From an uncultured delta proteobacterium (lineage in GTDB: Bacteria; Desulfobacterota; Desulfobacteria; Desulfobacterales; SG8-13): a DNA stretch of 47,940 nucleotides. This document shows positions 1-47,940 of the stretch, in pieces. The position numbers and the translations under genes are program-made. The notes under the pieces are model-generated. The model saw only the letters and a list, made by a program, of their open reading frames with translations. It had not been told where the DNA came from and searched no databases. The DNA lies in assembly GCA_963848135.1 (NCBI GenBank), contig CAWKCK010000003.1, forward strand, positions 1,116,001 to 1,163,940, read 5' to 3'. Position 1 is the first letter of the stretch; each line of letters starts with the position of its first letter.

Positions 1-812
1 AAACCCGCGGCTGCAAAAAGATCGGCCAGATGCCCTTCCAGCCGGTCGACCCTTATTTCACTGATCAGCGAAAGAACCCCGTTGTGATTGATGCCCTGTA
101 TTTTCTCGAGCAGTGTCTTGAGACCGGGTCGGGCATTAATGGTCGGATCGAGCAGGTAGAGTTCGGCTATTCCGTTTTCTGCCGCCCATCTCACGGTTTC
201 CAGCAGCAGGTGTTCGTCCTTGAAAGTTAGGTGGTCGCGGGATTTACTGTAGTAACAGTAGCCGCAATGAAAAGGGCAGCCACGCTGAGTCTCAAGCAAG
301 ACCATGTTTTCGATTTCCGGCTCCAGCAGCCCCGCGATATAGGGGCTGGGGCTGGATCTGAAAACCGGTCCGGCACTGTTGGAAGCGGTTTTTTCAGTCC
401 AGAGACCGGGATCCGCCATCAATCGGCGGAAGGTGGTTTCGCCTTCACCGAATGCAAGAAAATCGACTGCCGCCGATCGCACCAGCACGTTGTCAGGGGT
501 GACTTCCGGGCCGCCAAAAATAATCCGGCACGGCAGGACCTCTTTTATCTTTTCAGCCAGAAAAAGCGAGCGCTTTAGGTTCCAGCAATAGACTGAAAAT
601 CCGACCACATCCGGTTGCCGGGCGCGTATCTGTTCCAGCAGCGCCCCATCGCCCAGGTACGATACTGTGCTTTCGGGCAACATCGTCACCTCTGCACCGG
701 GAATATCGGACGCAGACTGCTTCAGGCAAGCGGCACCCAAAGGAATGTTGCCCGTCTGTTTGCCGTAATTCAGCTGGGGAATGGGAAGCTGCAGCAGAAG
801 TGCGCGGGTCAT
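1..812 (-). CDS. B12-binding domain radical SAM protein (3' end outside window)
   Basis: Not in the ORF track because no stop lies inside the window. Manual translation from ATG 812 gives MTRALLLQLPIPQ...PDVVGFSVYCWN...IIFGGPEVT...FGEGE...LETQRGCPFHCGYCYY in one frame: a cobalamin-binding region followed by a CxxxCxxC motif. Confidence 0.9.
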   Translation of the reverse strand, partial: MTRALLLQLPIPQLNYGKQTGNIPLGAACLKQSASDIPGAEVTMLPESTVSYLGDGALLEQIRARQPDVVGFSVYCWNLKRSLFLAEKIKEVLPCRIIFGGPEVTPDNVLVRSAAVDFLAFGEGETTFRRLMADPGLWTEKTASNSAGPVFRSSPSPYIAGLLEPEIENMVLLETQRGCPFHCGYCYYSKSRDHLTFKDEHLLLETVRWAAENGIAELYLLDPTINARPGLKTLLEKIQGINHNGVLSLISEIRVDRLEGHLADLFAAAG

Positions 813-866
813 TTTCACGTGTATTGCCGTGGGATCACCTCGAACCGAGGTGGTACCTTAAATCGC

Positions 867-1073
867 TCACCCGGAGGGCTTACAGGCTTGCTTGGCGTCG
901 AAACCACCTGAGCCTTTGGCGATGCCGCTGGCGCGGAAACAGCCGGCTGACATGAGTTTTTCAACGTCGGGGCAGGCACATTCGGGGCATTTCGGGGCAG
1001 ACTCCCTGGGGGACAGGGCCAGGTATTCAAAGCAATGGCAGCAGCCCTTACACTGGTATTCATAGATCGGCAT
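867..1073 (-). CDS. FmdB-family zinc-ribbon protein
   Basis: MPIYEYQCKGC...CPEC...VEKLMS signature; start trimmed to MPIYEY, with GGAGAGG upstream. Confidence 0.9.
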   Translation of the reverse strand: MPIYEYQCKGCCHCFEYLALSPRESAPKCPECACPDVEKLMSAGCFRASGIAKGSGGFDAKQACKPSG

Positions 1074-1184
1074 GCGAATCCTCTCCAAATTCAAGTCCCA
1101 TCAATGGGATGATATCCGGCGAATTAATCCGCCTCTTCGTCAAGCGTGTTTTTTAGTGGAATAATATTCATTCGAAATGCGGGT

Positions 1185-1601
1185 TCAAGGTTTCCAGCGG
1201 ACAGGTAGACGAATCCCGGCGTTTTTTTTCCGTCCGGGTCGCTCCTTTTCGTGCGCGTCCATTTTCTCCCGCCAGCGATAGAGCGCTTCCCAGACTTGAT
1301 AATAGGCATCCCGTCGCAATTCATCGCTCCCGGAAACGACATTCTTTTTCACGGAGGTATAATCCACCTGGAGCGCGCTATCTGCAAGATAGGCTGACCA
1401 GGCCTGTTTGGTAATCTTGAGTCGATAGCGGTAGGCGCGGCCCTCTCCTTTTATAATTTGACTTTCATCGCAATAGCCGCTCAATTTTTTTGCCAGGTTG
1501 CAAATATCCTCTTTGCACTGGCACCGAACCGCAAGTTCGTCACCGCGGCAATCCTTGTCCCAAACGACGGAGAAAAATCCTTCTCGGGTGAATACCCACA
1601 T
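1185..1601 (-). CDS. conserved hypothetical protein (MWVFTxxGFFSVV N-terminus)
   Basis: 138-aa ORF with a GGGGA RBS, co-oriented with the FmdB and radical SAM genes. Confidence 0.7.
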   Translation of the reverse strand: MWVFTREGFFSVVWDKDCRGDELAVRCQCKEDICNLAKKLSGYCDESQIIKGEGRAYRYRLKITKQAWSAYLADSALQVDYTSVKKNVVSGSDELRRDAYYQVWEALYRWREKMDAHEKERPGRKKNAGIRLPVRWKP

Positions 1602-1867
1602 TTATATGTCCCCTGCTGGTAACCGAACCCGGTGGCGCTAAAATCATCCGAATAGAGATTCGTGGCCGTTGAAGAACAATACAACGCCCCCATTCCACCC
1701 GGTTGTGTCATTGCTTAGAACCGGTTAACGGTCCAACCATTCGATGTTTGGTTGAAAAATTGTCATTTTCGACTTATGCTATAGCACAAAGCATCCTGCG
1801 AAAACAATTGTAGGTTCGAAATTACGGGCAGCGCCATGATTTGCGAATCCGCGCTGAACATTCCACC

Positions 1868-1887
1868 AGCCCGAAACGGGCTTTTTT
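1868..1887 (+). terminator. intrinsic terminator-like hairpin in the PPIase 5' leader
   Basis: AGCCCG-AAA-CGGGCT followed by a T run, ending about 18 nt before ATG 1906. Confidence 0.5.
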
Positions 1888-1905
1888 AATTGAAAGGAAA
1901 ACATC

Positions 1906-2880
1906 ATGATTTCAGTGAACCGCCGGCATGTGGTGGCGACCTTTATGACGGTTTACCTGCTGGTGACCGCCGGACTTGCCGTGGCGCAGAAGACACCTTC
2001 CGATAAGGTAGCGGTTGTTAATGGAACCGCCATTTCAGCGACTGACCTCGATCGGGAGGTCAAGTTGTGGTCGGAGCGAATGGCCAGCCAGGGACGCCAG
2101 TTACCCCCTGACCAGTTGCCCGCCGTTAGAAACCAGATACTTGAGAGCCTGATAAGCCAGGAACTGCTCTATCAGGCGAGTAAAAAAAATAAAATCAAGG
2201 TCGATCAGAAGATCATCGACGAACGCTATGATGCCATAAAGAAACGCTTCAAAACAGAGGAAGAATTCAAGGACGCCATTGCAAAAATGGGTGTCACCGA
2301 AGCCATTATCCGGGCACAACTCGAGAAAGGCCTGGCCATCGACGAATTGCTTAAGACCAAAATCGTCAAGGATATCGAAGTGACCGATGAGGAGAGCCGC
2401 AAATACTATGACGAGCATCTGGATCAATTCAAACAGGCTGAGCAGGTGAAGGCCAGCCATATCCTGATCAAGGTCGAGCCCACCGCCACTGACGAACAGA
2501 AAGCCGAGGCGCGCAAGAAGATCGAGACGGTTCAGGGGAAGCTTAAAAAAGGTGACGATTTTGCCGCCGTGGCCAAGGAATATTCGGAAGGACCGAGCAA
2601 GAGCCGGGGGGGCGAACTGGGATTCTTTCAACGCGGACAAATGGTCAAACCATTCGAGGATGCCGCCTTTACGATGGAGCCCGATCAGGTCAGCGACGTG
2701 GTCGAAACCAAATTCGGTTATCATATAATAAAGGTTTCAGAGAAAAAAACAGAGAGCACGGCCTCTTACAGTGAAGTCAAAGACCAGGTCCAACAGCAGT
2801 TGAAACAGCAGAAAACCCGGCAGGCGGTCGAAAAATACGTGGAAGATTTGCGGAAAAAAGCCAAGATCGAGATATTGTAG
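1906..2880 (+). CDS. periplasmic parvulin-type peptidyl-prolyl isomerase (SurA/PrsA-like)
   Basis: Signal peptide, VAVVNGTAIS SurA-N-like region, parvulin motifs VKASHILIK, FAAVAKEYSEGPS, GGELGFF, ETKFGYHIIKV. Confidence 0.95.
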   Translation: MISVNRRHVVATFMTVYLLVTAGLAVAQKTPSDKVAVVNGTAISATDLDREVKLWSERMASQGRQLPPDQLPAVRNQILESLISQELLYQASKKNKIKVDQKIIDERYDAIKKRFKTEEEFKDAIAKMGVTEAIIRAQLEKGLAIDELLKTKIVKDIEVTDEESRKYYDEHLDQFKQAEQVKASHILIKVEPTATDEQKAEARKKIETVQGKLKKGDDFAAVAKEYSEGPSKSRGGELGFFQRGQMVKPFEDAAFTMEPDQVSDVVETKFGYHIIKVSEKKTESTASYSEVKDQVQQQLKQQKTRQAVEKYVEDLRKKAKIEIL

Positions 2881-2917
2881 TTAGTGCCCATCTACGAACT
2901 TTTTAAGGCACTAATGA

Positions 2918-3059
2918 GTGTCCAATTCATAAATGTGGATTTTTTCCGTTGGGCAAGGCCGCACAAGGGTTTGCGGCGAGGCGTACTTTATGTGCGCCGC
3001 AGCCGGAAACCCGCGGAGAACGCAGCCCAGCAGAAAAAAGACCATTTATGGATGGACAC
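2918..3059 (+). mobile_element. MITE family A, copy 1 (142 bp)
   Basis: TIRs GTGTCCAATTCATAAATG / CATTTATGGATGGACAC; similar copies of the same length at 32226 and 34890. Confidence 0.9.
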
Positions 3060-3068
3060 TAGTTAGCG

Positions 3069-3926
3069 ATGGCCTGCCGGCTCAAAAGGTTATCGACGAT
3101 GCAGGAAGCCGCAGGGGACATACCGAGCCATGTAGAACGCCGACTCCACCATTGGGTCGCAGACGTGGTTCCATTTCGTAAGAATATCCTCTATTCCCAT
3201 CAGGCTTCCGCGGTTCTTTTCCTGCTTGGGAGACGGGCCTTGGGTGACGGGAGTGCCGAAACCTGCTTGATTCTCAACAAGCGCTCCCGGAAAGTGCGAC
3301 AGCCGGGAGACCTTTGTTGCCCCGGTGGCGGTATCGTCCCTTGGTTGGATCGCCACCTGGCCCGATTACTCAGAATCCGGGGGTCGCCACTGTCGCGTTG
3401 GGCCTATTGGTCCGATTGGCGCCGCCAGCGGCCGAATGACGCTTTCAACCTGGCACTTCTGTTGGCAACAGGGTTGCGGGAGAGTTTTGAAGAAATGCAT
3501 CTGAATCCCCTGGGGGTCAGGTTTCTTGGGGTTCTTCCGGTGCAGCGGCTGGTCATGTTTCAAAGGGAAATACATCCCTTTGCATGCTGGATCTCTCGTC
3601 AGCGACGGTTCTATCCCAATTGGGAAGTTGAAAAGATCGTTACCATACCACTGAACCGTCTGCTGGAGCCGGCAAACTATGCCCGCTACCGTTTGGAGAT
3701 TGATCTTCCGGAAAACCGTCTTCAGGGCCGCCGCAGCAGGGAAATCAGAGAATTCCCTTGTTTTCTTCACAATCAGGGCGGCTTTACCGAGAGACTCTGG
3801 GGTGCTACTTTTCGGATTACGATGAATTTTTTAAATTGGGTTTATGGATTCGAGCCGCCGAATATCGAAGATTTGGAAATCGTCGAGGGCAGACTTGACC
3901 GCAATTATGCGGCCGGCCGCGTGTGA
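3069..3926 (+). CDS. Nudix hydrolase, CoA-pyrophosphatase-like (start uncertain)
   Basis: ASAVLFLL, LILNKRS..VRQPGDLCCPGG, LRESFEEM, PNWEVEKI, LWGATFRI motifs. Confidence 0.85.
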   Translation: MACRLKRLSTMQEAAGDIPSHVERRLHHWVADVVPFRKNILYSHQASAVLFLLGRRALGDGSAETCLILNKRSRKVRQPGDLCCPGGGIVPWLDRHLARLLRIRGSPLSRWAYWSDWRRQRPNDAFNLALLLATGLRESFEEMHLNPLGVRFLGVLPVQRLVMFQREIHPFACWISRQRRFYPNWEVEKIVTIPLNRLLEPANYARYRLEIDLPENRLQGRRSREIREFPCFLHNQGGFTERLWGATFRITMNFLNWVYGFEPPNIEDLEIVEGRLDRNYAAGRV

Positions 3927-3985
3927 GCGGCTCATTATAGCCGGTTTTCGCGCGGACAATTCCGTGACTTTTTTTTAAATAAACG

Positions 3986-4264
3986 AGCCCTCGGGGAGTT
4001 TTTACCATCCGGTAGCGGAGGGAATAATCAGCGACTTCAGCGCGCAAGCTCATGCATAAGGCAACCTAAGGAAAGAACAGATTTCATAATGGTATAAAAG
4101 TGTTGAGCTCAGTTCGCTTATTATGATCCGAATCTGATAACCGAGGTTTCCGCTGTTCTTTCCCAAAGTTGCCTAATGCATTCGGAAAGTGCACGCTTTC
4201 GCTGCTGATCACTCCCTCAGCTCTGGTTCAGCATTTGCGGGAAAAACTCCCCGACCCCTGAAAT
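3986..4264 (+). repeat. long-hairpin repeat family B, copy 1 (~280 bp)
   Basis: Nested inverted repeats TCGGGGAGTTTT/AAAACTCCCCGA, GAGGGAATAATCAGC/GCTGATCACTCCCTC and GGAAAGAACAG/CTGTTCTTTCC; other copies at 8637 and 35188. Confidence 0.9.
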
Positions 4265-4408
4265 AAACTAAAGCCGCCATTGGGCGAATCGGCGGGCTCA
4301 TATTTACCGCCTCCTTAACGATGGATTCTATCCCTTGGCTGGTTCCGTGGATGGATGACCTTGAAGAATTCGCGACCACACTCTTAAACCGGAAAAGACC
4401 GATTGTAA

Positions 4409-5593
4409 ATGGCTTCAGATATCGCTGGCTCCGCCCCTAAACCCGTTCTTGCCCCCGCCAATGGATTCCAGATCGGTAAGATCGTCGCCCTGTCGATCTG
4501 CCACTTCATTCACGACGCGTATTCCAGTTTTCTGGCGCCGCTGCTGCCGTTGCTGATCGAGAAGCTTTCCCTGACCTTGACCCAAGCCGGCTTCCTGTCC
4601 ACCGTCATGCAACTGCCGGCCCTCTTGAATCCATACCTCGGCACCCTGGCCGACCGCTACAGCGTTCGTTATTTCATCATTTTGGCTCCGGGTATCACAG
4701 CGGTCACGATGAGTCTAATTGGTCTGGCGCCCAGCTATGGCGTTCTGCTGCTCTTGCTGTTGATTGCCGGCATCAGTGTCGCGATATTCCATGTGCCGTC
4801 ACCGGTGATGGTGGCCCGTCTGTCTGGTACGAAAAAGGGCCGGGGGATGAGCTTTTTTATGACCGGGGGAGAACTGGCACGGTCACTGGGCCCGCTGGTG
4901 GCCGTCGGTGCGGTTTCGCTGCTGGGATTGGAAGGGTTTTATCCGGTCATGATTGTGGGCGTGCTGGCCTCCCTATGGCTCTTCCTGCGGTTCAGAGACA
5001 TTCCCATACGAACCGAAACTGGTCAGCCGACCTCGGTGAGGAGGACGTGGCGGGAGATGCGGCATATTCTGCGGCCCCTGTCTGCCATCCTCATTTTCCG
5101 CGGCTTCATGCATGCCTCTATCACGGCTTTTTTACCGACCTTCATTAACCTCGAGACCGGGAATCTGTGGTTGGCCGGGATTGGCCTCACCGTTTTCGAG
5201 GCCGCCGGGGTTGCCGGGGTGCTTGCCGCCGGTTCATTGAGCGATCGTTTCGGACGGCGGCGGATTCTGCTGATGTCCATGCTGGGTGCACCGGTCAGTC
5301 TGTTTCTGTTTACCGCCATAGGCGGTTGGCTCGGGTTTGCCGCATTGGTTCTGGTGGGGTTCAGCCTGCTTTCAACAACGCCTGTGATGCTGGCCCTGGT
5401 GCAGGAGCATGCCGGGAGCAGTCCGTCGGCGGCCAACGGTTTTTTCATCATGATATCCTTCATGGCCAGATCGGCCGTGGTGGTTCTGGTTGGATTTATC
5501 GCCGATCAGATCGGATTGCGCACCACCTATTTTCTGAGTGCATTCCTGGGGCTGGCGGGCATACCGTTTGTGCTCAAATTGCCCCACAAGTAA
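4409..5593 (+). CDS. MFS transporter (Fsr/fosmidomycin-resistance-like)
   Basis: About 12 hydrophobic segments; HFIHDAYSSFLAPLLP, GTLADRYS, FHVPS, GSLSDRFGRRR motifs. Confidence 0.92.
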   Translation: MASDIAGSAPKPVLAPANGFQIGKIVALSICHFIHDAYSSFLAPLLPLLIEKLSLTLTQAGFLSTVMQLPALLNPYLGTLADRYSVRYFIILAPGITAVTMSLIGLAPSYGVLLLLLLIAGISVAIFHVPSPVMVARLSGTKKGRGMSFFMTGGELARSLGPLVAVGAVSLLGLEGFYPVMIVGVLASLWLFLRFRDIPIRTETGQPTSVRRTWREMRHILRPLSAILIFRGFMHASITAFLPTFINLETGNLWLAGIGLTVFEAAGVAGVLAAGSLSDRFGRRRILLMSMLGAPVSLFLFTAIGGWLGFAALVLVGFSLLSTTPVMLALVQEHAGSSPSAANGFFIMISFMARSAVVVLVGFIADQIGLRTTYFLSAFLGLAGIPFVLKLPHK

Positions 5594-5712
5594 TAATCAC
5601 CGCAGAGGGGCCAATAGTGTGGCACGGCAAGAGGCGCTCAGCGATTTCAGTCTGGGGACTATGTCTAAAAATACGTAATGATGCACAGCATTCCATCGGG
5701 AAGGAGACGTCA

Positions 5713-5970
5713 ATGGCCAAAGAGAAAATCAGGCGGATGAACGGGGTTATTGCCTCCGTTTTTTCCCATACCGGTTACATTTCAAAAGAGGACGCCAGGG
5801 AAATCAGCGGATTGGATGACAGCGAGTTCGACAAGGTATACGCAAAAGCGGCCGCGATCAGCCAGAAGATAATCAACACCGGGGGTAACAAGGTGGACGC
5901 GTTCATCGAGCATATTGCCAAAGAAATAGACGCCGACACGGCCCATTACGGTGGTAAAATTTTCAAATAG
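5713..5970 (+). CDS. small hypothetical protein (85 aa)
   Basis: AAGGAG RBS 6 nt before ATG 5713 (MAKEKIRR...); the longer 5167 start in the ORF track overlaps the MFS gene. Confidence 0.75.
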   Translation: MAKEKIRRMNGVIASVFSHTGYISKEDAREISGLDDSEFDKVYAKAAAISQKIINTGGNKVDAFIEHIAKEIDADTAHYGGKIFK

Positions 5971-5988
5971 TTACAGAATCTTAGCGTG

Positions 5989-7425
5989 TTATTTTTTCTT
6001 CTTACGCCCATGGGACCGCGGCCGGTCGGCCGCGAGTGCTTTGGCTGGGATCAACCCGGTGGCACTGGCCGATACGATGTTACCGGCGACACCAGGGCCG
6101 TCCCCGGCGACGAACATGCCGCGGATTGTCGTTTCCAGCGCGCTCGTTGTCTCAATCTGGGTGGCGAAAAATTTGATCTCCGGGGCATAGAGAAGGGTTT
6201 CGGCATTGGAAACACCCGGTATAACGAGGTTGAGCTTTTCAAGGCCTTCGATGAGGTTGGTCAGAATCCTTTCCGGTAAAGCCATGGCGATATCCCCGCA
6301 GACGACATCGGTCAAACTCGGTTCGATATAGCCCTTGCGGATGCGGTTCCAAGTGCTGCGCCGCCCGCGCTTCAGATCCCCAAAACGCTGGAGAATCGGT
6401 TTGCCACCACCGATCAGCGATGCCAGGCTGCCGATGGCCTCGCCATAGGCCTGGTTATCTGTCACCGGCTCTGTGAGAACCACTTTCGACAGAAAAGCGA
6501 AATTGGTGTTCTCAGATTTTTCATGGCGGTAGGCGTGGCCGTTGACGCAGACAAAGCGGCTGTAGTTTTCTTTGGTCACGAATCCGCCTTTATTGGTGCA
6601 GAACGTGCGGGTCTGATCGTCATATTTGCTGGTTTGAATAAAAAAGGTCGGATCGTAGATGACGTTGCAGAGGTCCTGCATGATGTCGTTGTGCACCTCA
6701 ACCCGCACACCGACCTCGATGCCGCGCTGCTTGATCTTGAGGCCGTGTTTTTGTGCCAGCCCGCCGATCCAGTTGGCACCCACCCGGCCAGGTGCCAGAA
6801 TAACGTTATCGGCACGGTATTGCTTGCGATTGGTCACGACGCCGGCCACTCGCTGGTTTTTGACGATGATATCTTCGACCGTTTCTGATGTGTGTATAGA
6901 CACCTTTCTGGATTTGATGTAATCCCGCATGGTGGCGATATGATCCGGAAGACAGTCGCTCCCCAGGTGCTTCTGTTTGATGATCAGAAGGTCAATGCCG
7001 TGCATCTTAGCCATTTTGCGGATGTTGCGGGCCTCTTCCATATCCGTTGGATAAACGGGTCCGTCCATTCCGAAACGGTTGAAAATCGACTCCGTCTCCG
7101 CGATCAAACTTTCGGCCTGGAGGCGTGGCATGAACTGGGTCAGATCGGTTTTGCCCAGTTTGTGGATATAGTTGAGTTTGCCGTCCGAAAACAGACCGGC
7201 CCCGCCGATTCCCGAAAGGATGTTGCAGGGCGTGCAGTCAAGGCACTTCTGGTTGTCTGACATCGGGCAATGGCGTTTTAGGGGGCCTTTGCCCATTTCG
7301 ATCAGCAGGATATCCAGATCCGTATGCTCGCAGAGGTAATAGGCGGCGAACAACCCGGCCGGGCCGCCGCCCACGATAATCACATCGTGCTTTCGGTCCT
7401 TGCCGGTGGAAACTGCTCGGGGCAT
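5989..7425 (-). CDS. NAD(P)/FAD-dependent oxidoreductase (uncharacterised FAD dehydrogenase type)
   Basis: VIIVGGGPAGLFAA Rossmann motif, GIGGAGLFSDGKL, RTFCTN, MFVAGDGPG; GGGAGG RBS before ATG 7425. Confidence 0.92.
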   Translation of the reverse strand: MPRAVSTGKDRKHDVIIVGGGPAGLFAAYYLCEHTDLDILLIEMGKGPLKRHCPMSDNQKCLDCTPCNILSGIGGAGLFSDGKLNYIHKLGKTDLTQFMPRLQAESLIAETESIFNRFGMDGPVYPTDMEEARNIRKMAKMHGIDLLIIKQKHLGSDCLPDHIATMRDYIKSRKVSIHTSETVEDIIVKNQRVAGVVTNRKQYRADNVILAPGRVGANWIGGLAQKHGLKIKQRGIEVGVRVEVHNDIMQDLCNVIYDPTFFIQTSKYDDQTRTFCTNKGGFVTKENYSRFVCVNGHAYRHEKSENTNFAFLSKVVLTEPVTDNQAYGEAIGSLASLIGGGKPILQRFGDLKRGRRSTWNRIRKGYIEPSLTDVVCGDIAMALPERILTNLIEGLEKLNLVIPGVSNAETLLYAPEIKFFATQIETTSALETTIRGMFVAGDGPGVAGNIVSASATGLIPAKALAADRPRSHGRKKKK

Positions 7426-7710
7426 CTCATCCTCCCTTCGGTCGGGTCTTGTACCCGTTGAAACATTATACCGTCTGAAATACGGCAAGAGTGGTAAGGG
7501 TGGCTGGTGCAGAAAACGTTCGACTAACGGCACGTTTTTTTGACAACCACTATAAACGCTGTCAATAATATAGCATCTGTAGGGATTTGCCTTCAAGGAT
7601 GAAAGCAGATACTGTGGCGCATGCCGAATGCTTGTGTTTCGTCATGGCCTGTCTTACCTTAGCCGAAAACAGAAAGAAAGCCTTGCCGCCGCAGGGGGAG
7701 ATGATCCAAT

Positions 7711-8532
7711 ATGACCAACGGGGATTACTACAAGATCTTAGGCGTCGAAAAAGATACGCCTGTCAACAAAATAAGGGATGCCTATCGCAAATTGGCCTAC
7801 CAGTACCATCCGGATCGCAACCCGGAAGATGCCGGCGCGGCCGAGACGATGAAGCAGGTCAACGAGGCCTACTCCGTGCTGTCCAATCCGGAGAAACGTC
7901 AGCAATACGATTCCCTGCGCCACCGTTTCGGTGATGCGGCCTACAGTCGCTTCAGGCAATCTTACACCGAACAGGACGTGTTCAAAAACTCGGATATCCA
8001 TCAAGTATTCGAGGAAATGGCCCGGTCTTTTGGATTTAGGGGTGTCGATGAGGTTTTTCGCGATTTTTACGGTCCGGGGTATCGGGGTTTTTCTTTCACA
8101 CGACCCGGATTTTTTGCCAAAGGCTTTGTTTTTACAGGTACGGGTCCAATAAAATCCCCTTATGATCTCAAGCTGCCACATGCCGGCCTACTTGGAAAGC
8201 TTGCCCGTCGGCTACTGAAAAACGTCAGTGGTGTCGAACTCCCGGAAAAAGGGAGGGATGTTCACGATACCATTCGTATCGACCCGCAACTGGCGATGAC
8301 CGGCGGGCCTTACGCTTATTTCCTGCGTGAACAGTCGAAAAAACTGGTGGTAAAAATTCCATCGGGTGTGCGTGACGGTCAGAAGATCCGCCTGACCGGT
8401 ATGGGGTACGGCGGAAGTGGCGGCGGCCAGACAGGTAATCTCTACCTGAAAGTTCACATCCGGCGTCCGATACTGGAAACCGTCAAGGGAAAAATTTCAC
8501 GATTTATCACGCCTGATAAGCGCCTGAAATAA
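7711..8532 (+). CDS. DnaJ-domain protein (no zinc finger, CbpA-like)
   Basis: DYYKILGV...YHPDRN...[10 protein letters not shown]-domain; C-terminal [24 protein letters not shown]. Confidence 0.92.
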
Positions 8533-8636
8533 TATTCCATTTGCAAAAGGGAACTGACGTTTTTGGTTGAGGCATTGAACAGATTGACAAACCGGTTAAA
8601 GCCATGTACGCCAGACCGGAATAGATTAGAAAGATG

Positions 8637-8916
8637 AGCCATAGGGGCGTTTTCATCATCTGGAAGCGGAGGGAATGATCAGCGACTTCAGCGCGCAAAC
8701 TCATGCATAAGGCCGCCTAAGGAAAGAACAGATTTCATAATGATATAGAATTGTTCAGTTTAATTCACCATTTTTAGACTGAAGCTGACAGTCGGGGTTG
8801 CTGCTGTTCTTTCCCAAGGCGGCCTAAAGCATTCAGGCAGTGCTCGCTTTCGCTGCTGATCATTCCCTCCGCTCTGGGCCAGCATTAGCGGTAAAAACTC
8901 CCCAACAGCTGAGATA
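8637..8916 (+). repeat. long-hairpin repeat family B, copy 2
   Basis: Collinear with copy 1; AGCGGAGGGAATGATCAGC / GCTGATCATTCCCTCCGCT form a perfect inverted pair. Confidence 0.9.
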
Positions 8917-8961
8917 AATATCTGTTGTTCTCCGACCTAAGAATTTCCGCCCCCTTTGCCT

Positions 8962-9657
8962 ATGCAACTGCAGGTCAACAATCTGACCCTCAAATACCCC
9001 GGAACCATCCATCACGTTTTCAGAGACCTTACCTTCGAGTTGAAAACGCCGGGATTCAATTCCCTCTTCGGACCATCAGGGGTCGGTAAAACCTCCCTGG
9101 CCCAAATTCTTACCGGTGACCTACCGGGCTTTTCCGGTCAAATAGCCCATCGGGGAATGACGACGTTTCTCTATTCTTACAATCTGGAACGTCTGCCGGG
9201 ATGGTCCAGTGTCGGCAAGCACCTCGTAAAAGTCACTCCCTCCCATCGTCATGATCGCAGAGAAGAGCTGGTTAACGTTTTCGGAATCGAAGAATGCCTT
9301 CAACAGCGATTTGGCCAGCTTTCTCTGGGTCAGCGAAACCGCGTCAACCTTCTGCGCTATCTTTTGCAGGAATTCGATCTGCTGATCATGGACGAAAGCC
9401 TTGCCAATGTCGACGAGATCACCCGGGAAACCATTCTATTGAAAATAAAGGCCATGTTTCCGGAGACCCACTTTCTCTATATATCGCACAATGTGGTCGA
9501 GGTTGCCAAGTTTTGTAATGATATAGTGGTGTTGAGAGGGGCGGGGCGACAATCGCAGGCAACCATTGTGTCGGGGCAGGACGCCCGGTTCGGCCAGAAG
9601 ATCGACCCCCACAATATGGACCGAACCATGCTGGAGATCGTCAATGCTTCTTCATAG
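8962..9657 (+). CDS. ABC transporter ATP-binding protein (TauB/SsuB-like)
   Basis: Walker A GPSGVGKT, signature LSLGQRNR, Walker B LLIMDE, H-loop ISHN. Confidence 0.92.
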   Translation: MQLQVNNLTLKYPGTIHHVFRDLTFELKTPGFNSLFGPSGVGKTSLAQILTGDLPGFSGQIAHRGMTTFLYSYNLERLPGWSSVGKHLVKVTPSHRHDRREELVNVFGIEECLQQRFGQLSLGQRNRVNLLRYLLQEFDLLIMDESLANVDEITRETILLKIKAMFPETHFLYISHNVVEVAKFCNDIVVLRGAGRQSQATIVSGQDARFGQKIDPHNMDRTMLEIVNASS

Positions 9658-10396
9658 GCGGATATACCAGTTCCTGATTATCTATCTTATGGCGGTTGGT
9701 TTTTTACTTCTGATCAAATACGGGCTCAACTTGTCTGATTATGTTGTCCCCGGACCTGGCGATATCCTGCACACTGCCGAAGCAGAGTACCGACGGTATT
9801 TTACCGATGTCATGAACACCCTGATGGTGGCGGTCCTCGGTCAAATCATTTCGATTGTCATGGCCTTTCTGGTCGGTATCACCGGCCGACAGGCGACCTG
9901 GCTGGGGTCATTCATCAAAGTGGCGGCGTACAACGTTCAGGCGTATCCGATCGTGGCCATCGCGCCGATAATCTTCATCCTTCTGGGAGACGGCCTGTTG
10001 CCACGATTGTTAATCGCCGCCATGATTTGTTATTTTCCTTTGCTGCTCTCCATCATCGGCATCATGTCAGAACCGGTTGCCGATATCGAGCATTTTTACC
10101 GGGTGACCGGCCGAATGCGCTGGCAGCTGGAAGTCAAAATTCGGGCATTCGAAAATCTGAACAAACTGACCACGGTGATTGCCGGGAGTACCACCCTGGC
10201 AATGGCCGGCACGATAGTGGCCGAGTTTATTGCTGCCAACGCCGGAATCGGATACAGTATCCGGGTGGCGCTTTACCAGAGCGACCTGGCCAAAATTCTG
10301 GTGGCACTTTTCCTGATCGGCATTACTCTTTCGGTGTATCAGGGCGTTTTGGAACTTTCCGGGGTCCTGATCCGCAAGGCCTGGACCGGAAAATAA
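9644..10396 (+). CDS. ABC transporter permease (TauC/SsuC-like)
   Basis: Hydrophobic; YVVPGPGDI, PIVAIAPI, IVAEFIAANAGIGY motifs; ATG 9644 overlaps the end of the ATPase gene. Confidence 0.9.
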   Translation: MLLHRRIYQFLIIYLMAVGFLLLIKYGLNLSDYVVPGPGDILHTAEAEYRRYFTDVMNTLMVAVLGQIISIVMAFLVGITGRQATWLGSFIKVAAYNVQAYPIVAIAPIIFILLGDGLLPRLLIAAMICYFPLLLSIIGIMSEPVADIEHFYRVTGRMRWQLEVKIRAFENLNKLTTVIAGSTTLAMAGTIVAEFIAANAGIGYSIRVALYQSDLAKILVALFLIGITLSVYQGVLELSGVLIRKAWTGK

Positions 10397-10458
10397 GCCG
10401 CTTTAACAATCATTGGAACGGTGGCACGGCCAGGCATCGTTTTCAGTTTTTTCTCCGC

Positions 10459-10651
10459 ATAATAATCATCGATAAACCCCCAACTTAGCTGGGGAGACTC
10501 CCAAAGTTTGACAATTCCAGGAGTTAACCAAAACCTGAGGCGATGATTATTATAATTCAATGACCGGTTGATTGTCCGTATAGTGGTTTTAAAAGAACGT
10601 TTTGAGCGGTTTACAAATCATTCCTCCGGCTTTGCCGGAGGTCATTGAATT
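10459..10651 (+). mobile_element. family C element, IS200/IS605-like ends without transposase, copy 1
   Basis: Two hairpins, CCCCAAC-TTA-GCTGGGG and CCTCCGGC-TTT-GCCGGAGG, and no terminal IR; related copies at 23916 and 36568. Confidence 0.75.
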
Positions 10652-10702
10652 ACTGGAGAACTAACGCTGTGTGTCAAAGCGGGATAAAGGGAGGATCCAT
10701 CA

Positions 10703-11713
10703 ATGTCGGTTACCAAAACGAATCCACCGAAAACCGGTTGGCTTGCGATTTTTTTATTGGCCGTTCTGATCGATATCGGCAGTGCCGGGTTCGGCGCGGC
10801 AGCCGACAGCCTCACATACCGGCTGAAATGGCTTTTCAACACCAGCGTCGTGGGCGACTTATACGCTGATGTGAACCAGTTTTTCGCGGCTGAGGGGTTG
10901 CGGGTTGTCGTCAAGGAAGGCGGGCCGGAACGGGATGCCATCCGCGAACTTGAGCTGGGGCGGGCGCAGTTTGGCGTTGCCTCTGCCGACCAGGTGATCC
11001 GGGCGTTGTCCAAAGGGGCCGACGTCGTGGTCATCGCTCAGTTCTTTCAGATCAATCCCCTGCAGTGGATTTACCGGCCGGACAGAATCAAGATCGACAG
11101 CCTTGCCGATTTGAAAGGCCAGGTTCTGGGGGTGACCTTCGGCGGCAACGATGAAACCATTCTGCGGACACTGCTGGAAAGAGGCGGACTTTCGGTGGAC
11201 GATGTATCCTTGTTCAGCGTGCGTTACGATTATACACCGTTTTTTCTAAAAAAAGTTAATTTCTGGCCGGTTTATCGCAATGCGCAGGCAGTCTTTCTTG
11301 GGAACAAACTGGACAAGGCCGGTGAAACTTTTGCATTTTTTAACCCGGTCGATTACGATGTGAAATTCGTCGCCAACTCCCTGGTGACCTCCGGGGAGAT
11401 GATCAGAAGTCAGCCGGAAACCGTCCGGAAGTTTACCGTTGCCCTCCTGCAGGCCTGGCAATCTGCACTTAACCCGATAAATGAGAACAAGGCCGTGGAG
11501 ACGCTGCGTCGCTTCGACAGGGACTCACCCGTCGCCGTCCTCAGGCAGCAATTGGAGATCACCAGAGGACTCGTTCAGCCGGATCCTGTGGTTCCCATTG
11601 GGAATGTCGATATCGATGCCTGGAAACAGACCGAACAAATCATGCTGGAACAGAACCAGCTGCTGAAAACGGTGTCCGTGCAGCGGGTGCTCAAACCCTT
11701 GCCGGTTTATTGA
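10703..11713 (+). CDS. ABC substrate-binding protein, NMT1/THI5-like
   Basis: Signal peptide; YRLKWLFN, FFAAEGL, SLADLKGQVLGVTFG motifs; GGAGG RBS. Confidence 0.9.
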   Translation: MSVTKTNPPKTGWLAIFLLAVLIDIGSAGFGAAADSLTYRLKWLFNTSVVGDLYADVNQFFAAEGLRVVVKEGGPERDAIRELELGRAQFGVASADQVIRALSKGADVVVIAQFFQINPLQWIYRPDRIKIDSLADLKGQVLGVTFGGNDETILRTLLERGGLSVDDVSLFSVRYDYTPFFLKKVNFWPVYRNAQAVFLGNKLDKAGETFAFFNPVDYDVKFVANSLVTSGEMIRSQPETVRKFTVALLQAWQSALNPINENKAVETLRRFDRDSPVAVLRQQLEITRGLVQPDPVVPIGNVDIDAWKQTEQIMLEQNQLLKTVSVQRVLKPLPVY

Positions 11714-11841
11714 GGCCAAGAGCCTTTATTGCAGAGGATTTAAAAGTGAGTCAGGAGTGCCGGGTATCGGCCACCGGGGTGGGGACTGACCGGCGATTGT
11801 TGGCCGATCAATCCGCAAACTCAGCAGGATCTCTGCCCTAT

Positions 11842-12099
11842 CTCGGAAATTTCATCAATTGGAGGCTTTTATGGCCAAGGCATTTCGAGGCGATGCTGTA
11901 GTCAGTCTACCGCGATCCTCGAATAACGCTGGCCATGGGATCCTCCGGTTGACCCGAAGGGTGCAATCTTTTCAGCTCTTTCATTAGATCTTGGGGAGGT
12001 ACAAAGTTTCCCTCGGTTATCCGGTTCATGAGTTTGACCAATACCCCGATATGGCTTCTTTTTTATTGCTCGATGAAAAGATTTCATGAAACATTCGGA
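11842..12099 (+). mobile_element. MITE family D, copy 1 (258 bp, IS1380-like ends)
   Basis: TIRs CTCGGAAATTTCAT / ATGAAACATTCGGA with CTAT/TTAG flanks; highly similar to 17641-17898. Confidence 0.88.
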
Positions 12100-12107
12100 T
12101 TAGGGCA

Positions 12108-12713
12108 TCAATCGGCATCCGATTGGGGATATTGAAAGTAGGCGTCCGGGTTGTTATTCAGTTCATCGATCCGGTATTTGTAATAACCGACCTGGCGGCG
12201 CTTGTTATTCTGGGAACCGAATTTTTCCAACGGTGCCTGTTCCAGAGTATAGACGGCAAAGGTCAGACGCTTCCTTTCGCGCGCGATGACATCTTCCCGT
12301 TTGACTCCGGGTTGTTCCAGCTCTTGTTGCAGGCTTTCCACAATCGATTTCTCTCGCTGGACAAGGGTACCTTGTTCCTGGGGGAAGTTATCCAGATTGA
12401 GCCGTGTGCTTTCGAGGAATTCCGCTTCCGTATCGGCGCTATCTTCCGCTTTCGGCGCTGGGGCAGGGGGGGAATCGGTCGGGGGCGCTGCTGGAGGCGG
12501 TGTATTGGATGGCCGCGGCTTTTTTGCGGCGGTTTCTGCCGGATCCCGCGGTAGCTCCGTACCCTTCTTGTAATCTTCGGATAGTTCTGAAGGGCCCGTA
12601 TTGCTGTAGTGCTTGACCCCCTTCTCATCGGTCCAGACGTACACGCTGTCCGCAAAGACCGGTATGTGCAGCAGAACAGACAGGGCAACCGACATGGTCA
12701 TGATCTTCAGCAT
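12108..12713 (-). CDS. DUF4124-domain secreted protein
   Basis: Signal peptide, then VYVWTDEKGVKHYSN and a Pro-rich linker; AAGGAGG RBS. Confidence 0.85.
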   Translation of the reverse strand: MLKIMTMSVALSVLLHIPVFADSVYVWTDEKGVKHYSNTGPSELSEDYKKGTELPRDPAETAAKKPRPSNTPPPAAPPTDSPPAPAPKAEDSADTEAEFLESTRLNLDNFPQEQGTLVQREKSIVESLQQELEQPGVKREDVIARERKRLTFAVYTLEQAPLEKFGSQNNKRRQVGYYKYRIDELNNNPDAYFQYPQSDAD

Positions 12714-12960
12714 CGATCCTCCTTGCACTCGTGGTTCGCAACCGCCAGCAATCGTTCCTGGGGGCTTAAGTTGTAATTCAAAATTTCACCTGCTATTTTA
12801 CCACAGAGCCAGGTGGCACTCAAGATAAGCCCATGCGGAGATCTCGTTTTTTCCCCGGCGACCGGTGTTGGATGCGAATCCCAGGGTGCGTATCTAAAAA
12901 AAGGATCATCTCCGAAAAGTTGGCGGTTTCTGCGGGCAAATGATTCATATGTTATTAAAA

Positions 12961-13168
12961 CCTAATTTGAGCGATTGTCGAGGTTGCTGCAGGTACAAGG
13001 AAGATGTCGTTCCGCTATAGTCAGGCTATGCGGGACGGCATATGACGCCGTAGATGCGGCAAGATCGGCAATCCCAAGGGTTTCAAATTTTAATATCAAA
13101 CGATGATAGAATTCCTTAAATATAAAGTAGTTCCCCATCTATTAAAAATTTGAAACGCTCACTTTAGG
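12961..13168 (+). mobile_element. MITE family E, copy 1 (~208 bp, 5-bp TSD TAAAA)
   Basis: TIRs CCTAATTTGAGCG / CGCTCACTTTAGG, with TAAAA on both sides; other copies at 24125 and 40053. Confidence 0.92.
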
Positions 13169-13190
13169 TAAAATAAATGTCTAAGTTAAC

Positions 13191-13224
13191 CGCAGACGCA
13201 CGCTGACATAACGCAGACAAACGC
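13191..13224. repeat. short ~10-mer tandem repeat
   Basis: CGCAGACGCA CGCTGACATAA CGCAGACAAA CGC. Confidence 0.5.
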
Positions 13225-13254
13225 TTGGTGAATTCGGCGGGCAAAAAAGGAGTT

Positions 13255-13614
13255 TCAGCCGCCTTTGTTTTTGCGGCTGTGGTAGTCGATGATAAAATTT
13301 TTAACGACCCGGGTGACCTCTTCACGCGGTCCGACAAACTCGATTCCGGTCAAATATTTTCCGGGATTCACGGAACGGGTATGCGCCACGCGGCCCTTGG
13401 TTTCGACGATATTATTTTCAATATCGATGGACATCAAAAGGATGAAATCGGCCTCTATCGGACAGCTCGTTTCCAGGAGGGTTCCCCCTTGACTGATATC
13501 CACCGTTCGTCCCATCCCCTCCGCGGTCTGATGACCATCTTCATCGAGGCACACATAGGAGACGACATTACTGGTGGGTACGCGCGGGGTTTTTCGTTTA
13601 TCTTCGTTGGACAT
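13255..13614 (-). CDS. PilZ-domain protein
   Basis: RxxxR (KRKTPRV) and DISQGG c-di-GMP-binding motifs, GIEF. Confidence 0.9.
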   Translation of the reverse strand: MSNEDKRKTPRVPTSNVVSYVCLDEDGHQTAEGMGRTVDISQGGTLLETSCPIEADFILLMSIDIENNIVETKGRVAHTRSVNPGKYLTGIEFVGPREEVTRVVKNFIIDYHSRKNKGG

Positions 13615-13820
13615 AGGCAAAATGTCATCGGCTCGATGACCACGGGCCTTTCAAATAATATATGGAAAGAGTCGGGTCCGTTGAGGACCGCATCCGGTAC
13701 TGCAGTTCCTAAGCTTGATTTTCGCATATGTCAAGAGTCAATGTAGAAATCAGTGATATTCGAAGGCGTTACAAATTCGCTGCCAAGATCTGAAAACGTA
13801 TCAGGGAGGTATCCTCAGAG

Positions 13821-14741
13821 ATGAAAGTTTCCGATGTTGCGCCACGTATTTTCGATGCCATACAGACCCGTAACGCGCTGCCTTACACAAGGCTATGCGA
13901 CGCCATTACCGAAATTCTCGAGGCCTATCGAACCGGCCGGGTCATTGCGCCTGAACGCCTTGTCGTTTCCCTGCTCGGGCAGGGCACACTGCTGTTGATG
14001 CCGGCCTCAGACGAAAGGATAGCCATCACCAAGCTTGTTACGGTTCATCCCCAAAACCGGGAAAAGCAACTCCCGACTATCCAGGGCGAGGTCATCGTTT
14101 TCGAGGTGACCACCGGCAAGCGCTTGGGAATTCTTGATGGGGTCACGGTGACCGCCAGGCGAACGGCCGCCCTAAGTGCGTTGGCGGCCAGAGCCTTGGC
14201 CCCGGACCCTTCGGGGCCGCTGCTCGTCATCGGTGCCGGCACCCAGGCCCGGTCCCACCTGGAAGCTTACCGGGAGGTGTTGGCGGTCGAGAAGGCCTAT
14301 ATTTACTCGCGAACCCGTGCTCATGCGGAGGCTCTGGCAGACTATGGCCGCTCTCTCGGCATTCATGCCGGCGTCACCGATGATCCGGAATCGAGCGCAG
14401 CAGACGTGACACTTGTCGTTACAGCCACAAGCAGCGATTCTCCGGTATTGGATGGACGTTACTTGCGGGAAAATGCGTTTATTGCCGCGGTGGGGGCATT
14501 CACTCCTGTTATGGCCGAGCTGTCGGCGGGTCTTGTTCACCGCTGTCGTCTATTTGTCGATACGTTGGAAGGGGCTCGTGCCGAAGCCGGGGATTACATT
14601 CAGGCCAAAGTTGATTGGTCGCGGGTGCTGCCGCTGGCTGAGGCGTTGCACCATCCAGCGCCGGGCAAAGGACCGGTGATCTTCAAGAGCGTCGGACATG
14701 CCATGTTCGACCTGGCGGCGGCGCGGCTGGTATTTGCTTGA
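13821..14741 (+). CDS. ornithine cyclodeaminase / delta1-pyrroline-2-carboxylate reductase family protein
   Basis: TARRTAALS, VIGAGTQARSH, AVGAFTP, FKSVGHAMFDLAAA motifs. Confidence 0.92.
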   Translation: MKVSDVAPRIFDAIQTRNALPYTRLCDAITEILEAYRTGRVIAPERLVVSLLGQGTLLLMPASDERIAITKLVTVHPQNREKQLPTIQGEVIVFEVTTGKRLGILDGVTVTARRTAALSALAARALAPDPSGPLLVIGAGTQARSHLEAYREVLAVEKAYIYSRTRAHAEALADYGRSLGIHAGVTDDPESSAADVTLVVTATSSDSPVLDGRYLRENAFIAAVGAFTPVMAELSAGLVHRCRLFVDTLEGARAEAGDYIQAKVDWSRVLPLAEALHHPAPGKGPVIFKSVGHAMFDLAAARLVFA

Positions 14742-14770
14742 GAAGTCGGTTTTAACCTTTGAGATGCCTT

Positions 14771-15136
14771 CTATTCAATATCGGGGTCAAAGGCGGAACC
14801 GAAAATCCGGCGACCGATCTTTCGCTTCAGGCGAGCATCGATGGACTTGTGGGGGGCTTCCGACCAAGCCAGAGTGTGTCGGACCACCCGCGCCGGGTTC
14901 ACACCGCCGTCCTTTCGGCAAATCGGACATACCGGGGGACGGTTTGCGGGTGCAATCGATGGACCCAGAACCAGAGTCAACGGGGCCAGGATATCCCCAT
15001 CCCGAGTAATACCACACATCTTGATGCACCGGCAGTCCAGTTCCACCAATGCCACGCCGACGGCCGTCTGATTTTCGGATAGGATATAGCGGAACGCCAG
15101 CTCAACAGCCGGCAGCTGGCGTCGTTCATTCGTCAT
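14771..15136 (-). CDS. hypothetical protein with CxC and CxxC motifs
   Basis: 121-aa ORF 13 nt downstream of the LuxR gene, GGAG RBS; LDCRCIKMCG and VCPIC. Confidence 0.65.
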   Translation of the reverse strand: MTNERRQLPAVELAFRYILSENQTAVGVALVELDCRCIKMCGITRDGDILAPLTLVLGPSIAPANRPPVCPICRKDGGVNPARVVRHTLAWSEAPHKSIDARLKRKIGRRIFGSAFDPDIE

Positions 15137-15149
15137 GCAAAGGCTCCGG

Positions 15150-16451
15150 TCAGCGAATAGATAGAAGGTGTGTTCTCAAGCAGGCACGCTTGTTGTTCAG
15201 ACCGAGCTTTTTCCGGATATTTAGGCGATGGACCTCGACCGTTTTATTGGAGACGGTCATCAAGTCGGCGATTTCCTTCGTGGTTCGGCCTTGTTTGACG
15301 AGATTGGCAATTTCGATTTCGGTCGCGGTCAGATTGAGATGACGGGTGGACAGGCGGTGAGAGAAGGGGGAGATGATTGCATTCAGGTTTTCCTCCAAAA
15401 CCGTCAGATTGTCTAAAAGTTTCCTATCCTTCGCCCGTTCTTTCACGCGCTCCAGATACGGTTTGACCGTATCGTTTATGTTAGACAAAATGGTTTTTTC
15501 AAGCTCTTTTCGGTCTTCCTCGCGCTTATTAAGCAGGACCTTCAACGCGGTATTGGTCTCCTCAAGTTCTTTTGATTTGGATTTCGACTCTTCTTCACTT
15601 TTTTTCAACCGCGCTTCGGTTTTCTTGCGTTCGGTAATGTCTCTGGCGACACCCATGAACCCTATCGGTTGACCGTTTAGATCCCGTTTCAGAGAAACCG
15701 AAACTTCTACGATACCTTTGGATCCGTCTTTTCTGATAAACTCCCAGTCAAAGGCTTTCATCGCCAATCGCGTCGAATACACGGTATTGAATACCTGGAA
15801 CACGCGGTCGGCATTGAACTTGTCCATCATATCGCGATTGTTTTTGCCCCTCAGTTCGTCACGGGAATACCCGGTGATGCGCGCCATGGCATCGTTGAAA
15901 AAGATGAAATGACCGGCCAGGTCAACTTCGTAGTACCCGTCCTCGATGTTTTCAATGATCATGCGGTACTTTTCCTCGCTGTCCCGCAAGGCCTGCTCCA
16001 CCCGCTTGCGCTGGGTGACGTCGCGCGCAATACCCATGAATCCCACCGGCTCGCCGGTGATCGATCTCTTCAGAGATATCGAGACCTCCAGAACGCAGCG
16101 AGAACCGTCTTTTCTGATCAATTCCCAGTCGAACGCCTTGGTTGCCAACCCGGTCTGATAGACTTTGTTAAACACTTGAAAAACCTGCATGGTGTTGTAT
16201 TTGTCCATCATGTCCCGATTATTTTTACCCATCAGTTCTTTGCTGGGATAACCGGTGATACGGGCCATAGCGGCATTGAAAAAGGTGAAGTTTCCCTTTG
16301 TATCGACTTCGTAGTACCCGTCCTCGATGTTTTCGATGACCGCCCGGTTTTTCTCTTCGCTCGCGAATAACGCTGCCTCCGCGGATTGATCGAAGCCACT
16401 CGAGACCATTCTCTCGGCATAGTACAGCTGCCTGTCGGTATTCTTGTTCAT
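15150..16451 (-). CDS. PAS-PAS-LuxR transcriptional regulator
   Basis: Two PAS/PAC repeats (IENIEDGYYEVD...RKDGS...ARDIT) and a C-terminal LTATEIEIA...TKEIA...TVEVHRLNIRKKLG HTH. Confidence 0.93.
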   Translation of the reverse strand: MNKNTDRQLYYAERMVSSGFDQSAEAALFASEEKNRAVIENIEDGYYEVDTKGNFTFFNAAMARITGYPSKELMGKNNRDMMDKYNTMQVFQVFNKVYQTGLATKAFDWELIRKDGSRCVLEVSISLKRSITGEPVGFMGIARDVTQRKRVEQALRDSEEKYRMIIENIEDGYYEVDLAGHFIFFNDAMARITGYSRDELRGKNNRDMMDKFNADRVFQVFNTVYSTRLAMKAFDWEFIRKDGSKGIVEVSVSLKRDLNGQPIGFMGVARDITERKKTEARLKKSEEESKSKSKELEETNTALKVLLNKREEDRKELEKTILSNINDTVKPYLERVKERAKDRKLLDNLTVLEENLNAIISPFSHRLSTRHLNLTATEIEIANLVKQGRTTKEIADLMTVSNKTVEVHRLNIRKKLGLNNKRACLRTHLLSIR

Positions 16452-16806
16452 CGGTTTCCCCTTCAATGTCGCCCCCTTCCTCGCTGCAGACGCGCCGCCA
16501 TATATAGTGTTGTCATAATACCGTTCCGCAAGAATTTATTTTAATAGCGATATAACCCGCATATTTCAGCAAACAGACATTGATATGACGCACCCGAAGA
16601 AACTAAATGTATTCATGAACGGGGCCTGAACCTCGGTTGAGCGATTTCCCGCCCAGGCGGGATTCACGGTTCCCAGTTAAAGTTCCATAACTGGTCTCTG
16701 ACAATCGTATTATGCACCCATTCGTTGGAATTCCATGTTTCATCCAAAAGGTGAAAGCGGCCAATCCAAACAATGGGTTTTAAAGTTAAAGAAATCAGTA
16801 TTTTAT

Positions 16807-16840
16807 AACCTTTGAACCCTTAACCCTGAACCTGGAACCG
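16807..16840. repeat. heptamer tandem repeat (AACCnnn)
   Basis: AACCTTTG AACCCTT AACCCTG AACCTGG AACCG. Confidence 0.6.
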
Positions 16841-16891
16841 ATTAGTTTAGGTTGATGACGCTTTTTTAAGTGAAAGCGGACCACAAAGGGA

Positions 16892-17050
16892 GTAGCCGTT
16901 CACAGGGTTGCAACGTCCAATGCGCATCAAGCCACCTAATTGTAAGCATTTACAGGCTGACGCAAATGCAAGGCGTCGGGCGCGCAGGACGTACTTTTGT
17001 ACTTCAAGTGTCCGACAACAAAGCAGATGCGTTGCCCTGTGAATGCTTAC
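16892..17050 (+). mobile_element. MITE family F, copy 1 (159 bp, IS66-like, 8-bp TSD CAAAGGGA)
   Basis: TIRs GTAGCCGTTCACAGGG / CCCTGTGAATGCTTAC; CAAAGGGA at 16884-16891 and 17051-17058. Confidence 0.92.
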
Positions 17051-17147
17051 CAAAGGGAAGATACAAGAATTCCTACAGAGGACCGGAAGGCATGTCAACA
17101 GAATTTCTGACGGAGGAATGAGACGAAACATCGCCAGTGGGCGACGG

Positions 17148-17411
17148 CTAACACTTGAATGGGTAAAAGTGATAATAACAGTATCCACCGGGGTCACTGT
17201 GAAAGGATTCCAAATCTGTCATACAGGATCCGATCGTGTTTTTGGACACTTCCTGATAATCGGCCCGGTGTTCTTCTTCTTTTTTACACGGCAGGCATAT
17301 AGGTTGGTGGTCATACACCGATAGAATGCGTTGATCGTCTTTGCGCAGCGACTTGTTGCAGCGCGAACATGCAATGGCGCACTGGAGGTCTTTTTCCCAT
17401 CGGTCGGACAT
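17148..17411 (-). CDS. small Cys-rich (zinc-finger-like) protein, 87 aa
   Basis: GGGAGG RBS; CSRC and CLPC pairs plus four further Cys. Confidence 0.75.
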   Translation of the reverse strand: MSDRWEKDLQCAIACSRCNKSLRKDDQRILSVYDHQPICLPCKKEEEHRADYQEVSKNTIGSCMTDLESFHSDPGGYCYYHFYPFKC

Positions 17412-17640
17412 CGCCTTACCTCCCTATTGTTGAGGGTATAATTATGATGATAAACGGATATATCACGCCAATAGGTATGGCACAATTCCGGCGAAAAGAA
17501 AACCAAAATCAGAAACGGAAACCGATCAGCGCTCTATGGGAAACCGTGGATGGTAGGAACGACACCACTGCGTGCGACGCGGAAATTGGGGGGATAACGT
17601 TGGATGCTGAACCGGAAGGAATGACGGTGCGCGGCGCTAG

Positions 17641-17898
17641 CCCGGAAATTTCATCAATTGGAGGCTTTTATGGCCAAGGCATTTCGAGGTGATGCTGTAG
17701 TCGTCTAACGCGATCCTCGAATAACGCGGGCCATGGGAGCCTCCGGTTGACCCGAAGGGTGCCATCTTTTCAGCTCTTTCATTACATGTTGGGGAGGTAC
17801 AAAGTGTCCCTCGGTTATCCGGTTCATGAGTTTGACCAATACCCCGATATGGCTTCTTTTATTTTTGCTCGATGAAAAGATTTCATGAAACATTCGGG
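17641..17898 (+). mobile_element. MITE family D, copy 2
   Basis: CTAG|CCCGGAAATTTCAT ... ATGAAACATTCGGG|ATAG; same 258-bp length as copy 1. Confidence 0.9.
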
Positions 17899-17922
17899 AT
17901 AGGGGTGTTGTCGCCAAACGGG

Positions 17923-19386
17923 TTAACCCCGCGGAAGGTCACAACAATTTTTTCCGGGTAAAGCTGAGTGGCCCATGAGGTAAAGATCCACCGCCCGGGC
18001 GGCTTCTCGGCCCTCGGCGATGGCCCAGACGATGAGGGATTGTCCCCGGCGGGCATCGCCGGCGGCGAAAATGCCTGGCCTATTGGCCATAAGATTGGCG
18101 TCGGTGGCTATGGTCCCGTGGTCATCGAGGGTGAGGCCGAGTTGCGCCACGAGGGACCCGCTTTCCGGTCCGGTAAATCCCAGCGCCAGCAAAACGAGAT
18201 CGGCCGGCCACTCGCGCTCACTGCCATCGATCTCGCGCATTTCGGGGCGGCTTGTGCCGGCATCGGTAAATTCGACATCGATCGTGACGATGCTGTCAAT
18301 CCGGTTGTTTGCTCCCTGAAACGCCTTCGTAAGAATGCTCCAGTATCTCTGGCAGCCTTCCTCGTGGGAACTGCTGGTGCGAAGCCTGTTTGGCCAGAAC
18401 GGCCAGGGTTGGTTGTCCGGGCGTTCCGCTGTGGGTTTGGGGAAGAGCTCGAAATTGGTGACCGATTTTGCTCCTTGGCGATTACACGTGCCGATGCAGT
18501 CGCTGCCGGTGTCGCCACCGCCGATGACAATCACGTTTTTCCCCCGGGCGCTAATCCGTTCAGATCCAGCGACCGTCTCCCCGGCCACAATCCGGTTCTG
18601 CTGGGTTAAAAAATCCATGGCGAACCAGACACCGTTCAATTCGCGTCCGGGAATGATCAGATCGCGCGGTTGGGTGGCGCCGCAGCAAAGCACGACAGCG
18701 TCGTATTCAATAAGGTCGCCGGCGGTGATATCGACACCGACATTTAGACCGGGTTTGAAGGCAATACCTTCATCGGCCATCAGAGCCAGGCGCCGGTCAA
18801 TAATCTTTTTTTCCAGCTTAAAGTCCGGAATGCCATAGCGTAACAGTCCACCAATACGGTCGTCGCGTTCAAAGACCGTCACCGAATGCCCCGCCCGGTT
18901 CAACTGCTGCGCGCAGGCGAGGCCGGCCGGACCCGATCCGATGATCGCCACACGTTTACCTGTCCGCTCGGCCGGCGGCTCCGGCTGTATCCAGCCCTGG
19001 GCGAAAGCATGTTCGATGATTTCCTTTTCGATCTGCTCGATGGTTACCGGCAGTTCGTTGATCGTCAGGACGCAGGCTTCCTCGCACGGTGCCGGGCAGA
19101 GTCTTCCGGTAAATTCCGGGAAATTGTTGGTCAGGAGCAATTGCTTGAGTGCGTCACGCCAACGATCGCGGTAGACAAATTCATTCCAGTCCGGAATAAG
19201 GTTTCCTATCGGGCAACCGGCATGACAGGTGGGCACACCGCAATCCATGCACCGGGCCGCCTGGGACGTCAATGTTTTGCGTGGAAAAGAGCAGTAAATC
19301 TCTTTGAAATCCTTCAGGCGGTCTTCCACCGGCCGCTTGTCAGGTAATTGTCGCTTGAATTCCATGAATCCGGTTGGCTTTCCCAT
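17923..19386 (-). CDS. gltD: glutamate synthase small (beta) subunit
   Basis: [76 protein letters not shown]. Confidence 0.98.
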   Translation of the reverse strand: MGKPTGFMEFKRQLPDKRPVEDRLKDFKEIYCSFPRKTLTSQAARCMDCGVPTCHAGCPIGNLIPDWNEFVYRDRWRDALKQLLLTNNFPEFTGRLCPAPCEEACVLTINELPVTIEQIEKEIIEHAFAQGWIQPEPPAERTGKRVAIIGSGPAGLACAQQLNRAGHSVTVFERDDRIGGLLRYGIPDFKLEKKIIDRRLALMADEGIAFKPGLNVGVDITAGDLIEYDAVVLCCGATQPRDLIIPGRELNGVWFAMDFLTQQNRIVAGETVAGSERISARGKNVIVIGGGDTGSDCIGTCNRQGAKSVTNFELFPKPTAERPDNQPWPFWPNRLRTSSSHEEGCQRYWSILTKAFQGANNRIDSIVTIDVEFTDAGTSRPEMREIDGSEREWPADLVLLALGFTGPESGSLVAQLGLTLDDHGTIATDANLMANRPGIFAAGDARRGQSLIVWAIAEGREAARAVDLYLMGHSALPGKNCCDLPRG

Positions 19387-22300
19387 TATATATCCTTTAA
19401 GGCGCGCTTGTATTCGACGGGAATGACCTTGATGATTCGCGAAACAGACTGATCCCAGTCGGCGAGGATTCGAGCGGCGACGGGACTCTCCGTGTACCGG
19501 TGGTGGCTTTCGATCAGCATCCGCAGCTGCCGGCCGTCCTCGTCGTCAAGCCCGTCCAGGTCGACCATATCACGGTTGCAGCACCAAGCGGCGAATTGTC
19601 CGGATTCGTCTAAAACATAGGCGATCCCGCCACTCATGCCGGCGGCGAAATTTCGACCGGTGGGTCCCAGAACAACGACGCGACCGCCGGTCATGTATTC
19701 GCAACCATGGTCTCCGACACCTTCTACAACGGCATGCACACCGCTATTGCGCACGCAGAAACGTTCTCCGGCCACGCCGCGGACATAGGCTTCCCCACCG
19801 GTCGCACCGTAAAAGGCGACATTGCCGATGATGATATTTTCCTCGGCGGTAAAACGGATGCCCTCTGGCGGTCGGATGGTCAATTTAGCCCCGGAAAGCC
19901 CCTTGCCGAAGTAATCATTGGCATCCCCGCGGATGTGCACCGTCAGGCCGGGAGCGCCGAAGGCACAGAAACTTTGGCCCGCACTGCCACTGGCCCGAAT
20001 GGTGATCGTGTCCGCAGCCAGTCCATTTACGCCGTAGCGCTGTGAAATTTGATAACTGAGCTGCGTGCCGACGGTGCGATAGGTATTCTTGATGGCCAGG
20101 TCCAGATCCACGGGTTGGCCGTGGTCAAGGGCCGGACGGCACCTCTCTATGAGATCGTTATCAAGGGATCCTTCGAGGCCATGATCTTGCTCTTGGATGC
20201 GGCAGGTGGCCGCGATCGATTCGGGTATCTCCGGGCGATAGAGAATTTTAGAAAAATCGAGCCCGCGCGCCTTCCAGTGATCGATGGCCGGTACCATTTC
20301 GAGTTTGTCGACCCGTCCGATCATTTCGGTTAACCGGCGGAATCCGAGCCGGGCCATTATTTTTCTGAGATCTTCAGCCAAGTACTGCATCAGGTTGATC
20401 AGGTGCTCCGGCTGACCGGCAAACTTCTTGCGCAGTTCCGGGTCCTGGGTCGCGATGCCGACCGGGCAGGTGTTCAGGTGGCAGACCCGCATCATGACGC
20501 AACCCAAGGCGACAAGGGCAATGGTGCCGAACCCGAATTCCTCGGCGCCGAGAAGGCAGGCAATCGCCACATCACGCGCCGTTTTCAACTGACCGTCACA
20601 TTCCAGAACAACCCGGCTACGCAGGCCGTTTATCATTAGGGTTTGCTGGGTTTCTGCCAATCCCAGTTCCCAGGGCAAACCGGCGTGTCGGATCGAACTC
20701 TGGGGTGAGGCGCCGGTACCCCCTGACTCGCCGCTGATCAATATCAGATCGGCTTTGCCCTTGGCAACGCCGGCGGCCACGGTTCCCACCCCCACTTCAG
20801 ACACCAGTTTGACGTTTATCCTCGCCTTGGGGTTGGCGTTTTTAAGATCGTGTATCAACTGGGCCAGGTCCTCGATGGAATAGATATCGTGATGCGGTGG
20901 CGGAGAAATCAGCCCGACGTATGGGGTCGAATGTCTGGTCTTGGCAATCCAGGGATACACCTTGAAGCCGGGCAACTGTCCCCCTTCACCCGGTTTGGCA
21001 CCCTGGGCCATTTTGATCTGTAAATCCGTGGCATTGGCCAGGTAGGCACCTGTGACACCAAACCGTCCCGAAGCCACCTGTTTGATGGCACTGTTGCGCC
21101 AGTCTCCATTGGCATCGGGTTGGTAACGGTCCGGGTCTTCGCCGCCCTCACCGCTGTTGCTTTTTCCTCCGATGCGATTCATGGCAACGGCCAGCGTTTC
21201 ATGGGCCTCCCGGCTGATGGAACCATAAGACATGGCGCCGGTCTTGAAGCGTTTGACGATTTCTGTCCAGGCCTCAACCTCGCCCAACGGCACCGAATCG
21301 CCTTTCTCGACGAATTCGAACAGACCACGGAGCAATCCCTCCCGGCGGTTCTGGTTGTCGATGAGTTCGCTAAAGTCGTTCCATGCCCCACGGTCTTTCT
21401 GGCGCACAGCCTGTTGCAGCCTGGCAATTGTCAGGGGCGTGTATTGGTGGGTTTCACCATCACGGCGCCATTTGTATTTACCTCCCGGGTCCAGGTGCCG
21501 GGTCGAGGGAATAACCACGTCCGGATAGGCCGATTGATGCCGCAGTTGGATTTCGCGGGTGATAAGATCGATGTCAGCCCCACCGATCCGGGAAGGGGTC
21601 CCTTTAAAATAGCGGTCGATTACCGTCGCATCAAGCCCGATACATTCGAATATTTGGGCCCCTCGGTAGCTCTGCAGGGTCGAGATACCCATTTTCGACA
21701 TGACCTTTAGAATGCCCTTTTCCAGCGCCTTGATATAATTTGCGACGGCTGTCGACGCGTCGATATCATCCAGGTAACCGTTGGAGGTCATGTCTGTCAG
21801 GCATTCGTATGCCAGGTAGGGATGGACGGCACCGGCGCCGTAGCCGATGAGGCAACACAAGTGGTGAACCTCCCGGGCTTCACTGGTGTCGATGACAAGG
21901 CCGCAACGGGTGCGCAGACCGTCATTGATCAAATGGTGGTGTACCGCCGAAGTCGCCATCAGCGCCGGCAGCGGCGCCTGCTTTTCGTTGACGCCGCGAT
22001 CGGAGAGTATCAGTATTGTTGTGCCGTTCGCAACGGCCGCGGCCGCATCGCGGCACAGGTCGTTCAGCCTGCGTTCGAGACCACGAACGCCTTCCGCTAT
22101 GGGGAAAAGGGTCGAAAGCGTTGCCACGCTCAAATGTTTGCGGTCGATCGCCAGCAACTGTTTGTATCGTTGTCCCGAGAGGACCGGTCCCTCGAGTTTC
22201 AACTGGCGGCAGTGCTCGGGGGTTTCCTGAAAAAGATCCCGTTCCGCGCCGATGGTGGTCAATAGTGAGGTCACGAGTTCCTCACGGATGGCATCCAGCG

Positions 22301-23903
22301 GCGGATTGGTCACCTGGGCAAAAAGCTGTTTAAAATAATCGTAGAGGAGACGGGGTTTCTCGGATAGCACGGCCGGTGGAATGTCATCTCCCATGGAGCC
22401 GATCGGTTCCTTGGCGGCTTGCGCCATTGGCGCGAGGATCATTCGTAAATCCTCTTCGCTGTAGCCGAAAACCAGCTGGCGGTTAAGCAGGGACTCCGGT
22501 TCGGTTTCGCTTTTTTCGATGGGATCGGTGACCGGGCCCAAAGTCGTCAGGTTCTCCTTAATCCATTGACGATAGGGTTTACGGCCGCAGATCTCGCGTT
22601 TGATTTCATCGTCATCGATAATCTGGCCTTTGCCGGTATCGACCAGAAACATGCGCCCTGGCATCAGACGTCCCTTGAGGCGCACCTTTTCCGGCGGAAT
22701 CTCCAGTACGCCGGTCTCCGAGGCCATGACCACCAGGTCATCGCTGGTGACAGTGTATCGCGAGGGCCGCAGTCCGTTGCGGTCCAGAACGGCACCGACG
22801 AGGGTACCATCCGTGAAGGCGATGGCTGCCGGACCGTCCCAGGGTTCCATCAGGCAGGCGTGGTACTCGTAAAACGCTTTTTTTTCGTCACTCATGGTCT
22901 GATGATTTTGCCAGGCTTCCGGAATCATCATCATTATGGCGTGGGGCAGAGAGCGGCCGGTGTGATACAGCAACTCAACCACATTGTCGAAGACCGCTGA
23001 ATCGCTGGCGCCTAAAGTTGCCACAGGAAAAAGCTTGGAGATGTCATCCCCAAACAGCTCTGATTTGAACAAGGCCTGGCGCGCATTCATCCAATTGACA
23101 TTGCCCTTGAGGGTGTTGATTTCGCCATTGTGGCAAATGAAACGGAACGGATGGGCCAGGTCCCAGGTTGGAAATGTATTGGTGCTGTATCGTTGATGAA
23201 CTAAAGCCAGCGCACTGGTCATTTCCGTGCGGACCAGGTCGGGAAAATAGGCCGTCATCTGGTCGGCCAGAAGCATGCCCTTGTAAACCAGTGTCCGGCT
23301 GGAAAGGCTGGGGACGTGAAAAAAGGTCTCCTGTCCCGGATTCACCTGCTGGGCGAAACTCTCCATAACCTTGCGGATGATGTATAGTTTTCGTTCGAAG
23401 TGGGCGGTATCGGCAACCGCGGGACCGCGTCCGATAAATACCTGGTAGATCACCGGTTCCCGGTTGCGGGCGAGATTGCCCAGTGCGGTGCTGTCGACCG
23501 GAACCTTGCGCCAACCCAGAAAAATCTGTCCTTCTTCCCGGACGACAGCTTCGAAGCGATTCATTAGCCGTTGTCGCTGGCCGGTTTCATACGGCAGAAA
23601 TACCAGGCCGCATCCATAGTGGCCTTCCGCCGGCAAGCGGATATCCAGCTCTTGGCTGCAGATTCGTAAAAATTCGTGCGGCATCTGCATGAGGATGCCT
23701 GCGCCGTCTCCAGTGGTCTCATCGCATCCGCAGGCCCCCCTGTGGGTGAGGTTCTCCAGAATCTTCAAGCCATCGCTGATGATGGCGTGGGACTTGTCGC
23801 CCTTGATATGGCAGATGAGGCCGACACCGCAGGCGTCGTGTTCGAAGCGCGGATCATACAGCCCCCTGGCGGCATGGCAAGGGTTTTTTGGATCGGTCAT
23901 CAT
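19386..23903 (-). CDS. gltB: glutamate synthase large (alpha) subunit
   Basis: EHDACGVG N-terminal Cys, [49 protein letters not shown]-terminal GXGXG repeats. Confidence 0.98.
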
Positions 23904-23915
23904 ATATTATCTTTC

Positions 23916-24095
23916 TAATAATCATCGTTAAACCCCAGACTTTTCTGGGGAGACTCCCAAAGTTTGACTGTTACAGGAGTTAATAAATACCCGCGACGAT
24001 GATTATTATAATTCTATGAACGGCCGGTTGCCCGAAGGATGGTTTTCAATGACCGCTTTGAGCGGTTCACAAGTCTTGCCGGAGGTCATTGAATT
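23916..24095 (+). mobile_element. family C element, copy 2
   Basis: Collinear with 10459-10651 (GGGGAGACTCCCAAAGTTTGAC; TTGAGCGGTT; GCCGGAGGTCATTGAATT); the left arm of the right hairpin is deleted. Confidence 0.8.
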
Positions 24096-24124
24096 TTCGA
24101 CGGGTGCAGGGACTCTTAGAGCAA

Positions 24125-24334
24125 CCTAATTTGAGCGATTGTCGAGGTTGCCGCAGGTACAAGGAAGATGTCGTTCCGCTATAGTCAGGCTATGCGGGAC
24201 GGCATATGACGCCGTAGATGCGGCAAGATCGGCAATCCCGATGGGTTTCAAATATTAAAATCAAATGATGATAGAATTCCTTATAATATAAAGCAGTTCC
24301 CCATCTATTTAAAATTTGAAACGCTCACTTTAGG
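24125..24334 (+). mobile_element. MITE family E, copy 2 (5-bp TSD AGCAA)
   Basis: Near-identical to 12961-13168; AGCAA at 24120-24124 and 24335-24339. Confidence 0.92.
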
Positions 24335-24350
24335 AGCAAATAAGATGCCA
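24335..24350 (-). promoter_or_regulatory. sigma54 (-24/-12) promoter for gltBD
   Basis: Minus strand TGGCATCTTATTTGCT matches TGGCAC-N5-TTGCW with GG-N10-GC spacing. Confidence 0.8.
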
Positions 24351-24377
24351 GGATTTGTCCCCGGATTCATTTCTTTA

Positions 24378-24390
24378 CAATACATTGATA
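24378..24390 (-). promoter_or_regulatory. IHF-binding site
   Basis: TATCAATGTATTG fits WATCAANNNNTTR and lies between the sigma54 promoter and the upstream palindrome. Confidence 0.65.
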
Positions 24391-24447
24391 TGAAATGAAA
24401 AATGTTTTTTCTGGAATGAACCTGGCTGACGGCCTGTTCAGAATTCC

Positions 24448-24480
24448 GACAAATTTGTTGTTTTTGTTTTCAAATTTGTC
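24448..24480. promoter_or_regulatory. putative enhancer-binding-protein UAS
   Basis: GACAAATTTG-N13-CAAATTTGTC perfect inverted repeat about 100-130 bp upstream of the -24 box. Confidence 0.55.
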
Positions 24481-24642
24481 ATAACGAGGTTCCCCATCGG
24501 TGAATACCGGTCACGATCCTGCAAGATCCTCTTGCATTTTAGTGACTTCGACCGTATTCTATATGCTTTTATTCATTTTTATATCCAACACCATTGTGCG
24601 TATCGAAATAAATATCGTTTCAATGATTGCCAAGGAGAAGTC

Positions 24643-27600
24643 ATGAGCGTTCGCGTCGCCATTACCCACCGCACCGAATACCTCTACGACCGGCCGGTTG
24701 CTTTGTCGCCCCATGTGTTCCGGCTCCGTCCGGCAGTGCATTCCCGTACACCCATAGCGGCCTATTCGCTCACGATCACGCCTGAAAAACATTTTATCAA
24801 CTGGCAGCAGGACCCTTTTGGCAATTACCAGGCCCGGGTGGTCTTTCTCGAAAAAGCGCCCAAATTGACGGTGACCGTCGATCTGGTGGCCGATATGACG
24901 GTTATCAATCCCTTTGATTTCTTTCTGGACGATGCGGCCGAGCGCATACCTGTTGCCTACGACGAGCGACTGCACAAGGAACTGATGCCCTACCTCGAAA
25001 TTCATGAAGACGGTCCTCTGCTGCGCGAATGGGTGGACGGCATCGACCTTTCCCCCCGCAAGACCATCGACTTTCTGGTGGACCTCAACCGGCGGCTCTG
25101 GCAGGACATTTCGTATACCATCCGTATGGAGCCGGGCGTTCAGACCTGCGAGGATACGTTGACCAAAGCGCGGGGTTCCTGCCGCGATTCTGCTTGGCTG
25201 CTGGTGCAGATACTTCGCCGGATCGGACTGGCCGCCCGTTTCGTGTCCGGGTACTTGGTTCAATTGACCGCGGATGTCAAATCCCTGGATGGCCCTTCGG
25301 GTCCGGAAAATGATTTCACGGATCTGCATGCCTGGACCGAGGTATACCTCCCCGGAGCCGGATGGATCGGGTTGGATCCGACCTCGGGGCTGTTTGCCGG
25401 GGAAGGCCACATCCCTTTGGCGTGTTCGCCGCATCCGACCGGTGCCGCCCCGGTCACAGGGGCAACCGATCCGTGCGAAGTCGAGTTCCGCTTCCGTAAC
25501 GAGGTCAGACGAATTCACGAGGATCCTCGCGTCACAAAACCTTACAGCGATGATCAATGGGCGGCCATCGAAGCGCTGGGTCGCAAGGTGGATGAAGATT
25601 TGACAGCCGGGGACGTGCGCCTATCCATGGGCGGGGAGCCGACATTTGTTTCGATCGACGATATGGAAGGGGCCGAGTGGAACACCGCAGCTGACGGCCC
25701 GAAAAAGCGCGCGCTGGCCAACGATCTGGGCAATCGTCTCTTCAAGGTTTTCGCTTCGGGCGGCATCCTCCATCGCAGCCAGGGAAAATGGTACCCGGGT
25801 GAACCGTTGCCGCGTTGGCAGGTCAACTGTTTCTGGCGCACGGACGGGCGTCCGTTATGGCGCTATCCGTCCTTACTGGCAGGCATGAACGCAAAGGAAG
25901 ATGCTGGGATCGAGGCTGCCGGGCGATTAATCCGTCTGCTGGCGCAACACCTGGGAATTCATGCTGGCTGTATCTGCGCGGGGTACGAGGATGTCTTCTA
26001 TTATTTATGGGAAGAGGGGAAACTGCCGGTCAACATCGACCCGCTCAAAACGGATTTGAAAGACCCCGTGGAAAGGCGACAGTTGGCACACCTTTTAGAG
26101 CGGGACCTGGGACAACCAAAGGGTTATGCCCTGCCGTTGCGACCGGACCCGTCAGGAAAGGGCTGGCAGAGCAGTCGTTGGGAATTTCGCCGGGAGCAGA
26201 TGTTTCTGATGCCAGGCGGTTCGCCCATGGGGCTGCGACTGCCGCTCGATTCGCTCCCCTGGGTGGCGCCGGAGAAACGCGAGATCGAAGAGGAATCTTC
26301 ACCCATGGCGTCACAGCCGCCGCTGGGTAATTTCCATGCCCGGTTTGAATCCGGGCCGGAACCGATTCGCGAGCAGCAAAGACCGGCCGCACCTTCCGAA
26401 TCCCAGAACCGCGATGTCATTCACACGGCTGTTTGCGTCGAACCCCGAGAGGGGTGCCTCCACGTGTTCATGCCGCCTCTGGGGCATCTGGAAGATTACC
26501 TGGAATTGCTGGCAGCCGTTGAAAAGACCGCTTCGGAACAGGCGACACCGATCGTTCTTGAAGGGTATGAACCACCGCATGATTACCGACTGAAACGGTT
26601 GCAGGTGACACCGGACCCCGGCGTGATCGAGGTGAATATCCACCCGTCATCGAGTTGGCAGGAATTGGTCGAAAACACGTCCGTGCTATACGAAGAAGCG
26701 CGTCAGGCACGGCTCGGGACTGAAAAGTTCATGCTCGATGGGCGTCACACCGGCACCGGCGGCGGCAATCACATGACCCTGGGAGGCGTGACACCGGCTG
26801 ACAGCCCGATGCTGCGCCGCCCGGATTTGCTTCGGAGTCTGATAACTTACTGGCAGCATCACCCCGGATTGTCCTACCTGTTTGCCGGAATGTTTGTCGG
26901 ACCGACGAGTCAGGCACCGCGGGTCGACGAGGCCCGGGACGACCAGCTCTATGAGCTGGAAATCGCTTTCCAGCAGATGCCCGACGGTGAGATCGCCCAA
27001 CCCTGGTTGATTGACAGGCTGCTGCGCAACCTGCTGGTCGACCTGACCGGAAACACCCACAGGGCCGAGTTCTCCATCGACAAGCTCTACCCTCCGGAAT
27101 CCGGTGGCCGCCGGCTCGGCCTGGTCGAGTTTCGCGCGTTCGATATGCCTCCCCACTGCCGCATGAGCCTGTTGCAGATGCTGCTGGTGCGGACCCTCAT
27201 CGCCCGTTTTTGGAAAACACCATACCGTCATCGACTGGTGCGTTGGGGAACCGAGCTCCACGACCGGTTTATGTTACCGCACTTTGTGCGCTCGGATCTC
27301 AAAGAGGTTGTCGCCGAACTGCAAAAGGCCGGTTATCCGTTCCGGATGGATTGGCTCGATCCATTCTTCGAATTCCGTTTTCCCCATTACGGAACCGTTC
27401 AGATCGGTGACATCCATCTGGAACTGCGGATGGCGATCGAGCCCTGGCCAGTGCTGGGCGAGGAAGTGACCCGATCCGGAACGGCCCGCTTCGTGGATTC
27501 ATCGGTGGAACGGCTTCAGGTCAAGGTGTCCGGTTTGACCGATGGGCGGCATGTCCTGACCTGTAACGGCCGACGGGTGCCGTTGAAAAACACCGGCACC

Positions 27601-27999
27601 CACGCAGAATTCGTGGCGGGTGTGCGTTACCGGGCCTGGCATCCGCCCTCTGCGCTGCACCCGACCATCGGTGTCCATTCACCGCTGGTATTCGATCTGA
27701 TCGACACCTGGAACGGCCGTTCCATCGGCGGTTGTACATATCATGTCAGTCATCCCGGTGGTCTCAGCTATGATACTTTCCCCGTCAATGATTACGAAGC
27801 CGAGGGTCGCCGGATCAGCCGATTCTGGAGCCATGGCCACACGGCCGGCCCGCTGCAACCACCGCCGGATATATTGCGGATGGGTCGCTTTTATCCGCAT
27901 GGGCACCCGCCGGGACCGATGAGTCCCCCATCGGAAGACCCTGCGCTGGAGTATCCGTATACATTGGATCTGAGGTTGAAACCCGATCTGATGGCCTGA
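24643..27999 (+). CDS. transglutaminase-family protein fused to DUF2126 putative amidoligase
   Basis: AAGGAG RBS; N-terminal HRTEYLYD, catalytic GSCRDSAWL / DLHAWTEVY / LDPTSG; DUF2126 motifs MGGEPTFVS, VTPDPGVIEVNIHP, GTGGGNH, HRAEFSIDKLY. Confidence 0.93.
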   Translation: MSVRVAITHRTEYLYDRPVALSPHVFRLRPAVHSRTPIAAYSLTITPEKHFINWQQDPFGNYQARVVFLEKAPKLTVTVDLVADMTVINPFDFFLDDAAERIPVAYDERLHKELMPYLEIHEDGPLLREWVDGIDLSPRKTIDFLVDLNRRLWQDISYTIRMEPGVQTCEDTLTKARGSCRDSAWLLVQILRRIGLAARFVSGYLVQLTADVKSLDGPSGPENDFTDLHAWTEVYLPGAGWIGLDPTSGLFAGEGHIPLACSPHPTGAAPVTGATDPCEVEFRFRNEVRRIHEDPRVTKPYSDDQWAAIEALGRKVDEDLTAGDVRLSMGGEPTFVSIDDMEGAEWNTAADGPKKRALANDLGNRLFKVFASGGILHRSQGKWYPGEPLPRWQVNCFWRTDGRPLWRYPSLLAGMNAKEDAGIEAAGRLIRLLAQHLGIHAGCICAGYEDVFYYLWEEGKLPVNIDPLKTDLKDPVERRQLAHLLERDLGQPKGYALPLRPDPSGKGWQSSRWEFRREQMFLMPGGSPMGLRLPLDSLPWVAPEKREIEEESSPMASQPPLGNFHARFESGPEPIREQQRPAAPSESQNRDVIHTAVCVEPREGCLHVFMPPLGHLEDYLELLAAVEKTASEQATPIVLEGYEPPHDYRLKRLQVTPDPGVIEVNIHPSSSWQELVENTSVLYEEARQARLGTEKFMLDGRHTGTGGGNHMTLGGVTPADSPMLRRPDLLRSLITYWQHHPGLSYLFAGMFVGPTSQAPRVDEARDDQLYELEIAFQQMPDGEIAQPWLIDRLLRNLLVDLTGNTHRAEFSIDKLYPPESGGRRLGLVEFRAFDMPPHCRMSLLQMLLVRTLIARFWKTPYRHRLVRWGTELHDRFMLPHFVRSDLKEVVAELQKAGYPFRMDWLDPFFEFRFPHYGTVQIGDIHLELRMAIEPWPVLGEEVTRSGTARFVDSSVERLQVKVSGLTDGRHVLTCNGRRVPLKNTGTHAEFVAGVRYRAWHPPSALHPTIGVHSPLVFDLIDTWNGRSIGGCTYHVSHPGGLSYDTFPVNDYEAEGRRISRFWSHGHTAGPLQPPPDILRMGRFYPHGHPPGPMSPPSEDPALEYPYTLDLRLKPDLMA

Positions 28000-28006
28000 A
28001 TGAACT

Positions 28007-28040
28007 CTAAAGTGAGCGTTTCAAATTTTAATAGGTGAAA
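28007..28040 (-). mobile_element. family E right-end fragment
   Basis: CTAAAGTGAGCGTTTCAAATTTTAATAG matches the reverse complement of the E right end. Confidence 0.75.
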
Positions 28041-28087
28041 GCCTGTTTTTCTGAATACTCATGAGTAAAGTACAGATGATGCTCCCT

Positions 28088-28136
28088 AATTTAAGCGTTT
28101 ACAACAAAGCAGATGCGGTGCCATGTGAAGGCTTAC
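28088..28136 (+). mobile_element. internally deleted family F remnant
   Basis: TAAGCGTTTACA is joined directly to ACAAAGCAGATGCGGTGCCATGTGAAGGCTTAC. Confidence 0.75.
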
Positions 28137-28149
28137 TGAGTAAAACCGG

Positions 28150-30767
28150 ATGATGCTCCCTAACGATTCAAAACCGGTCAATCAACTGGCCGACAACGCC
28201 ACCGCCGGAGCCAACGGTCTCCTGAAGGGATACGCTGCCGCTGCCGATGCGAATGACGAGATGTGGGATGTTACCGCCGATGGTGTGCGCGACAGTTGGC
28301 AGCCCTATATCAAGACTATCGGTGCGTTGGGTCTCGACACCCTTAGAACGCAGGCATCGAGAAATCACGGCGGTTGCTGCGCGAAAACGGTGTGACCTAC
28401 AACGTGCACGGTGATCCGGACGGGTTGCACCGGCCCTGGGAACTGGATCCGATACCGGTGATCATTGCCAGCGATGAATGGGACTGCCTGGTGGCCGGTC
28501 TGGGCCAGCGCGCTTTGCTCATGGATCTCATATATACGGATCTCTATAACCAACGCACGCTCTTCAAAGACGGTGTTTTGCCCCCCGAGCTCGTTTACGC
28601 CCATCCCGGTTTCCTGCGGGTCTGTGACGGCATTCGTCATCCCGGGCAACGGCAGATTACGGTGTATGCCGTCGACCTTGCCCGGGGGCCGGATCGCCAG
28701 TTTCAGGTCGTCGGCGACCGGGTAGCGATCCCGTCGGGTGCCGGCTATGCATTGGAAAATCGAACGGCCATGGCGCGGGTCTTCCCGGATTTGATCCGGG
28801 ACTGCCGGGTGCGCCGGCTGGCCCAGTTTTTTCGCACCTTGCGGGCGGCGCTGAGCGAGATAGCGCCCCAGCGAAAATCGAACCCTGCCATTGGCGTGCT
28901 GACCCCCGGGCCGACCAACGAAACCTATTTCGAGCATGCCTATCTGGCGGCCTACCTCGGGTTTGTACTCGTGCAGGGTGACGATTTGATGGTGCGTAAC
29001 GGCTCTGTCTGGCTTAAGGCTCTGGATGGGCTCAAACCTGCTGGATGTCTTGTTGCGCCGGGTAGAAGATATCTCTCTGTGATTCTCTGGAACTGCGGTC
29101 GGATTCGCGCCATGGGGTGACCGGGCTGTTGGAGGCCATGCGTCGGCAAAAAGGTGACAGTTGTCAACCCGTTGGGCAGCGCCCTGCTCGAGAACCCCGG
29201 TCTGACGCCTTTTCTTCCGGCTGTTGCGCGACATTTTCTGGGAGAAGACTTACAACTGACGGCACCGGCGGCGTGGTGGTGCGGCACACCAGACGGCCTG
29301 GCATACGTGCTGGACCATCTTTCCGAACTGGTAGTTCGCTCTATCGACGGCCGGGTCCAGGCCTCTCCCGGCGATGACAGCGGATCCGCTGGCGATTCGA
29401 CAGCCGAATGGCGGATGCGAATCCAAGCCACACCCCAATTTTACACGGGTCAGATAAAGGCCCGTTTTTCCACGGCACCGGCCTTGGCGGACGGCCGGTT
29501 GCAACCCCGCCGCGAGTTTTTCCGTACCTATCTGTCGCCGCCAACGGCAGTTACACGGCGATGCCTGGCGGGCTGGCGCTCAATGCCCCGCAAAGTGGTC
29601 ACCTGCAGGGCGCTGCGACACATCAGGGTACGGCCAGCAAGGACATCTGGGTGCTGGCCTATGAGCCGCAGGAGCACGTCAGCCTGTGGTTGCAGGCCGA
29701 GCATAAGGATGAGATTCTGGAAAGCAGCAGCGTGTTGCCGAGCCGGGCGGCCGAAAATCTTTTCTGGGTGGGGCGGTATGCGGAGCGGTCAGAGGGCATT
29801 ATCCGATTGTTGCGGACAGTTTTGCGCAGTACCAGTCGCGTCGATCACCTGCGGGAGTCTGCCGATATGGAGTGCTTGCAGCAGCTGCTGCAGGCACTGA
29901 CCGGATTGACCGAAATATTTCCCCGCGCCGTGACGGATCCGGGTCCCCGACTACCGCTGGATCCGGAACAGGAATTGCAGACTCTTATCGGTGATTTCAA
30001 TAATCCCGGCAGCCTGGCGACCACTTTGCAACACATGATACGGGCCGCTTACGCTGTTCGGCACCTCTGGTCGACCGACTCCTGGCGCGTTATCAATCGA
30101 ATCGAGAAGCAGTGGAAGCAGATCGTGCACGTCGCCCCGGCACAACTTCCTGCCGTCAGCGATCTGGACCAGCTGATCATGGCGATGATGGCTTTTGCCG
30201 GCTTGAATAGCGAGAGCATGACCCGTGAACAGGGCTGGCTGCTGCTGGACATCGGCCGCCGGATTGAACGCAGCCTGGTCTTTTGCACCCTGTTACGCAA
30301 AACGCTTGTCGGGCGCCGGCAACCGGTTATCGAGCACTTACTGCTCGAGGCCGTGCTGGCGACGACCGAAAACATTATCACTTACCGCCGCCGCTTTCGC
30401 TCCCACCTGCACCTTCAGACTGTCCTGGAGCAGATCCTGCTGGACGACGCCAATCCGCGGTCGGTGATTTACCAGGTCAATCGGCTGCAAAAACATATTG
30501 CCAACCTGCCGCGACAAAGGCATTCACACGCTCTGAGCGCTGAAGAACGGATGGTACTTGGAAGTGTCCACCGCCCTCAAACTCTGTGACATGAACCGCC
30601 TGACGGAGACATCGCCGGAAACGGCGGCATACCGGAACCTGAACCGGTTTTTACTGCAATTGGTCGAATTATTGGCGCGGACTTCGGATACCCTGTCACT
30701 GGTTTACTTCAGTCATGTCCCCGTGTCACGCCAGTTGCCTGCCAGAGGGCCGGAGGCGGTAAAATGA
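28150..30767 (+). pseudogene. circularly permuted type-2 ATP-grasp / alpha-E fusion, multiple frameshifts (may be sequencing errors)
   Basis: Consecutive fragments in different frames: LRENGVTYNV..RPWELDPIP, PSGAGYALENR, LTPGPTNETYFEHAYLA, VVNPLGSALLE, MPGGL..SKDIWV, LPSRAAENLFWVGRYAERSE, GRRIER, NPRSV. Confidence 0.85.
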
Positions 30768-31646
30768 ACTATCGGATTGTTCATCTGACCCGCTACCTGT
30801 ACCATGAACCGGTCAGCCGGTGTTACAACGTGGCCCGGTTGCTGCCGCGGAAATTTGCCCTATCAGGCCGTGGAAACCAGCGAACTGACCATCATCCCCG
30901 GTGAAACCGATAACCGGGAGCAGAACGATTACTTCGGCAATCGTGTCAACTACTTTTCGATCCAGCATCTGCATGACTCACTGACTGTCACGGCCACAAG
31001 CTGCGTGCGCCTTCAGCCCGATAAACGGGCCGGTGATCGAAACGGCGATCTGCCGTGGCGCCTTGTGCGCGACCGGATGCTGACCGATCGTGATCCGGAC
31101 ACTCTCGATGCGCGCCAGTTTTTAGTGGAATCTCCCCTGGTGCAATCGATTGCCGAGGTTTCCAACTATGCCGCCCAATCTTTTCCTGATAGCAGCGGAC
31201 TCCTCGAAGGCGTTTCTGATTTGATGCATCGTATCCATAACGACTTCGAGTATGTTCCCGGATTCACCACCGTCACCACACCGTTGGGCGAACTCTTCCG
31301 GTACCGACGGGGAGTGTGTCAGGATTTCGCCCACTTTGCTATCGGATGCCTGCGGGATATGGGTTTAGCCGCCCGCTATGTCAGCGGATACATTGAAACC
31401 CTGCCGGCCGAGAGGTGTTCACGCCTGCGGGGGGCCGATGCCTCGCACGCGTGGTTTGCGGTGTTCCTTCCCGGAGCGGGATGGGTTGATTTCGACCCCA
31501 CCAACGACAGCATGCCGTTCGATCAGCACATTACCGTCGCCTGGGGGCGGGATTATTCCGATGTGACACCGCTCAAGGGCATCATTTTCAGCAGCGGTAG
31601 TCATGAACTCAATGTCGCCGTGGATGTCGAACGGTTGCCAGAGTAA
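30764..31646 (+). pseudogene. transglutaminase-family protein, one frameshift near 30850
   Basis: MNYRIVHLTRYLY... from ATG 30764 (ATGA overlap with the upstream stop) shifts into the frame carrying GVCQDFAH, ARYVSGY, ASHAW, FDPTN. Confidence 0.88.
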
Positions 31647-31697
31647 ATCTCGGCGACCAGGGCAGGGCCTGGCTCCGGACCCGGTCGCCGCCCTGAG

Positions 31698-32216
31698 CAC
31701 GGAGGGAATGATCAACTTCTTCATCATAGTCATAAGCAACCTACAATAGGAGCATTTTTTAGTGCAAAATAAATGGTTGCCTCCACCCGAACAATCGGTT
31801 TCGAGTCGCGGCTGAAACTCACCGCCAACGGGTCCTAAATCCGGACCAGGCCCGTCTTTAAACTATGGGATCGGAGTGTTCCCCCAGTTTCGCCACTCAT
31901 TCGATGTGGGTGCATAGGTCCGGCTCAAGGTCCCGTAAGCGGTTCAGACAGTCAGCCGCCGTTCTCAACCAATCATTCGGCCTCCGGCGCGTCATTTTCA
32001 TACATAGTGGTGACACGAGAGGCCATGAGGATTTAATAACAATTTAAAAGCGATATACGATATTCACTATTTTTCATCTCAAGTCCACGTCGAGGGTTAC
32101 CGTCGTTCTTTTACAAGTTTTCCTAGTGCCTTCGAGCTGTGCACGCTGGCGCTACTGAACATCCCCTCCGCTGTGGTTAAGTGTTCACAGGTAAAATTCC
32201 CCGAAAACTCAGATAG
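31698..32216 (+). repeat. degenerate family B copy split by a ~285-bp insert
   Basis: Left arm CGGAGGGAATGATCA...AAGCAACCTA (to 31743); the remainder resumes at GATTTAATAA (32030) and runs to GTGCACGCT..CCCTCCGCT..AAAATTCCCCGA. Confidence 0.65.
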
Positions 32217-32225
32217 GTATATCAA

Positions 32226-32367
32226 GAGTCCAATTCATAGTTGAGAATCTTTTTCGCTGGGCAAGGCCGCACAAGGGTCTACGGTGAGGCGTACGCTGTG
32301 TACGTCGCAGCCGAAAGCACGCGGAGAACGCCGCTCAGAGGAAAAGAGGCCATTTATGGATGGACAC
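32226..32367 (+). mobile_element. MITE family A, copy 2
   Basis: GAGTCCAATTCATAG ... CATTTATGGATGGACAC, 142 bp. Confidence 0.9.
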
Positions 32368-32376
32368 TACGGTAAT

Positions 32377-33316
32377 TCAGAAGAATATGTTTGCCAGCGA
32401 GTTTCCAACGTCATTGAGTTTGGTCTGAAAGCGATCCAGATATTCATGCAGGCCCGTCTGGAAGACCTCCTTGATGTCGGCGTAGTCGAGATCGGCCCGC
32501 AGACGTCCCAATCGGCGTTCGGCGGTGTTTGATAACCGTACCGGCCAAATTGCCGGTGATGGCGTAGAGGGACGTTTCGGCACACGCCAGGCAGTATCGA
32601 ATGGCACGGGGGAATTGGCTGTCAAATATTAAAAATTGGCAGACATTGTTCGGATTGATGCGATGGTATTGCTTGCGGTACATTTCCAGTCCGCTCACGG
32701 ACTTGAGCACCGCGGCCCATTGGATGTTGTCATAAGGGGTGTTGACGTACTCGACCTTCGGCAGCAGAATGAAGTACTTCACATCCAGGACGCGAGACGT
32801 TTTGTCTGCCCGTTCCAGCAAGTGTCCCATGCGGGCGAAATGCCACGATTCACCGTGGGACATGGTCACCTCCATCAGCCCGGTGACGAGATGGCTGTTG
32901 AGCTTTACATCCTCGAAAAACTGGTGCGAGTGATTGAAGGCCTGGTTGTCTGCTGAGACGCATCGACGACCATCAGATAAAAGCGGTTGATCTGTTCCCA
33001 CATTTCCGATGAAATGATTTCCCGCACCTGCCGCGCGTTTTCCCGTGCCGCCCGCAGGCTGGCAAGAATGGAATTGGGATATTCGAGGTCGAAGGTCAGG
33101 AACCGGATGACGTTCTCGGAGGTAGCGTCGCCGTAACGATTTCTGAAATATCTCGTGATCGCCGGTCACGGTTATCAAGGGCTCCCACTGGCCTTTGGGA
33201 TCCACCGGCAGATCGAGCATCAGGTGGAGATTGACGTCGATGAAGCGGGCAACATTTTCCGCCCGCTCTATGTACCGGCACATCCAGTAGATGGCTTCCG
33301 CAACCCGGCTGAGCAT
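32377..33316 (-). pseudogene. alpha-E domain protein (DUF403), frameshifted
   Basis: MLSRVAEAIYWMCRYIERAENVAR, LERADKTSRVLDVKY, FPRAI, GLHEYLD; frame changes near 33130, 32960 and 32535. Confidence 0.88.
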
Positions 33317-33336
33317 ATTGATTTTATCTCCTGTGT

Positions 33337-34805
33337 TTACTGCTGTTCCTGCCTGTTGGCTCCGGATGCGTTTTCCAGAACCCAAGTGTCCTTACTGCCA
33401 CCGCCCTGGGAAGAATTGACCACCAGGGATCCCTTGCGCAGGGCCACTCGTGTGAGCCCACCGGGGAGCACGTAGATGTCCTCACCATAGAGGATGTAGG
33501 GCCTCAGATCCACATGGCGGCCTTCAAAATGGTCGTCGATAATCGTCGGGACGCGGGAGAGACTGATGGTCGGTTGGGCCATGTAGTCCCGGGGGTTGGC
33601 CTTGATCCGTTCGTGCAAAAGTACTTCCGCTCTGCCGCGCTGGCATGCGGGCCCACCAGCATACCGTAACCGCCGGATTCATTAGCCGCTTTAACCACCA
33701 GTTTGTCCAGGTTGTCCAACACGTAGGCGAGTTGCTTTTTATCCCAGCAGATGTGGGTCGGGACGTTGGGCAGAATCGGATCTTCACCGGTGTAGTAACG
33801 GATGATTTGGGGGATATAAGCGTAAATCACCTTGTCATCGGCGATACCCGTTCCCGGGGCGTTGGCCAAGGCAATCCCGCCGGATTTGTACGCTTCCATG
33901 ATACCCGGAACGCCGAGCATGGAATCGGGACGGAAGACCTGCGGGTCGATGAAGTCGTCGTCGATCCGCCGGTAGATGACATCCACCCGTTGGGGGCCTT
34001 TTGTGGTGCGCTTGTAAACGGCGCCGTCCGGAACGAAGAGATCGCGTCCTTCGACCAGCTCGATCCCCATCTGTCGGGCCAGAAACGAGTGTTCGAAATA
34101 GGCTGAGTTGTATGATTCCGGGAGTCAGTACCGCTGCGCAGGGTTTCTCCCGGCTCGTTGGGGGCAATGTGATCGAGCATCTCAAGAAGGCGGTTGGGAT
34201 ACTCTTCAACCGGCCGGATATGGCTGTCGCTGAAAACCCTGGGGAAAGGTCCGTTTGAGAACCTGGCGGTTTTCCAGCACATAAGAGACCCCGGACGGGC
34301 AGCGCAGATTGTCCTCGAGCACGTAAAATTGACCATCGGCATCCCTTACGAGATCGGTGCCCGTGACATGGCACCAGATACCCTTGGGCGGGTTGAGACC
34401 GTCGCATTGAGCGCGATAGGATTTGCCGGAGAAAATCAAGTCATCCGGTATGATCTTGTCTTTGAGAATCCGGCGTTTGTGATAAATGTCATCGATGAAC
34501 AGGTTGATGGCGATAGATCCGCTGCTTGAGCCCGGCTTCGATGGTTTCCCACTCGGCGGCCGGAATAATGCGGGGGATAATATCGATAGGGAAAATGCGT
34601 TCGGTGCCATCTTCATCACCGTAAACGTTAAAAGTTATTCCCATTTGCAGCAGCGTCGTTTCCGCCGCTTTCTGCAGCGATAGCAACTCGCCGGGGGCCA
34701 GCGATTCGATCCGGCGGGCAAGACATCGGCGCCGGGTCGGGGCTGGCCGTTATCGGTAAAAAGCTCATCGTAGAATGTTTCGGGATTGTATGAAGAAAAG
34801 TCCAT
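33337..34805 (-). pseudogene. circularly permuted type-2 ATP-grasp protein, multiple frameshifts
   Basis: MDFSSYNPETFYDELF start; [77 protein letters not shown] spread across several frames. Confidence 0.9.
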
Positions 34806-34889
34806 CACGCGCCTTCCTGTCGATCAGTTTTGCCGATTGCCTTATTCCCCAAGTGGTGGCCAGCAACGAAGAGTGGATTGCACCTTGGC

Positions 34890-35031
34890 GTGTCCAATTC
34901 ATAAATGAGAATTTTTCATGCTGGGCAAGACCGCACAAGGGTTTGTGGTGAGGCGTACTGATCGTACGCCGCAGCCGGAAACCTGCGGAGAACGCCGCCC
35001 AGCGAAAAAAAGGCCATTTATGGATGGACAC
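34890..35031 (+). mobile_element. MITE family A, copy 3
   Basis: GTGTCCAATTCATAAATG ... CATTTATGGATGGACAC, 142 bp. Confidence 0.9.
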
Positions 35032-35043
35032 CAAGTTAGATAT

Positions 35044-35059
35044 AGCAAAAATCGGACCA
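35044..35059 (-). promoter_or_regulatory. putative sigma54 promoter for the ATP-grasp/alpha-E operon
   Basis: Minus strand TGGTCCGATTTTTGCT (GG-N10-GC, TTGCT -12 box). Confidence 0.6.
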
Positions 35060-35187
35060 ATGGCAAGGGCTAAACCGGGGCACGAAAATATTCTATACAG
35101 TCGCCATGCGTGCGGGATTCCTGCTCAAAGATGAGAAACAGTGGCTCTCTTATTCGGATATAAAATTACAAATATGTTATCTGTTAA

Positions 35188-35464
35188 AGCCCTCGGGGAG
35201 TTTTCATTTACCCGGAGCGGAGGGAATCATCAGCGACTTCAGCGCGCAAACTCATGCAAAAGGCCGCCTAAGGAAAGAACAGATTTTTTTATGATAAAAC
35301 TGTTCGGCCCAGTTCACCATTTGTGGTCTGAATCTGAGAGCCGGTTTTGCCGCTGTTCTTTCCCAAGGCGGCCTAACGCATTCAGGCAGTGCCCGCTTTC
35401 GCTGCTGATCATTCCCTCCGCTCTGGCTTAGCAATTACGGGAAAACTCCCCGACCCCTGAGCTA
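35188..35464 (+). repeat. long-hairpin repeat family B, copy 3
   Basis: Collinear with copies 1 and 2, with the same nested inverted repeats. Confidence 0.9.
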
Positions 35465-35487
35465 TTTAAGCCGATATACCAAAAATG

Positions 35488-35646
35488 ACATCGGTTCGCA
35501 GGGTTGCAACGCCCAATGTGCTTCAGACCACAGAATTGTAAGCGTTTACAGTGTGCCGCAGATGCAAGGTGTTGGGCGCGCAGACGTACTATTGTACTTC
35601 AAGTGCCCGACAACAAAACAGATGCGGTGCCCTGTGAAGGTTAGAG
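35488..35646 (+). mobile_element. MITE family F, copy 2
   Basis: Collinear with 16892-17050; decayed TSD CAAAAATG / CAAAATTG. Confidence 0.85.
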
Positions 35647-35764
35647 CAAAATTGTAATATTTGGAATGACCGGATGAGTACTGTTGGCCGTGTCGTGTTT
35701 TAAGACACGATATGCAGTATGCGGACGGATGACCACTTCCGTTATTTAGGCATCGAACTTTAGG

Positions 35765-36554
35765 TCAATAGGCCTGGACCAGGCCGCCGTCGGCAAGGAC
35801 CGTCTGACCAGTGATATACGTGTTGGCTTGCGAACACAGAAAAACGGCCAGGCGCGCCATTTCCGAGGGGTTTCCATAACGCCCCAGCGGGATTTCAGCG
35901 GCGCTTTTCTTCTGCAAATCCTCAAGAGAAAGGCCCAGTTTTTCGGCCCGGATGGCCTCGAGATTCCTGAGGCGCTGGGTATCCATTTTTCCGGGACCGA
36001 CCACATTGACCAGAATGTTCTCCTTTGGCCACCTCGCGCGCCAGGGATTTGGTCAGCCCGACGACTCCCAGGCGAAAGGCGTTGGAGAGGATCAAATTGT
36101 CGATAGCCTGTTTTGTTGATGACGAGGTAAAATTGACGATTCTGCCGACCCCGGCGGTGCGCATCAGCGGTAACACGGCCCGAATGCTGCGGATAAATCC
36201 GAGCAGCGTCAGTTCGAAAGCCTGCTGCCAAATGTCGTCATCGAAGACGTCGAATCCACCGGCCGGCGGGCCACCGCTGTTGTTTACCAGGGCGTAAACA
36301 CTGCCGAAACGCTCAGCGGTGGCGGCAACCGCATTTTGAATGTCCTCCGATCTCGTGATATCACCGACCACGTATTCAGAGCGTCGACCTGTGACTTGCA
36401 TGATTTCATCGCGGGCCTGCTTGAGTCGCTCTTCCGAGCGGGCGAATATCATCACCCGGGCGCCTTCCCGGGCAAATTCCAGGGCCGCAGCTTTACCAAG
36501 GCCGTCGCTGGCGGCCATGACCAACACCGGTTTGTCCGTCAATCCGAGATCCAT
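35765..36554 (-). pseudogene. SDR-family oxidoreductase, one frameshift near 36025
   Basis: MDLGL..VLVMAASDGLGKA, LVNNSGGPPAG, LSNAFR; the C-terminus VGPGKMDT..IPLGRYGNP..YITGQ..DGG is in another frame. Confidence 0.88.
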
Positions 36555-36567
36555 TTTTTTCTCCTTT

Positions 36568-36627
36568 AATAACCGCTTTGAGCGGTTCACAAGCCATTCC
36601 TCCGGCTTAGCCGGTGGTCATTGAATT
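36568..36627 (+). mobile_element. family C right-end fragment
   Basis: AACCGCTTTGAGCGGTTCACAA..CATTCCTCCGGCTTAGCCGGTGGTCATTGAATT. Confidence 0.8.
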
Positions 36628-37509
36628 TGTTGTTCGGACCTTCAGATCCATTACGGGGTTAACCAGCGAGGGGAAGCCGCTGATTCGGCATGCGACGACA
36701 TCGCCATCTTTTATGGCAACCGCACCCGGAGTGCCGGTGGAAATGATGTCCCCCGGCAGAAGCGTCATCACCTGCGATAGAAAGGAAACAAGAAATGCCG
36801 GGGAGAAGGTCATGTTGGCGACGGTGTTCTCCGCGTGAACCTGATCGTTTATGACCGTCGCAACGGTCAAAGCGGCCACATCGTCAATTTCATCCGGGGT
36901 GACCAGCTGCGGACCGAAGCTGAAAAAACTATCGAAACTCTTTGAGACCGCAAGGTAACGCGGATTTTGTCTCAGGATGTCTTCTGCCGTCATGTCGATA
37001 ATCGTCGTAAAACCGGCCACAACCCTCTGCCACGCATCAATGGGAACATCGCGACATTTCGTGCCGATGATGACGCCGAGCTCGCCTTCCGCCGTTGTTT
37101 TCTGGGATTGCCTGGGGACCCGGATGAAATCGCCGTATCCGATGATGGTCGTATCCGGTTTCATAAAACTGCCCGGGATGCCGGTGGGTGCTTTTTCCGC
37201 GAGGTCGGCGGCGTGAGCGACGTAGTTGAGCCCGATGCCCCAGATCTTGCGGGGCCTGCGGTAAAGCGGGGCCGTCTCAACGTCCTCTTCGGGCATGGCT
37301 TCGTCTTTCATATCATCCAGAATCCGTTGCCCCCCATTGCGGTACCAGTCGCACAAATCGCCCAAGGCACTGCCCGCGATCAACGCCAAGGTGTCGATGG
37401 GCCAGGCCTTGCCTGTTTTCCGATTAAGAGTTTCTATGGAAATGGGACCGGCCGGGGTGATCAATGCTGCGATTTCATTACCATCGATTTTACAGGTGGT
37501 GATTCTCAT
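36607..37509 (-). CDS. fumarylacetoacetate hydrolase family protein
   Basis: KIWGIGLNYVAH, FMKPDTT, EGELGVIIG, DMTAED, SKSFD, TLLPGDIISTGTP. Confidence 0.93.
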   Translation of the reverse strand: MRITTCKIDGNEIAALITPAGPISIETLNRKTGKAWPIDTLALIAGSALGDLCDWYRNGGQRILDDMKDEAMPEEDVETAPLYRRPRKIWGIGLNYVAHAADLAEKAPTGIPGSFMKPDTTIIGYGDFIRVPRQSQKTTAEGELGVIIGTKCRDVPIDAWQRVVAGFTTIIDMTAEDILRQNPRYLAVSKSFDSFFSFGPQLVTPDEIDDVAALTVATVINDQVHAENTVANMTFSPAFLVSFLSQVMTLLPGDIISTGTPGAVAIKDGDVVACRISGFPSLVNPVMDLKVRTTNSMTTG

Positions 37510-37518
37510 TGTATGATG

Positions 37519-38742
37519 TCATTTCTCCAGCTTATAGACCTTGCTATCGATCTTGCCCTTATCAGGCTCGACATCCCTAACCATACCATTGCCATTGTTG
37601 ACCCGGCTGTTTGTTTCGCCGTTTAGCTGATTTATGCTTTGCAGTTTGGCTTTGAGCTTGTCGAATTCAGATTGGATTTTGGCCGATTCGACAACCAGAT
37701 CGCCATATGAATTTCGATCGGTACGGGCGGAATCTGAAGCGTTGTTTAGAAAATCATTTCGTAAAAGATCCAGCTTGATGTCCAGGCGGTCCAGTTTTTT
37801 GTTGATCAAAATGAGACCTTTTTTGATGAGATTATTGGACGCATCGGGTTTTCCCGGAAGTTGAGAGACTTGAATCGCTTCATTCTTTGGCGGCAAGTTG
37901 TCCGCGGGCCTGAGATCAACCGGTTCCCTGATTGCCGGTGAAGTAAAGTTCAAATCTTTGAGCAGATTTTGAATGACATCCTTATCGATAGTATTGAGTT
38001 CATCCGCAAAGCCGTACAGCAAGGCGGAATCGCATATGAGATTGATCGAGCGGGGAATTCCGACCGTGGAATTGTGTATCAGGGAGATGGCTTCATAAGT
38101 AAAAGGATTGATTTTTCCACCGGCCTTGCTCAATCGGTACTCGATGTATTTTTGGGTTTCCTCGAGATTGAGCCCCTTTAGATGATAATTTACGGCGATT
38201 CGTTGGCGGATTTGATTCATTCCCGGAGAATTGAGGATGGTTCTGAGTTCCGGTTGCCCGACCAGGAAAATTTGGAGGGGCATTTGGTCGTCGGCTTGAA
38301 AGTTAGACAGCATCCGCAATTCTTCGAGAGCATCTTTGGGAAGATTCTGCGCTTCATCAACGATGAGGATGGTTCGATGGTTTTCTGATTCTATGTACTT
38401 GAGGTAATTTTTGAATATGGTCAGATTCTGGGCTTTACTCGTGTCGCTGTGCTTGATCCCCAATTCGAACAAGATGTATGACAAAAGTTGATCGGCGGGA
38501 AGGTTTGTGTTCGATATGATTACAACTTCTATGTTTTGGCCGATTTGCTGGGCAACGTATTTTATTAATGTCGTTTTGCCTGACCCCACCTCGCCGGTGA
38601 GCAGAAAAATCCCGATGTTGCGTTCGATGCCGTATTCCAGGTATTTGAGTGCATTTTCATGGGTGGGGCTCAGATATAGAAAATTTGGATCGGGAATAAT
38701 CTGAAACGGCTTTTCTTTGAATCCATAAAAAGATTCGTACAT
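37519..38742 (-). CDS. ExeA-type AAA ATPase (PEP-CTERM/exosortase-associated ATPase-like)
   Basis: MYESFYGFKEKPF..PDP, LTGEVGSGKTT, LIVDEAQNL, LVGQPEL, GIPRSINLICD; coiled-coil-like tail. Confidence 0.9.
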   Translation of the reverse strand: MYESFYGFKEKPFQIIPDPNFLYLSPTHENALKYLEYGIERNIGIFLLTGEVGSGKTTLIKYVAQQIGQNIEVVIISNTNLPADQLLSYILFELGIKHSDTSKAQNLTIFKNYLKYIESENHRTILIVDEAQNLPKDALEELRMLSNFQADDQMPLQIFLVGQPELRTILNSPGMNQIRQRIAVNYHLKGLNLEETQKYIEYRLSKAGGKINPFTYEAISLIHNSTVGIPRSINLICDSALLYGFADELNTIDKDVIQNLLKDLNFTSPAIREPVDLRPADNLPPKNEAIQVSQLPGKPDASNNLIKKGLILINKKLDRLDIKLDLLRNDFLNNASDSARTDRNSYGDLVVESAKIQSEFDKLKAKLQSINQLNGETNSRVNNGNGMVRDVEPDKGKIDSKVYKLEK

Positions 38743-38953
38743 GTCGCTACCTTTTGTCTAATGGTTCGAACTATTGCCCCCAAACCGCATTTTTCAGTAT
38801 TGGTATTTGTTTATTTTCACTTATTTCGAAAATATGAAACCCTCAACTTGGGAGTTGCTATGCTTGATACAGTATAGAGCGCTGCCGGTTTTGTAGTCAA
38901 GCCCATTTGCCGCGACTGCATTGCAGCGATACCGGCCTTTCTATTCTTTAATC

Positions 38954-39066
38954 GTAGCCGTTCAGAGGGTTGCAACGTCGCATTTTGCATCAAACCACCT
39001 GTTCGTGTTCGTAAGCATTTACAGGGTGCCGCAGATGCAAGGCGGCGGGCGCGCAGACGTACTTTT
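38954..39066 (+). mobile_element. MITE family F, copy 3 (3'-truncated)
   Basis: GTAGCCGTTCAGAGGGTTGCAACG...GTAAGCATTTACAGGGTGCCGCAGATGCAAGGCG...GACGTACTTTT; ends at the hairpin loop. Confidence 0.85.
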
Positions 39067-39082
39067 AAATTTAAAATCGGTT

Positions 39083-39990
39083 TCAATCAGCTGTGGTGAA
39101 TGCCCTGCGAAGATTCTCAATATTCCGTTGCATCACATTCATAAAATCACCTCGCGCCGGAACGTTGCCGCAAGGATCAAAGACAAGGCTGTCGACCTCG
39201 AGCGTTTTGAGTTTATCCACCGACGCCCGGACAGGTTCGCCCTCCCAGATCATCCATTTTGAGGGATGCTGCTTTAAACCTCCGTTAACGCATGCAACTG
39301 ACTGTCGTTTGGAACCTGGTCAGGCTCCCAATGCACACTCACGATATTCAATCCGTAACGCCTGGCAAAATAGTCGTAAACCGGATGTGACACAACCAAC
39401 GGTGTTGCTTGGTTCTTGGAAACGATGGCCTGAATACCCCGATTAAGGCGCTTAAGATCCGCGGCCAGCGCCTTATAGTTGATTTGAAACGTGTCTCGCA
39501 ACTCAGGTCGTTTTTGGCCCATGGTTGTGGCAATCACCTCGGCCTGCCGGGCAGCCAGATCAAAATCAAGCCAAGTGGTAAACGCAAGGGCCTCGTGCGC
39601 ATGTTCGCCTGCGGCACCATGGCTGTGAGTCAGTACTTCTTCGGTCGTAATATAGCGATCTTTGAACTGCCTAGAGGTAACCACTATTGTTGATCTTGGC
39701 AGGCTAACTTTGGCCACCCATTTGGCATAACCGGCGCCGTTTAGCAAAATCAGGCCAGCCTTCTGAAAGGCCGCTATAGCAGCAAGATTTGGGTTCCAAT
39801 AGGCCGGGTCCACATCTGGCGGTACCGGAAATTCCACCTTTACTTGATCGCCACCAATACGCTCGGCAAAATACTTCAAAGGGTAGCTCACGACATAGAC
39901 GTTGAGCGGTCCGGTCGCCGAGCTGCAGGGTGCGGAGAAAACAATCATGAATAGAATGATTGTGCAAATCCGCCGCAAAGCCCTCATCAT
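39083..39990 (-). pseudogene. ZnuA/TroA-like metal ABC substrate-binding protein, frameshift near 39280
   Basis: VSYPLKYFAERIGG, DPAYWNP, HSHG..GEHAH, TTWLD, SHPVYDYFARRYGL; manual translation of another frame continues KWMIWEGEP..FDPCGNVP..GDFMNVMQRN to TGA 39083. Confidence 0.85.
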
Positions 39991-40052
39991 GGGTGTAGAA
40001 AAATGTGCTTCCGGGTAGCACGCATCACCTCCTAAATAAAGGTTTATCACTA

Positions 40053-40260
40053 ACTAAAGTGAGCGTTTCAAATTTTAAATAGAGGGGGAACTGCATTATT
40101 TATAAGGAATTCTATCAAAGTTTGATTTTAAAATTTGAAACCCATCGGGATTACCGATCTTGCCGCATCTACGGCGTCATATGCCGTCCCGCATAGCTGA
40201 CTATAGCGGAACGGCATCTTTCTTTTATCTGCGGCAACCTCAACAATCGCTCAAATAAGG
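40053..40260 (-). mobile_element. MITE family E, copy 3 (reverse orientation)
   Basis: Matches the reverse complement of 24125-24334 along its full length. Confidence 0.9.
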
Positions 40261-40500
40261 TTATAAACAACATCCTCACCAAATCATTTGATATACTCCG
40301 GACCGCCACCATAATGATGCTGCAAAGTACGGCACTTGAAAAAACAATGATTAAAATTTCAGCAGCAATCAATCTTGCAATTGTCATACGGCTGCAACCA
40401 ATTTTAAAAATCGTCTGAATCTCTCGCTGTCTGATCCTTAAGGAAAGGGCAAAAACGAGGATGACGGCCAGCACCGTGGCCAGGGTCACCACGGCAATTA
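40261..40500 (-). pseudogene. C-terminal fragment of an FtsX-type ABC permease
   Basis: LVFALSLRIRQREIQTIFKIGCSR..IARLIAAE motif with no N-terminal part. Confidence 0.75.
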
Positions 40501-40534
40501 TATGAATTCAACATCTCCGGTCAAAAATAAAAAA

Positions 40535-42810
40535 TCAAAGCAATCGTTTTTCTGCGAGCAACTCGATACCTGTAATTTTCCAGGACGCACCATCCATTAT
40601 AAAGGTTACCAGAGCCTGGTACTGGTTTCGTCGATAATGCGTATGCCCGAAGTGGTTGACGGAACCGCTGACGGTCCAGGCGGCATCGGCGATAAATCCG
40701 TCATCCGTCGATATTTTTACGTGATTGACAGATAGGATGTCTACTTCATCCACATTTGCGCGCGCGCCGCCGCGATTTTCAAACTCCAGGGATTTCCGGT
40801 TTTCGAGGTAGATCTTGGGAAGCTGATCACCGGTCACACTCACCGCCAGGCGGTCGTACACCCGGCTTTCATCGCGCACATCTAAGGCCCGGTAGACATT
40901 GGTCAACAAGCCGTCGAGGATGTCGGACGCACGCTCTTTGGACGGCGCCCAATGAGAGATCCACGGCAGATTAGCGGATAGATAACGAACGGATAGAGCA
41001 TGAAACCCAGGCCGAGGATGCCTACCAACAGGGGGCGCAGCAGTGCACTTCTTTTGCGTAAAAAGGATAGGCAAGCCAGAGTCAACGCCACCAAAAACAG
41101 CACGATTGATACGATGGGCAATTTCTTTTTCTTGACGGCGATTTCTTCGATGACCGGCACCCTGTAGCCACTCAGACGGCTTTTCCAGTGCCATCGATTT
41201 TCTTCCGGAGACAGGATCAGCGTGGAACCGCCGAAGGGATAGGTGCTGGTGGCTTCTACTTTCTGGACAACCTTCGAAAAAAGCCGCCAGTCGATGACGA
41301 TCTTGTCGACCAGTTCCGGCGTTTCATATACCAGGGTCAGGCCGATGATGCCTTTGTCCAGGCTTTCAATCATCGGAGCGGGACGCTGGATGACCCCGGC
41401 TGCTTCTATGGTGACGAAATCGGCCCGGGCCAGGATCGGTGTCGCTGATTTTCCATCAATACTAATGGGATTGGCCTCCTGGACAACCGATAGGATCCCC
41501 TCCTTGACCGCGGCCAGAGAACTAACAGGAATGCTATCCATGCCCCGGTCGTCAACGCCTAAAAACTGGATTGCCGCCCGCGCCTGGATAAGAATTTCCT
41601 GGCGCACTTCGTAGGGTTCCACGGACAGATAGGTCATAATCGGGCTGGTGAGTTTGCGGGCCCTCTGGGGGCGCTGTCTGCCGGTTTGAGTATTCTGCGC
41701 AGCGGGGAGGGCAAAACGGGTGGCGATCTGTGTATCACCAAATGACAGCACATCGGTTTTGCTGGCGGCAACGTGTTCGTGAAAAACAGTCAGAAGCAGG
41801 GCCACGGACAACGCACCGGCGACGTAGCCGGTTAATTGTCGCCAGCGGAAACCCGCCCGGACGGCCCTAACGATCAGAAGCAAGACACCTGCAAGGGCAA
41901 AATGCCCCGCATCGATGGCCAGATTGAACATGAACAGGGCTGGGACCTTATGGTCCAGGGAGAGGGACAGGCGTGTCAGTTCGTGAGCATAGGCCAGCCC
42001 GTGGAACAACCCGTAGAAAGCAAATAGCACCAGAAAAGGTTTGCCGGACTTTTGACGGATGGCCGCCTGGGCGACAAGAAACACCAGTAAGATTCCCAGG
42101 ATGTCCGCAAACAGAATATCGAAACCGGGCAGGCCCAAATCGCTCAGGATTAAAGATAGCGCCAGCCAGGCGGGAAAGAGCAGGCAAAGGGCTGCAACCA
42201 GAATCAGGTGAATCCCCTTGAAGAACAAAAGCTGCACGCCCGCCTTGAAATGTTCATCGCACACTTCCACCAAGGTGTGTTTTACGTCCATTAGCAACCG
42301 CAGAGGAACGTGGATGCCTTCCAGGGAGCGCAGAAACAATCCTTGGCGAATCGTCCCGTCCTGCCATTGAGCCGTCAGGGCGACGCCGTTGCGCATCCAG
42401 GGCAAAAGGATTTCATCTTTGGCCGTCAGGGACGCACCTTCGGTCGTGACCGTGGCCTGCACCACGATCCAGCCGGACTGGTTGATGAACTCGAGTTCCG
42501 AAACCCGGAAGCGATCGGGGAAAATCGGTGCCTTGATGGCCCACACCGGGGCCCTGCTGACATCCGCTTCCAGCAGGTAGCTATTCGCCGATTTCTGGAT
42601 CAGACGGGCCTTGGTAATGCCGACGTCGTCTGCCAATGCCGCTGGCACAGATAAAAGAATTGTAGCAGTAAGGGATATGAATACAAAAAAAGTTAAACGA
42701 AAGATAGACCGTAATTTGGATTTTGGATTGCGGATTGCTGATTTGATGTATCGCTTTGCTCTGCCTTTCAAATCTGTATGTATCATTATTCCAAAATCAA
42801 AAATCGTCAA
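40535..42810 (-). pseudogene. large membrane protein with HupE/UreJ-like domain, frameshift near 40970 (start uncertain)
   Basis: HLILV, GLFHGLAYA, ALFMFNLAID; C-terminal fragment LLTNVYRALD..VYDRLA..WTVSGSVNHFGHTHYRRNQY. Confidence 0.75.
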
Positions 42811-42812
42811 TT
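42714..42812. repeat. inverted pair of heptamer tracts
   Basis: ATTTTGG ATTGCGG ATTGCTG ATTT ... ATTCCAA AATCAAA AATCGTC AATT. Confidence 0.6.
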
Positions 42813-43627
42813 ACTTTCCTTCCACAACAACCTCCTAATTCTTTTTCATTTCATCAATCTTCCGCTGCTGGCTTTCCCGGTTTTTAACCATGAGATAATC
42901 TCTTCGTAGATAAGATTCCATTTTTTCGAAGGGCGGCAGTTCCGGTTCGCGCTTTGCCGTTACGCGTACGTAATGTATCCCGCGAAAGGATTCGATGGGG
43001 CCGCGCCACTCATTCAACGCCATGCTGAAAATAACCTGCGCAAATGGTTTACCAAATGTGGTGGCCGTGGTTTGAAAAGAAGCATTTTTTAATTTTTTGC
43101 CAATTTGTGAAAAATCACCAAAACCGGAAATATCAGATGCCGCCTCTAATTGTTTTATAAATTGTTCCGGTTTTTCCGGCTGTTTGGCGCTGGCAAATGA
43201 AAAATAGACGTGTTCGAAAGAACGTGACGGGAAAGTCAGGAAGCGCTCTTTGTTTTCCTCGTAGAACGTTCGCAGTTGAGCCACCGAAGGCTCCGGGATA
43301 ACCTCGCTAAGAAGAGGTCCGCATGATGTTTAACAGTCGGTTACGAACGCGGTAGTCGTTCTTGTTCAAGCCCCGCTTGTAGGCTTCACGCAACAGGACT
43401 TCGTCTTCAATGTGGCGGTCGACGATCGATTGCCTGTCGTCGGGGGAAATCGGATTCTGGGTGATGTTCTCCTTCTGTTTGATCAAGGCATCGATAGTCT
43501 GGGTGGTCACTCGTATCGTTTCGCGATCCGGGGATTTGAAGTACCTGTAGGCAATAAATGCAACCAGGCCCAAAAGAATGAAATGCAGGGTCGGAGATTT
43601 TAATAATGATGTACTAAACGGTTTCAT
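42811..43627 (-). pseudogene. PpiC/rotamase-like protein, frameshift near 43310 and in-frame TAG near the C-terminus
   Basis: PTLHFILLG, IEDEVLLREAYKRGL, RSFEHVYF, FGKPFA, WRGPIESFRGIHYV; ends KN*EVVVEGK*. Confidence 0.8.
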
Positions 43628-43631
43628 TTTA

Positions 43632-43808
43632 TCCAATGTCAAACCGGTTAAGGTGACGCTGTCGAATCGTTTCTTCGCACAAAAGGGACTGCTTTTCCTC
43701 CTCGATCAATGCGAACCGAAAGCAACGACTACATGAACCGCCCGGTACGGTCCCGTATGCTGGGTGGTGTGAGAAGGCGAAGGCCGTGAGGCCCTCCCCT
43801 ATCTCGAT
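43632..43808 (+). mobile_element. 5'-truncated group II (class C-like) intron remnant: maturase C-terminus plus domains V and VI
   Basis: SNVKPVKVTLSNRFFAQKGLLFLL...TGA(43734-43736) overlapping GAACCGCCCGGTACGGTCCCGTATGCTGGGTGGTGTGAGAAGG...CCCTATCTCGAT. Confidence 0.85.
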
Positions 43809-43898
43809 TTGATGATTGCCACGTTATACTAACAGCTGCAATTCAGAAATAAAGACGAATGCCTATTTAAACAGATAAGGCATAATGGCATGCTTCTT

Positions 43899-46283
43899 TT
43901 ACATATTTCCACTGATATTTCCAAAAGCGACGGCAAACAGAGGAAGGGGAAGCGGTACTCCATCCCATATCAATCGGGCCAGATCGGCACCGTCAACATC
44001 GCCATCAGAGTCCAGATCACCCGGCATTGACCCGTTGAAAATAGACAGGATTTCCTGGTCTGTCAGGGCACGATTAAAAATCATCACTTCGTCGATCAGT
44101 CCGTCAAAATAATTTCTGTCATTGGCTTGACCACCGATAATCATGTCCGCCGTTGAATACGGAAGCGTCCCTCCGCTGACAGGTAGGTTTGCCACAGCGG
44201 TGCCGTTGACGTACAATTTCATGACTGCGCCGTCGTAGGTCCCCACGACGTGTGTCCATTCGGTGGAAACTGTTCCACCGATAACCGTTCCTTTGCCGAA
44301 TATTTCCCAGAAGTACTGGTTGGTCCGGTGATGGGTCAGAGTCCACGATCGTGAATTCGGGAAATCCCACCAGGAGACAATGTCATCCGTACCGGCATCG
44401 GCACCGACATCGTTTTTCACCCAGGCGGCAACCGTTATCTCACCCCAGTTCTCCATTTCGAGTGGTTGAGGATCGACGAACACGCGATCGTTATCCCCGT
44501 CAAAATCGAGTGCGCCGAACCTCCACCCCTCCTCCCACAGGGCGCCGTCAATCATTCCGGAATTTCCGTTGCCTGACGAATCGGTCGCTGTGCTGCCGGT
44601 GCCGTCGTCGAAGGCGAGATAGACGATGAGGTTTTCTTCCTGTGCGATTGCAGGGGTATTGAAAGAAACCACATTGGACAGTCCTCCCCACAATCCGGCA
44701 TCGTCCATCGCTTTGAGGGCGATGAAATATTCTGTATCGGGAAGAAGATTCAAAACCCACAAGGTTTCATTCGATCCTGGTGGAAGAGGTTCCATATCCT
44801 GGTCGACAATTGTTGCCGAATCGAAGTTGTTTGCATCAATAGGCGCCGTGGAATACCGAATCTCATATCCTTGGGCGGTGCCTGCGGTCCCATCATCGCC
44901 GGGGGCACTCCAAGCAAGCCTGACTGCAGTCGGGGTGACGGCGTCTGAGGCAAGATCCGTGACAGCCGAAGGGGCGATGCAATCACCTGTGAGGGCGCCA
45001 AATGCATTGAGCCTTTTTTCGCTGACTGTTTTGCCGGACAGCGTGGGGAGCGGATCGCCTGAACAGAGGATCGTTTCTTTAATCTGAAGGTGATTCAAAG
45101 ATGGGTGTTCGGCCTTGAAGAGCGCCACGGCTCCCGTCACGTAAGCGGCCGACATGGAACTGCCGAACAACTTTTTGTATCCTGAAGGATCGCAGTATTT
45201 GCAGCTTCCGCTCGGTACCGTCGAGAGGATATCCACACCGGGAGCCGCCAGATCCACGGTGCTTTGGCCATAATTGGCAAAGCTTGCCAAAACATCGTTG
45301 TGGTCGGTGGCCGTCACCGCTATGATATTTTCATTGGCGTACGAAGCGGGGTACTGGGGGTCGACGTCGGTGTTGATTTGAAAATTGCCGACTGCCGCCA
45401 CAAAGAGCAGCCCGGCGGCATTGGCGTCCTCGATGGCTTCGATCAGGGGGGGAGAATAGGGGTTCTCTCCCCAGGCGTCACTGATGACCCAGCTGTTGTT
45501 GAGCACGTCCGCACCCATCAGGATGGCGTATTCAATCGCCTCGATGGCCCCGGCGATGGTGCCGACATTGTTGCTGCCGATGAACTTGAGCGGCATGATT
45601 TGCACCGCTTGACTTACCCCGCTCACGCCAATACCGTTGTTGCCCACCGCACCGATGACACCGGACACGTGGGTGCCGTGGCCGTTGTCATCGGATGGGT
45701 TGCGATCGTTATTGTAAAAGTCCCAACCGTCGTAGTCGTCCACGTAACCGTTACCGTCGTCGTCGAGGCCATTGTTTGGAATCTCGTCTGTATTTTTCCA
45801 CATGTTGCCGGCCAGATCCGGAGTCGTAAAGTCGACGCCGGAATCGAGTACGGCGGCCACGATACCAGGATTACCGGTTTGTATGTCCCAGGCCTCGTCG
45901 ATGTGGATGTCGGCTCCCGGGGTACCACCGGTTTGACCAGTATTGTGCAATCCCCAGAGCTGATTGAATTGGGGATCGTTCGGCGGGGCCGCCTCGACCG
46001 GATGGTTCGGTTCGGTGTGATAGCGATAACCCTGTCGATTCCGTGAAACCTGGAGATATGGGCTTCGCCGATAAGGTAAAGGTGGCGGGTCGCTCGGATT
46101 TTTCCACGGCCGACCTTGCGGCCGGAGATATCCCCAAGAATCACAGGATCTGCTGATTTGAGGCTCACCAGGTAGCTGCGGGTCGGCGTGGTTTCTTGAG
46201 TCGTTCGATTGCCGATAGAGGGAAGGTACGAACCCTGCAATCAAAGCAAGGATGAGGATTATCCCAAGACCGTTTTTTAACAT
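43899..46283 (-). CDS. secreted S8 (subtilisin-like) serine peptidase with FN3, LamG-like and C-terminal dockerin-like motif
   Basis: VLDSGVD / HGTHVSG / GSSMS catalytic triad; DDDGNGYVDD insert; LAWSAPGDDG FN3; WTHVVGTYDG..LYVNG..FDGLIDEV LamG; GDLDSDGDVDGADL. Confidence 0.92.
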   Translation of the reverse strand: MLKNGLGIILILALIAGFVPSLYRQSNDSRNHADPQLPGEPQISRSCDSWGYLRPQGRPWKNPSDPPPLPYRRSPYLQVSRNRQGYRYHTEPNHPVEAAPPNDPQFNQLWGLHNTGQTGGTPGADIHIDEAWDIQTGNPGIVAAVLDSGVDFTTPDLAGNMWKNTDEIPNNGLDDDGNGYVDDYDGWDFYNNDRNPSDDNGHGTHVSGVIGAVGNNGIGVSGVSQAVQIMPLKFIGSNNVGTIAGAIEAIEYAILMGADVLNNSWVISDAWGENPYSPPLIEAIEDANAAGLLFVAAVGNFQINTDVDPQYPASYANENIIAVTATDHNDVLASFANYGQSTVDLAAPGVDILSTVPSGSCKYCDPSGYKKLFGSSMSAAYVTGAVALFKAEHPSLNHLQIKETILCSGDPLPTLSGKTVSEKRLNAFGALTGDCIAPSAVTDLASDAVTPTAVRLAWSAPGDDGTAGTAQGYEIRYSTAPIDANNFDSATIVDQDMEPLPPGSNETLWVLNLLPDTEYFIALKAMDDAGLWGGLSNVVSFNTPAIAQEENLIVYLAFDDGTGSTATDSSGNGNSGMIDGALWEEGWRFGALDFDGDNDRVFVDPQPLEMENWGEITVAAWVKNDVGADAGTDDIVSWWDFPNSRSWTLTHHRTNQYFWEIFGKGTVIGGTVSTEWTHVVGTYDGAVMKLYVNGTAVANLPVSGGTLPYSTADMIIGGQANDRNYFDGLIDEVMIFNRALTDQEILSIFNGSMPGDLDSDGDVDGADLARLIWDGVPLPLPLFAVAFGNISGNM

Positions 46284-46344
46284 GAGGTCTTGCCCCGAAA
46301 GTTTAACTAATACCCCGGTCGATATAAATTGAATTAACAGTCAA

Positions 46345-46378
46345 CGAAAAAGGCGGGGTTTTGGCCCCGCCTTTTTCG
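46345..46378. terminator. bidirectional intrinsic terminator
   Basis: CGAAAAAGGCGGGG-TTTTGG-CCCCGCCTTTTTCG. Confidence 0.85.
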
Positions 46379-46397
46379 AACAAGTATCTAATATAAA

Positions 46398-47153
46398 TCA
46401 ACCCCGATGTTTTCTTCTCAATCCCACAAGGCCGAAGATTCCAGCACCCAACAACCAGACGGCACCGGGAAAAGAGCACTACGGAAATGACTGTTTCTAC
46501 GTTGTTTCCAATCCTTCGGAATCACCAAATCTCTGCCACGCAAGTAGAAGTTCTTCATTGGGATCTGAACCTTCCCTGCCAATGAAATTGATTCTAGAGC
46601 GAATAATCTCCCGTTACTTCGGCAGAAAATGGGGTGACACTTTCCCACGGACCCCCAGGGTACTCAGTATTTCCTGGTCTTACACTGGTTCAAGATGACG
46701 GCACTTAAGATGCTGCCGTCATTGAAATTCAAATCACTGAGATCAATAAAAAAAGCCGAAGGTGTATTGGCATTTTCACAGATTAGGGCTAATGTTAATG
46801 ACATCGATATGAACACTCCAGGCACCGGCATCGATAGGTATGTTGAGCCATCCGTCATTGTATATAAATTCTATACCTCCGCCAACGACTGCAGAACCGG
46901 TGTCTGGGTCAAACCATGTATAAGGAGGCGGAGGCGGTTCGTAGCTGATTGACCCGCTAATGGTTTCTCCCGCTAAACCGGCCTGAGGGCCTGACCGAGA
47001 AGCAACAACAAGCTTAAAATTAATAAGCAGAGCCTTACAGCTGACCCTTTCGCCTGAAGGCGCAGGCAGAAGGTTATTGAAATATACCTTATAATTCAAA
47101 AATTTCCTGTTTAGGTCGATGAAAGGGTGAATAGATTTCACCACTCTTTTCAT
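46398..47153 (-). pseudogene. degraded PEP-CTERM-type (VPLPA-CTERM) surface protein
   Basis: The final frame reads PGAVWLLGAGIFGLVGLRRKHRG*; the upstream part is broken by stops and frameshifts; 5' boundary approximate. Confidence 0.7.
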
Positions 47154-47360
47154 TATGCAATCAGTGTACCTATTAATCACTTCCACGTAAAGGCTTAAAA
47201 TTCAATGGGATAAAATCCGTGCAGTTTGATGGCGATGCATGTAATACGCAAAATTTTTCTTAAAAATGTGAAATTTATTCTCCAAGCTTAGGTAAAATAA
47301 TACACAATATGTAGTGTCGTGCGGCGGCTGGTGTCGCTAACGACGTTGAATGATTCTTTT

Positions 47361-47464
47361 ATAATGAAAATCTTATTATTCCTTAGGTTGCCAGCCTGGC
47401 ATCAGTTTGCGCGCTGGGGTCACTGCTCATTCCCTCCGCTCCCGGTTGATGAATACTCCCCGAG
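47361..47464 (-). repeat. family B left-arm fragment, reverse orientation
   Basis: TTCCTTAGGTTGCC..GCATCAGTTTGCGCGCTG..TCATTCCCTCCGCT..ACTCCCCGAG matches the reverse complement of the B left arm. Confidence 0.8.
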
Positions 47465-47940
47465 TGTTCGTCTACCTGCTGTAATTAAATTCACAGAGAA
47501 TGGGTAGGATGTTTCCCAGGAAAGGGAGAGTTGGGGGATCCTTCAAACCCTCAAGATATTGAAAATATGACGTTAATAATTATGGCGAAATTCGCATGGA
47601 TATTGCATAAGAAAAGTTGGTCTTTAACACCCAGCGATATTTTTCCGCATCCTGGATCAATAAAATATAGGCCACCATTGTAATCCATTATTGAAGATCA
47701 ATTCCGTAGCCGTCATCAATGTCATAGGCGAGCGGGAAGATGACAAAATAAAATTGGTTTTGAACTCGGAAAATGGGGAATCTAAGATAAAAACATAAGA
47801 GCGGAGCATACCTTCATGCTTTTTGTATTGAGCAAGAGGAACGCGTCAGGAACAGATGCACGTCATTAATTTTCTATCCTTTCAGAACAGCATTTAAAGC
47901 ATACAACCATTTTTCGGTTTCAACGATATAACATTTCTGA

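Follow-up and report, generated by a model that had tools for sequence, protein, structure and literature searches.

A folded core of foldback MITEs in an uncultured Desulfobacterales bacterium, very probably shared with ERIC and Correia elements

MITE families with unrelated ends and differing target duplications carry one homologous structured module in the genome of an uncultured delta proteobacterium (Desulfobacterota, Desulfobacterales), as established by matches to a covariance model together with the mapping of element ends. This module very probably represents a folded core conserved throughout a foldback MITE superfamily that is very widespread and includes the enterobacterial ERIC and the neisserial Correia elements (CREE/NEMIS). 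We infer that its most likely function is that of an RNA hairpin handled by host RNases, the main rival being a fold that aids mobilisation.

The module in the window

The window is a stretch of 47,940 nt (contig CAWKCK010000003.1, positions 1,116,001 to 1,163,940), in which the first-pass annotation had located a hairpin with an asymmetric internal loop in four MITE families. Reading of the sequence confirmed all four sets of motifs, at 2954-3025 (A1), 11876-11931 (D1), 12996-13050 (E1) and 16969-17023 (F1). The 5' side of the loop is CAAGG in each of them, and the 3' side is AACGCAG in A1, AACGCTG in D1, GACGCCG in E1 and AACAAAG in F1. The family-specific inner stems that had been quoted are also present, together with a short apical hairpin of GTAC/GTAC, GTAG/CTAC or TATAG/CTAT type. 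Folded as RNA, the CAAGG strand reaches -49.8 kcal/mol in A1 (z -4.8), -30.9 in D1 (z -3.8), -38.0 in E1 (z -5.5) and -33.2 in F1 (z -3.8), far better than shuffled sequences: out of 200 shuffles, none folded equally well for A1, D1 or E1, and one did for F1. The corresponding values for the complementary strand are -39.1, -30.2, -23.4 and -23.7 kcal/mol.

Ten module copies and two fragments are found in the window, all but one on the + strand. A1 is a full foldback MITE of terminal-repeat class I (2882..3061; model match 2946-3033), with ends TA-GTGCCCATC...GATGGACAC-TA. Family A also includes A2 (32192..32367; module 32262-32333) and A3 (34856..35031; model match 34918-35005; 5' loop CAAGA), both with extents taken from the repeat finder. 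D1 is a 270-nt MITE of class III with TAACCCGG-type ends (11836..12105), and D2 is a second copy of this family (17635..17904; module 17675-17729). E1 is a MITE of about 208 nt, of class V with CCTAATTTGAGCG-type ends, whose core is close to its left end (12961..13168); in E2 (24125..24334; module 24160-24214) the ends were placed by offset from E1, and 5-bp target duplications are seen in copies of family E other than E1. F1, a 159-nt MITE of class VI with ends GTAAGC...CACAGGG (16892..17050), is flanked by an 8-bp direct repeat (16884-16891 and 17051-17058). The ends of F2 (35488..35645; model match 35557-35626; 3' loop AACAAAA) were placed by offset from F1, F3 is truncated and retains just its left arm with the module's 5' half (39011..39075; repeat family D10), and a right-end remnant of a family F element lies at 28101..28136 (repeat family D13). 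Finally, a degenerate family E module, with its 5' loop decayed to AAAAGA, is the sole copy on the minus strand (40166..40231).

Architecture and homology of the core

The core is built from the outside inwards of an outer stem provided by the arms of the element, in which a G.A mismatch frequently occurs two or three pairs beneath the loop; the internal loop itself, which is asymmetric, with CAAGG on its 5' side and RACRCNG on its 3' side; a stem that is free to vary; and an apical hairpin of the GTAC/GTAG type. It measures about 55 nt in window families D, E and F. In a 72-nt form, the apical hairpin contains a second conserved loop, GGAGCRTAC..GTAYGTGAGCA, with tandem G.A plus G.U. The earlier claim that the stems vary yet keep pairing is borne out by covariation: 87.4% of the cells are paired versus 66.7% in shuffles (none of 500 reaching the observed value), pairing falls to 28-38% when the partners are slid, and compensatory changes occupy 395 cells versus 143 in shuffles. 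Stem sequences differ wholly between families, whereas the loops are near-invariant between families and across phyla. The conservation of CAAGG within this genome and of three cross-phylum motifs was imposed by the search patterns and is thus partly circular, but in the cross-phylum set TGAGCA and AACRCNG are at least 90% conserved although they lie outside the search pattern. The loops diverge by 8.3% within families and the remaining positions by 10.9%; in 4 of the 12 families it is the loops that have diverged more. Copies decay almost neutrally within families, and the loops are barely protected after insertion.

A covariance model, R1, made of 65 cores that all come from other phyla, finds the module in the window, with all matches on the + strand: the three A copies at E-values of 7e-7 to 3e-6 (A1 6.8e-7, A2 1.2e-6, A3 3.2e-6), the two D copies at about 2e-4 (D1 1.5e-4, D2 2.1e-4) and F1 at 1.6e-4. 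Matches are weak for two copies of family E (0.04-0.06; E1 0.039, E2 0.062) and for F2 (0.11). The values for family E, like that for Correia below (7e-4), are modest, and R1 is only roughly calibrated. In E. coli K-12, R1 gives 10 matches (best E 3.5e-8, another 9e-8), and ERIC1R/ERIC2 primer sites, the sequences of which were confirmed in the literature, are present in four of the eight that were read. Among 21 Correia loci, R1 matches two, both short forms (E about 7e-4), and misses the long forms with a 50-bp insert. Homology is also supported by a joint alignment, labelled A2 (not to be confused with the window element). At least 121 loci are matched in other bacteria, and the 80 matches listed include Nitrospirota, Desulfobacterota, Gamma- and Betaproteobacteria, Bacteroidota, Firmicutes, Myxococcota, Campylobacterota and Nitrospinota. 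A match occurs in 34 of 41 related genomes, against 0-2 for the controls, and the distribution among relatives is patchy, which is consistent with transfer.

The module, whose novelty had been marked for checking, is not a new motif, since its core matches these described mobile elements, which the literature searched treats as separate, lineage-restricted families. Correia elements show the same order of CAAGG, stem, GCAG..GTAC-loop-GTAC..CAAG, stem and AACGCYG, with pairing arms on either side; the sequences of supplementary file 1 of PMC2649163 have this motif order on the reverse strand. Their core, like that of window families D, E and F, is about 55 nt long, and their termini carry TA with a terminal repeat that, by eye, resembles class II of this genome (TAGAAG..TTCAAAA). 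The insert of about 50 bp of the long Correia form lies within the core, as does one in families 4 and 5 here. Correia elements lack the second loop that is conserved in the 72-nt form, and their IHF site and end promoters were not found in the elements of this genome. Passages of PMC2649163 state that they occur only in Neisseria.

ERIC likewise has CAAGG, an apical GGAGCNTAC-loop-GTANGTGA hairpin, which is the target of the ERIC primers, and AACGCNG. Further likenesses described for ERIC are a long single stem-loop with A-G mispairs, TA termini and an orientation-dependent effect on neighbouring transcripts at the RNA level. ERIC/IRU, from enterobacteria and vibrios, is listed in ISfinder as MITEEc1 of the IS630 family (bioRxiv 10.1101/2024.01.18.576219). 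ERIC forms one family, about 127 bp long, whose terminal repeats are short and whose reported occurrence is confined to Gammaproteobacteria, whereas the elements that carry the core here are 145-270 nt long and have ends of six kinds, some of them with 5-bp and 8-bp duplications. In Rfam 15, the module is absent except for a sub-threshold match of RF02818 (V_AS5, the Vibrio antisense RNA AS5) to the E. coli ERIC of the hsdM-hsdR spacer. As this match is full length (44.9 bits, below the gathering score of 96; E 6.7e-8), RF02818 probably models a Vibrio ERIC-like element. It gave no match at E up to 1 on 12 cross-phylum loci or on the Correia loci, and in the window nothing reached the gathering score. 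Another foldback element with very stable predicted RNA folds is Chunjie, a MITE from the related bacterium Geobacter uraniireducens; compared by description only, from passages of PMC3184786, its reported terminal repeats are 21 bp long, its duplications 9 bp, and its body is rich in A+T.

Families, ends and mobility

The module is not confined to the four families first described: about 331 copies, in 12 repeat families with six terminal-repeat classes, are present in this genome. A genome-wide scan for CAAGG..RACRMNG, requiring at least 5 of 6 outer pairs, found 231 matches versus 76 on the reversed/complemented control, with 103 of the 231 falling in families of at least three copies. The differing termini and target duplications were confirmed, with 8-bp duplications in family F, 5-bp in family E and TA flanks in families A and D. 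A1 is missing from the orthologous site in two genomes of the same genus (G006 and G003). The IS630-like reading of family D is supported by the sole IS630-type gene of the genome, which has a D-like left end. For family F, the GTAAGC ends and 8-bp duplications fit an IS66-like reading, but a search of the assembly found no IS66 transposase. The terminal inverted repeats on the core are interchangeable, and presumably at least three kinds of transposase, to judge by the TA, 5-bp and 8-bp duplications, move it in trans. The families may have captured the module independently, as proposed earlier, but an exchange of ends on a single inherited core would account for the data just as well.

Function of the fold

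Mismatches that are G·T on the CAAGG strand outnumber A·C ones by 80 to 18, so this strand seemingly folds as a single strand. The wobble bias first noticed in the window thus stands in the mismatch count, and also in the folding energies of A, E and F, but not in those of D. Of 65 cross-phylum copies, 59 are more stable on the CAAGG strand, as are 73% of the 319 copies compared in this genome; taken by family, only about 6-7 of the 12 are clearly more stable on this strand, and families 5 and 6 are reversed.

On balance, we favour an ERIC/Correia-type core that acts as an RNA hairpin processed by host enzymes. This reading starts from the observed homology, fold, covariation, strand bias, mobility and diversity of ends. 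Its mechanistic part, which comprises RNA folding, enzyme docking and tolerance, is more tentative, and here we infer both RNA as the active form and a protein partner. The CAAGG strand would fold single-stranded, most likely in RNA, and the two sequence-specific loops may be where ubiquitous host RNA enzymes dock or are positioned. Docking is proposed by analogy with the action of RNase III on Correia hairpins, whose RNA is reported as its substrate, and with the orientation-dependent effect of Yersinia ERIC by RNase E exposure, both described in passages of PMC2229807 and PMC2649163. Several observations count against this reading. Orientation relative to flanking genes in tandem contexts is unbiased (86 sense, 97 antisense, p 0.46), whereas a bias would be expected of a cis-acting RNA element that needs a transcribed CAAGG strand. 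No promoter-like or terminator-like sites of their own were found inside the elements scanned, the strand bias is uneven and the loops are weakly protected after insertion. The intergenic context of the copies is the same as the genome background.

A possible but less probable alternative is that the fold is needed, or strongly helpful, in cis for the transposition of very short elements. It would join both ends, be it as a cruciform, as a ssDNA hairpin or by way of a loop-binding host factor, and any MITE acquiring it would proliferate, whichever transposase reads its ends. Near-invariant loops between families and phyla, with near-neutral decay within families, are what selection only on still-transposing copies would leave. 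It also fits that one core occurs with terminal repeats of six classes and target duplications of three kinds, that the 29 paired family-F ends found all enclose the module, and that orientation shows no preference with respect to genes or to replication (109 to 107, and 57 to 58, for the latter). A proposal cited in passages of PMC2649163 points the same way: IHF may help the ends of long Correia elements to synapse. On the other side, the strand-specific G.T excess requires a single-stranded intermediate, and none arises in cut-and-paste chemistry; loops of five to seven nt would hinder cruciform extrusion; and the replication-strand bias of ssDNA transposons is missing. DDE transposases are not known to require internal sequence.

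Inheritance without function appears improbable. One ancestral foldback would have spread by horizontal transfer, its arms kept complementary by intra-element repair or gene conversion and its loops persisting only since mismatch repair cannot erase large asymmetric loops. Near-neutral decay within families, the lack of context or orientation preference and the patchy distribution among relatives are all compatible with it. However, neutral persistence would let the loops drift, whereas they are constant across phyla while the stems are wholly different, and the G.T versus A.C asymmetry is unexpected from double-strand maintenance.

Movement as ssDNA by a Y1 transposase (RAYT or IS200/IS605-type) recognizing the hairpin and loops is very unlikely. 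Like REP sequences and REPINs, the elements are multicopy intergenic hairpins with a structure suited to single-stranded recognition, with conserved asymmetric features and strand-specific pairing, and the genome has four Y1_Tnp matches. We nevertheless disfavour this reading: each Y1 gene is 2 to 18 kb from the nearest module, the elements have terminal inverted repeats and clear 2, 5 and 8 bp target duplications, their two arms are non-identical and not inverted copies of one REP, and a replication-strand bias is lacking. An attC-like folded site for a tyrosine recombinase, which would share the asymmetric loops and the conservation of structure over sequence, is the least credible and is likewise disfavoured, since the copies occur one by one at scattered, ordinary intergenic sites, have terminal repeats as well as target duplications and, by reading of A1, D1, E1 and F1, lack the RYYYAAC...GTTRRRY order that defines attC.

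Near-neutral decay within families, together with random orientation, suggests that what selection favours is the lineages that proliferate, and not the individual locus. If the core is an RNA hairpin handled by host RNases, an inserted copy would be processed or insulated within host transcripts and thus tolerated, and through such tolerated copies the lineages that keep the fold would proliferate.

Fold of the hairpin module

The four hairpins reported by the first-pass annotation, in A1 (2954-3025), D1 (11876-11931), E1 (12996-13050) and F1 (16969-17023), are borne out by a reading of the four stretches. Each of them holds an outer stem, a 5' CAAGG, a family-specific inner stem and a short apical hairpin, which by sequence reading is of the GTAC, GTAG or TATAG type. 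The 3' loop is AACGCAG in A1, AACGCTG in D1, GACGCCG in E1 and AACAAAG in F1, and the outer stem closes after each. Folded as RNA, the strand carrying CAAGG reaches -49.8 (A1), -30.9 (D1), -38.0 (E1) and -33.2 kcal/mol (F1), with z-scores of -3.8 to -5.5 and at most 1 in 200 shuffles folding equally well for each. For A, E and F the complementary strand falls short by 10-15 kcal/mol; for D the two strands are equal. The wobble bias toward the CAAGG strand, first claimed for all families, is therefore real in three of the four and fails for D.

The window contains 10 copies of the module and two fragments. Of these copies, nine lie on the + strand; the final 100 kb of contig C3 has a 10 to 2 split, and genome-wide there is no bias. 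The module is not carried by every repeat of the window: the multicopy intergenic repeats at 4094-4245, 8745-8896, 32044-32195 and 35294-35445, and another intergenic family at 10460-10624 and 23916-24080, gave no match to the module model at E values up to 10.

The pairing was assessed on a cross-phylum set of 92 distinct cores that passed an outer-stem filter, drawn from at least 122 pattern matches, with 65 of these cores aligned. Standard pairs fill 87.4% of the cells of this alignment. Shuffling of the 3' letters lowers the figure to 66.7%, with none of 500 shuffles attaining the observed value, and sliding the partners by 1-3 columns gives 28-38%. Compensatory changes occupy 395 cells against 143 in shuffles, which confirms that the stems differ and yet keep pairing, and double changes occur at 17 of the 26 predicted pairs. 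The conservation of CAAGGC, GCGGAGCRTAC and GTAYG in this set is partly imposed by the search pattern, but two stretches outside that pattern, TGAGCA following the hairpin and AACRCNG on the 3' side, reach 90% conservation or more in the 65 cores. Among the 112 family-F copies of one relative, the majority read CGAGG; their 3' loop is unaltered and their stems differ by compensatory changes.

Covariation alone is also expected from any maintained palindrome, and the case for a single-stranded form comes from the strand asymmetry. In 59 of the 65 cross-phylum cores the strand with CAAGG folds more stably, as it does in 73% of 319 distinct copies from the source genome (the whole assembly), although clearly so in only about 6-7 of its 12 families, with families 5 and 6 reversed. 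Among stem mismatches, G.T outnumbers A.C by 80 to 18, and purine-purine outnumbers pyrimidine-pyrimidine by 131 to 53. The conserved non-Watson-Crick features include a 5-by-7 asymmetric loop, and a G.A mismatch recurs in the alignments two or three pairs below this basal loop. The 72-nt form, to which family A belongs, has in addition a one-nucleotide bulge, a tandem G.A and an invariant G.U below the apical helix. A kink-turn consists of a three-nucleotide bulge followed by tandem sheared G.A pairs; in the alignment columns, the apical loop has the tandem G.A and a G.U, but its bulge is of one nucleotide. None of the loop E, tetraloop-receptor and kink-turn motifs appears to fit the loops of the module.

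Relation to ERIC and Correia repeats

A covariance model, R1, was built solely from the 65 cross-phylum cores. In the window, its matches are all on the + strand and coincide with the cores as first annotated. The three A copies score between 7e-7 and 3e-6, both D copies about 2e-4 and F1 1.6e-4; both E copies (0.04-0.06) and F2 (0.11) are weaker. In E. coli K-12, R1 scores 10 times, with a best E value of 3.5e-8; the sites include the hsdM-hsdR and ahpC-ahpF spacers. Four of the eight E. coli match sequences that were read carry, with 1-2 mismatches, the ERIC1R and ERIC2 primer sites; the two primer strings co-occur in 257 papers. The model was also run on 21 loci from viral contigs that bear Correia elements, retrieved with a pattern printed in PMC2649163. 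Two short forms match at 7e-4 and 8e-4 (L145 and L150) and a deleted form at 0.04, and the long forms with a 50-bp insert are missed among these 21 loci.

In a joint alignment, CAAGG, the apical hairpin and AACGCNG are common to ERIC, Correia and families A, D, E and F. The text of PMC2649163 gives the ends of the Correia core as TCAGGACAA and CCGGTACGG. The reverse strand of the 106-bp Correia element in its supplementary file 1 reads ..GGA-CAAGG-stem-GCAG..GTAC-loop-GTAC..CAAG-stem-AACGCCG-TAC... The module shares the characteristic core that lies between the Correia repeats, whose two ends are ..GGACAA and CCGGTACGG, and the long Correia forms hold their 50-bp insert inside this core just as some families of the source genome hold nested hairpins. 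By contrast, the window families do not have the 26-bp Correia repeat TATAGYGGATTAA... at both ends, and the ends of one class of families (class II) only resemble it. As for ERIC, the 72-nt families and the cross-phylum cores show a GA-GCNTAC-loop-GTANGT-GA pattern that may correspond to the conserved central inverted repeat to which the ERIC1R/ERIC2 primers are directed, with other stems in place of the flanking CCCCAGG/CTGGGG stem of ERIC. The full-length ERIC consensus of about 127 bp is not shared: the core alone aligns, and ends and lengths differ. The module is therefore very probably the core of a superfamily of the ERIC/Correia type. Because the window families lack the end sequences by which both repeats are recognized, they are relatives and not members of ERIC and Correia.

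The first-pass annotation had made the novelty of the module depend on Rfam and known IS motifs, and on this point the core is not new, since it is already known from ERIC and Correia. Rfam 15 itself gave no match at the gathering score in the window and none at E values up to 1 on 12 cross-phylum loci. Among Rfam families, RF02818 (V_AS5, a Vibrio antisense RNA) aligns with one E. coli ERIC at 44.9 bits, under its gathering score of 96, and probably models a Vibrio ERIC. A second repeat family of E. coli K-12 (L135, L136, L137 and L139, for example in the pyrH-frr spacer) has an apical CCGGAGCGTAC-loop-GTACGTGAGGA hairpin without the CAAGG and AACGCNG loops, and the apical hairpin may be a sub-module in its own right.

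PMC2649163 describes Correia as found only in Neisseria, and ERIC and Correia (NEMIS) stand as separate families in three reviews (PMC2229807, PMC3184786, PMC10969869) and a systematic survey (PMC2267715). Papers that name both repeats keep them apart, and the term "Correia-like" was not found in the literature searched. To judge by these papers, a single portable structured core that unites ERIC, Correia and many unnamed repeats seems not to have been published.

Families, ends and distribution

A scan of the source genome for CAAGG..RACRMNG, with at least 5 of 6 outer pairs closing the loop, gave 231 matches against 76 on a reversed/complemented control. Of these, 103 belong to families of at least three copies, whose projection by BLAST produced 337 loci in 14 clusters. 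Once two clusters of coding paralogues were discarded, 331 copies in 12 families remained, with elements of 145-270 nt each, and 305 of the copies are intergenic on a crude ORF map. The proposal that four MITE families carry the module thus holds for A, D, E and F but is too narrow as a limit, given 12 families and six classes of terminal repeats, the latter assigned from flank alignments. Three classes have TA flanks: class I (ends TAGTGTCCRTCCAKAAATGG; families 0, which is A, 8 and 13; 60 copies), class II (ends TAGAAG..TYTCAAAA; families 4, 7 and 12; 53 copies) and class III (ends TAACCCGGAMATTTCA; families 2, which is D, 5 and 6; 46 copies). Class IV has ends TAACAGGSTGTTGAAAAACG and comprises family 3, with 39 copies. 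Class V, with ends CCTAATTTGAGCG and 5-bp duplications, is family 1 or E (89 copies), and class VI, with ends GTAAGC..CACAGGG and 8-bp duplications, is family 10 or F (44 copies). The 8-bp direct repeats are seen in most of 14 family-F copies displayed. The TA beside the E module was considered as a duplication made by the module itself, and this reading was dropped, since in F and other families those positions are paired within the outer stem and the pairs are conserved.

Being short, non-coding and multicopy, with terminal inverted repeats and target-site duplications, the elements qualify as MITEs. They are mobile, since at the one locus compared two genomes of the same genus (G006 and G003) have no A1 at the orthologous site: their flanking sequences align with those of A1 at 83-86% identity, and the interval enclosed is 182 nt shorter. 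A1 was inserted directly past a stop codon. Autonomous IS parents that hold the loop, which had been suggested as a place to look, were sought through paired ends 1-6 kb apart, and none turned up for A, D, F and family 7. No full-length element with paired matching ends was found in the source genome, and the four long end pairs of family E look like separate MITEs. Long flanks shared among copies were tried as remnants of a parent and are merely overlaps between neighbouring copies. A single IS630-type gene is present in the source genome, on contig C18, and its left end is similar to class III. No IS66 DDE transposase was found in this assembly (98.65% complete, 18 contigs), yet the 44 copies of family F are very similar to each other and have clean 8-bp duplications.

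Several arrangements of the module were observed besides. At C2:44445-44968 of the source genome, a stretch of about 520 nt holds four modules from three families (8, 0, 8, 1), and many other loci of this genome have two to five modules within 5 kb, which suggests clustering, or insertion of elements beside or into other elements. In a genome of the same order, G020:C4:300716-301060 and G020:C5:365266-365616 each hold three tandem modules about 154 nt apart, an array and not dispersed singles. Nested extra hairpins of 11-50 nt occur inside the core, often immediately 5' of AACGCNG, in families 5, 4, 3 and 1 of the source genome and in loci L015, L045, L053, L054, L057 and L112. The inserts of family 5 and of L057, which is from a different lineage, have similar endings, and this site inside the core may be prone to insertion. 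A relative (G035; L171, L177, L178, L176) has some family-F copies in which a small unrelated hairpin stands in place of the right-arm segment beside the 3' loop.

Beyond the source genome, a pattern of the 5' loop and apical hairpin has matches in 34 of 41 related genomes, with up to 286 per genome, against 0-2 for the same pattern run backwards. With a stricter pattern and one genome per species, at least 121 loci were retrieved. Among the 80 matches listed, whose titles are mostly those of metagenome bins with possibly wrong labels and only four of which are isolates, 30 loci are Nitrospira-type, 21 Desulfobacterota-type, eight from Bacteroidota (Alistipes, Rikenellaceae, Fulvivirga), six from Gammaproteobacteria, four from Firmicutes and three from Nitrospinota; Nitrosomonas and Desulfovibrio-type genomes account for two each, Polyangiaceae and Arcobacter for one each, and two are unlabelled. 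In Nitrospira-type loci (for example L016, L039 and L050), an A-run precedes the hairpin and a T-run follows it, as in a bidirectional intrinsic terminator, and in window family A these runs are reversed.

Possible roles of the core

The orientation of the copies relative to flanking genes is random (86 sense, 97 antisense, p 0.46), and they occupy tandem, convergent and divergent spacers in the same proportions as these occur in the genome at large, both on the crude ORF map. No promoter-like or terminator-like sites were seen inside the elements within 2500-18500 of the window. Within families, the loops diverge by 8.3% and the rest by 10.9%, the loops being less diverged in 8 of the 12 families. 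Strong constraint between lineages, near-neutral decay after insertion and independence of context together suggest that the fold matters to the success of proliferating lineages and not to host function at each locus.

One explanation, which we hold to be possible at somewhat below even chances, is an RNA hairpin handled by host RNases. PMC2229807 and PMC2649163 summarise experimental precedents, with RNase III acting on Correia and an orientation-dependent exposure to RNase E in Yersinia ERIC, and G.U and sheared G.A pairs are naturally at home in RNA, although the lack of orientation bias here speaks against it. A fold acting in cis to aid the transposition of very short elements fits both the population pattern and the six kinds of ends, but it involves no known single-stranded step, and we give it a somewhat lower probability than the RNA hairpin. 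Insertion through lagging-strand ssDNA is disfavoured because copies in the source genome show no replication-strand bias, being evenly split between the two orientations with respect to GC skew (109 to 107, and 57 to 58).

Several other known types of element or site fit the module poorly. REP/REPIN elements with a RAYT do not fit, since the four Y1_Tnp matches lie 2-18 kb from the nearest module and the two module arms differ at the conserved loops, so that they are not inverted copies of one REP. Integron attC sites have RYYYAAC...GTTRRRY boxes and form cassette arrays beside an integrase; such boxes were not seen in the four window sequences, and the copies are dispersed. A reading as CsrA sites (ANGGA) seems unlikely, GGA occurring in family E only.

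We tentatively propose, while giving it less than an even chance, that ERIC, Correia and dozens of unnamed foldback repeats from at least eight phyla are one ancient family, set by a portable structured core and not by its ends. This core would be read in single-stranded form by a universal host factor and re-fitted with the ends of available transposases (IS630-like, IS66-like and others). If this one-family reading is true, selection would act on the core as a general-purpose MITE chassis, a type of cis element functionally new to bacterial mobile DNA. That Correia has, to our knowledge, no reported transposase of its own would then have an explanation. The core is a candidate for a new Rfam or ISfinder entry. 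ERIC and Correia rank among the oldest and most used repeats of bacteria, both for typing and for studying gene regulation in pathogens. If their core is indeed shared, also with Nitrospirota, Desulfobacterota, Bacteroidota, Firmicutes and others, one model could annotate many unexplained intergenic hairpin repeats, the two invariant loops would give the search for the protein recognising them a concrete target, and the swapping of ends would be a model for how MITEs outlive their transposases.
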